Source of the DNA: Eledone cirrhosa
Taxonomy: Eukaryota
DNA length: 64,000 nt
Assembly: GCA_964016885.1 (NCBI GenBank)
Contig: OZ024746.1
Location: 37,200,001 to 37,264,000, forward strand
Direction: 5' to 3'
Of this stretch, positions 1 through 64,000 are shown piece by piece. Numbering within the stretch: position 1 is the stretch's first letter; the number at the start of each line of letters is the position of its first letter. The position numbers and the translations under genes were made by a program. The notes below the pieces were generated by a model. The model saw only the letters and a list, made by a program, of their open reading frames with translations, was not told the origin of the DNA and did not search any database.

Positions 1-105
1 CGAGGTTATCTTTGCCTTTCATCCTTACGGGGTCGATAAAATAAAATACGAGTAATATACTGGGTAATTGCTGGCCTTGTGCCAAAAGTAGAAACAATTA
101 TTATT
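1..105 (+). mobile_element. tRNA-derived SINE, 3' part (cut by window edge)
   Basis: Matches the recurring body GAGGTTRACTTTGCCTTTCATCCTTACGGGGTCGATAAAATAAAGTACCAG...GGCCTTGTGCCAAAAGTAGAAACAATTATTA seen in about 12 copies in the window. Confidence 0.85.
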
Positions 106-1109
106 AGACAATTTTCTGTAGCAAAATGAAAATACGGCGGAAGCAAGTGATTCAAATCCATTCTCAAATTCCACGGCCTAAATTAGCACATACACACGCG
201 CACCCGCACCCCTCAAGATAATACACATACATAATTTATATATAATGTATTACATATTTATGTAAATTAACGGAATACAAGCGATACATGGGATGTTAAG
301 GCCCAATTTTGAACATCTCCCTGATCGAGCACTATTATCCTTTTTTATATTAACCGACGTTTTGCTACATACACACACACGTATACACACATACACACAT
401 ACACACACACACGTACACATATATATATATATAGCATTCAGCTACGTGCATACATACATTCACACATGCTTACACTGAATAAAATTCCAATTGTAACATA
501 GGGGATAATCGGAGGGCGTACAACATCGACACATATCTGTTGGTCTCAACAGCCTGCATGTGAAAGTCTGAATATTTCTTTAAGTGCGTAAAGGATTACG
601 TTTACCAGAGAAAGATACAAGTTGAACCCTTTGAAAATAGATCTCAGAACGTAGATTTTCAAAAGTTATTTATCTGCCCAACTTCATCAAATGTGTCACA
701 ATGCTAAAAATACGAATATGAATATGAATACAACACTTCAATTAAAATTCCATTGGTCTTTCTCAGGAATATAAACGTAAGACCTGTTTTCAATTGTTAT
801 CCTTTCAAATACAGTTGATTTAAAATATTGTAGTGATGTTCTAAATGCTAGTTAATATCGAGAAGAGCTTTCGGCCACATTTACAGAATGCTATCAACTG
901 ATTTCAAAATAATTGGATTCAGTTAATGCCGTCACAAGATTAGCTGTAATTTGGAAGAAGTTGAATATTGATTAAATTCTACTGAATACTCAAGACTACA
1001 CCTTATGATAATTTGACGCTAATGTAAATATTTATTCCTATCAGTGTGAATGTCTGCACGCATACACAAAGAAACTGATAGACAGACGACACACACAGAC
1101 ACAAACACC

Positions 1110-1830
<721 letters not shown>

Positions 1831-2167
1831 GTGTGTGTGTGTTTATAGTATGTGTGAGTGTGAGTGCGTGCATTACTCCGTTTCTGAATATACATTCACT
1901 TATGTTGTTGCTGATTTGTATAGCAGGTTATTATTTCCGATAAATATAATTCCCAGGGTGCGTAGACAATATAATATTTACCACGTAAGTGATTGTTATT
2001 AGCTCAGTTGTAGGTAATACAGCTAGCAGCAACATCAGTAGTAGTTGCATACACAATTGGAGAAGTCTGGCGTTCGCGCATCACCACTAGCTAGAACAGT
2101 ATTGCTGCCACTTTTCGCCACGATCAGTGCTCACAAGCAGGAATAATATATCATCAGTAAATCTATT

Positions 2168-2312
2168 GCTACTACTACTACTACTACTGCTGCTGCTAGT
2201 ATTACTATTACTACTACTACTACTACTACTACTACTAATACTACTACTCCTACTCGTACTCCCCCCCTCCTCCTCCTCCTACTACTACTACTACTACTAC
2301 TACTATTATTAT
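2168..2312. repeat. (CTA)n/(CCT)n trinucleotide microsatellite
   Basis: Direct reading. Confidence 0.95.
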
Positions 2313-4749
2313 GACAATAATGTTACTGTCAAATCTACACGTAACACTAATACACGTTATGCACGTTATTCTGACGCAAACTATAGTTGTGTAATCCGCA
2401 TTGGCTGGCGTCTCCTTCGGCTCGAAGTTCAAATCCTATCGGAAATATAATTTTCTGTGTCATTAACATATAAAGAGAGTAAAATGTATATGATGAATTT
2501 GTTGATTACATCAGCCCTCCATAAACAAATTTCTTCGGATAATAGAATTGAAGTTAGGAGGTGCTAAAAATGTTCACTGTTAATTTTTAAGTTGAAATAA
2601 CATATTGTCCTTTTAATACCACTACTCGAAGATTGATTGATTAAGTAATAAGTATTATGATTAATGACGCCCTCTTTTACCTTTTCTTACTTACCAGAGT
2701 ATTCCAGACGAAGAACGTGTTAGTAGGAATATAACGTGAACCTTTACTTCTTAACCACTCTCAAGTATCTGCTTAAGAGGAAAATGATGAGAGGGTAATA
2801 TGACAAGAATGGAAATAATTGAGAGTGTAAGTGGCATGTAATGCACTCGTTGCTCTTGAAGCAACGTTGACATCAGCAAATTTTTATTCGAGATTAAAAA
2901 TAAAACGGAAACAAACTGAAGATATTCCAATTGAGGCTTTAACTGATATGTTACTGAAAACAGAAGTATGCATACAGTGTCTATGGAACTGTGTACCATT
3001 TTTATTTCCTTTTTTATTTACATTCATAGTTCAGGCTGCATTGACATTGTCCCGTTCGCTCCCTGAGCCAATACCATAGTCAATATCAATGTAACACTAA
3101 ACATTGTGGAAGACAACAAATACTAAAAACACGTATTGATGTTTGTATTTGTAGAGCTGACAGATACGTATTTAAACAGGATGTAACGTTTTTGTTACTT
3201 CATATCTTGTTGTGTGTGTGTGGGGGGGGGGTATAATGAGCTGAATACTAACCTATTGTGTTGTATCTAGATTTTTTTTGTTGCTTTTATACTGTCTTTA
3301 CTATTGTTTATCACCAGTCCATTCTTGATTGAGCTATCTGTGCTATAACCAGTTGATAATAAAATTCAATATTCACCCACATATAGAGCCCCATTATTTA
3401 TTGAAATCCCTATGATTTTTGTAATTAGCGAATTTTTATTCCAATGTAATAAATCTATGAAAATATTTCGATCAATGGTTACTTTTTGAGTTGCCGAGGA
3501 AATTCGATAAGTGTCTGTAACCCTTCAAATCGGGATGTTGGGATTCGGACAGACTGCGTAGGAAACTAAACTAAAATTAGCCAGATTTGCCCGGGTAGCC
3601 AGATAGTGTCTTATAACGTCTGTAGTATGTCGAGACAAAATTTACTGTAACACGTAGATTGCACTCGTCACATTGCATATTCCGTGATACACCGGCATTC
3701 GCCTCGGTCGTATATTGCAAGTGGTCCAAAATTCCAGGTACTCATGATTTACAATATATTTTGTGATGCACTAGAGGTAATCCAATTCTTGGGAATATGA
3801 AGGCTAGAATGTCTTATTTGGAACAGAAACGTGGTGTATGTTTCATTGGATCTGTCAGAATACCGTAGGTTTTTATGACGATAAAATACTACCATTGTTT
3901 CATGGATTATGAGGAAACATCAAACCTGAAGCTCGGATTTCTTAAAACGCAGCTTCGTCGTCTTACATTGATTTAAGAAATCCCGTTAATATTTAAAAGG
4001 TGCTAACATTCGTACAAACAATGTATTGTGCTTTGAATACGCATAACGTGATCTTTATAAAACTATGTAGTAAATATATTATCATCAGAGATTATTTATT
4101 AAAATGAGAAATATAATTAAAATGATATATCCTGCAAATTGAGCGTCGATACAAAAGCAATTTAATTTCGTGCTTTCTAAAATTAATTAATGTTTGAAAT
4201 ACAAAATTGAATATTGTTCATAATAATTAGCAGATGATCCCTGAACCAGAAGATCATGGGTCAAAGGTTTTACATAAACATCTATATCACTTTTCAAGGA
4301 AACGTTTGCCTATATTATCTATTGTTTGTTTATTTTTCATACAATAGAAAATAGAGTCATTTATTTAATGTCTGTAAAGAATCAAGTGCCCCACCTCAAT
4401 ACATCATTGCGGACTTGTTAATAAGAAAATATCCTTTACAAATAAAAAAAAAAAAAAAAAATAGATAAGGTCTAGTATTACTTTGCATTTTATCTCTGCT
4501 ACATTTTTGTTGACTGAATCATAATATATGTTTTATAGTATAGAGGAAATGATCGAAATATGATTCTACAAATTCTATATTTATTTATTAATTTTATAAG
4601 CTATGCGTACTTCCTTATTGACAAGGTAGCTTAGTCAAAATTGCAAACTATAATTGAAATATCCTATTTCAAGAGAGGAAAATGTAAAACTGAATCGTTT
4701 TGTGTTTGTGTGTGCAGAACATATTGCTATATATATGACGGACATATCG

Positions 4750-5650
4750 CTGGACGTAGCAACTGAGATACGCATGAACATGTAGATCTCAATTAATAAA
4801 GAATTCGTCCCATTAGAAACATACCTAAAAGAAATCAGAGCGTATGACTTATAGGTTTGCATAGTTCCCAGCTTTTGTTGTGCTTAGCCAACCACCTCTG
4901 CTTCCAGAAGTACGCCTAGACTATCAGCATATGTAATTTAATCATCTCACTCAGCCGTTACTAAATCGGGATCTTCCCTAAGGACCCTTATATCCAGTAT
5001 ATCTCTCTGCAGCAGTTAATTTTCCTATGAGAATCAACTGATATATTGTCACAATAAAATTGGATTACCGCATCGGTCATCTCAATACGAAGGAAACTAA
5101 AATACATCATGAGCGTTACCCGTTTTGCTTCAATTAAAAGAAATAATAATAAAATAAAACAACTAAATTGAAGAACACAAATAGTTGTCTTGATATATAA
5201 TTTTCACAGAATGTTAACATGTAGGTGGAAATTAATCGCGAATGAATCATATTCCCGTAGTATTGCCTGAAATATAACATTCGCACGAATGTCGAAGACT
5301 CCAGCATCAAACTGGTAAGCCTTTATGAGATCGGTTTTGCCACCACATAAAAGAGGTTTCACTATCACTAAATGTTCAGCATGGTCAAGTTTGTGTTACC
5401 GTACTTGAGAAAGAATAGGGTCGTAAGTGGCTATTCGCGATCGTATTATTTCTTCCATCACACAAGATTTATGGGCAGAGGTATAGAAAGGCACGGAAGC
5501 ATAATTAGATATAGAGTGTTTGGATTTCACACATCCCTTTCCTTCGGAAGAATGAGGGCCAAACGTGGGAAGTTAATTCACTAGCTACTACATTTCTTGC
5601 AGTTGATTTAGCCTCTTGCCTTGCATCACTTGAAAAAGGATGCCATGATG
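4750..5650 (-). pseudogene. Highly decayed non-LTR retrotransposon RT fossil
   Basis: Minus-strand fragments in the expected order: ILPKERDV*NPN (cf. LIPK.GD..NYRPI, ~5550), DLIKAY (cf. DLEKAYD, ~5325), YADSLGVL (cf. YADD, ~4925), FRYV (cf. FKYLG, ~4825); many stops and frameshifts. Confidence 0.45.
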
Positions 5651-7365
5651 CATGCAGAGTTTACAACATAGGCATATTGGGGAATACGTGTCTCTTAGTT
5701 TTTGCAGCACTGATGTTTACTCACATATAGGGAACCTCCCCCTGCATTTCGGAGACTTTCTAGCTTAGCAGGGAACTTCCAGCTTATTTTAAGTAATCTC
5801 TCTACTCTTCATTTTTGAAAATAAACACCATCAATTCCGATTGCCATTTCTTTGTGTCTTTTAGATTATCCAGTCAAAATGACACACCAGAGTCACTCAG
5901 ATTTTAACTTCTCTACTTAACGCATCTCGGTCGAATTTCTTCTTCTCCAGAGGACTTGCCTTATTGAATAGCTTTGACTGCTATAGTAACCTTACAATCT
6001 CAGAGGTCACTCATCACCCCTATATGAACAGTATGTACAAAAGATGTTGTTTGTCCGCATTTAGGATGCATTTCTCTTCAGAGAGCATTTCTCTTCGGAT
6101 AAGTTCCTATTTCGAAGAGGGCGGACTGTCTGCTAGAAATATTTATTTGCTGATCTAAAGTTAGATTCCAGCTTAACACCAATGTTATCCATCGTCTAAA
6201 CCTGTTCAATTGGAAAATATATTTCTAAGTGAAGATTTGTAAGATTATTTTTTTTTGTTTAAATATTATCTTCGAACTTATGGTGGACCATTTTCTTTTC
6301 TTGTCATCCAGTGCCTCAATAAGCTATTTTCATCCGCAGCTTATAAGGGTTGAAGTGAAAACTGAAGCTGAACAGTCTCCAATCTGTCTCAACATCGTGG
6401 TGCTTCTCACTTTTTCCTGTAGTCTAGGCTAGATCTGGCTGCTTTATGATAGCATGGCAACTTCGTATTTTTCTTAATACTAAAATCCAGCAAAGAATCC
6501 AAAGCTCAGAGGTAATGATAAAATTGATGACTTACATCAGGTACCGAGTTTCTTTTATAGCATGTGTATTTATGAATGTCTTTGTGCTGGTGGAATATGT
6601 TCATTCTAGAGGTTATTCCTGGAAACGTTGTTATAAATATTTTTCAGTACAGATGAAATTTTATACGGGAACTTGTTCAAGATATCAGCTACACATATGT
6701 AGATGACGGAAATGAAATGTTTTAGTTGGAATTCGAACCTTAGTAATTGACATTACTTGGCCGAACCTTATCAGTACATTGAAGAAATCATTTCAAAAAG
6801 TAAAATCATCTATTTAATAATGAGATTATTTTCGATAAGGTTTTACCATTTTACATGTTTCATTTCCTAATTTCAATTCTGAAAAGTGAATTAATACAGT
6901 GAAGCATCTATTGAAATTATCTGACAATTTTGTGCAAAGAGTTTTATCTTCTAGTTGAAATTCATGGATTTCTCATTCTGCGTCTCATTTTTAACATCTT
7001 CCCCCACCATTATCATCATTATCATTATCATCATTATCATTAATTTAATCATTTGCACCATCATTATCATCACTCTTACCATCATCAACGTCAACGCCAG
7101 CATTGCTATCATAATCATCATTGCCATCATCAGAAATAGTATAGTTAGCACCACTATGTATATAAATAACAGCAAGCGATGTAGCACCATGTACAACTAT
7201 CATCATCAACATGTGTTCATAGTACTATCTTCAATATCACGGCCATCATTCTTATCAACATGACAATCATCATCACTAGCATAACATATCAATGTTGCTA
7301 TCATTAGATTAAACAACATCATTCTCATGAAAATAATAAAATTGCCAATATGTTAATCACCCATT

Positions 7366-7470
7366 GCCGAGGTTGACTTTGCCTTTCATCCTTACGGGGT
7401 CGACGAAATAAAGTACCAGTAATGCACTGGGTAATTGCTGGCCTTGTGCCTAAAGTAGAAACAATTATTA
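7366..7470 (+). mobile_element. tRNA-derived SINE, 5'-truncated
   Basis: Same body and ATT tail as the other copies. Confidence 0.85.
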
Positions 7471-7596
7471 CAGCAATCATTCCCTTTCATTATAATGATC
7501 CTTTCCGCTCTCATTCTTATATAAGTGTAAAAGCAGCGATTCTTTGCTTACACTTTAATCTGTACTTAAAATAAATATTTGCTCTACTGGTTTTCA

Positions 7597-7651
<55 letters not shown>

Positions 7652-7653
<2 letters not shown>

Positions 7654-8150
7654 GTAGTTCCAGGGTTGAGTCGGGGATAACCACAGTAAGTAAGGTACTC
7701 AATATATGGCAGAGTATTTTTTTTTATTTTATAGAAGGAGCTTCTACAGGACTAGTACTGTTTCATTCAGATGAAATCTTCAGGAAACTGGGTGTCATGT
7801 TAAGTTCTGGTATTTATACATTTAGGTAGTGGCACAACCGTTTTTTCTTTGGGGAGTGGTCAATTAGCCAGAGTGCTTTTTTGAAATAAATAAATGAGTA
7901 AATAAATAAATAAATGAACAAATAGATAAAAGAATAGATAGATAAAATAAATAAAATAATAAATAAAAATAAATAAATAAAAACCCCATGAATAGTAATT
8001 CAACAAATATATAGTAGGGAAATTTAGGTGGGTTGGTAATCGAGATTAAACATTTAACAAGACCGATCATGGCACAGGCTGGGGCGAGTGGTCAAGTTGA
8101 CATACAAGCCACAGGTGGCCAGAGTGTTTTTGTAAGATGGAAAGAATAAC
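7652..8150 (-). mobile_element. PLE-type 3' end/pLTR fragment (family A) carrying a hammerhead
   Basis: Tail GGGGATAA...GTAAGGTACTCAATAYAT.GCAGAGTAT plus the HHR recur at 16041-16200, and the HHR part recurs at 63924-64000; abuts (TA)n at 7600-7651. Confidence 0.55.
7740..7788 (-). ncRNA. Type I hammerhead ribozyme (family A)
   Basis: Minus strand: gtttc CTGAAGA t ttc-atct-gaa t GAAA cag-tactagtc-ctg TA gaagc; stems I, II and III pair; GUA cleavage triplet. Confidence 0.75.
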
Positions 8151-8188
8151 ATATATTTACATACTCACAACCACATACAAAAACACTT

Positions 8189-8306
<118 letters not shown>

Positions 8307-8432
8307 TTAAACACTTACACACACATATATACCTACACACATATATATATATATATATACATATATATATACATATAAAATATTAAACAAATAATGAACA
8401 AACAATTCCTTATATTAAACAAAAAAAGTTCA

Positions 8433-8579
8433 CTATTTAACGATCGTTTCTAGGGTATATATGTGTTATAATTGGTATGCATATTCAACAGATCTATGTA
8501 CAAAATTATACAAAATTATACAAATTATCAAGATTAAATATACATACCTAACACATATATACGCCGTCTTCAGAAATAA
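8433..8579 (-). ncRNA. Minimal type I hammerhead ribozyme with long stem II (family B)
   Basis: Minus strand: ttattt CTGAAGA cggcgtatat...(~115 nt)...atatacccta GAAA cgatcg TT aaatag; palindromic stem III; lies downstream of the PLE endonuclease. Confidence 0.6.
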
Positions 8580-8798
8580 TCTATATACATATATATATAT
8601 ATGTGTGTGTGTGTGCACATATACCTAACATATATATACGCCGTCTTCAGAAATAATATATATACATATATATATATATGTGTGTGTGTGTGCATATACC
8701 TAACACATATATACGCCGTCTTCAGAAATAATATATATACATATATATATATATGTGTGTGTGTGTGCACACCTACACATTCACACACACACACACAT

Positions 8799-8860
<62 letters not shown>

Positions 8861-9081
8861 CTATATATATATATATATATGTGTGTGTATACACACATAT
8901 ATATATATACATATATATATACACACCTACATGTACGTATGTCTCTCTCGAGTAAACTATACTATACATACATATGCACACACATACATACACATACATA
9001 CACACACGCACACAAACACATACATTCACACATATATATATATACATATATACACATACACACACACACATACATATAAAA

Positions 9082-9142
<61 letters not shown>

Positions 9143-9787
9143 CCCACATACACATATATATATATATATACATACATGTATGCATATATATATATACACA
9201 TCTACATACACACACATACACATTTACAAGCAAACACGCAAACATACACATACATACATACAAATAAGTACACATAAACGCATATGCACAAACACGCACT
9301 CGTTCGCACTCATACATGTGTCTATAGTATAAAGGTAGTGGGACAAATTTTAATTTTAAATTTTAAATTTTAAATTTTAAATTTTAAACTGGGTCTGATA
9401 GAGGATAAATAATTAATGTCACTATTAAGTTATTAATATTATCATCAAGTAATTAATTACTATTTATTATTTATTACGTACTATTTACCATTCACTATTC
9501 GTTACCTATCTTTTATCCCTTATTTATTCATTACCCAATCATTCACTCATAAATTAATAAATAAATGAATGAGTCAACTAACAAACAAACAAACAAACAA
9601 ACAGATAAACAAATAAACCAGTAAATAAGTAAATAAATAAACAAATAAATAAATAAATAAATAGATAAATAAATATACAGTTAAATAGATAAATAAATCA
9701 TGAACGTGTGCGTGCAGCAGTTCATAACTGCGCGTATGCAAACATGAGCAGGTATATACGTCAATTTGTGTGTGCGGCCACGGAACT

Positions 9788-11200
9788 TTACTCAGAGGCA
9801 TACAGCACAATATATAAGACCTGGACGGGAGGAAAGAGGGTAATAATGAGAGATAGAGGGGAGGAAAGAGGGTAATAATGAGAGATGGAGGGACGGAAAT
9901 ATGATGGGGGCGGCGGTGGGGTGATGATATGGGGGGGGGGGTCAGTCAAGGGGCCGGAGGGTCTGTAGTTTTTGTAATTTGCATAGTTCTTGTGCATGCA
10001 ATTAGGGGAGTGTTCCGAGATCTTGTTGAGGAGTGGGCCTTTGGCGAATAGAATCTCATAGCTCTCGGAGATACAGAGGTCACAGCAATTATGGCCTCCC
10101 GTGTATGATCGCGCTGTCTGGAGTAGTCTCCATTGGGTCTTGAAAGGGATGGAGTTTCTTTTTAGGTACCAGATGTGGGCGGCGAGTGTAGTTTGGTTAG
10201 AATTGTCTGGGCGCCGGAACGAATGTGTGTGGGCGTGCCAGCGAGTCTTAAAACTATTGGAAGTCATCCCGATGTACGAGTTTCTTTTTTCATCGGGGCC
10301 TGAGAGTACACCGCATATATACACGAGATCTTTTTTTAGACAGTTGTTGTTGAGAGGGCAGGTCGTCTTATCAGGGCAATTGCAGTTGCTATCGGTTGCT
10401 GGATGGGCTTCGGAAAAAAAAAATTATTATTTAGCTTCTTGAGGTTGTTGTTGGCTAAGTTTCTAGCTAGATTAGGTGTGGTATAGTAAGAGAGTCTAAT
10501 GGTATTCTTATTAAGGATAGTATAGTACCTATGTTGGGTGGGGAAGTGTTTTTGTAAGAGAGTGAAGAAAATTTTAGCTACAGGTGTTGAAACATCTCGG
10601 TTGAAGGGGGGTTGTACCAGCTAATGTGCCTTCGCCTATTCTTCCTGGGTGGGCGTGGGGCTATAGTAAGGTAAGTGATCTTATCTCTAAAGCCACTGCG
10701 GGCCAAGGCCTCGTTGTAATAGGGGGCTGCTGCTCTAAAGATATCTTCATTGGCGGCGAGGCTCGATATCCTAATGGAGACACTTTTTACTAGGTTGTCT
10801 AATATATTTTTGGGGTGGTTAGAATTAACATCTATATATCTAAGGGATTCATTAGGTTTGTGGTACGGGTAGTAAAGGGAAGTCTCCAAGTCGAGGGTAA
10901 CGTCTAGGAAGTTAGCTATAGTTAAGTTCGAATCTAAGGTAATCCTAAGGCCTAAGTTTTTAAAGAAGGTGTAAAGGTTTTTCCTGAACCCATCCGTGGT
11001 CCTGGGGTTGATTTTGTGGAGGGCAAAGAGGCCGTCATCTCGGTAGAGACCGCCGGAGAGGCCAGTGAAGAGGGTCTTCAACCTGTGGAGGATGAACAGA
11101 CCCACAAGGTCACTAATCTCAGCTGAGTCGCTAGCACCCATGCTAACGTCGAAATGGGTCTCAGATTTTGTGTTGATCCAGTGGGATCTGTCATGGTAAA
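9788..11200 (-). pseudogene. PLE reverse transcriptase (C-terminal half) plus GIY-YIG endonuclease, frameshifted
   Basis: FDVSMGASDSAEISDLVG, GGLYRDDGL, NFLDVTLDL, SNHP, WYNPP; CNC..CPLNNNCL linker; SYIGMTSNSFKTRWHAH, CDLCISE; frameshifts near 10600 and in the linker. Confidence 0.9.
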
Positions 11201-11764
11201 ATGTATTTATCTATTTAACTGTATATTTATTTATCTATGTATTTATTTATTTAGTTACTTTTTTTACTTATTTATTTATTTATCCATTCATTTATTTATT
11301 TATTTTTTTATTTATTTACTTATTTACTGGTTTATTTGTTTATCTGTTTGTTTGTTTGTTTGTTAGTTGACTCATTCATTTATTTGTTAATTTATGAGTG
11401 AATGATTGGGTAATGAATAAATAAGGGATAAAAGATAGGTAACGGATAGTGAATGGTAAATAGTAAGTAATAAACAATAAATAGTAATTAATTACTTGAT
11501 GATAATATTAATAACTTAATAGTGACATTAATTATTTATCCTCTATCAGACCCAGTTTAAAATTTAAAATTTAAAATTTAAAATTGAAATTCGTCCCACT
11601 ACCTTTATACTATAGACACATGTATGAGTGCGAACGAGTGCGTGTTTGTGCATATGCGTTTATGTGTACTTATTTGTATGTATGTATGTGTATGTATGCG
11701 TGTTTGCTTGTAAATGTGTATGTGTGTGTATGTATATGTGTATATATATATATATGTATATACG

Positions 11765-11801
<37 letters not shown>

Positions 11802-11842
11802 GTGTATATATATATATGTATATATATATATGTATGTGTGGG

Positions 11843-11881
<39 letters not shown>

Positions 11882-12064
11882 GAGATTTTATATGTATGTG
11901 TGTGTGTATATATGTGTGAATGTATGTGTTTGTGTGTGTGTATGTATGTGTATGTATGTGTGTGCATATGTTTGTATGTGTATGTATAGTATAGTTTACT
12001 CGAGAGAGACATACGTACATGTAGGTGTGTATATATATATGTATATATATATATATATGTATAT

Positions 12065-12099
<35 letters not shown>

Positions 12100-12103
12100 T
12101 GTG

Positions 12104-12136
<33 letters not shown>

Positions 12137-12313
12137 ATATACATATATATGTATATATCGCGTGTATGTGTAGATATATATGTGTGTGTATGTGTACGCG
12201 TGTGTGTGTGTATATTTGTGTGTTTGTGTTTTTCTTCTGTATATATGTATGTGTATGTATGCATGTGTGTGTGTATATGTATGTGTCTGTGTGTATGTGT
12301 ATAAGCACACATA

Positions 12314-12402
<89 letters not shown>

Positions 12403-12856
12403 ATGTACGTATATATGTATATTGTTATAATTGTGTAGTGTCATAGTGTTATATTATTGCCAGAAATAATAACATAACTCATTCACTGATTGGTTTGGGT
12501 TGGATTTTGCTTCTATATCTATTATATCGCCGTAGTTAATTTATTTGGCAATCAACGTTTATCATTGATTGATGAACGGTTAAAAATACAGTTAGAAATA
12601 TATATTATATAGTCTATCAAATTTCTTTCGTCACACATCTGCGCCAATATAATACAACGGGAGGAAACATAACAGTACCACTGATGATGTCGCAGATGTG
12701 TGACAAAAGAACTTTGATAGACTATATAATGTAGGAGGAGAGATTGATTGTAGCACAATAAAGCTATGCAAATATCGGATAAGTAGCACTCTACAGTTTG
12801 TAGGACTGGAGTATAAATAATATAGGATCAAAAGATGGTTAAAAGAGTTCCAAGTA

Positions 12857-12923
12857 TTTTATTATGCGCATTTCAAAAACAAATGTCATCATGGGATGAT
12901 ATATGCGTTCTCATCAGATAAAA
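12857..12923 (-). ncRNA. Minimal type I hammerhead ribozyme (family C)
   Basis: Minus strand: ttttat CTGATGA gaacgcat...ttgttttt GAAA tgcgca TA ataaaa. Confidence 0.8.
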
Positions 12924-13507
12924 CAGGGAGACATGATATGAGGCTTAAAAAACACTTGTGAGCAGTGAAGTTTTAAATCAACATATGAAAAATAAATTAA
13001 GATGGATGAATGAGATTGGGAAAAGGTGAGGGGGGAGGTAAGGAAGAGGAAGAAATAATAATATCATTAATATTTTTATTTTAATAGTACATATTAATAA
13101 ATTCTTTTCTTCGCACATATTATTAAACCCTTCAATATACAAACCTTAATTTAATACTATTCTTAATTCCTTTTTGTTCATGCATAAACCTCATTAACTT
13201 TTAATTTCAAAATCTTTTAAATTATCTATTATCTTCCAACGGTTTTTAATTTCTCTCTGTGAGACAATATTTTTTCTCAGTTGTAAAGGCTATCTCTCTC
13301 TCTCTCTCTATCACCTATCTCTCCTCCTCTTTCATCCTTCCTTCTTATACTCCTCCCCCACCATACTTTACTCTTATTTCTTCCTCTGCCTTACTCCCCC
13401 CTCACTTTTTCCCAATCTCATACATCCATCTTAATTTATTTTTCATATGTTGATTTAAAACTTCACTGCTCACAAGTATTTTTTGAGCTTCATATCATGT
13501 CTCCCTA

Positions 13508-13574
13508 TTTTATCTGATGAGAATGCAGATATCATCCCATCATGATATTTGTTTTTGAAATGCGCATAATAAAA
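13508..13574 (+). ncRNA. Minimal type I hammerhead ribozyme (family C)
   Basis: ttttat CTGATGA gaatgcag atatcat-cccatc-atgatat ttgttttt GAAA tgcgca TA ataaaa; perfect 6-bp stem I. Confidence 0.85.
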
Positions 13575-15448
13575 TACTTGGAACTCTTTTAACCATATTT
13601 TGATCTTATATTATATATATTTATGTAGAGTAAGTATTAACTGCCCTTTAAATGGTCACTGCCTCTCTAGGTACATTGTTTATGCTTGTGAAGTTAAGAC
13701 TAATTCTTCTAATAGCACATATATAGGCTCCACATCTAATACTTTTAAAACTAGGTTTAATTCTCATATCTCTAATTTTAAACATGTTAGGTTTAAGAAC
13801 TCTACTTCTTTAGCACACCATATCTGAGATCTTAAAGGGGCTGGCATGCCATATAGCCTTAATTGGCGTATAGTAGCACGCTCTAATAACCTATCAACAC
13901 ACACTAAATTCTGTAATCTCTGTATCCTAGAGACACACTCTATAATTTTCTCTAGGGAAGTTTTGCTTAATAGTAAGTCTGAGATATTTTCTTTCTGCCC
14001 CCATGCCATTTCTAATTATTTCTTCTATTATAGACCTAAAAGTTCTGCTAGTTTAAATCGTATACATAAGCTGCTATATTTCCTTATCTTTTTTGTTTAG
14101 GTTCATTTTGATTATCATCATCTTTATTATTATTAGTTTTTTACAGCTTTTCGATTTTAGTTTCCATAGTCTTTTGGCTACCATACCCTATCTATCGTCT
14201 TAAGCATTATTATAGTTTCACTACTAACACCTTATGAGTTTATATCTTATTAAATACTTTGGTTGGAGTCTCATTCAACAAATGTACCTCCTCCTCTACA
14301 CACTTAATAACCGCCCCTTCTATTATACTATATATAAATTTCACCTTTATGCTCATTTTATGATATTTTATAATATATTGATTTTACTTTTATGCTCCTT
14401 CCTATCCTCCATAACCTCTCTTCTTTCTGTTCCCATTGGCCTACCATAGTTCTATTTAGAGTCTTTTTATTTGATAACGTTATTCGACTGAACGGAGCAT
14501 ATTTTACTCTATTCTTGATAATTTTATTGAAATATCTCAAACTTATACGTTTTTGATGACATAAACTCTAGCCAATTTTGAAGTGACTAAATATGTATTT
14601 TAAATACTTTTAATATTAATTAACTTAAAAAGGTTTTCTAGTCAATTCGCCGCTTACATTTCTATCTTTTCTTTTACTTAACCGCTTGTGACACCTAAGT
14701 AAATATACTTGTTTTTGTTTTTCGATCTTCGGTTTATTTTATTTATTTTTTTACTACCGCACGCTGTTCATTAATATATGTCTGTGTATGTCAACCACGT
14801 AAATATATATATTAAGCATTTCCTTAGGCTCTGTTTGATATTTGATATTAACGTTGTTATATCATATCATTTTTATTTAATCGTATTATAGATTTTAATA
14901 TATGTTATTTGAGGTAGTGTTCTGTTATATTTTGTAATATTTTGTGATATTTTGGTAATATTTATGCCAATGTAAAATGACTTGACCTCCGTGTATTTGT
15001 TGCAATGGTATAGATATTTTTTCAACATAATTTTTTCAACACAATTTAGTTTTATATGATTTTTTCTTACCCTGTGTAAAACTTTATACTATTTGTTAAC
15101 CTTGAATTATATATATGATGTAATTTTGTATATCTTTTGATGCCAATATATTATAATATTGTTATTATAATGTTACTATAATGTTTTTATATTGTTTATG
15201 CACACTGACAGGGAATTATATATTATATTTTATTTTTATTTTTATTTTATTCTTATTTTTATCTTTATTATATTATACTGTAAACGATATATATATATAA
15301 ATATATATTTAAATACTTAATAAGTGTTAGTTTGTGTTTGTACTAATGTATATATCTATAGATATATATATATACATATATTAAGCTTTTTATTATCACC
15401 ATCTATTATATTATATTCTATATCGTACTGTCATTTTCGCATTATATT

Positions 15449-15634
15449 GTGGATTGGCAGTATCGGTAGAGGGTCGGACGCCATGCTTTCCAGCATAGTT
15501 ACGTCTCTTTACGATCCGAGTTCAAATCCCGCCGAGGTTGACTTTGCCTTTCATCCTTACGGGGTCTATAAAATAAAGTACCAGTAATGCACTGGGTAAT
15601 TGCTGGCCTTGTGCATAAAGTAGAAACAATTATA
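15449..15634 (+). mobile_element. tRNA-derived SINE, near full length
   Basis: A-box-like TGGCAGTATCGGT, B-box GAGTTCAAATCCC, conserved body, ATT tail; probable TSD ATTATATT. Confidence 0.9.
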
Positions 15635-15860
15635 TTACCATTTGTGTTTCAAGTTTTTGCATTATACAATATTTACGATGAGGGTTCAACATGTTAATCA
15701 TTTCCTTGCTATTTGGTCTATATCTATGTTTGTAACTGCTCACTCTTAATCTTAGCCAACTTTTCCTTGATATCCTTCCTAGGCTTTAATAGATGTATAC
15801 TCCATATTCTTCTGAGTTTTTGGCTTGTATTGGCCGATAGTGCTTCTTGTAGCTTTACTT

Positions 15861-15898
15861 GCCCTGATGAGTCCTTAATAGGACGAAACATTGTTGGC
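15861..15898 (+). ncRNA. Minimal type I hammerhead ribozyme (family D)
   Basis: gcc CTGATGA gtcc-ttaata-ggac GAAA cattg TT ggc; canonical core and stem II. Confidence 0.8.
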
Positions 15899-15942
15899 TA
15901 ATAAAGACTTTTGATGTATTGAAGGCTTCTTTGGTTTATTTT

Positions 15943-15991
<49 letters not shown>

Positions 15992-16040
15992 TCTATCAAA
16001 GTTCTTCAATATATATATATGGTCTATCAAAGTTCTTCAA

Positions 16041-16335
16041 TCGGGGATAAGTAAGGTACTCAATACATAGCAGAGTATAAATATTTAAGTAGAAATGTCT
16101 TCTACAGGAATAGAACTGTTGTATTCGGGAGAAATCATCGGGAAACCCAGATGATTTCTCCTGAATGAAACAGCTCTAGTCCTGTAGAAGCCATTCCTAT
16201 ATTATATATATATATATATATATATAATTTAATATAGAAATGCCTTCTATAGAATTAGAACGGTTTAATTCGAACAAAATCATCATATCTCCCGAACGAA
16301 AGATGTTTAATGCTGCAGAAGCTATTTCTATATTA
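16041..16335. mobile_element. Two tiny fold-back elements made of head-to-head family A hammerhead halves (16090-16200; 16232-16335)
   Basis: CTTCTACAGGAATAGAACTGTT...GAAACAGCTCTAGTCCTGTAGAAG self-complementary; cores degenerate. Confidence 0.65.
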
Positions 16336-16440
16336 AATTGCGTTCCTTATACTCTACTAGTGTATTGAATAACTTACTGTGGCTACCCATGATTTGCCCG
16401 AGACTCTATGTATATACATATATATATGTATATATGTATG

Positions 16441-16471
<31 letters not shown>

Positions 16472-16987
16472 GTGTGTATGTGTGGGTGTGTGTGTATGTG
16501 TGCGTGTGTGTGCGTGTGTGTGTATATACATTATATATATAGAACCGTTTGATTCATTGATACTTAGCTGATGAGGTATACCATTTGCTGATAGAGTTTG
16601 TCAATAATGTCCATCTGTTTAATCATGCTCTTAATATGTGTGTGAAATTGCATTTCTCAATGTATGATATCCTGCATTTTCACTGGAATCTATTCAAGAG
16701 TATAACCATGCCATACGTTCTTCCTGTCAGAATTCCATAACATTCGCGATATTGTGTATATATTATGTGCCGTGCACTCATAATATGCATGTACTTTCGT
16801 TTTCAAGCTGACACTGGGTAACCACTGTCATTCTTAATATTTTGATCCGACATATAATTTCTCATATAATTTTGAACACCATCTATCATCATATAGTTTC
16901 AACATGCAGTAAAACCGTTAGAGCTAAGGGTTTTCTTTATGCGTTTCCCCATTATTAACTTCATTTTCGCATAGCATTATTTAACCA

Positions 16988-17366
16988 TGTGGATTGGCAG
17001 TATCGGTAGGGGATCGGACGTCATGCTTTCCAGCATAGTTACGTCCCTTTACGATCTGAGGTCAAATCCCGCCGAGGTTGACTTTCCCTTTCATCCTTAC
17101 GGGGTAGATAAAATAAAGTACCAGTAATGCACTGGTTAATTGCTTGCCTTGTGCCTAAAGTAGAAACAATTATTTAACCATGTGGATTGGCAGTATCGGT
17201 AGAGGGTCGGACGCCATGCTTTCCAGCATAGTTACGTCCCTTTACGATCTGAGTTCAAATCCCGCCGAGGTTGACTTTGCCTTTCATCCTTACGGGGTAG
17301 ATAAAATAAAGTACCAGTAATGCACTGGGTAATTTGCTGGCCTCGTGCCTAAAGTAGAAACAATTA
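16988..17366 (+). mobile_element. Tandem dimer of the tRNA-derived SINE (16988-17172, 17182-17366)
   Basis: Two near-identical copies; ATTATTTAACCAT occurs before, between and after them. Confidence 0.9.
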
Positions 17367-17547
17367 TTTAACCATATTTTCAGCTGCCTTTACTGTAACA
17401 TTTTCTTCTTTTGTTCTACGATTTAGTCATTTCAGCATGCTTGAAGACAGAAAAGAAGTTTTCTATGTTTTGTATGTAAGGAGATCGTTTTATATTTGCC
17501 ATAGTTTGTATACATGCATGCTTAAATACATACACACACACACACAT

Positions 17548-19975
<2,428 letters not shown>

Positions 19976-20406
19976 ATCTGTGAGGGTATGTGTGCGTATT
20001 GTATATTCCACAATTGATATCTTGCTACTTGGAAAATGTCGTTATATCAATGTATTGTTAGTAAGTATAACCTTTCTGTGACATTTAGTTTGGTGTTTTC
20101 TAAATGATGTCATTATATTTGCCTGTCTACTTTTGTTAAAATTTGCCATTATTCCTTCCGTGGTAAACATAATATGTACAAGTCAAAGAATTTAGGTTGA
20201 TATATTCAAACTTTCTCTCACACAGCAAAATCGTTTGTCTGTTGTCAAAAGTATGCTGCGATAAGGTGTTCCGTTTTTTCAAATATAAGTGCCATTGAGA
20301 TCTAATTTTCTCTCCATCTTTCGGCATCAATAAAGTTAAGCACACAGTAGTGATGTCCGTTAAAATATCCAAAATTGTGTTCCATCCAATAATCTAGCAT
20401 TCAGCC

Positions 20407-21010
20407 AGTGGTAGTGGATTAGCTGAAACACAAGTGCATTGAAAAAGGACCTGTTCAGGCTTTTTTTTTTTCTAAATGCAGACGAGATAAAACCGACCTT
20501 TCATCATGAATCTGTTGATAAAATGAAGTACAATTCAGTTATTGGGTAGATTTAAATAGTTAGAACGCCTCCTCTAAATTGCTGGCTTTGGGCCTATACT
20601 GGAAAACATTATTATTGGTGGATTGACAGTATCGGTAGAGGGTCGGATGCCATGCTTTGACGTATAGAGTTTCGGCCCTTGCCATTCTGAGTTCAAAACC
20701 CGCCGAGGTTAACTTTGCCTTTCATCCTTACGGGGTCGATAAAATAAAGTACTAGTAATGCACTGAGTAAGTGCTGGCCTTGGGCCAAAACATAGAAACA
20801 ATTATTATTATGGCTGAGGGTGGAGAATTGGCAGTATCGGTAGAGGGTCGGACTTGCTTTCTAGCCTAGTTACGTCCCTTTACGATCTTAGTTCAAATCC
20901 CGCTGAGGTTAACTTTGCCTTTCATCCTTACGGGGTCGATAAAATGAAGTACCAGTAATGTACTGAGTAATTGCTGGCCTTGTGCCAAAAGTAGAAACAA
21001 TTATTATTAT
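20407..21010 (+). mobile_element. Cluster of three SINE copies (old 20407-20615; 20617-20810; 20819-21010)
   Basis: Each has the head/body/tail of the family and starts at or close to the ATT tail of the previous copy. Confidence 0.8.
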
Positions 21011-21516
21011 GAATGTAAAGCACTCTTAACCTTTCTCCTATGAATGCTCTTCAATACTTTTCCTCAATCCCTCAATCCATTAGAGAGATTTAGGATAATG
21101 CCTGCTGATAACATTAAACAACTGTTCGCTTCTTATCTACCCTTTGATTTATGACTAGCTTTTCTAGATATCAAAGTTTACCCTCAACTTTGATTCAGTT
21201 CCTTAGGCGGTGATATCAATTTGCAAGTTCAAGATCTTCGTTTCTTCAGCTCATGAGGATTTCATTTTACTAGTCAGTGTGACATTTTATTTTATCTTTC
21301 GCACTCACATTTTTTCAGACATAAGCAACATGATACGTTAATAACTAGAGACATATTTTTTATTAATGACCACAATATGTTGTTTGATATATTGAAATTT
21401 CCTCCACGATATTATGCTAAAGACCCACAGCATTCTTATTTCGACGATTTCTAGTACTATCATTTCTGATGCCATAAATATTTAATAGTTCCTTCCTTTG
21501 CTTAGAAAGCCAACAT

Positions 21517-21632
21517 TCTTCTTCTTCTTCTTCTTCTTCTTCTTCTTCTTCTTCTTCTTCTTCTTCTTCTTCTTCTTCTTCTTCTTCTTCTTCTTCTTTA
21601 ACAATAATAGAGAAAGCAGCAGCAGTAGTAGC

Positions 21633-21673
<41 letters not shown>
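21517..21673. repeat. (CTT)n and (AGT)n microsatellites
   Basis: Direct reading. Confidence 0.95.
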
Positions 21674-22003
21674 ACGTGTTGGTATTGATATTGATAGTAT
21701 TATTTATGATAAAGTACTTTTAATGTTTGTTGTCATCTTCCACATTGGGGGGGGGGGTTATTTTTATTTGCTTTTCATTTTGTTAATTTAAAACTTTATT
21801 CTGTCTAATACTTTCTTTTCATTTCCATCTAGTTTTAGTTATTTAACAATTTATGTATTATCAATATTATTATTACCAATATTTTTTTTTCTATCAATAT
21901 TATCATCAACATCATTATCATTATTATTATTATTGATGTTGTTAATATTATTATTATTCTGTAAATTGTGAATTTCATATTCACTGTTTTTGGCTCATTA
22001 ATT

Positions 22004-22203
22004 NNNNNNNNNNNNNNNNNNNNNNNNNNNNNNNNNNNNNNNNNNNNNNNNNNNNNNNNNNNNNNNNNNNNNNNNNNNNNNNNNNNNNNNNNNNNNNNNN
22101 NNNNNNNNNNNNNNNNNNNNNNNNNNNNNNNNNNNNNNNNNNNNNNNNNNNNNNNNNNNNNNNNNNNNNNNNNNNNNNNNNNNNNNNNNNNNNNNNNNNN
22201 NNN
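22004..22203. other. Assembly gap (200 N)
   Basis: Run of N. Confidence 1.
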
Positions 22204-22959
22204 ATGCAGCATTCATTCTGATTAGATGTAATTCTTTATAGTTTATTTGTATATAGAAGTGTGCATATCTATGTGAACTTGTATGGAAATGAAATTCAGC
22301 TTTGTATCTCAAAACATTCTGCGTGTGTTTGTTTGTGTGTATGTATGTGAGTTTGCGTATAACTGTATGCTTGTAAGTGTGAATATATGTGCTGCTTCAT
22401 TTGTGGTAATGTTTATATTCAAAATTTTGTTTAAATATACATGCGTGTATATGTGTATATTTCTATAATTGAAAGTTATTTCAGTATATTCATTTATTCG
22501 GTAATATGACACTGTAACCAGTTTTCTTATTGTTTTCATTATATATATATTTGTGTTAATATTTGTAATTTTCCTTACATATTTTCTGATTTTATTATTC
22601 ATACATTTTAATATTTTATTGAATTAAAAAATTCGTCATTTCATGATTGTGTTTACTTTTGGTGTCTGTTTAAAATGACTGAAGTTCTCTCAATCTAACT
22701 CAGCAAACATTTCATTTCTGTGTCGTCTCCTTGCCTTCTATTGCCGGCGTCATAATCCGTCATTCAAATTCTTTCACGCATAAATTCTCTTTATCTTTTG
22801 GTATCGCTTTATCTTCTTTAATTATATTTCTCAATTCAAGTTTTCTTCTTTCAAGTATTTCTTACTCGCCAGCCCTTCCCTGTAACCCATGTCTCATTCT
22901 TGCTCTCACCCGGCTTTTCACTCCATCTCTCTCCCACTCACCACATAAATAAATAAATC

Positions 22960-23020
<61 letters not shown>

Positions 23021-23074
23021 TATGTATATATATATATATGAATATATATATATATATATAAATATATAATTATA

Positions 23075-23180
<106 letters not shown>

Positions 23181-23188
23181 TATATATA

Positions 23189-23990
23189 TAAATGTCATCT
23201 GAGTTTTTCGAATATTAATAATAACATTCGATTCGTTTTCAATTATGCAAACAAGCCTCAATTTTATAGCCATGTCAGTAGAATGAACACTTCATTGTTG
23301 CTCTTGTTTTGTCATGCGAACAGAACTGCATATACTAATGTTTCTGGATATCACCCTTCATCAGTACAGCTCACTGTTCACCTGCCAAACTGTCAGAGCT
23401 CGTGAAAATATATGCTATTTTCAAAAATACATAGTGACTGATCGGCCTGATTTGCTCTAAGAGCAAGAATGAAGTGTTCAATCTACTGACAGTGCTATTA
23501 AATTGAGGCTTGTTTGCATGTTATTATTAATATTCGAAACACTCAGATTACATTTATTGTATTCAGCCATGTAGAGCGAAATTTTCTTTTTTATTTGAAT
23601 TTGGCAACGCCGGCCAGTTATCGCTCGAATACACGTAACTGTCAGGCCAGTCTGCTGATATGCAAATCTGGCTCATCAGTGGATCTGCTAAGATGCACAT
23701 ATGACAGATTAGCCAGTCTACCAATATGCAAATCAGGCCGATCAGTCACTGTGTATTTTTGAAAGTAGCATATATTTTCAATAGCTCTAACAGTGTGGCA
23801 GGTTAACAGTGAGCTGTACTGATGAAACATTAGTGTCTGCAGTTCTGTTTGCATGCCAACATTCTACTGACATGGCCAACAAATTGAGGCTTGTTTGCAT
23901 AATTACAAACGAATCGAATATTATTATTAATATTCGAAAAATGCAGATTACATTTATTGTATTCAGTAATGTAGAGCGAGATTTTCTTTA
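23189..23990. mobile_element. Non-coding HHR repeat family E: inverted partial copy (23189-23455, minus) plus tandem 1.3-mer (23459-23990, plus)
   Basis: TTGAGGCTTGTTTGCAT...ATTACATTTATTGTATTCAG occurs twice in direct orientation and part of it once inverted; the same family occurs at 55569-56070; flanked by (TA)n. Confidence 0.8.
23323..23372 (-). ncRNA. Type I hammerhead ribozyme (family E)
   Basis: Minus strand: gagctgta CTGATGA agggtgatatcca GAAA cattagta TA tgcagttc (8-bp stem I with G-U pairs); the sister copy at 23811-23845 has GAAA ca-ttag-tg TC but has lost stem II. Confidence 0.7.
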
Positions 23991-24033
23991 TATATATATA
24001 TATATATATATAAACTAAATCAGTGTGTTTATA

Positions 24034-24236
24034 AATAATAATTGTTTCTACTTTTAGCACAAGGCCAGCAATTTCCCAGTGTATTACTGGTACTTTATTT
24101 TATCGACCCCGTAAGGATGAAAGGCAAAGTTAACCTCGGCGGGATTAACTTTGCCTTTCATCCTTACGGGGTCGATAAAATAAAGTACCAGTAATACACT
24201 GGAAAATTGCTGGCCTTGTGCCAAAAGTAGAAACAA
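24034..24236. mobile_element. Head-to-head palindromic pair of 5'-truncated SINE copies (24034-24143 minus; 24146-24236 plus)
   Basis: Near-perfect inverted repeat of the SINE 3' half with a very short spacer. Confidence 0.9.
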
Positions 24237-24729
24237 AGTACAAATATAGGAGGCTTTTAATCGTCAGCTTTAGCATAAGTATACTGGGCAAGCTAAATGT
24301 GTGTATATCCTTTTGGTCTCAAATAAACACTTCTACGGTAACATATATCTTTCGTTTTTGTTATCACTATCTCTTTCAGTTTTCTTTTTATTTTCTCTTG
24401 ATATATACCATTAGTTCTCTAGCCGAAAAGACACGTCGATCTTGGATACGCACTAACAGCGTATTGTTTGTAAGTTCAAATCCTGTTTCTCCGTTATTTT
24501 GTCTCCTTCCTTCTTTATTTCCCATCATTTCATATTTATTCATCGCTTTGTTCCTTTATCTTTATTCATTATCAATTCTATTTTTAATTTAGAAAAAACT
24601 AAGATCCTATGATTATATTTCAACCTTAGTCAAATAATTTTGCCTCTATTAGTACTTTTGATGTCTATATATTTTAATGAAGATATAGTTAAATGTAAAG
24701 TTGTTTTGTGTATTTCACGAATGGTTTAG

Positions 24730-25250
24730 ATTCATATAATCATGAAATAAGATCCATTTCCTCAAGACAGCAATTTTTGTTATCCATGCTAACATGTTGA
24801 CATGTCGGTCGACCTTTTTCTTTTCTCCGAAACGTTTTATTTTCTACAAGTAATATATGGTATCCTGCATCTACAGCTTTACAGAAACTCAAAGCTATTG
24901 AAAGTAACAACCAGATTGATATCACTAAATTAAATGAAAATCGGTAATAATGATATTAATGACGCTTAAAAAACAAATCATCCTGGAATTTCAAAATACA
25001 TTTGCTACAGGAAAAAGAAATATTCACTAGTCGTAGTGCAAAGCTGATTCTTGGAAAGCAACATTATTTACAATTTAAAGGATCTTCCGCATGATTACCC
25101 AGTCTCACCCATTTATTTTCCATTTTGACAGAAACTTTATTACTTCCTCAAATAAAATTCTGGAAGAATCAGGTTTCGCAGATGATATCAATTAATGTAA
25201 TTCCTGTTGTATCATGAAAACCAACAATTTTGCGCAGCCCTATCAATAGT
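24730..25250 (-). pseudogene. Decayed LINE RT fossil (CR1/L2/Jockey-like)
   Basis: IALSFCKAVDAGYHILL resembles the LDFSKAFD.V.H.IL motif; surrounding frames are broken. Confidence 0.4.
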
Positions 25251-28200
25251 AGGTAAATGAGCAAACAAAACCTTCCTTCAATTACACCTTTCTAAAATAC
25301 AGTTGATTCACTTCCTTAATTCTGAATCTCTCAATTATCAATGTGATGAAATACACTTATTGAACCAATTATTAATACCGCAAAACGTAGGAGATTAAAT
25401 CCTTGTACTCATAGAAACTAATGACCTATAATCCAGGTTCTTTCAAAACATTCCATGGTCTAACATATAATACATTCTATAGTAAGAGCATCATCAACGC
25501 TCAAGTTTTGTATTGCAGCTGGTGGGGTGACACTAGCACTAGCTATATTCCAGCTATCGATAAATTCTGTCATCAACCAGACAAAAGAATATTCGGCTGC
25601 CAAAGACCTACTCTCAAAATAGCTATTTTTCATGAAGTAAACTAACATCACCGAATCTGTTGATAGATGATCATGGAAGGAGACATGGTTAGCTACATAA
25701 TGTAAATGTTAAGGAAAACAGCGTGATATATGTCATGTTTCATGGGTAGAATGATTAAAATCATATAAAATAACGATTGAAACGCAAGGGAGGAAGACAA
25801 ATAATCCCATAACAATATCACACAGTCAATTGCATCTGAGAAGTTGGGTGTGTATACAGATATGCTTTCGAATATAATAATAATAATAATGATAATAATA
25901 ATGGATATGTGACATTCCTATATGACATACGTTTGTATAGTAAACAGATAAAAAGTGACTAGTTTTTCAGGAGTATTAAATGTATTATCAGTGATTTAGC
26001 GAAAACGGTTCTAGGAATTAGGTAAGTGGAAGCTTCTGAAGTAGAATAAAACTAATTGAAGTACTATTTCTTGTTGATCACACACAACTACTGGCAGAGC
26101 TGTGAAATGTTCATAACTTAAAATCCACGTAACGAGCTTATATATGCTTATTATACACTGATATACTTTTCAAATTGCCTCCTCTTACGAATAACGCCAT
26201 TTTAGTGGCACTGCTAATTAATTATTTATTTTAATCATTACTAAATTTCAGAACCCTGGATTTTACATTTATATATTGGCAGTAGCACTAGGACAGCATC
26301 AAAGGTTGTATAAGAAAGCATATACTGTACGTATATGTATATACTAGCTATCGAATGTAATAGTGTTCCAGTTCGGAAAGGAAAATAGACTATAGCCTAT
26401 TATCATCACTTTACTCGTTTGAGAGAATGACACTGATAAGAGATTAACTAATCGTGAAACAGCTACCTGCCTTTCTCAACGGTTGCTAGTATATCTATGA
26501 TATGGTCACATAGAAAAAGAGAGAAACATATTCTTTTCATAAATTATAGGATTGATAGCGAGGCTCTCATTTATTTATTGTATATGATTGTATATGTAAT
26601 ATATGATTTCATTCACACCCCTATCATGTATAATGCTATCTTAGTGCTGCAATCAATCAATTATATCTAGGAAAGTTTGCAAATGAGCAAATGAGTAATT
26701 CCGCCGATATTTTGCATTTGCTATATACAAATGAAAATCTCCAGCAAATGTTCAATACACAAAATTCAATATTGGATCTAGTCTATTTTCATCTAAGTAT
26801 ACGTCACTGTTCAGAGATGAATAGATCTCGAGAAGGCTGTCTGGAATTGTCAACAGTGACTGGGATATTTGTGACATGTTCACTGTTAGAAGATAGAAAC
26901 ATAATATTTCATAACATAAATATATGTTTTCTTTGATTGAAAGGCTATCATATATTTATTGTATATAAACATATATTATATGCTTTCATATACACCCATA
27001 TTATACGCGCGCCCCAGTGTGTGTGTGTGTGTGTGTGTCTGCCTGTCTGTTTGCTGTGTGTGTTTGTCTGTGTGCGTGTGTATTTATGTGTCTGCGTTTT
27101 TATCTTTTTTTGTGTATCTTTTTCTTTTCTAATTTACACTTTGGAATCAGATTCTCTCTTACGATTATTTAATTCCGTGTCTACATCTTATCCGGTGACC
27201 TATGCTGCTCTTCCTTTCGTCCATTTTACTATAGTACTGCATTTTTCCACTCTCTGATAACTTAATTTCAATCTCTGTTATTTTCTTCTCTTATAGTGTC
27301 TATCCATACAGTTTATATGTACTTGTGTCGATGTCTTTATATCACTCCTCACATCCTAACCCACTTTATTGTATCGAATGTTTCTCATTACTATGCTATC
27401 AGATTTTCTGCTTTACCTATTGTAATATTTCCTCGTTTAGCTTTTAGAATATGTCTATTCATTCAGTTAATTATTTCTTCCTGTCTTCTATATCTTTCTC
27501 TATATTTTTTTTAGTAATATATTTGACTTATTACATAAGTTCATTATTTATTTTGTTTGTGGATGTTCAAATATTCGTACTTACATCTGTGCCCAATAAT
27601 TCCTTATTTTACTTGTTTCTTTTCCCTCTGATTTTCTTTTTCCCTTGTTCTTTTCACATTTCGGTTTAATTATTATTTTCTATTCCTTTGTTTTATTTGA
27701 ATATCTTTGAAGAACTCTCATCTACAGTATACTTTGTATGTTACCTTTTTCATCTTTCTTTCTATCTCGTTCTTGGATATTTCTTTCTGTGTACATTCTT
27801 TATGCTGTTTTATTCTTTTAATGGGCGTTTCGAAATACTTTACTCTTCAATGGTTTCTTGTTTTCTCGTATTGGCTTCAATCGATATTCTTTATATTGAC
27901 ATTTTAAGATTTCACACTATCTGACCAAACATACAAACATATCATACTATAATGTTAATTTTAAATCGTTACAGTGCCAGACACACAAAAGCACATATAT
28001 ACCAACATGACTCTTTACATATTTAACTATTCAAATTATACGATAAAGTACTGTAAAAAGAGAAGATAAAAAGATATGTATGTATTGAAATATTGAAACA
28101 TTCTAGTCTTCTAATTTGACTTTGCTGTGTTTATTTTAAATCACATTTCTCATTCTGTCTCTAAATCAATTTGACATGATATTAGCTGTCTCTAAAGGGA

Positions 28201-28767
28201 AAAAAATACAAACAAAAACAAAATGACACACACGCATACAGTGAACATTGGAAAAATTAAAAGGAACAACATTATGAGAAAATACACCAATGTACACACG
28301 AAAATGATGGAGTAGAACACGAATTATGTTTGTATTTAAATAACGTTGAACTCCTTCCAGTAGCCGCAGGTAAGTTTAAACAGAATCATTCACTCAGCTA
28401 TTTTAAAACCAGTTTTCCTAATATTGGAGATACTCAGTTTACCTTGGATATCATTCTAAACTTCTGTAGTGACAGCGAAAGCGCCGAATAGATAATATAT
28501 ATGATGAGAAAGAATCGATTATAACTTTACGTATACAGAATCTCCTACGTTGAACACAGATTTTACTGTTGTATATAGTGTTTAGCTGAAGGCCAGCATT
28601 CCTGAATAGTGCTCTGACCAACAGGGTTTGAACATTTTCCGTTACATATAAATATCCTATCACAATAGATCATCAGGTTTCGAGAAGGCAAGACGACAAA
28701 CACAGAGTTTCCCATAATTGACATGTATCTATACATTTGTATATCCCTGTGAATGTGCATATTTATA

Positions 28768-28812
<45 letters not shown>

Positions 28813-28974
28813 AAGGCGGGTAACATTCCCGAGATCCATGGACGAGTTCTCTCCAGCGGTCTCTGTCCCTCATTTTCGCTGCCATGTCCTGCGTCTCCAA
28901 CATATATATAATATATATACATATATACATATATATAAATATGCAAATAATTGCACATTCACAGGATTATACAA

Positions 28975-29058
<84 letters not shown>

Positions 29059-29059
29059 T

Positions 29060-29090
<31 letters not shown>

Positions 29091-29144
29091 GTATATTTAT
29101 ATACATAAATATATATATATATATATATATGTATATTTATATAC

Positions 29145-29227
<83 letters not shown>

Positions 29228-29301
29228 TGTATATTTATATATATGTATATGTATATATATATATATGTATATATATATGTATATTTATATATATGTATAT
29301 T

Positions 29302-29372
<71 letters not shown>
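28975..29372. repeat. Compound (TA)n microsatellite
   Basis: Direct reading. Confidence 0.95.
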
Positions 29373-29376
<4 letters not shown>

Positions 29377-29575
29377 TTAAGGATACTATTGATGGTTATG
29401 TATATACTAAAACCTTTTATAGTTATATATATTTTAAACCCTAAATAGTGAAAGACAGTAATGTATTACTATCATATTACCAGTAAGATAAATAGCTCAA
29501 TGTAACAACATCAGTTGTTTTACAAAGCAGTTATATAGAAATTACATGAATCAAAGTTCTGTTTAAATCATTTAT

Positions 29576-29624
29576 TTGCTTACAATTGTTTCTTCCAAAC
29601 CGAGGTTTGGAGATTTCGGAGCAA
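29576..29624 (-). ncRNA. Minimal type I hammerhead-like motif (family F, degenerate core)
   Basis: Minus strand: ttgct CCGAAAT c tccaaac-ctcg-gtttgga a GAAA caattg TA agcaa; perfect stem I. Confidence 0.55.
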
Positions 29625-31272
29625 TTATTCAATGATTTTTTTACATACTTGACCTCCTTTTTAACACAAGAGACATATAGAATCATATGTATATATTGAC
29701 CCACAGTGGGTTGACATCCATTATAATAATATAGCATGGCAATTTACATACACAGATTACAGTCATATTAAAGGACAAAATTTAAGTTAAAATAAAAATT
29801 AAAATTAAAATTAAATTAAAATAAAACATTGGCAGTTTACGAAGATAAAGCAAGAGGATAGTTTGGAGTAGCCAGTGTATGCAAGAGTCACACGTGAGGC
29901 ATGCACGCGTGTCCTATTTATACAAGATTATAGTGCGGCAGATTGTTACATGTAAAACAAGCAGTCAAAGCAGGCAATCAAGGGCATCATGCGTCCTGTA
30001 CTGGTAAAGCATTTTTCACACACACCTGTACGATATAGAAGCCAGTGTGTAGAGAAACACCAAAAATATCAAAAATATTACAAATGAGAAACAAAACAGC
30101 ACCACTGTCCTCGCACACACCACCACTCTCACAATCCAGGAGACGCAATGTATAGGCTACACGTCCATCACACAATCCACAATGATTCAACATTGGGTGC
30201 CTGGTGAACCATGTTAGAACATCACAACTTGTCGTTCTCTAATTCGATTCTATAGAGCAGGTTGTTTTTGTTGTGAGTGTTGACATGGTATTATATTCCG
30301 GAAGTGCGTGTGTGATTAAGGGGAGTTAATGCGTAAGGGGAGGTAACTAGCTGATTTCTATAGCTAAATGTATTATCCTAAAGTACATTAATGGTGTCTC
30401 AAATGAGTCCTTATCATATAAGGTTATAAACAATTTCTAAATTTAAGTATCTTATCTATAAATTATAGTGTAGTCTATCAAGAAGTACTAAAGGTGTTCA
30501 TATTAGGATGATTACCTTCTATCATAGAGTGCCACAACCGTATATTCTACATGAAGGGTCAGATCTCCAAATCAATGATCTTTGTAAGTGTAGTCCACCC
30601 GCAGAACCTGGCATTTGGCTATAGAAATTTAGCTATAGAAATCAACTAGTTACCTCCCCTTACGCATTAACTCCCCTTAATCACACACGCACTTCGGGAA
30701 TATAATACGATGTCAACTCTCACAACAAAAACAACCTGCTCTATAGAATCGAATTAGAGAACGATAAGCTGTAATGTTCTAACATGGTTCACCAGACACC
30801 CAATGTTGAATCATCGTGGATTGTGTGATGGACATGTCTATACATTGCGTTTCCTGGATTGTGAGAGTGGTGGTGTGTGCGAGGACAGTGGTGCTGGTTT
30901 GCTTCTCATTTGTAATATTTTTGATATTTTTGGTGTTCTCTACACACGGGCTTCTATATCGTACAGGTGTATGTGAAAAATGCTTTACCAGTACAGCCCC
31001 CATGATGCTCTTGATTGCCTGCTTTGACTGCTTGTTTTACATGTAACAATCTGCCGCACTGTAATCTTGTATAAATAGGACACGCGTGCATGCCTCACGT
31101 GTGACTGTTGCATACACTGGCTACTCCAAACTATCCTCTTGCTTTATCTTCGTAAACTGCCAATGTTTTATTTTAATTTTATTTTAATTTTAATTTTAAC
31201 TTTAATTTTGTCCTTTAATATGACTGTAATCTTTGTATGTAAATTGCCATGCTATATTATTATAATGAATAA

Positions 31273-31320
31273 TTTCTCCGAAGACTCAAACCTCGGTTTG
31301 AAAGAAACAATTGTAAGCAA
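31273..31320 (+). ncRNA. Minimal type I hammerhead-like motif (family F, C4 variant core)
   Basis: tttct CCGAAGA c tcaaac-ctcg-gtttga aa GAAA caattg TA agcaa. Confidence 0.6.
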
Positions 31321-31528
31321 ATAAATGATTTAAACAGAACTTTGATTCATGTAATTTCTATATATATATTTAAATATATTTATATATGGGCGTGTGTGTC
31401 CAAGCCTTGTAAATTGTAATATCGTTAGAAGACCAGATAATTTCTACCCTTCAGGTTTATAAATAATACATTTTGTCTCATGGCACATCAGAATGTGACA
31501 ATACAAGATACTTATTTTTCGCTGATAA

Positions 31529-33519
31529 CACCGTGTAAAATATTTTTTGTTCCCCGTTTCTAAGTGTCATTTCATGGTTTGTTATATCCCATTATTATAA
31601 AAAAAACATTATTATTTAATCAGAAGTTTGGGTTTGTGGTTAGGAGTTTGATATTTTGAAATGTTCATATTTAAAAAAAAAAAACACATTTAAAAAAAAT
31701 GTATCAGATCATATAATTAAAGCAACAGAGTATATATTTATTCTATTACACAAGCTTATCAAAAGCAAACAAGTAAAAACAAATAACAATTGTAAAGCAA
31801 CTTATACACGTCAGAAATAACTGGATTTCCTGGATTTGTCGTTGTAGTCCAGGTCGCATACCCGCACTACCCCCAGATATAGTCCCCCATCATGTTTTCA
31901 CTGTAGTGGCCCTGGTACCTCCGCCCTATTTCTTTCACATCTTGGTGGAATCGTTCACCTTGTTTTTTTAGTAGGCGCCCATATTGTCCTTGAATATTTC
32001 CAGGTGAGCGTCCAGCATATGGAGATGAAGCGACATCCTGCATCCCATGGCGCCAAAAGCATTTATCAGATCCTGCACCAGTTGCTGGTAGATTTCAGCT
32101 CTGTAGTTGCCCAGGAAGCCCTTAACAACTGCCTTGAAACAGTTCCATACTGTTCTCTCAATCCTATTGAGCTTATTGGAGAACTTGGTAGACTCAAACA
32201 CCTTCTTTACCTGAGGTCCAACAAAAATACCACCTTTGACTTAGCCTCAGATAACCTGGGGAAGAACTCATGAATGTACTTAAAAGCGGCTGATTCTTGG
32301 CTGAGTGCCTTTCAAAACCGCTTCCTCAACCCCAAATTAATGTGCAGTGGCGGCATGAGCACAATCCTGTGATAAACCAGTGGCTCCCACATGACGTTCC
32401 GGGTCCCAACTACTAATTCTGTTCAGTGCTCCCAGTTCTTTCTTATATAGTGGTCAGAGGTGGCTCTGCTGTCCCAAAGGCAGAGGAAACATTGGGATGT
32501 GATAAAGCCTCCTTGGCGTCCAATCAGGAAAGGCACCATCTTGAAGTCTCCTATGATTTCCCAATTGTACTGCTTGTATTGCAGAGCTTCCAAGAGAATT
32601 TTCACACTGTTGTAATCTTCTTTCAGGCAGACTGAATGAGCTAGCGGCAGTGTCGGGAACTTGTTTCCATTGTGCAGGAGGACAGCCTTCAAACTTGTGG
32701 TGGAGCTGTATATAAATAGCCGCCACTCCTTAGGCACAAACGGCACCCCAATAACGTCAAACAGTCCAGACACATCATAGCAGAATGAGAGGCTATCCCT
32801 AATATTGTAAAAGCCTGAGAAAGGTTCGTGTCGACTTCTCTGACTTGTCACCTGCACTTCCTCCTTAACCAAGTTCCACTGCTTCATCCTGGAGACTAAT
32901 AACTCTGAATTGGACATGGTCAGACCCACATCCCTGACCAAGTATTTGTCTTCTTTTGGGTTTGGCAAGTGAGGAACTTTTTCTGGTACCTCAGGCAGGT
33001 AATCCATATCCTCAGCATCCATCCCTCATCTTCATCAGAATACTTGTCTTGGAAAATAAATTTGATATGCAATACAAAATAAATATTGGTAAGGGAAATA
33101 CATATTTAAATAATATAAAAGAACACTAATCATACTAATGAAAATTCGTGCATAAAACACAACTTAACCTTTATACAGGGTTCGAAAATCCAGTATCAAT
33201 AAATCTCTTTAATCCACTTTTTAACAATTTTATACTTTATTGCACTTTTATAATTTTCTTTAGGTATTACTCTTTATTTTATAATTTTAATTTAACCTGA
33301 AACATATATAAAAACATCATTTAACATAAGTAAATTAAACTTACATACAACGTAAAATCCAGCATACAAATAATTCTAGTGAATAGCTTATAATTTTTAC
33401 AAACCCACATCTGTTACTGTTAAATAGCACTTTTTTTTATTTATTTGGGACCTAAGCAACACAAAAAAGTGATTACAAGCCAGGAACAGAGAATGTTTTA
33501 TTTATTTTGTGACACGGTG
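31529..33519 (-). mobile_element. CMC-superfamily (Chapaev3-like) DNA transposon, internally deleted
   Basis: Imperfect TIRs 5'-CACCGTGT..AAAATA..TGTTCC at both ends, flanked by TAA and TTA (TWA-type target); encloses a transposase remnant. Confidence 0.75.
31812..33022 (-). pseudogene. Chapaev3-like DDE transposase, frameshifted
   Basis: WRLFIYSS..SLKAVLLHNGN, GDFK, CFLC (C2C), PPLHINLG (LH), HMLDAH, QGERFHQD..RYQG..MMGDY; CMC signature motifs; the first catalytic D appears mutated to Y. Confidence 0.8.
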
Positions 33520-33919
33520 TTATTTAACAACATTCATTGAATGGTATGTTGTATTTAAAGAAACAACAAACCGCTCGCCTCTCATTTAAAATTATTCAGA
33601 TATTGCATCCATTTACTTACTTTCAAAGAGACAGGGACATACACACAAATATTTTAGGAATGAATCAAAGGAAGGATTCAGATCCGCATAAATTAGATTT
33701 GAAATGTCGATTTACAAACGACTGCTATTAACATATTACCGTAATGTTGTTATTCATAATCTCAGGTGGCAGGGAAAGTACACACAGATCAGAATTGCCT
33801 TTCGGAAATTATATATATCTCAAAACAAAAATGAACATACGCCTTCTGTTTCGAGAAGATATTGCCGATCTCTGAATAATATCAGTTTTATTATTAATCG
33901 GTTTTATTATTAAAGTGAA

Positions 33920-34118
33920 GGGCGCTTGGTAGGAAGTATCATTTGGGCGTTGGATAACAATATAGCTACGCTTCTTTACTTTCTGAGTTCAAATCTCAGC
34001 GAGGTTAGCTTTCTCTTTCATCCTTAGAGTTTCGACAAAATTAAAGTAAAGTGGGCTCGATTTAATTGTCTTTCATCGCACCCGAAATTGTTGGTCTTGT
34101 GCCTAAATCGGAACCCAT
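33920..34118 (+). mobile_element. Old diverged copy of the tRNA-derived SINE family
   Basis: GAGTTCAAATCTCAGCGAGGTTAGCTTTCTCTTTCATCCTT...GGTCTTGTGCCTAAAT. Confidence 0.7.
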
Positions 34119-35001
34119 AACGTGCAATTAAGAAGAGGTAACAGCACACAGACAAGGTATACCAATCTGGCAAATGTACAAATCCTTTGTAATATAGAGA
34201 CTATATCAACAATACGGATGCCATTAAACAATGTAAACAATTGCTATTTTGAAGACGGATATATCAACGATTGAAATGATGATTTCCTCTATCTTTTAGT
34301 GAATACCCTAATTCAAATGAAGAAGTTCAATGGATTTTATTTACATTGCTAGTTCAGATTACAATGTGGAAAAAGCGATGAAGAAAGTTTTACTGTGGGT
34401 CGAACATAGTTGATTAAGTATGAATCATGTTTATCATTATTATGAAATAGTGAAGATATTTTTGAACAGAGTCGAATCAACATGACGGAGGGCAATCCCC
34501 CCCAAAAGGCATTGATTACATGAGAGGTTAAAGCCCAATTTTCTGATTCTTTTGTATTCTAATTCTTCTATAGCTGAATATAAATATATGAACATATGTA
34601 AATGGTAAAAAATAAAGGTAAATTCGCTGTTCTAAGATACTAACAGAGCACCTTCTTTTACAGATATTTATATTCCAGTACATGTAAGAATAAATCAAAT
34701 GCTAACGAGCAAAATATATGGCGACAATATAACTAATCTGTAAAGATAAAAAGTGGATTGAGAATTAATTCGTTTGCAAGACAAATACGATAAGAACAAA
34801 TATTTCTTTGAAAATGTCAATGAAGAAGACAGTAGAAGGATAAACATGTTTAAATTATAAAGAGATGACTTAATAATTCATATAATTAGATATGAAGAAG
34901 TATCACTCTTTAATTACACGTCTTGCACATATTATAATATACCGAAGATAGTTCACTCTTTCAACGTACTGCAGAGCATTATAACATGTATGGTTTAAAA
35001 T

Positions 35002-35099
<98 letters not shown>

Positions 35100-35199
35100 T
35101 GGGTGTGTGTGTGTGTATGTGTGTGTTTGTTTGCGTGTATGTATGTGTGTGTGTGTGTATGTGTATATGTGTGTCTGATATTTGTTTCATTTCACTTCA

Positions 35200-35960
35200 A
35201 TGCATACATCTGGAGAGTTTGAGGGCCAGCCCGCAGTTGATAGGTGGTGGAGAGAGTGGGTATTCTAAGTGGTATATAGAACATGTAGTCTTATTCTTAT
35301 AGTAGTGTTTATTGTTGAGAGCCATTTGAGTTGGTAGGCACCTTGGCAAAAGCGGGCTTCAAGATTCAGTTTTATCCTGTCGTCTAGTAGCTGACTTAAT
35401 ATACATTTTAGGTCAAACCTGAGGTGTTTATGTTCTTCGTATGATAACGATCCTGTCATGTCTGCGACGAGAGTTGTGTTGTTGTTTGAAGTGTCGGTGA
35501 CATCAATGGTGGTAGTTTGTTGACTGTCTCTGATATTGTAGTGCAAAGAATTGTTATACCCGAGGTGCTTCTTGAAAAGCCATAGGAATTTGTATTTCAG
35601 GCATTTCTTCTCGATATTAAGGTGGTTGTAATGACATCCATTTATAGCAGCGGTTGTTTTCTAGAGTAGTGACTCTGGGGTTATAATTAGCTTTGGATGT
35701 GTGTCGGTGATTTTTTGTATGTGTTGCTGGAGTTGGTAGTGTAAGTGTCGTACGATTTTCTTGATGCAGAATTTGCGTAAGAAGTCTAGAGGTTGCCTGA
35801 GGTTTGGTAAGTAGAAGCATGTTGGTAAGTGCATGTTCTTGATTGTGTTGCGGATTACACTGATTTTGAGGCAACGATTTAGAAAGATTACTAGGAAACT
35901 TTTACTTTTCGTTACCTCATCTTACAGTCCATTTTGCTTTGTTTAGCTTTCTAGCTCTTT
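35200..35960 (-). pseudogene. Possible N-terminal part of a PLE ORF
   Basis: HLRFDLKCILSQL..RIKLNL resembles the H..F..RC...P..L.L motif I recall from PLE N-termini; otherwise low complexity. Confidence 0.3.
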
Positions 35961-36024
35961 TAACGTTATATATTATATATAATGCTGCTTCAAGCAAACT
36001 ATAACATATTATTATATATATACA

Positions 36025-36212
36025 AGGGCGGTGGATTGGCAGCATCGGTAGAGGGTCGGACGCTATGCTTTGATGTATCGAGTTACGGCCCTTGCTATTC
36101 TGAGTTCAAATCCCGCCGAGGTTAACTTTGCCTTTCACCCTTACGGGGTCGATAAAATAAAGTACCAGTAATGCTCTGGGTAATTTCTGGCCTTGTGCCA
36201 AACGTAGAAACA
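36025..36212 (+). mobile_element. Full-length tRNA-derived SINE with 17-bp TSD
   Basis: A/B boxes, body and tail; ATTATTATATATATACA at 36008-36024 and 36213-36229. Confidence 0.9.
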
Positions 36213-36834
36213 ATTATTATATATATACATATATATATATATAATAGAGAGAGAGACAGAGAGGGAGAGAGAGAGAGATGTGGTAGGGAGGCTAATAATC
36301 AGCCATATCACGTCAATACCACACACTTGGGCTGATATTGTATTACTAACGAACGAATTCTTCCCAGCACTTATTTTGCCCACGGTAAGAATCCCCATTT
36401 GCCAGTATAAACTCAATAATAATCTAATAAGCAGTTCAATGGCCAAGCAGATGCAGGTGGAATCAAGAAATTGCGAATTGAAAGGTTTGTGCAGATAACA
36501 AAATATAGGGTGTAATTAAGTTAGATTCATGTAATTAATTTATTTTATCTTACCTTGAGGTGGTTGACTTACGCGATAACTAAATGCTGCTCTATCAATA
36601 TCTTTTAATTTTTCCTTCCTATTTGGTGGGGAACAGGTGGAAATGAATTCTTATAACTGACATATTTGCTTGCTTCATATTATATTTCGTTTTACTTTCT
36701 TCGTTTAGGTTTACATTATAATTTATATCATCCAATTTAATAATGCATATCCCAACCAATATCGCATATTCGATAATTTCTATTCCTCTAATAATCTGTT
36801 CATCTATTTATCTCTAAATCTATCTATCAATCAA

Positions 36835-37045
36835 TTAACCTATCTATCTATCTATCTATCTATCTATTTATTGTATGTAAACTTCCCCCTTTGTATGTGT
36901 CCCCTTCTTTTGTGCCCTTGTGGCTAATAAAGAAACCTATCTATCTATCTATCTATTTATCTATATATCTATCTATCTATTTCTCTATCTATCTATCTAT
37001 TTCTCTATCTATGTATCTATCTATCTATTTCTCTATCTATCTATC
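36835..37045. repeat. (CTAT)n microsatellite interrupted by a ~65-bp LINE 3' end (36870-36935)
   Basis: Insert ends GCCCTTGTGGCTAATAAAGAAA, similar to GCCCTGATGGCAAATAAATAGAAAG at 39403-39428. Confidence 0.75.
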
Positions 37046-37046
37046 T

Positions 37047-39429
37047 CGAAGAAGATAGACGTGATTTTGTTTCGCTCCTGCATTTTGTCGGAATTTATTA
37101 CGAGAAGCGGTAGGTTTGTTTAAGGTACTTTTTATTTGTTGTGTTTAACACCTCGCCTGAGCCTGCAGAGCTTGGGTAAAATAAATGTTGGGGGCGAAAT
37201 TTGATAGTTATAAGTTATCGATAAAAATCGTTTAGTGACAATGGACGCCATTAACACGACGCATTCCACGCTCCCCAAGGAAAGTGATAGAGAGAAGGTA
37301 GCAGCACAACGCTGTAAGCTTTCCCTCCTCACTCCACGGAATCAAAATAAAAAAATATTGTGGAAATGGGTGAAAACCCCAAAAGAAACAATTATACAGA
37401 CAAGAACAACAATGACAATAACAACACAACCAACAACAGCAACAATGACAATAACAACAGAACCAATAACAGCAATAATGACAACACCAACAAAGGAATA
37501 AGCCAGCCAACACGAATAACAACAACAACGATGATAACAACACGAAAGAAAACGGATCCACAGCTGCAGTCTCCTTCGCACTGGCGGTTCGAGAAACGCA
37601 GACATAGAAGGCACTGAACATCTCTGAAAGAAATTGCTGAAAAAAATTGCTGAAAGAAGCAAGGTATTGTATAAGTTTTGGGGAAAGTGGGGAATTCACA
37701 ATTACCTCCCCTGAAGAAATTAGAAGGGACACAATCCGCAGGACGGTAATTTTTAGGTCAGTTTCGAACGCGACTAGGAAACCGGCTCAATTGTCTCAAA
37801 GCGAACATGCGCTGGTCCTAAGTAGTGCATGGAAGGATATCGCTTTCATACAGAAAGGGAAACTGTATGGAAGCATATATATTTTAATGCAAGATGAATT
37901 GGCGGCAAGGAAATATTCTGTGTCGCCAATTGTATCCAAAGCATACGCCTTTTTCCCCACATATTTGGGGAAAAGAACTCAAAAGATAAGAATCTCGGCA
38001 TCAGGCCAAATGTGAGCATATGGTGGGTGCTAACGGGATTCTCAGAAGATGAGGATACAATCCATTCGATAGGCGAATCCACCGAGGCGTATGCGGCGGC
38101 AATAGCCTTGAAGTCCTGGTTCAAATTAGACCAGAATGGATTACAAGAATACCGCAGCGTCTGCCCTTGGATGGAGTCACCTTCATAAACATTTCTGTTG
38201 AGGGCAGGCAGCCTTCACTTCTATAGCACCGTCATCTACTACCGCTTCACCGTCATGTCTTGCCCAGCGAAAACGCTCGCCAAAATGGAGCGCGCGCTCT
38301 TCCGATTCCTTTGGAAGAAGCGGGCCCCTTTGGTGAGATGATCCATCTGCTGTCAGCAACCTTCGAACGGAGGGCTGGCGGTGCCGTGGCTGACGATGCC
38401 TAGACACGCATTAAGGCTACGGCACCTCCAGGTATTCCTCACCGGTCAGCCGGTGTGGGCCCCTTTTGTGAGGCGAGCCTTTCCGAGACTCGTCTCACTC
38501 ACCGAGCTGTAATCCTGGGTCCAGAAAATACCGCGAAAAATGGACGACTGGCACATTGAATGTGCCCAGGAGAACACAGTCCTCTGGCAAGCGGATCCGG
38601 CAAACAGTGGAGACTCAACCACAACATTCTATAGAGGGTTGGTACGCAGCAAGTGCGACGAGGCTCTCGCAGAGGCTCTGGGCATGGAGGGAGACGAGCT
38701 AGCCAGTCTGTTCAGTAGGACGTTTGGCCCGGGACCGATGAACAACATCCAAACTCCCTGGATTGGCCGTGCTACCGAGGAGCTCTACCCGTTCGGGACA
38801 ACTCTACAGACACGGTTTCCAGGGTAGGGACCCCTCGAAGAAGATCTGTCCGAGATGGGTGCGTGACGAGGAAACCGTCACTCATGCATTCGTACACTGC
38901 CCGGGCGTTGCTGACCTGTGGGGCTATGTGGAACGACTACTGCCGCGGGTGGGACCAATCCGCTTGACCACCGAGTATATTGGCACGATCAAACCGTCTC
39001 CCCCCTTCAAAAACGAAGGAAAGGTGGTTTTCCTCTGTGTGATAGCTATGGAAAAAGAGTTTGTATGGTGGACGAGGTTGAAAGGGCTGAGGTCAGACAC
39101 TTTTCTCTCCGGCCAACAACTGTTCCTTTTTTTCAAGTACCATTTTAGAAGAAGGATTAGAATGGTGAGAGAGGTGCTCTACGCCAGCATGTTTTATGAA
39201 AGGTGGGTGAAAGTGGCGAGAATGGACCGAGTGAATGGGCCTTCTCTCTATATCAGCCTATAGGTGAGAGAGGAGAAGAAAGTGGAGAGGAAGGAAGCAC
39301 CCGCTTTTTGTGCTGCTGAGGAGGAGGGTTGAACATTTTTTTCGGGGGTGTTGAAATGTATGTACCCCCCCCCCCACCCTTGTGTTTTTCCCAATATTTG
39401 ATGCCCTGATGGCAAATAAATAGAAAGTT
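37047..39429 (+). mobile_element. Tx1/L1-like LINE with large internal deletion (5' UTR, ORF1 remnant, 3' third of ORF2, 3' UTR)
   Basis: ORF1 RRTVIFR..PTYLGKRTQKIRIS; ORF2 VIYYR..LFRFLW..GGL, and CCHC-type CPRW..EETVTHAFVHC; stop at 39263; AATAAA at the 3' end; (CTAT)n on both sides. Confidence 0.85.
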
Positions 39430-39657
39430 ATCTATATATCTATCTATCTATCTATCTATATATATATATACATTTTGAGTATATGTTGGTTGTATACCAA
39501 CACCTAAGTATGCAGACTGTAGCACTCAACGAACTGCACAGTATGATTCTAGTTACTGAGTGAAATAACAACCAAACCAGGAACTCGCCATATCACAGTA
39601 TTGACAAAGTTAAACACCTCAAAAACGTGTTCACTCGTCTCTACCACACTAATTCGG

Positions 39658-39712
39658 ACTGCCTGAAGAGGTCACAGCCAAAGATGGCTGTCACCGAAAT
39701 ATATATAGCAGT
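39658..39712 (+). ncRNA. Minimal type I hammerhead ribozyme (family G) in a PLE-like tail (~39470-39750)
   Basis: actgc CTGAAGA ggt c acagcca-aaga-tggctgt c acc GAAA tatata TA gcagt, then AATAAA; canonical core and perfect stem I. Confidence 0.85.
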
Positions 39713-39749
39713 AATAAACGAAGCCAAATGTTAAACATTTCGGTCCCGT

Positions 39750-41458
39750 GTTCATAGGTTGGATCGCTGCCATGCACACCAGCATCTGCTCGTCAGTCAA
39801 AGTGATTGCTACCTATCAGAGCCATTCCAAATCATGCGTTCCATCCGTCAGGGATGCCTTCTCTCCTCCATTATTTATGTACTGACTCTCGAGCCGTTAC
39901 TGCGGAAGTTGGAGCTGTTGCAGAGCATCCAGATCGAACCAGGACTGCAGAAAGCAGCGTCCGCCTATGCCGACGCCATAACCGTAATGGTGTCGAAAAC
40001 CTCGGAAATCAGGGTAATCGGCAACCTATTACAGGAATACGTAACGTTGACAGGAGCAAGACTAAACAGAACGAAGTCTGTCGGTTTGCAACTTGGCACA
40101 TGGAGAGGCAACCCCATGCCTTCCGACAGTGTCGTTGGACGCTGGACGGAAGGACCGGTGAAATTGCTCGGGGTCTGGTTTGGTCCTGACCTCCAGGAGA
40201 ACAAGAACTGGAACGAGGTCACAACACTTACATAGCGTCTGTCATCTACTACCGCTTAATAGTCGTGTCTTGCCACCGCGAATACCTTACCAAAATGGAA
40301 CGCCTACTTTTCAAGTTCCTCTGGAAGAAACAGGCTCCATTGGTGAGGAGATCCATCTGCTGTCAAAACTCTTCTAAAGGAGGGCTGGGCATGCCGTGGC
40401 TGATGATGCGGAAACGTGCGCTGAGGCTACGACATCTCCAGTTATTTCTGACCGGTGAACCGGTGTGTCTGTCGTTTGTGAGACAAGCTCTTCTACAACT
40501 CGTCTCATTAACAGAGCTACAGTCCTGGGTCAAGCCAAGACTGAAAATGGTTGCCTGGCACCTCGAGTGTCTACAGGCGCTCACAGGCCCTCTACAGGCC
40601 CTCTACCAAGCGGAAACGGCAATCGGCGGAGACTCCACTTACAGGCCCTCTACCAAGCGGAAACGGCAATCGGCGGAGACTCCACTTCGACATTCTATAG
40701 GGGATTAGTTGAGGATAAGTGCAACGACGTTCTCGGGGAAACTCTAGGCATGGAGGAGGACGAACTGACCACTCTGTTCGGGAGGACTTTCCGTACAGAG
40801 CCTATGGATAACTTCCAGAGTTCACTGGCCTGGCAGTGCTACTGAGGAACTCTACCAGTTCGGGACAAAATCTACAGGCATGGACGCCCTGGCAGGGATC
40901 CTGCCAAAAGGACCTGTCCAAGATGCGAGCAGGACATCGAAACCGTTCTGCACGCAATTATCCAGTGCTCAGGGGTGACCGACCTGTGGAATTATGTGGA
41001 ACACCTGCTGTCATGTGTGGGACACATCCAGTTGTCAGCCGAGCCCATCGTGAGGATCACCCCGCCGCCTTCATTTAAGAACAAAGGAGAGGCGGTTTTC
41101 ATCTGTCTGGTGGCTATGGCGAAAGAGGTAATATGGTGGACGAGGTTAAAAGGACTGATGGCAACAATCTTTCTCTCCGGACAACAACGTATCCACTTCT
41201 TTAAGTATCACTTCAGAAGGAAAGTAAGAGTGGAGAGGGAGGTGCTACATCCCAGTAAATTCGCTGAAAGGTGGGTGAATGTGGCAAAAGTGGTCCGAGG
41301 GAATGAGCCTTCTCTGTATATAAACCTGTAGGTTGAGGAATATAAACAGAGGAAAGACAGTAACTCCTACACAACGTGTTCCTTGTGTTGAGGGTTGTTC
41401 TATCCACGAGGTGTAAAACAACCCTGCAGCAACGTTCCCCCCTACTGGGGATTTCACC
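39750..41458 (+). mobile_element. Tx1/L1-like LINE ORF2 3' half (RT motifs to C-terminal zinc finger), pseudogenised
   Basis: SIRQGCLLS..YVLTLEPLL, SAYADAIT, GARLNRTKS, VKLLGVWF, GGLGMP, CPRC..ETVLHAIIQC; stop at 41331; ~47-bp tandem duplication at 40593-40687. Confidence 0.9.
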
Positions 41459-43845
41459 TACAGATGGCCACCAGTCTAAAGGCACCACCTTCAAGTTGTT
41501 CACGTCCAGGACTACCAAATTCCAGTCCGGGTCTCGGATGATCGACCTTACCTGGAGGTCCACGCCATTCTTAAACAGCACTGCCACCTCACCTCCCATT
41601 CCCGGCCGACTAACATAAGCAAATATCTGATAGTGGGGCTAATGTGCAGGTATCGGAACTCCTGGTCTCGCTGACGGCAATTACATCCATTTCTAGAGAC
41701 CTGAGGTCATTGAGCAGGTGACCCTGCTTCCAGGACTATCCCAGGCCTCGAATTTTGAACTTCCTCCACTTAATACGGCCATGTTGGCAGGCTAAAATAG
41801 AGAGAGGAAAATGTACTTACCTTCCAGGTTTTTATGAAGGTCCTGTGGTTCGACCTCCATCGTTGGTGGGGTTTCTTTTGGGAACCCCTTTAAAAGTCTT
41901 GAAGTGTGTTTTCCGTTCGGGGTTCCCACGTCCCGAAGAATGCTGTCTCGTATCTCTTTGTATAAATCGAGCGACATTCACACCTGAAACGAAATGTGCT
42001 CGATTTAAACATTTCTCCCTCTTTTTGTATATCTTCCCTTCGTGCTACGATGGACATCGGTTCCTTGTTGGCCCACCTGACGAGCACGAAGAGTGTATGT
42101 TTTGTTGGTGCGATTTTATTTATTTGCGTGACCGTGGTGGTGATGGTTTTGGTGGTGTTGTTTCGGGTATGCCTGTGTTTGTTGTAGGTGTGGTGACTTC
42201 AAATACATGTATCCGTGTGTTTATTTGTTTTTGTTTGCTTAGGTTGTTTGCGTTTCGGGGATGGTGGGGGAGGTGTTAATGTTGATGTTGGTGTTTATGT
42301 TATTGGGGAAGTGTTTGCGTTAGTGGTGTTTGTATTTTTTGTTGCGTACGCTTCTGTGTTTTGTTGGGTTTTCTTTTTTTTTGTGAGTTTTCTCTTTTGT
42401 TTTCTAGCACTTTTGGGTTTTCACTACTGGGAGACAAAGGGTCTGTAGTTGTGAGTGTATCTGTGTATCTGTGCTTTTATGGTTTTGTATATGTGTATAA
42501 TTGGAGGGGGAGGGTAGTGGGAGAGATTTCCTCATTTTACCCTTGGATTGGTTTCGGTGCTGGTAGTGGTCCGGCTGTTTTGTTTATGTTGGTGGAGTTA
42601 CCCGTGTCATTGTTGGTGTTGTTTTTGGTGGTGGTGGTGCAGCTTTCCGTGCTGACACTGGCGTTGGCAACAAAGGAGGTTTGCGACCCCATGCATTTTT
42701 GAGCTGAGAGCAAAAGTCTTGCAGATGCGTTGCTTCTTCGAAAACGAAGCAGTGCGGCCTTCTTCACACAGTGATTATTTGGATTATTGTCCCGTCATGC
42801 AGGCGGGCAAGATCCGCGATGTTGTTGATGTCCTCTGGTTTCATTTGAAGAACAGTCTCCAAATCCATTCCGGACCAGTCTTCTCTCTCTCTGTCCTTTT
42901 GATATCTAGGAAGGTAGTGTCTGTCGCCTCCTCGATTACGCATCCCTGGAGCCACCATATGTTCATTCCTGGTGGGATACTTGGAATGCGGATCTTTACT
43001 GCCCTTTTGCACATGTAGGACCGGTGCATGCTGATGCGTTCCGTTCTGCAGGCTGTTACCGAGTGCTTAATAGCAAAGACCTCGGTTTTGAACAGTACCG
43101 AGATGGTATTGAACTGCTAGGTCCTTGCTTTGTACTCGATGTCACTTCCGATGCACTTTAAAGCAGCCTCGACTTCTGCTTGGCTGGCGAGTTCCACTTT
43201 GTGTGTCTGCACTGAAATGCATCGAAAGTACACCGTCCTCCTTTGTATGGCTGCTATTGCCTGGTCCGGAATGGTTAGATTTGCCCAGCACTTCTCTCGT
43301 TTAATTAACCACCACGCCTGGGCCAACTATTAGGTTCCTTATCACTAATATCTACATTGAGGAAGCGCTTTGATATCGCTGCGGCCGCTGCAAAGGTGGC
43401 GCCTCCGTTGTTCTTGTTGTTGCTGTGGTCGTACTTGCAGTCGTTGTTGTTGTTGTTGCTTGTTCTGTTTTGTTTGTTATTGCTGTTGCCACCACCATCA
43501 GTGTTTACAGGGAGGCTGTCGTTGTTGTTCTGGGTAGTTGTTTTGTTGTTGTTGTGGTGGTGGTAGTGGTGGTGGTGACGTCATTTTGAGATGATACTGT
43601 CTCTATCACAGAAGGGAACGGTTGTGGTGGTAACTATTGTGTCCTGCCTCTACATCCAGTGGGGAAGACGACAGGCATGTTTGTAGTAGTAATCTTGGCT
43701 GTTTTTGAACTTTTAACCTATACGTGTTTATCGTTTCAAGGTCGAACATTTCCATATATTTTGGTGGGGAAGCGATTATTTTCGAAGTTTTTAAAGATAA
43801 ACCTGAATATTCGGGCTGCGAAAGGAAATATGTCAAGTACAATAC
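41459..43845 (-). mobile_element. Tx1/L1-like LINE 5' half (5' UTR, ORF1, N-terminus of APE endonuclease)
   Basis: ORF1 RRTVYFR..YMCKRAVKIRIPSIPP..IWW homologous to 37647-38050; APE IRGL..LLNDL..DVIAVSET, GGEVAVLF, LVVLDV, FRLVAI. Confidence 0.85.
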
Positions 43846-43899
43846 AAACAGAAAATATTTTTCATACAAATAGTCTATACTTACTTTTGACATGCTGGT

Positions 43900-45860
43900 A
43901 ATCAAAACATTAAAATGACGACAGGCAGCCATAGTGTAAGATAACGGTTCAGAAGAGAGGTACAACATTGAGGAAGGATCTAATCAAATTGGAGGAAGGA
44001 TAGATTTCAAGGTTATATATGTAAAAATGAAGCACTGAAAAAATACTACCATGTGAAGAATGTAGGAATTGATACACTATTGGAGGAGGTTAATCAACGA
44101 ATAAACACAAATATTGCATAACTAAAGAAATGTGAAGACAAAAGTAACCAATTCATGTACAGCAGACTCTTCCAAATCAACCAAAAAGGATTATTTTAGA
44201 AACGTTAAGAAATGATAAGGATCTATGCTTGAAGAAGAGATGCAGAACAAAGCATTGACTTTTGGAATAACATTCGGATAAATTCGGATTAATACAATGA
44301 TGAAGTGGATTTGATTTAGAATGTTTGGTAACGGGTAACAGTTGTACAGGAGCATGAACACATCAAAACGACAAAATAAATGGAGAGAACGCGGTGGCAA
44401 ATAGTGCCAAAACAGGAAGCAAGTGGACCAGATCCTGTAAATCATTTTTAAAAAAATGAAGTAATAACTACGCATTTATATGAAGTCTTAAGTTCTGGAG
44501 AAACACAAGAATGGATGATAAGTTTGAAATGTCAGACGAAGGCCATTCCTTTCCTTTATGTGAAATCACATAAAAAATGATAGCTCAATAAATCTATAAA
44601 TACGGAGAGAGAGAACATGTCACTTGCTAGCCAGAAGTGGTGCAGGCATCAATAGCAGTTGAAGGAAAGACCAGCTGGTGATTGTTAAAATGTTACTGAA
44701 GAACTGCAAAATGGGACTCATCAATCTCGCCCTCGCTTGGTTGATTCCTGGATAGATTTCAAAAGGGGCCGAATTCTTTGATTCTTGATTGTTTGGATAA
44801 TGTTAAGGTAGTAGACAACGCCAAGGATTTTTATAGAGAAATCTATGGCTAATTGGAAATTGACTAATAAAATTGAGGACTTAAAAAGAACTTAAAGTGG
44901 GTCATTTCCCATGGAGACTGTTTATTACCAATCTTGCGCGTGTATCAATGATACCACTGTTTGAACAAGCCTCAATAATTTATTGTTTGTGGATGATTAA
45001 TAATTATCTAGTGGTAATGTAGAAGGGCTAACATCTTAGTGCAAACAAACCAATTGTTCGAAGATATTGAGACGGAGGTTGGCTTTTCAAAATGTGCGTT
45101 GATAGACACGAAGATTGAATAAATGATAAGATGCGATGTAATCTAATCGCTAAATCGTCAACATATCAATTCACTTACATCAGGCGAAACATATAAATAT
45201 CTAGGTGTACTACAAAGACATAAATTATGAATAAGAAAAATTTATTCATAGAGAGTCTCAGCAAAGTGTACATCCAAATATTAAAAATGCATGGAATTGG
45301 AGGAGATTGATATGAAAGCTAGGGAAAGCTATAATCTATTGATGTATGTAACCATAAGTTCATGCAGACATACTATTTTGGAAGGAACATGATAGAGGGA
45401 TGGGTTTGTTCAGTGTAAATAATATTGCCAAAAATTAATAAATCTATTTGGCTTTCTACATGAAAAATATGGAAATGTAGAGTCTATTGGATTTTGCTCG
45501 AGAAGGCGTATTTGAGAAAAATGAAGGCCCAGAATGCACAAAGCCTGGGATTACGGAAGAACGTAAAGCAGGTTTTGATGAAAACCCTTTCCATTCCGTA
45601 AGCCTTAAGGAAACAAGAGACCATCGTGATAACATCACTTAACAAATATATCCGGAAAAAGACTAGAACCACTCTCTCAACCCTCATTTTCCTGTCGATG
45701 TGGTACATGTAAATGTGTAGGAATGAGCAGAAAATAGAGGCAGATACCACTCATATCAATTATTTGATAATAAGTAGAGTTGATAATCCAGTCGAATATA
45801 TATTATATATCATTAAAAGACATTTGCTATTAAGAGGAATCAGTATCGTGCATATGTTTA
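43900..45860 (+). pseudogene. Decayed R4/Dong-like (restriction-like endonuclease clade) non-LTR retrotransposon
   Basis: In order: WIDFK (~44750), ISHGDCLLP (cf. IFQGDSLSP, ~44905), NLLFVDD (~44980), DIETEVGFSKCA (cf. DIGMEFGLDKCA), YKYLGVLQ (~45192). Confidence 0.65.
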
Positions 45861-47099
45861 AAAGATGAAGGACGACACCGAGCTACACAATACTTGTATA
45901 CACACATCTATAATTAACTTCAGTACGCATGAAAATAGCACCAATTTATTTATAATTCTAAGTGAGCACAATTAATATCAAAGTGAGATTAGCAATATCA
46001 AAGTAAGCAAACGTCGCATTTAAGCGAGACTACTTATTTCAAATTAAGTGCATTTCGCTTATACTTGCTAAATATAAATAAATAGTAATATTGCCCGTCC
46101 ATATATACAATATGTAGCAGTCAGGGAATTCAATGATTTATACGATACATATAATAATAGACACACACCAATAAAGGAGAAAATAAAATTAATTTTCAAT
46201 CACAATAATTTAAGTGGTAATCAAATGTGTAGTCATCTCTGTAGATAAGTTTGTTCTTTGGATCTGCATACAATTAGCTGATTCTAAAATGGCAATATGA
46301 ATGCATATTTAAGGTACAGAATGTTATCTATTTGTTTATGTATTATACTAGTAATATACTTAAGGGTGGTTTTTGTTTTTAATGCCTAGGAAGGCAAGCC
46401 TCATAAAGTAGACATGGAGCTAAAATGATGTCGATGCCCAACGCAAATTTGAGCACAACTAATAGATTGTTATGAGCATTGATCGGATTTCAACAACCTG
46501 GCTGAATCCATACGCATTAAACTGAGCTTTTCAAGCAGCATTTATTTAGGTTATATAGAAACGGGAAAAAGAAATGCTAATTTCCAAATGCAGTAGATAT
46601 AATGTGAAGAGGTCTGGAGAAATATATGCTCACACGTACGATGCACTCATTAACATCACCAACACTACGAAGAGTCAAATAATCAAATTGGAAATAGAAC
46701 CAATCCTCCTCACGCCTTCGCAAATAGACACATATTTATTAGGTTGTTGTGCAGTGTTGATGGTTTTTTGTAATGTTTTGATGTTCTGTTTGCCATTAGC
46801 GATTTTTGTATTGCGTTAATCAGACAGTGAAATTGCCAGTGTCACTTTCAAGTAGCGAAGACTTGGAACAAATAATGGCATTTTGAAATGCCAATGTCTC
46901 ACTTTGAAGTGACAGTATTAGCCTAGATTTTCGAATTGAACACGATAATCTGAACTCTTCAAATATGAACAAAGGAACGAAACCGAGTCTATGAATTTCC
47001 TTTAACTAATACAATTAGGGATTGTGATGGTAGAAACATATTTAACCGTTGCAGACTCGGATCTTAATTAGATCATGACTGAGCTGGGTCTATACAATA

Positions 47100-48080
47100 C
47101 AACAACCATGAAGGCAACCGGTTATTCAGAGTCATGAACAATAAAACTACAGTAATGCCTCCAACATCAACGTCCATCCACAAATGCCCACCAGCTCCAT
47201 CTCTAGCATCCGCACAATTAGAAATAACAAATCCAATTCCAGGAACCCGTTAACAATATTAACATCGCAAATACTATTATCCACAAATACACTACTAAAT
47301 TGACAAACACATTTAAAACTAAAACAGATTGTACTCTCACCACCAACACCATTAATTAATTTATTAGGAATACTTTCATCAACACGATCATCAACATCTC
47401 TACCACCACCAATACCATGAAGAGTTGTTATACCACTGATACCAATACCATCAACGTCATTATAAGCAGCAACACCTACGTCACAAACACCACTAAGACT
47501 ACTAAAAACGTCAGCATAATTATAGACGACGCAGACTCTAGCTTGAACGAAATATACATATACACCAAGACTATCATCCGGAATTCTATTATTACAATCA
47601 CAAAATCCAGCAACATTGAAAATATGGACAGCAACAATCATACCACCGGTACCGATACCAACAGCCCCTGCATACACCAAAGTATTGCAAATCGAATTCT
47701 AGTATCAACAGCATTTGCAAAATAAATACTAATAATAATACAAACAATACTACTAACATAAACATATTAATACTAAGAGCACCAACACCAACAATACAAA
47801 CGGTACTAATGTTAACAATAATAACACTAAAACTAAGAATATCTCTGACGGTGTCAACTAACAAGCCACTACCAGCGTTGCATAAGTCTGCACAATCATA
47901 ATTGGGCTGGGGATATGTCAAAACTAGAATAGCAAAACCATAGTCAATACAGAGGAACAATATCCTGTTGTCCATGATGATCAGTGTTATTATAACGATC
48001 GTAATCATTCATCGACATACTCATCATCACAATTATAATTATTATCAACATCGTGCTTATCAGTACCATCATTTAAATCA
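47100..48080. repeat. Degenerate A/C-rich trinucleotide low-complexity region
   Basis: Decayed (AAC/ACC/ATC/AAT)n mixture. Confidence 0.6.
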
Positions 48081-48899
48081 ATAACAATTTCAATAAAAGC
48101 AACAGAATCAACACTACTAAAGCATTAGTCTGTAACTTTGCCAACGATAAGGGAATTATCAGCTCGCATATAGCAATAAACACAGATCTGGCGAGATAAG
48201 TATCGTCGTGGCAACTTCATAATACATTCATCAAGCGAATATAACAATCGTTTAATGTACTTAAATATCCCTTTAAATTTAATTACAAAATAAGCAGCTT
48301 CATATACATAGTATTGCCACTCACATTGTGTCACTGCATGTGTTGATTAGTGTGGTGTCAATTTCAGTTATATTTGTTTTATATACAACATCACAGGTTA
48401 TCTGGTTATTTATATCATTATAGCTTTAGTTGTTCTATTCCTTTTAGAATGAGAAAAATTGAGGCTGGGCTGATGTGTTTTCTAAATTCTAATTTATTCA
48501 TAGTTTTCATTATCTGAGAGAAGCTGGTATTTTACGAAATCTACTAAGATCGAAAGTGCACTATCTTCTCATGTATTTACCTACTATATTCATAGGAACT
48601 TCGATATATTTACATAAAGAAACATTTAAATGTTGTATATCTGCCCTTGTTTCTCACCTTACATTTTAACGTGTACTTAAGCATCCATTTTCCTCCACTT
48701 TCTTTTCATGTTTCAACTAATGTCTGTGGTTTCAATTTGTTTCATGGGAATAAGCGATATTATATACCTTTCCTAGTCAGTCAAGGCTTAGTAACTATAT
48801 GCGAATGTTCAAATTATATAAATAAACATACGAATATAGAGTTTATTTTACTAGTTGTAAATGATTAATACAATGTTTTATATTTCTTCTATAGAATAA

Positions 48900-50700
48900 T
48901 TCTGACCATTCCCACATATGAATGAATGTGCTCGAGTCATGAGCATCCGGGTGTGATTTTGTGTTGCTAGCATTAGGTTTTATATCATTTGATATCAGTA
49001 TATCAATTGGATTGTGACATCACCTGTGTCGGAGTTATATACGAATGATTTCTTGGTTTCCTACAACGCGTTGGTTATTATACTTTCAGTTTGTTTTGTA
49101 CAGACACCTATTGAAACCTATCGGTGGCTGACAGTGTATAGGTTTAGAAGTAGATATAACCTTTACAAATCCCGAACCTATTCTGTCAGATAAAATGTAA
49201 TCTCAGTTCTAATGGGAAATTTGGCCGATATTATTAGGGAACACTTTCCTGACATTACGTTTTAAGGCCTTTAGGAATACTAGATAGGCGATGCCCTGCA
49301 TGCCTACTATAGATACTATTGAACTCAAAACCATGAACGCCATGCTTTAAAGATATATATTGAGTCTAAGTTCCAGCAGTTGCGTTGAAAAGGCCAGTTT
49401 GTAATTTTTGCATCTTCACCAGTGACAAAACAATTTTGTTGGGAAGTTACGAAATATTGAGTTACTTAGGGGCTACGTCATTTTATATCCATTAACTCCC
49501 ATCAACTCCGGTTAAACTTGTAATACGTTTATATATTTGCAACCCGAACATAGAAAAAGGCTGTGTTTGCATTTCAATTTATGTTTTCTAGAATGTTGTT
49601 TGTTATCCTAATTCTTGTTTTCAGAGTGAAATATTTTTGTCTGATTTGTTACGGTTTGATATGCTACAATATTGAATGTCATATTTTTTTTTGTTTTTGA
49701 CATGGGTGCATGAAGCAAGCGGTAATATATGTAGTGGCGCAAGTTATGTTATCATATCGTCTGTTTCATGTTATTATGGAAATGTTTAAATTATGTGAAA
49801 AGAAAACTGGGAACATCTTCAGATGTCATAACCAAGTAAATTCATGAGATATATATTGAAACAAGCACGAATTTTTGTTGAAATGATATTTTGTGCTGAA
49901 ATAAATGTGAATTCATTTTAATAAAATAACAATGGAGATTTTGTGGATACTAAATCACCCAGCTGAAAAACACAGGATATTCTATTACCGAACACAATGT
50001 TTTATACAATCAGAAAATAATTACATATGAGCAACAGTGATTAACGTTACGAAATGCTTATCTCATTTAATGCAAGTTAATCAAGTTAATACTAATCTCA
50101 CGTCAAATATTCTTAATTTCCAAATTTATCTTTCCTGGTGTTCTTGGTGACCATGAAATCACTTATTTCGATAACTTATTTCTTATCGCAGTTCATGTAA
50201 TTGTCATTGCATCATTTTTTTTCTTTTTATTTCGATATATCAGAACTCAATATATTTCATGATTTATGCAGCGAAACCATTTGGTATCCTCACCGAAAAA
50301 ATCTCCGTGGGCATACACAAACATCCCACAACTTATTGTTCTCATTCTTCAAAACGATGATACCCTGTATAGTTTTGATAAGCTACACATATGAGAGGAG
50401 TTTCCATGGACTGCCAAAGTATAGAATCCATGAAAACTGTTTTCTCGTTATGCAGGATTACCTCTGACATAATGTAATGTTGGAAATGGCAGACAGATAA
50501 CCATGGCATCACAACATATTCTCTTAAAAAGATTGTATGATTTGAATAGTTATTATCAATGTAGATTATGTCTGAGAAATTGAACACAATATAAATTACT
50601 TCCAGAATGGTGATCGTATATCCGCTCAAATTACAGATATAAACGCCTACATCACGAATAAATCAATTTAGGTAGTGAACAAAATTAATAATCTCCACAT
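48900..50700 (-). pseudogene. Possible very old LINE RT fossils (two patches, ~48900-49500 and ~50100-50650)
   Basis: Weak motifs: IAYLVFLKA; CHGYLSAISNI followed by IMSEV (cf. RQGCLLSP.LFNI..IM); YAHGDFFGEDTK (cf. YGMEI..EKTK). Confidence 0.3.
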
Positions 50701-51349
50701 AATTCACTATAACCACCACTGAAAATATACATCAGTCTTAACAGTTTTCAATATAATTATTAATATACTTCAATTATTTTTCTATTCATAGCTTGGTTGA
50801 ATCCTTTGTCTTCTCAGTATAAACTACAGTGATAACATTTGTTCACCAATATTTGTATTGATAGCAAATGGTTCATATGATTATTGTTTTTGATTTATAT
50901 TTGTAGTGGTGTAACCAGAGAATATAACGTACGATGGAATCAAATTTTCAGGAGTCCCGTCTCTGATTTCTATTTATAAATGTCATACTTATTTTACGAT
51001 AAGGAAACGGTTGAATATCTCGTGTACGAATTAAATTATATAGTATAATGTACATAAGGCTTATTAGGAAAACTAAGCTACTGCTCGTTGGACACAAATT
51101 ACTTTGTATTGATGACGTTTTTACGGAAAGAATTGCATGATTCCTAAAGAAATGCATGGGGATTATATATAGAAGATTGTAATTGCTCATCATCTGAACG
51201 TGAAACACTTCAAAACATCTAATTTTCTTTTTGAATAAGTATAACATATTGTTGAAATTTAAATTTCTTTTATTTGATCTTCTTCGTTTAGATGTATATG
51301 GCTAGTGTATTATTTGTATGTATGTATATATATATATATATATATACCT

Positions 51350-51914
51350 ACATATATATATGTGTGCATGTATGTATATATATGTACAGGCTACTGTACG
51401 TCTGTATACATATATGTATGTACGTGTACATACTTATATTTAAGTAACAGCCGTACTAAGAGTGGGAAATGAAATTTCGTTTCATTTTTTCCGTTTATCG
51501 TTTTCGGTACACCCGGCCGATTAACCCACTCAATATGCAAATTGGGCAACCCAGCCGTTAATATGCATAAGGTAAGTATATACGTTCAACAATCTGGCAG
51601 GAAGGTATACGTTGCTGACGATAGCTAATAAGCTTGAAACTAGTACAGCTTTCATTTGTCAGTGTTGAACAAACGAGCAACGATGGTTGCTAGACACTAC
51701 GGCTTAATACGGGATGTTTGTTTACAAACACACCGGGCATTATAATAATTGTTCGGTGAATCCATACGTACGTATACATATGTGTGCATGTATGTATATA
51801 TATGTACATACTACTGTACGTTTGTATACATATATGTATGTACATGTACATACTTATATTTAAGTAACAGCCGTACTAAGAGTGGGAAATGAAATTTCGT
51901 TTCATTTTTTTCCG

Positions 51915-51917
<3 letters not shown>
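51350..51917 (+). mobile_element. Non-coding tandem 1.35-mer with 420-bp period containing one HHR (family H; retrozyme/pLTR-like)
   Basis: 51350-51497 is repeated at 51770-51917 almost identically; (TA)n on both flanks. Confidence 0.8.
51611..51649 (+). ncRNA. Minimal type I hammerhead ribozyme (family H)
   Basis: gttg CTGACGA t agct-aata-agct t GAAA ctag TA cagc. Confidence 0.75.
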
Positions 51918-51951
<34 letters not shown>

Positions 51952-52072
51952 AGAAATGTAAGCTATCGCCGTATTTTGACTAAATAAATTAAATAAATTA
52001 TTTGACCTGATAGTGGGGTTAAGAACCCTCGAATAATGTCAAATCCACTCGCTGTTTCGAAAATATTCTTAC

Positions 52073-52124
<52 letters not shown>

Positions 52125-53142
52125 ATATATACAGACACATATATATACATACATATAAATAATAAATATATATATTTGTATGTGTGTGTGTGTATATGTG
52201 TGTGTGTATGTGTGTATGTGTGTGTTTCTAGGTATATGCATGTATTTGTGCACATTTGGATTACATACCACATGGTGCATGTGTAAAGAACACATTGTAA
52301 GTGTAGAAACCAATGTCAATTGCACATCATACATCATGAGTAGCTTTAAAATGTATGCTTCGACAGACATTTGCTACAGTTTTGTTTAATCAGCAAAGGT
52401 ATTTTTAATTCATGATGAGGAGTATTTACCTTGTTTCCATATCCGATATGGTAAACAATTCATGGATGTATGAAATTATATATTCCACTCATGTGTAGAG
52501 TGATATCTAAATAAAAGAATATGACCAATGAAATTAAATAATGCAAACACATCTATATTAAAAGAGAGCAGGCGAGAAGAAACAATATAACATATTCAGA
52601 GGAAAATGCAGAATTTATACCATTTTGATATGCAGTATATGCATTTCTTGTTTTCTGTTACGCCGTAATACTGAAAGCAACATCGATTTCTTTATTCGTG
52701 TCTCTTCACTTTATAAATTCAATGCAATGCTGTCAAAGATCCTCTATATAGACCAGTTAAATATGCGGCTGACGGGTTTCTCTGATGGCGATTACCTTCA
52801 TTCGTAAAGTTTCTCAAAGGTCAAGAAAAAACACCTATGCACATATTGCAATGTTATTTTTCAGCATTACTGAATAGAAAATTGCATAAAGACACAGAGC
52901 CAAGAAACACATAAAGACAAGAAACGCATAAAGACATAGAACCAAGAATCAAAGCTCAACCAACAGGGGGTTGTGTGTGTAAATTCATATATAATTTGAT
53001 ATTGGAAGGGACAAGACAAATTATATTTCCAAAGGAGCAGTTTTGATCGAATTTTCTGGAAATCATGAAGGTTGTGCATCTGCACATATAATAGAAATAC
53101 CGGTGGTATGCATTATGTGCATTTCTAATTGTCTGTTCTTTT

Positions 53143-53201
<59 letters not shown>

Positions 53202-53203
53202 CA

Positions 53204-55034
53204 AGTATGACACCGACGGCAGAGCTCAAGCCGTTTCGACGGCTAATTCTGGACTAAATAAGAATTTTTAGCCTGGTAAATAAATAGTCGAACTTCACAA
53301 GGGGTAATTCCTTATATGGGAAGATAGTAATTGTCCAAGGGGATTGGTCAACATTTTTTATGAAGACGGATTATCCTATCATGGCATTTGGTGGGAGGTA
53401 GGGGTAGCTGAACTTGCCGTAAGAACAAAGAGGGAGTGGGGGAAACCCAGTCAAGCTTTGAAAGTGAAATCTATACAGCAGATTCTGAGGATAGTGTATA
53501 GAAGGTTGAGAAAAGTGTACTGGAGAAGTTTGAAAGAATAAGTAAATCGAAAGGGAGTAAACAACGAAACCATTATAAAAATAAGGAAATAAATATATAA
53601 AAAGAAATTTCTGGTTACTACTCCCCTCCCACAATCACCAAATCTCTCATTGGTATTGCTAAGCTATAGAAACGTTTAATAGGTGGAGAAAAGTACTAAA
53701 TACGAGATTGTAGTGAAATAATTTTATAAAGCCGGATTTACGGGGGTGTCTAACCCCACTGCTATAGTTAGTTACTAATCAGCCAATGCCGGTTTAAAAA
53801 CAAAAATACTAAATTACTACTACAAAAATACTAATACGGAATATTAATTCAGAATACTAATACAGAAATACTAATACAAGGATACTAATACAAAAATACC
53901 ACTAGGAAATTTAGAAATCACAGAAATGGAGCAGCAACCAGAAAGATAACAATTTACTGGGGTCTAACACATCTGCTCTAAATAACGTAATCGGCCAATT
54001 ATATCTTAAAATTACGGGCATAGGGGTACTGAGGCTACAGAGGACCGAAGTGCTGCATCGGGGTAGGCGAAAAGGTGAAAAAAAGACAAGGAAGGAGAAA
54101 CTGGGGTCGAAGGACAAGGAAGAGATGGGGGGAAGAAGAAAAAGATGAAATAATAAAATTACGCTTTTTACAGCAGATGTGTTAGACCCCAGTAAATTGT
54201 TTTCTTTCTGGTTGCTGCTCCATTTCTGTGATTTCTAAATTTCCTACTTGTATTTTTGTATTAGTATCCTTGTATTAGTATTTCTGTATTAGTATTCTGA
54301 ATTAATATTTCGTATTATTATTTTTGTAGTAGTAATTTAATATTTTTGTTTTTAAACCGTCATTGTAAGATATCAAAGCTGGCTTTATAAAATTCTTTCA
54401 CTACAATCTCGTATTTAGTATTTTTCTCCACCTATTAAACTTTTCTATAGCTTAGCAGTACAATGAGAGATTTGGTGATTGTGGAAGGGGAGTAGTAACC
54501 AGAAATGTTTTTTTATATAATTATTATATATTATATATTTATATAATTATTATATATTTTTTATAAAGGTTTGTTGTTTACTCCCTTTCGATTTACCTAT
54601 TCTTTCACCCCCACCCCCACTCTCCTTCTCCAGTACACTTTTCTCGACCTTCTATACACTATCCTTAGAATCTGCTGTATAGATTTCACCTTCAACGCTT
54701 GACTGGATTTCCCCCACTCCCTCTTTGTTCTACCGGCATGTTCAGCTACCCCTACCTCCCACCAAATGCAATGATAGAATCATCTGTCTTTACAACACAT
54801 TTTTTACCAATCCCTTTTGACAATTACTATCTTCCCATATAAGAAATTACCCCCTGAGAAGTTCGGCTATTTATTTACCAGGCTAAACATTCTTATTTAG
54901 TCCAGAATTAGCCGTCGAAACGGCTTCAGCTCTGCCGTCGGGGTCATACTGTTCCTATTACCCACTCTACTACCCTAAGTATTGAGCACTTTGTTGCGTT
55001 ATGGTCCATCTGGTTCCTTACCACATTTCCTTCG

Positions 55035-55035
<1 letters not shown>
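53204..55035. mobile_element. 1.8-kb fold-back element (family I): arms 53204-53977 and 54172-54950, HHR near each outer end
   Basis: Arms are reverse complements with substitutions and small indels; the right arm continues ~85 bp to a (TA)n tract. Confidence 0.85.
54849..54944 (+). ncRNA. Type I hammerhead ribozyme with full stem III (family I)
   Basis: acccc CTGAGAA gtt cggcta...tagccg tc GAAA cggc-ttcagctct-gccg TC ggggt; GUC site at 54937-54939; the mirror copy at 53210-53305 (minus) has core TTGTGAA. Confidence 0.7.
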
Positions 55036-55083
<48 letters not shown>

Positions 55084-55085
55084 AT

Positions 55086-55130
<45 letters not shown>

Positions 55131-55143
55131 GTATATATATAAT

Positions 55144-55235
<92 letters not shown>

Positions 55236-55403
55236 GTATAAATATAATATATCTATATAAATAAATATATATATATATGTATATATATAATATATATATA
55301 AATATATATATATGTATAAATAAATATATATATATATGTATATATATATATATGTATATATATAATATATATATAAATATATATATATGTATACATATAA
55401 TAT

Positions 55404-55436
<33 letters not shown>

Positions 55437-55478
55437 AATATATTTATTTATAAATATATATATATAAGTATATTTATT

Positions 55479-55568
<90 letters not shown>
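55036..55568. repeat. Compound (TA)n microsatellite
   Basis: Direct reading. Confidence 0.95.
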
Positions 55569-55571
<3 letters not shown>

Positions 55572-56070
55572 AATAACATTCGGTTCGTTTGCAATTATGC
55601 AAACAGGCCTCAATTGTATAGCCATATCAGTAGAATGAACCCTTCATTCTTGCTCTTCTGTTAGCATATGAACAGAACTGCAGACACTAATCGTTATGGG
55701 TATCACCCTTCATCATTACAGCTCACTGTTCACCTACCAAACTGTCAGAGCTGTTGAAAATATATGCTATTTTCAAACATATACATTGATTGATCGACCT
55801 GATTTGCATATTAGCACAGTGGCTGATCAGTCAGATCTGGATATTAGCAGATCCACTGATCAGCCAGATTTGCATATCAGCTGACTCGACAGTCTGTTCG
55901 CTGTATACGAGCGATAAATGGCCGACTTTGCGAAATTCAAATATAAAAGAAAATGTTCGCTCTACATGGCTGAATACAATAAATGTAATCTGAGATTTTG
56001 ACTATTAATAATAGCATTCGATTCGTTTGCAATTATGAAAACAAGCCTCAATTTTATAGCCATGTCAGTA
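55569..56070 (-). mobile_element. Family E monomer, ~1.15-mer with ~438-bp period; degenerate HHR at ~55675-55725
   Basis: GCCTCAATT.TATAGCCAT.TCAGTA at ~55607 and ~56045; aligns with 23189-23990. Confidence 0.8.
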
Positions 56071-56324
56071 TACAGGAATATATAGGTCACCAGTTGGTGC
56101 TGCTGATTACATGTATTCCATTACAACCTGTATCATGGTCGGGTCGTTGGCGACAAAACTGGCAACTCCACCAAGCTTTCTTGATGATGAGGGCGACTTT
56201 GGACATCCTGCAGGACAAAAAACAAAACCTGTTCGATAATTCTATTCAAGATGGCTTTGCTAACAACCCCCATATCTGATTTAGAGGGGGCGATTAGTCT
56301 AACAGGTAGTTCAGTACGAAAGTT

Positions 56325-58059
56325 CTACCTGTTAGGATAATCGCCCCCTCTAAATCAGATCTGGGGGTTGTTAGCAAAGCCATCTTCGATAGAATTATCC
56401 CACAGGTTCGTTCTAATTGCTCTTCTTTGAACTTAAATTTATGGTTTGGTACTTCTTCTTCTATTTCGCCCTCACTTCTCAACAATGCTCTATATTTCGC
56501 TTACAAATATTCAGACATCACCACAGATGAACTTCACATCATCCACACCGCACGTAAAACCACCTAGAGTTCAACAATGAATATTGGACCAGGGCTGATT
56601 CTTCTAACAACTTTGACATCACAATGGGAGCATCCGATTCATCCCAATTGACAGATTTAATTGGTATATTTAATTTGAACTCTTTCAATCGGAAAATTCT
56701 TCAACTTCGCGGTGGAATTTATCGTGACGATGGACTCTTTACTATCTTAAATTGCAACATAGTTAACCTTAATATTATTAAGAACAATATACGTAATCAA
56801 TTTAACCAACATAACTTAAAAATTGAACTTGATAACAGCATCAAACTAGCTCATTTCTTGGATGTATCTCTTAATCTTGACGATGTCCTATATTACCCTT
56901 ACCATAAAAACAATGAGAACCTAAATTAGGTTAATTTTAAATCTAACCACCCCACTAATATTAAAAATTCTAAAGTTAGTAATATTGAAAAAAGAATATC
57001 CAACCTATCATCTAATAAAAAGATCTTTGATTCTAACGCCAATTACTATAATAACGCACTTTCTAAAGCCGGTTATCCTGATAAAATCAAATATAGTAAA
57101 GAAACAAATTCTAGAAGATCTTACAGTAGAATAATTAATCATAATCATTCCAATAACTTTAATAAAAGACCTAGATACAAAAACATAATCTGGTATAATG
57201 CTCCTTTTTCCATCTCTATTAATAATAATATTCCTAAATTATTCTTTAGTGCCCTAAATAAATGCTTCCCTCCCTCACATATCTATAGTAAAATATTTAA
57301 CAAACACACTATAAAATTTTCCTATTCGACCTCCTCCAACATCTCCAACATTATCTCTAAACACAACAATAAAATACTAAATATTAAATATTTTCCTTCC
57401 AACACTGAATGTCATAATAAAAGTAATAGTACTCCCGTCGTCATTGTTAACTCTAGGCTAATTTCTGCAAACCCAAATACAACGTCAAACGCAACTTCGT
57501 TAAATGTTCTTAATCCCATTCTAAATCAAGAAACTATTATTCCTATCGTAATTAACTTCTCCAATCCAATTCCTTCTATAGATAACAATAGGTCACTTGT
57601 TAAGAACTCTGTTAATTTATCTAATCGCAATTGTAATTGCCCTGTTAAATATAAATGTCCTCTCAACAACCATTGTCTTGAAAAAACTTAATCTACGAAT
57701 GTAAAGTTATAACTGACACCAATTCCTTTACCTATGTTGGCTCCACTTCCACCTCCTTTAAAGCTCGTCTTTATAATCATCATTCTTCTTTTAAATACCA
57801 ACTTAAAAGAACCAAGACGGCACTCTCAGAACTCATATGGTCCTTGAAAAACAAAAATATTAACTATAACATCTTTTGGAAGAAGGTTCGTTCTGCTTCT
57901 CCATACTTGAATGGTTCTCTATCCAAGACATGTAATCTCTGTTTATGTGAGAAATTTACCATTATATCTAATTTAGATTCTATAATAAATAGACGCACTG
58001 ACTTGTTGTCTCTCTGCTTGCATTACTTCCACAGAACATTCCATAAAGTATACAGCTAA
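56325..58059 (+). pseudogene. PLE reverse transcriptase plus C-terminal GIY-YIG endonuclease, disrupted
   Basis: RIIAPSKSDLGVVSKAIFDRI, FDITMGASDS, GGIYRDDGL, FLDVSLNL, SNHP, IIWYNAPFS, CNCP..CPLNNHCL, TYVGST..FKAR..H, CNLCLCEK; stop at 56929, frameshifts, and apparent loss of the RT catalytic motif A region near 56455. Confidence 0.9.
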
Positions 58060-58946
58060 TATCTAATGCTTTACCAATTTAAAATCCTTTTCTCAAAGGA
58101 AGATATATATATACATATATATTTCTTTAAAAATATACCCATCTTTCTACCTTATTCCAATGTTATTTATTATATATTATATAATACTAGTTACTCATTC
58201 TATATCACTCCTATTTATCACTTCCCTTTCTTTCTTTTTTTATTTTAATTTTAATTTCTAACCTCTAATCTGTACCTTTTCTTCCTAGATACTTCTCAAT
58301 TCTCATTATTACTCGCCCACAATATATCCTTACCCTTTTAAATACTTTATATCACCTTGAAAAATCCTTCGTAAACATAAGCATTTTTTTGACGTTAGAT
58401 TATTCATCCTCAATTCATTATTTTTTTCTCCCTTTCATGCTCATCTAACTTATACATATTACACTTATTCATCCATTCTTCTACTTCTTTTCACAATATA
58501 TCCTTAATTACATTACTATTGTTATATTTTTATATTTGTTAATAATACATATCAACAATTTCTTTCCATCGCACATATTAGTAAACCCTTCAATATACAA
58601 ACCTTAATTTAACATTATTCTAAAATGTTTCTTTTCGTTAATTTTCAAATTCTTTTAATTTATCTTCCAACGGTTTTGTAACCTCTCTATGTAAAACAAT
58701 ATATGTTTCTTAGTTATAAAAGCTATCTCTCTCACTCTAACACCCATATCTCCTCCTATCTCATCCTTCCTTATTATACTCTCCCCCTCCACTTTTTACT
58801 CTCATCTCCTCCTCTTTTTTATCCTTTCCACCCATCCCTCATTTTTTTCCCCAATATCACACATCAATCTAAAACTACTTTTCATATGTTGATTTAAAAC
58901 TGCACTATTCACAAGTGTTTTTTAACCTTCATATCATGTCACCCTA

Positions 58947-59013
58947 TTTTATCTGACGAAAACTCAAATGTCATCGTATGATGATATTTGTTTTTGAAAT
59001 GCGCATAATAAAA
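58947..59013 (+). ncRNA. Minimal type I hammerhead ribozyme (family C)
   Basis: ttttat CTGACGA aaactcaaatgtcatc-gtat-gatgatatttgttttt GAAA tgcgca TA ataaaa. Confidence 0.85.
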
Positions 59014-59077
59014 TACATGGAACTCTTTTAACCATCTTTTGATCTTATATATTATATATATATATATATATATACAC

Positions 59078-59423
59078 TTGATATTAAATAAATGGAAACA
59101 ATATTTATAAAACCATATTTATTCTATTATATATATTTCAATGGTACCAACAATTTTGGTACGCTATCATCAGATAAAATACAAAATGCTTTATAAATAT
59201 TTGACATGACCAAGGATGATATATTTTAACGGTTCAAGTTATCCCTGTAAAGTCAGGGATAACTTGAACCGTTAAGGTATATCATCCTATCATCCTTGGT
59301 CATGTTAACTATATATAAAACATTTTGTTTTGTATTTTATCTCAACATGTTTGGTACCCTTGAAATATATATAATAGAATAAATATGGTTTTATAAATAT
59401 AGTTTCCATTTATTTAATATCAA
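59078..59423. mobile_element. 345-bp fold-back element (family J) with a 6-nt loop at 59248-59253
   Basis: ...AAGTTATCCCTG TAAAGT CAGGGATAACTT...; arms pair out to TTGATATTAAATAAATGGAAAC / GTTTCCATTTATTTAATATCAA. Confidence 0.85.
59122..59179 (-). ncRNA. Minimal type I hammerhead ribozyme (family J)
   Basis: Minus strand: ttttat CTGATGA tagc gtaccaa..ttggtac catt GAAA tatata TA atagaa; the right-arm copy has the core deleted. Confidence 0.7.
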
Positions 59424-59601
59424 TTAAATATTTACTCCAGAAATCTGTCGAGTGCTTTGAATCAGTTGTAATCATCTATATTTGTTTTATTTCCAACAAA
59501 TTAAATATCTCTCTTATATATATAAAAAGGTGATTTTTTTTTTTTTACAAAATGAAAAATACCCGAGGTGTCCTACACGAGTGAAAGTAGAAAGAAAAAG
59601 G

Positions 59602-60868
59602 GATGAAATCGAAAATGCAACTAGAGTCTTACTAAAAATATATATTTATATGTATTTGGTTCCTTAACCGGTTTCGCAGTTCTTCTGCTTTTCAAAAGTA
59701 GAGTTGAGATGGAGGGTCTGTGGTTTTTCTCACATCTGGTTGGTCTTTGAATGTTACTTGTTTCATATGGAAAAAAGTGGCTCGAAACGCCAGGTTTTTA
59801 GAGAAGTAATTTGAGTGGTTGGTCAATAAGTATAATAAATTTCGCACCAGTTCGCGTTACAAAGTTCTTCAAATAAGGTGGGGGGCTCAGGTTGTTTTTT
59901 CATATATGAATGTTTGAATTTCTTTTTACTTAAAAAAGGGGGCTCATGAAGGCTTTTTTTTATAAATGTAATTTGATTAGTTATAAATGAAATTATTGCT
60001 GTCACGTGAACAAGTTCATTAAAATCGCGCCCGTATTTGGGAATTTATTTTGTAGCATTTTAGAGAAATTTATGACAAACCAAAGATAATGGTCAAGAGA
60101 AATGGGATGGGTGAATTGTCTGGTTCGGGGAATATAGCAGGTTGTTTATAAATATATGAGTGAAGTTTGGTTGGTTGATGTAGTCACGTAAATAAGTATA
60201 TCAGCTTTCGCGTAAATTTGTTTGAATTTCTTTTTACTTTAAAAAAAGGGGCTCACGAAGGCTTTTTTTTTATAAATATAATTTGATTGGTTATAAATGA
60301 AATAATGACTGTCACGTGAACATGTTCATTAAATTCGCGCCTGTATTTGGGAATTTATTTTGTAGCCTTTTAGAGAATGTTATGACAAACAAAAGATAAT
60401 GGTCAAGAGAAATGGGATGGGAGAATTTTTCTGGTTCAGTGAGAATGGTTGGTTCGCTAGGGTGTCAGAATTCAGATTTTCTATTGAAATAAAGAAAGTA
60501 AAGATATGTATATATATGTGTGTGCTTGTGTGTGCGTGTGTGTGTGTGTGTATGAGTGCGTGTGTGTGTGTGTAGGAAGATGATATTAGTAGAAATTGGG
60601 GAGGGAGTTGTGTGTGTGTGTGTGTGTATATGGGTGTTATGTGTGTGTGTGGGGGAGTATGTTAAGATGGAGAGAATATATATATATTGTGTGTGTGTAT
60701 ATGTTTGTAGGAAAGTGATTGTATTAGTAAAAATGGGGGAGGGACTTGTGTGTGTGCGGGAGGCGGGGGTTATGTGTGTGACAGAAGAACAACGAAACGG
60801 GTAAAGGAACCAAATAAATATATATATTTTATTAAAAATAAGTCTCCAGTTGCATTTTCGATTTCATC
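59602..60868. mobile_element. PLE-like tail (family K, minus) with short inverted terminal copy (59602-59687 vs 60782-60868) and an internal direct repeat (~59910-60128 vs ~60220-60438)
   Basis: GATGAAATCGAAAATGCAACT...GGTTCCTTAACCGGTTTCG is mirrored by CGAAACGGGTAAAGGAACC...AGTTGCATTTTCGATTTCATC. Confidence 0.7.
59663..59698 (-). ncRNA. Minimal type I hammerhead, U3-A8 core variant (family K)
   Basis: Minus strand: ctt TTGAAAA gcag-aagaa-ctgc GAAA ccgg TT aag. Confidence 0.6.
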
Positions 60869-60880
60869 TTTATATATATA

Positions 60881-60997
<117 letters not shown>

Positions 60998-61013
60998 ATA
61001 TATATATATATAG

Positions 61014-62163
61014 AGAGTTTTTTTTCAGAATGTATTTGACTGCTATTTCTTGTAAATAAACATTCACTTCCATCCTGACGTCACTAGCCCCGTTTTTTCC
61101 TCATCTGCTTTTTCATAAATACACATGAAGGCGAACTAGCCAGTTTTAGAATTCCCTTTTTCGGATTATATTACTGTGAGAGCCCTGGTTTTCTGTTGAG
61201 CTCTGCTGATGATTGAAATTCCAACCGTGACCATCTCCACTGAAAGTTTTCATGAAATAGTCTTTTAAGACTATACAGAGCATTTGATGTTATTCCAAAT
61301 TGAAGGATAAGTGTTTCAAACTTTATTTTATCATGAGTTAAAGGTCTATAGATTTTCCCTGGATTTTACTAAATTCTGTGGATGAATTTATATCCTGATT
61401 CTCTTTTGAGATGAGTTTGAGTTATTTTTCCTAAATCTTTTGTTAACTACTTTTCCCATCTTGACGTTATAGTCGCATATATGTTATAGAATGCCGTTAG
61501 CTTCTTGCTAAAACAATCTCTATACCTCTCATTTATATTTATACTCGGATTCTTTTCCTAGAGTGCTTAAACTATCTGTGACTAATCCCGGTTTTTTTCA
61601 TAAAAACTGTGATAATTATTGCTATTTTGCTGAACTCCTTTGTAGAGTTTTTTTTCAGAATGTATTTGACTGCTATTTCTTGTAAATAAACATTCACTTC
61701 CATCCTGACGTCACTAGCCCCGTTTTTTCCTCATCTGCTTTTTCATAAATACACATGAAGGCGAACTAGCCAGTTTTAGAATTCCATTTTTCGGATTATA
61801 TTACTGTGAGAGCCCTGGTTTTCTGTTGAGCTCTGCTGATGATTGAAATTCCAACCGTGACCATCTCCACTGAAAGTTTTCATGAAATAGTCTTTTAAGA
61901 CTATACAGAGCATTTGATGTTATTCCAAATTGAAGGATAAGTGTTTCAAACTTTATTTTATCATGAGTTAAAGGTCTATAGATTTTCCCTGGATTTTACT
62001 AAATTCTGTGGATGAATTTATATCCTGATTCTCTTTTGAGATGAGTTTGAGTTATTTTTCCTAAATCTTTTGTTAACTACTTTTCCCATCTTGACGTTAT
62101 AGTCGCATATATGTTATAAAATGCCGTTAGCTTCTTGCTAACACAATCTCTATACCTCTCATT

Positions 62164-62165
<2 letters not shown>
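61014..62165. repeat. Near-identical tandem duplication, 630-bp period (1.8 copies)
   Basis: 61014-61535 is repeated at 61644-62165 with about 3 mismatches seen; (TA)n on both flanks. Confidence 0.9.
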
Positions 62166-62239
<74 letters not shown>

Positions 62240-63869
62240 GCCAACTGAAACAATAAATGTATATCCCCATCATCTCAAAAATCACATCAAACGTTACTTT
62301 TTTGTTGGATAGCCGATCTGAAGAGCAGAACATTAACTGAATGGGGTATTGTACCCTCAGTCGTGTAACGTCAGGATAATCGATATAAACATCACCCTCA
62401 TGAATATTCTTGCTCGGGATAGACTTTAGACTCATAGAATTATAATTTTGAAAATATACAGCAAAAACATTTTTTCAGAAAAAGTAAGAAGGTATGAAAT
62501 TAATTCCATATTTCAGTAATTTAGAGTTTCGGGCTTTCTTGTAAATAATTATTTTAATTATCCTAACACGAAACTCATATTCTCCACTCACACTCAATAA
62601 ATCCCATATGAAAATATTCACTCGAGCGCATTCAACCTCGCCACTAATAACTAAGGGTAAGATGCAACACTTCTTTATTCATATAGATTGCGGTTGAGTT
62701 AAATGTGTTGCAGTATTGTATTCTTGGCTTCTTTCAACAAGCAATAAAGTCACAAAACTTTATCGCAAATCTACACTATTTTGTATATTATGACGGAGTA
62801 GGCTTATATTGATTTAGGTAATATATAATACATAGAGTATACCACAATAATATAAAATTTAATCATGTGCGTATATATATCCGATATATATATATATATA
62901 TATATGTGTTTGTGTGTGTGTGTGTGTCGGTGTGTGTTTGTATGTATGTGTGTGTGTACGTGTGTGTGTGTGTTTATAAGTTGACTGATTTATGCATTAC
63001 CAACGGTTTGATAGACAGTGAAAGTGAACTACCCCGAGGGGCATACAAGTTTAAATGGTGAATGGGAAAGATAGGGAGGTGTAGATAGTATATAACATGA
63101 ACAGCTACAAGGAAATGAACGACAACAGATGAAAATAGTTTCAGTGAGTTATTCAGCGGAGTAGAATTGGAAGAAAATGAAAAATAGAGAAAAAGATAAA
63201 GCGATGGTTAGTAAGAATGAGAGAAACGAGAGAAAGGAAGAGAAATAAAATTATGACTGTAGGAAAGATGGCATGGAGGACGTTGAAGCGGCTTACATTT
63301 GGGTGGACGAGAGAGAAAAGGGGAAGATGGTTGCAGAAATTTGTGAAGGGAGATTAGGCAGAAGTTAAATTTTATTCGATAAAGGAGGCTAAGAAAAAGG
63401 ACATAATCAGGCAGTCGTAGGATTTTAACCCCCGTGGAAATGAGCAACGAGCAATAAATATGTATTAAGGGTTTGATATGCAATTTGAAATATTCGATAT
63501 CATTTAGTGGTCATCATGAAAATCCATTTTATGTCATTAGATTAACGGCTATTCTTGTAGCAGATGCTAACTAGAGATATCCATATTTGAATTATATCAG
63601 TAATGTCTTAGAAATCTTTAGTTTTATTGCTAAATGACAAAATAAATAATGACAGAACTATGTCTATGATTTTATGAGGAATTTCTGAATTTGTGAAACC
63701 ATAATGGTATACTCGAATCGCCAGAAGTCTTTTATCTATTTAATAGATATACATTTTTAATAATTTCTGCATTGTGTTTCCAAAACGTTACGAATACTTG
63801 CATTCACGCACACGTCCACCACATCATAAACACATACCCCCATATATATATATATATACACACAGACAC

Positions 63870-63922
<53 letters not shown>

Positions 63923-63923
63923 G

Positions 63924-64000
63924 TAGAAATACCGTCTACAGGACTAGAACTGTTTCATTCGGGAGAAAGTATCAGGAAGCCGAATGGAACAGTTCTAGTC
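63924..64000. mobile_element. Tiny family A fold-back/HHR remnant, cut by window end
   Basis: TCTACAGGACTAGAACTGTTTCATTCGG...CCGAATGGAACAGTTCTAGTC; abuts (TA)n. Confidence 0.7.

What the first reader, a model, noticed from the sequence alone, without database searches (positions are those of the whole stretch)
23189..56070. Family E: dispersed ~440-bp HHR monomer found as tandem, permuted and inverted copies
Seen: at 55569-56070 a ~1.15-mer with ~438-bp period; at 23459-23990 a ~1.3-mer with different start and end points, plus an inverted partial copy at 23189-23455. There is one HHR per monomer with an 8-bp stem I (GAGCTGTA/TGCAGTTC). Different permutation points at two loci 32 kb apart suggest a circular or multimeric RNA template (inference). 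One locus combines the tandem and fold-back signatures.
Basis: partly seen in the sequence, partly recalled or inferred. Interest (0 to 1): 0.75.

Follow-up and report, generated by a model that had tools for sequence, protein, structure and literature searches.

The report
Penelope-copied hammerhead mini-element, older family
These are two decayed copies of a 439-base non-coding repeat that occurs thousands of times in this animal genome, carries a hammerhead-ribozyme motif and shows the insertion footprint of Penelope-type jumping genes, which likely copied it from a probably circular RNA; such parasites (retrozymes) are already known from other animals.

Summary
The repeats are real. Family E is a 439-bp non-coding unit with one type I hammerhead motif and thousands of copies, about 2.7% from consensus. 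All three hammerheads in this window are damaged. The ends are not freely permuted: 127 of 143 mapped loci end at two clusters about 38 nt apart, mostly beside microsatellites, and their 5' ends are scattered. 94 of 143 carry a head-to-head second arm. This is the Penelope-like element (PLE) footprint, not a fold-back. No mapped copy is the end of a coding PLE, and no partner was found. Support for a single-monomer (circular or self-jump) template is indirect: copies run seamlessly to 1.9 units, repeats within a copy share rare variants (30 vs 7 expected), the unit folds as a closed ring (z -10.7), and a 73%-identical sister family keeps much of the fold. No RNA data were available, so cleavage and circles are untested. 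Verdict: a new, older member of the metazoan non-LTR retrozymes. The scan has noted several similar families elsewhere in this genome and in others.

The parts
23188..23455 (-). Locus A inverted arm: consensus 143 back through the hammerhead to 315 (0.61 unit, 96% identical); its outer end is at the commonest 3' end site, next to (TA)n
23323..23372 (-). Hammerhead motif in the inverted arm: core intact, cleavage triplet AUA instead of GUC, one stem III pair broken
   Evidence: sequence; motif scan
23459..23989 (+). Locus A forward arm: consensus 26 round to 176 (nominal 1.34 units) with deletions at about 85-103, 411-425 and 23-45; ends in the second 3' end cluster before (TA)n
23811..23845 (+). 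Hammerhead remnant in the forward arm: 15-nt deletion removes stem II
22966..23187 (.). (TA)n/(TG)n microsatellite on the left of locus A, the likely target
23990..24012 (.). (TA)n on the right of locus A
55564..56070 (-). Locus B: single arm, consensus 51 round to 119 (1.16 units, 93% identical); 3' end is atypical and its exact edge against (TA)n is ambiguous by about 5 nt
55675..55724 (-). Hammerhead remnant in locus B: C3 to A and GAAA broken, predicted inactive
55036..55563 (.). (TA)n microsatellite at the 3' end of locus B

Best explanation
Family E is a non-coding, hammerhead-bearing 439-bp repeat with the Penelope insertion footprint, likely a non-LTR retrozyme that a Penelope-like element's enzyme copied into (TA)n from a probably circular RNA monomer. 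Proposed cycle. (1, inferred) Read-through transcripts of the minority of copies with two hammerheads self-cleave, probably as a double hammerhead, and release one exact monomer. (2, inferred) The monomer's two ends are predicted to pair in a long stem, so it would be ligated into a circle in which the lone hammerhead is predicted to be mis-paired and slow. (3, ends shown, enzyme inferred) A PLE RT/GIY-YIG protein cuts both strands of a (TA)n target and primes reverse transcription inside the RNA at two sites, about 143-148 and 172-181 nt after the cut site. (4, shown as layout) Each cut end can grow its own cDNA; these stop at variable points after 0.1-1.9 rounds and are joined head to head. 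(5, shown) The copies have since decayed to about 2.7% from consensus, and a SINE has repeatedly inserted into one hairpin loop. The partner PLE was not identified.
For: Ends: 127 of 143 forward 3' ends and 71 of 96 inverted outer ends fall in two windows that cover 10% of the unit. Modes are 143, 181 and 148, and 106 of 143 forward ends abut a microsatellite. Layout: 94 of 143 loci are inverted-then-forward, 46 are forward only and 3 are complex. These match published PLE features: partial tandems, an inverted 5' copy and a 30-40 bp optional tail (PMC8557442, passages); two adjacent internal start sites and extension of both strands in vitro (PMC11167929, main text). One source sequence per insertion: site 70 agrees between the two repeats of a copy in 62 of 65 cases (39.8 expected) and site 64 in 58 of 63 (41.3). 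Rare non-CpG variants are shared 30 times vs 7.2 expected, in 18 of 87 copies. Inverted vs forward arm: 56 of 58 (35.5) at site 70, and 29 shared rare variants vs 6.8. The eight commonest haplotype classes are similarly diverged, 2.1-3.4%. Fold: circular MFE -167 kcal/mol, z -10.7, still z -5.3 without the sub-repeat insert. Sister family E2 is 73% identical over 320 aligned columns. Of 87 aligned pairs it keeps 53 unchanged, 8 by double and 7 by single change, and breaks 19; slid controls pair 28-37 of 87. Stem III is self-complementary in both families. The genome holds intact PLE ORFs of 758-823 aa.
Against: No cleavage, ligation or circle was observed. No autonomous PLE sharing E's sequence was found among three full Hydra-like families, fragments of at least five more, and several Neptune-like families. 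No copy reaches two full rounds (maximum 1.94), so nothing forces a circle. cDNA ends pile up just after the hammerhead cut: 26 of 67 stop in positions 1-32 vs 36 of 222 in neighbouring bins, P = 2e-4. That fits some linear cut templates, though stalling in the closing stem explains it too, and the hammerhead-anchored second pass shows no pile-up (2 of 13). Shared variants could come from gene conversion between nearby repeats. Site 42 agrees in only 38 of 58 tandem pairs. The active hammerhead fold is 7 kcal/mol less stable than a mis-paired fold. For the anole PLE, hammerhead cleavage was not needed in vitro and no reads ended at the cut site (PMC11167929).
Confidence: 0.62

Rival explanations
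1. Same PLE-driven insertion, but the template is linear: either uncut read-through RNA from 1.4-1.9-unit copies, or hammerhead-cut monomers between which the RT jumps from 5' end to 3' end.
For: No copy exceeds 1.94 units. cDNA ends are enriched at positions 1-32. Unprocessed RNA was the main substrate for the anole PLE in vitro (PMC11167929). A jump across the paired ends of one cut monomer gives the same seamless junction and the same shared variants as a circle.
Against: A purely linear lineage without jumps can only shorten and cannot put a new variant into both repeats, yet both repeats share subfamily and rare variants. Long copies start at scattered points and share no upstream flank, apart from three that follow the same unrelated repeat across a (TA)n stretch.
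Confidence: 0.27
2. The inverted arm arises by self-priming (fold-back) on an antisense template, as proposed for rotifer PLEs, not by priming at the second DNA end.
For: Head-to-head arms share variants. The model is proposed in PMC3846280 (passages).
Against: Outer ends of inverted arms use the same two sites as forward 3' ends, and 63 of 96 abut a microsatellite. Inner ends mirror the forward start within 10 nt in only about 2 of 94 loci (L108, L142; read by eye). In vitro both target strands are extended from the same start sites (PMC11167929).
Confidence: 0.08
3. The copies are truncated ends (pseudo-LTRs) of a coding PLE.
For: The footprint is that of a PLE. A PLE RT/GIY-YIG fragment lies 155 bp from locus B. 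Xenopus retrozymes resemble pLTRs (bioRxiv 10.64898/2026.07.22.740005, parts 1-3).
Against: The neighbouring PLE points the other way and has a different hammerhead, the same one found in its intact family. 0 of 143 loci have a PLE protein match upstream in sense without a microsatellite between. The sequence 5' of the hammerhead is E's own 3' end.
Confidence: 0.03
4. A satellite or DNA-level element spread by recombination or extrachromosomal DNA circles, with the hammerhead as a relic.
For: Tandem and inverted arrangement; some loci are segmental duplicates (L133, L035/L036).
Against: No three-hammerhead array among 39 two-hammerhead matches. Ends are polar: fixed 3', variable 5'. Pairing is conserved with compensatory changes in the sister family.
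Confidence: 0.02

Closest known systems
Metazoan non-LTR retrozymes (Cervera and de la Pena 2020, PMC7229834; passages and Discussion read)
   Same: Short, low-GC (39%), non-coding unit with one type I hammerhead; thousands of copies; partial tandems; structured circle predicted; weak monomer fold and self-complementary stem III recall the axolotl motifs that cleave better as dimers.
   Different: Unit is slightly longer (439 vs about 225-390 nt). No arrays beyond 1.9 units. The hammerhead core is predicted to be mis-paired in the circle, whereas that paper predicts it free in most metazoan circles. Cleavage and circles were shown there and are untested here.
EN+ Penelope-like elements, Hydra and Neptune clades (Craig et al. 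2021, PMC8557442, passages and section 11; Arkhipova et al. 2013, PMC3846280, passages)
   Same: 5' truncation, partial tandem, head-to-head inverted copy, about 38-nt optional tail, (TA)n targets, hammerhead upstream of the 3' end.
   Different: No RT or endonuclease ORF. No sequence shared with any PLE family sampled here.
Poseidon PLE of Anolis, PAc (Frangieh et al. 2024, PMC11167929; main text read)
   Same: Two neighbouring internal start sites downstream of a hammerhead; both target strands extended.
   Different: PAc is autonomous and starts about 85-92 nt after its cut site, against 143-181 nt here. Its start sites are not homologous to the target, while E's ends are AT-rich and blend into (TA)n.
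Xenopus retrozymes related to PLE pseudo-LTRs (Li, Clavereau and Pollet 2026, bioRxiv 10.64898/2026.07.22.740005; parts 1-3 of 5 read, supplements not available)
   Same: Non-autonomous hammerhead repeats that co-occur with PLEs.
   Different: That study used distribution and sequence similarity in 35 species, with no mollusc named in the parts read, and did not map insertion ends. Here the ends give the link and the sequence link is missing.

Membership tests
Metazoan non-LTR retrozyme | Type I hammerhead motif in each unit | tested here: met
   Core and three stems in the consensus; intact pattern in 21 of 28 top-hit loci; damaged in all three window copies; no Rfam match at gathering score on three loci
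Metazoan non-LTR retrozyme | Short, low-GC, non-coding unit | tested here: met
   439 bp, 39% GC; a 77-codon frame in the consensus is kept in only 2 of 12 copies checked
Metazoan non-LTR retrozyme | Tandem copies with at least two hammerheads | tested here: met
   39 matches with two exact 16-nt core words one unit apart; none with three
Metazoan non-LTR retrozyme | Self-cleavage of the RNA | not testable with these tools
   Only indirect: excess of cDNA ends at positions 1-32, which stalling in a stem would also give
Metazoan non-LTR retrozyme | Expressed as linear and circular monomer RNA | not testable with these tools
   No RNA run could be examined; indirect support from shared variants and fold
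Element mobilised by an EN+ Penelope-like element | Fixed 3' ends with an optional 30-40 bp tail and variable 5' truncation | tested here: met
   127 of 143 ends in two clusters, modes 143/148 and 181
Element mobilised by an EN+ Penelope-like element | Head-to-head inverted copy at the 5' side | tested here: met
   94 of 143 loci; none is a simple tail-to-tail pair
Element mobilised by an EN+ Penelope-like element | Microsatellite target | tested here: met
   106 of 143 forward ends and 63 of 96 inverted ends abut a dinucleotide repeat; no genomic background rate was computed
Element mobilised by an EN+ Penelope-like element | Sequence shared with the pseudo-LTR of an autonomous partner | tested here: inconclusive
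   None in the families sampled; the searches score only the top 150 of tens of thousands of candidates
Autonomous Penelope-like element | RT plus GIY-YIG ORF | tested here: not met
   No such ORF in the unit or linked upstream in 143 loci

The most novel reading that the evidence does not exclude
The genomic copies record a Penelope-type enzyme copying one covalently closed, ribozyme-made RNA circle from both ends of a DNA break. E, E2 and a third relative form a lineage of such circles whose conserved hairpins are the enzyme's loading signal and whose hammerhead is switched off in the monomer and on only in the dimer.
Probability: 0.45. Interest if true: 0.62.

Novelty: new member of a known kind. 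Interest (0 to 1): 0.4.

Why it matters
How animal retrozymes get into DNA is proposed, not shown: the 2020 paper names PLEs as candidates, and the 2026 preprint links them by distribution and sequence. This family adds insertion-level evidence: PLE-type ends, two arms from one source sequence, and repeats regenerated from one monomer. The sister family marks the hairpins to mutate in an in vitro PLE assay. The value is limited because the kind is known, this family is decayed with short copies, its partner is unknown, and no RNA evidence is in hand.

Tried and rejected
1. The first BLAST end map suggested many arms stopping exactly at the cut site and many starts at position 271. Both were artefacts, from the edge of the concatenated subject and from a 33-bp sub-repeat deletion. 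It was replaced by a circular jumping alignment. The allele counts were likewise replaced.
2. Partner search. Two Hydra-like protein queries, Pfam GIY-YIG, a relaxed hammerhead pattern (5076 hits, nearly all listed rows from an unrelated family, apparently PLE 3' ends) and a relaxed hairpin pattern (31 hits, of 30 fetched 27 E, 2 E2, 1 new relative) gave no partner.
3. RNA. No RNA holder was listed. The three runs offered behaved as genomic contigs of one sample and say nothing on expression.
4. Rfam found no hammerhead family.
5. A coding role for the 77-codon frame was rejected.
6. The PLE next to locus B was rejected as E's parent (different hammerhead, opposite direction).
7. Look-up of earlier findings by sequence gave nothing.
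8. Paper searches listed no paper on this family or on cephalopod retrozymes. The library lacks most subscription journals and Repbase/Dfam were not available, so the family may already be catalogued.
9. Target-site duplications and a promoter were not assessed.
Full report
1. What is in the window. The window lies on contig C6 of a 3.0-Gb animal genome rich in (TA)n; its repeats look cephalopod-like to me, which is recall and comes from no call. Both loci match each other at 76-92%. On a 439-bp consensus numbered from the first base after the predicted hammerhead cut, locus B runs 51 round to 119 on the minus strand (1.16 units). Locus A is an inverted arm, 143 back to 315, joined head to head with a forward arm, 26 round to 176, that has three deletions. 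Three of the four outer ends touch (TA)n; the 5' end of B does not. All three hammerheads are damaged.

2. The family. Exact 33-nt patterns have 1071 hits (hammerhead) and 1839 hits (3' hairpin), with 0 for reversed controls, so copies number in the thousands. I parsed 143 loci with a circular jumping alignment. Of these, 86 were anchored on the hammerhead pattern (drawn from the first 100 of 1071 hits, all on C1), 28 were top hits to locus B and 29 were two-hammerhead loci. I dropped the window's own locus, three overlapping fetches and four near-identical duplicates; L133, a 2-kb tandem duplication, was checked by BLAST only. The samples are selected, so length distributions are conditional on the anchor.

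3. Ends. 79 forward 3' ends fall in 135-153, 48 in 165-189 and 16 elsewhere; these windows cover 10% of the unit. Inverted arms start in the same windows in 71 of 96 cases. 94 loci are inverted-then-forward, 46 forward only, 3 complex. 5' ends are scattered round the unit. This matches PLE insertions as described: partial tandems, an inverted 5' copy, a 30-40 bp optional tail, and (TA)n targets for the Hydra clade (PMC8557442, passages and section 11). It also matches the in vitro behaviour of an anole PLE, which starts at two adjacent internal sites and extends both target strands (PMC11167929, main text). The apparent permutation therefore comes from fixed internal priming plus truncation, and by itself says little about a circle.

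4. Is the template a single monomer? The longest copy is 1.94 units. All 39 two-hammerhead matches were inspected and none has a third, although that pattern needs exact 16-mers and would miss diverged arrays. Within a copy the two repeats share subfamily alleles: 62 of 65 at site 70 (39.8 expected), 58 of 63 at site 64 (41.3), 17 of 17 at site 347 (10.1), but only 38 of 58 at site 42 (24.2). Rare non-CpG variants are shared 30 times against 7.2 expected, in 18 of 87 copies. Inverted and forward arms behave alike: 56 of 58 at site 70, and 29 shared rare variants against 6.8. Most differences are unshared (650 of 11,825 site pairs), as expected from decay after insertion. A linear lineage without jumps cannot place a new variant in both repeats, so the repeat is likely regenerated from one monomer, by a circle or by a jump across its ends. 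Gene conversion between nearby repeats is not excluded.

5. Structure. The consensus folds as a circle at -167 kcal/mol (z -10.7 against 40 shuffles), and at z -5.3 without its sub-repeat insert; the opposite strand is as stable (z -11.6). Positions 2-31 pair with 371-404, which brings the two ends of a cut monomer together. A sister family, E2, was found through a weak match. It is about 400 bp, 73% identical over 320 aligned columns, has similar tandem and inverted copies, and none of its 30 loci is linked to a PLE ORF. Of 87 aligned pairs of the E fold, E2 keeps 68 (53 unchanged, 8 double, 7 single changes) and breaks 19; 51 recur in its own independent fold. The alignment is poor at positions 14-50, where most breaks lie. 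In the monomer a mis-paired fold of the hammerhead is favoured over the active fold (-26.4 vs -19.3), and stem III is self-complementary in E and E2. This suggests cleavage as a double hammerhead and a quiet monomer; it is a prediction only.

6. A trace of the cut site? In inverted arms 17 of 46 cDNAs that reach position 32 stop in 1-32. In a separate sample anchored on the 3' hairpin, 9 of 21 do (two of its 27 loci overlap earlier ones). Pooled, that is 26 of 67 against 36 of 222 in neighbouring bins (P = 2e-4). On the second pass, 11 of 16 top-hit copies stop there but only 2 of 13 hammerhead-anchored ones. Stops also rise in other strong helices, so run-off from cut RNA and stalling in the closing stem cannot be told apart. 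More than half of the cDNAs pass the site, which needs uncut, re-ligated or jumped templates.

7. Partner. The genome holds intact PLE ORFs of 758-823 aa with Hydra-type motifs, each family with its own hammerhead, and Neptune-like endonuclease families (clade label from recalled motifs). None shares sequence with E. In 143 loci no PLE protein match lies upstream in sense without a microsatellite between. The PLE fragment beside locus B belongs to one of these other families.

8. Comparison and novelty. E works like a PLE-mobilised non-autonomous element and meets the sequence criteria of metazoan non-LTR retrozymes (PMC7229834, passages and Discussion; bioRxiv 10.64898/2026.07.22.740005, parts 1-3, supplements not available). 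Cleavage and circular RNA, shown for coral, mussel and axolotl, are untested here. My paper searches listed nothing on this family. Earlier notes of this scan describe several other families of this type in the same genome and in others; they agree with my reading, which was written before I saw them, and I did not test them. Score: new member of a known kind, interest 0.4.

Noticed in passing
consensus positions 106-126 of E (for example L003, L013, L061); also L239 (E2) and L350: One SINE-like repeat has inserted 36 times inside E in 32 of 143 loci; 35 of the insertions lie at positions 106-115 (32 at 109), 35 are in the same orientation, and most have 6-19 bp duplications, against 256 uninterrupted passages. 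The site is an AT-rich hairpin loop. By eye it is usually in one arm only, so insertion came after E.
   Followed up: partly
L235-L264 (sister family E2) and L350:1225-1554 minus strand: A homologous hammerhead family of about 400 bp with an internal microsatellite (3300 candidates), and a third, shorter relative seen once as a partial tandem; both keep the 3' hairpin region.
   Followed up: partly
window 56226-58059 and 58945-59010 (+): 5'-truncated Hydra-like PLE with a 183-bp inverted repeat at its 5' end, RT and GIY-YIG fragments, a long 3' UTR and its own long-stem-II hammerhead; the family has many intact 821-aa ORFs.
   Followed up: partly
window 9788-11210 (-) and 7783 (-): Second Hydra-like PLE fragment, with a hammerhead of the same family about 2 kb downstream; related intact ORFs of 758-823 aa exist.
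   Followed up: partly
window 12917, 13514, 39663, 51615, 59173, 61206, 61836: Further hammerhead-like motifs of several families, including a 630-bp-period tandem pair at 61014-62163 that is 99% identical.
   Followed up: no
window 1-106, 7366-7470, 15440-15644, 16976-17375, 20577-21011, 24034-24223, 33962-34048, 36003-36217: The same SINE-like repeat occurs as monomers, tandem dimers and a palindromic pair right beside locus A; it has A-box and B-box-like motifs by eye.
   Followed up: no
L295-L324: An abundant family (5076 pattern hits) with a compact hammerhead about 110 nt before (TA)n and a long C/A-rich upstream region, apparently PLE 3' ends.
   Followed up: partly
L047 and L094: Two unlinked loci share the same inner junction (430 joined to 170) with different flanks: either recurrent microhomology or re-copying of a two-armed insertion.
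   Followed up: partly
window 38216-41638: Duplicated LINE-like RT fragments (RVT_1 at 39735-40232), 72-74% identical to each other, with a hammerhead-like motif at 39663.
   Followed up: no
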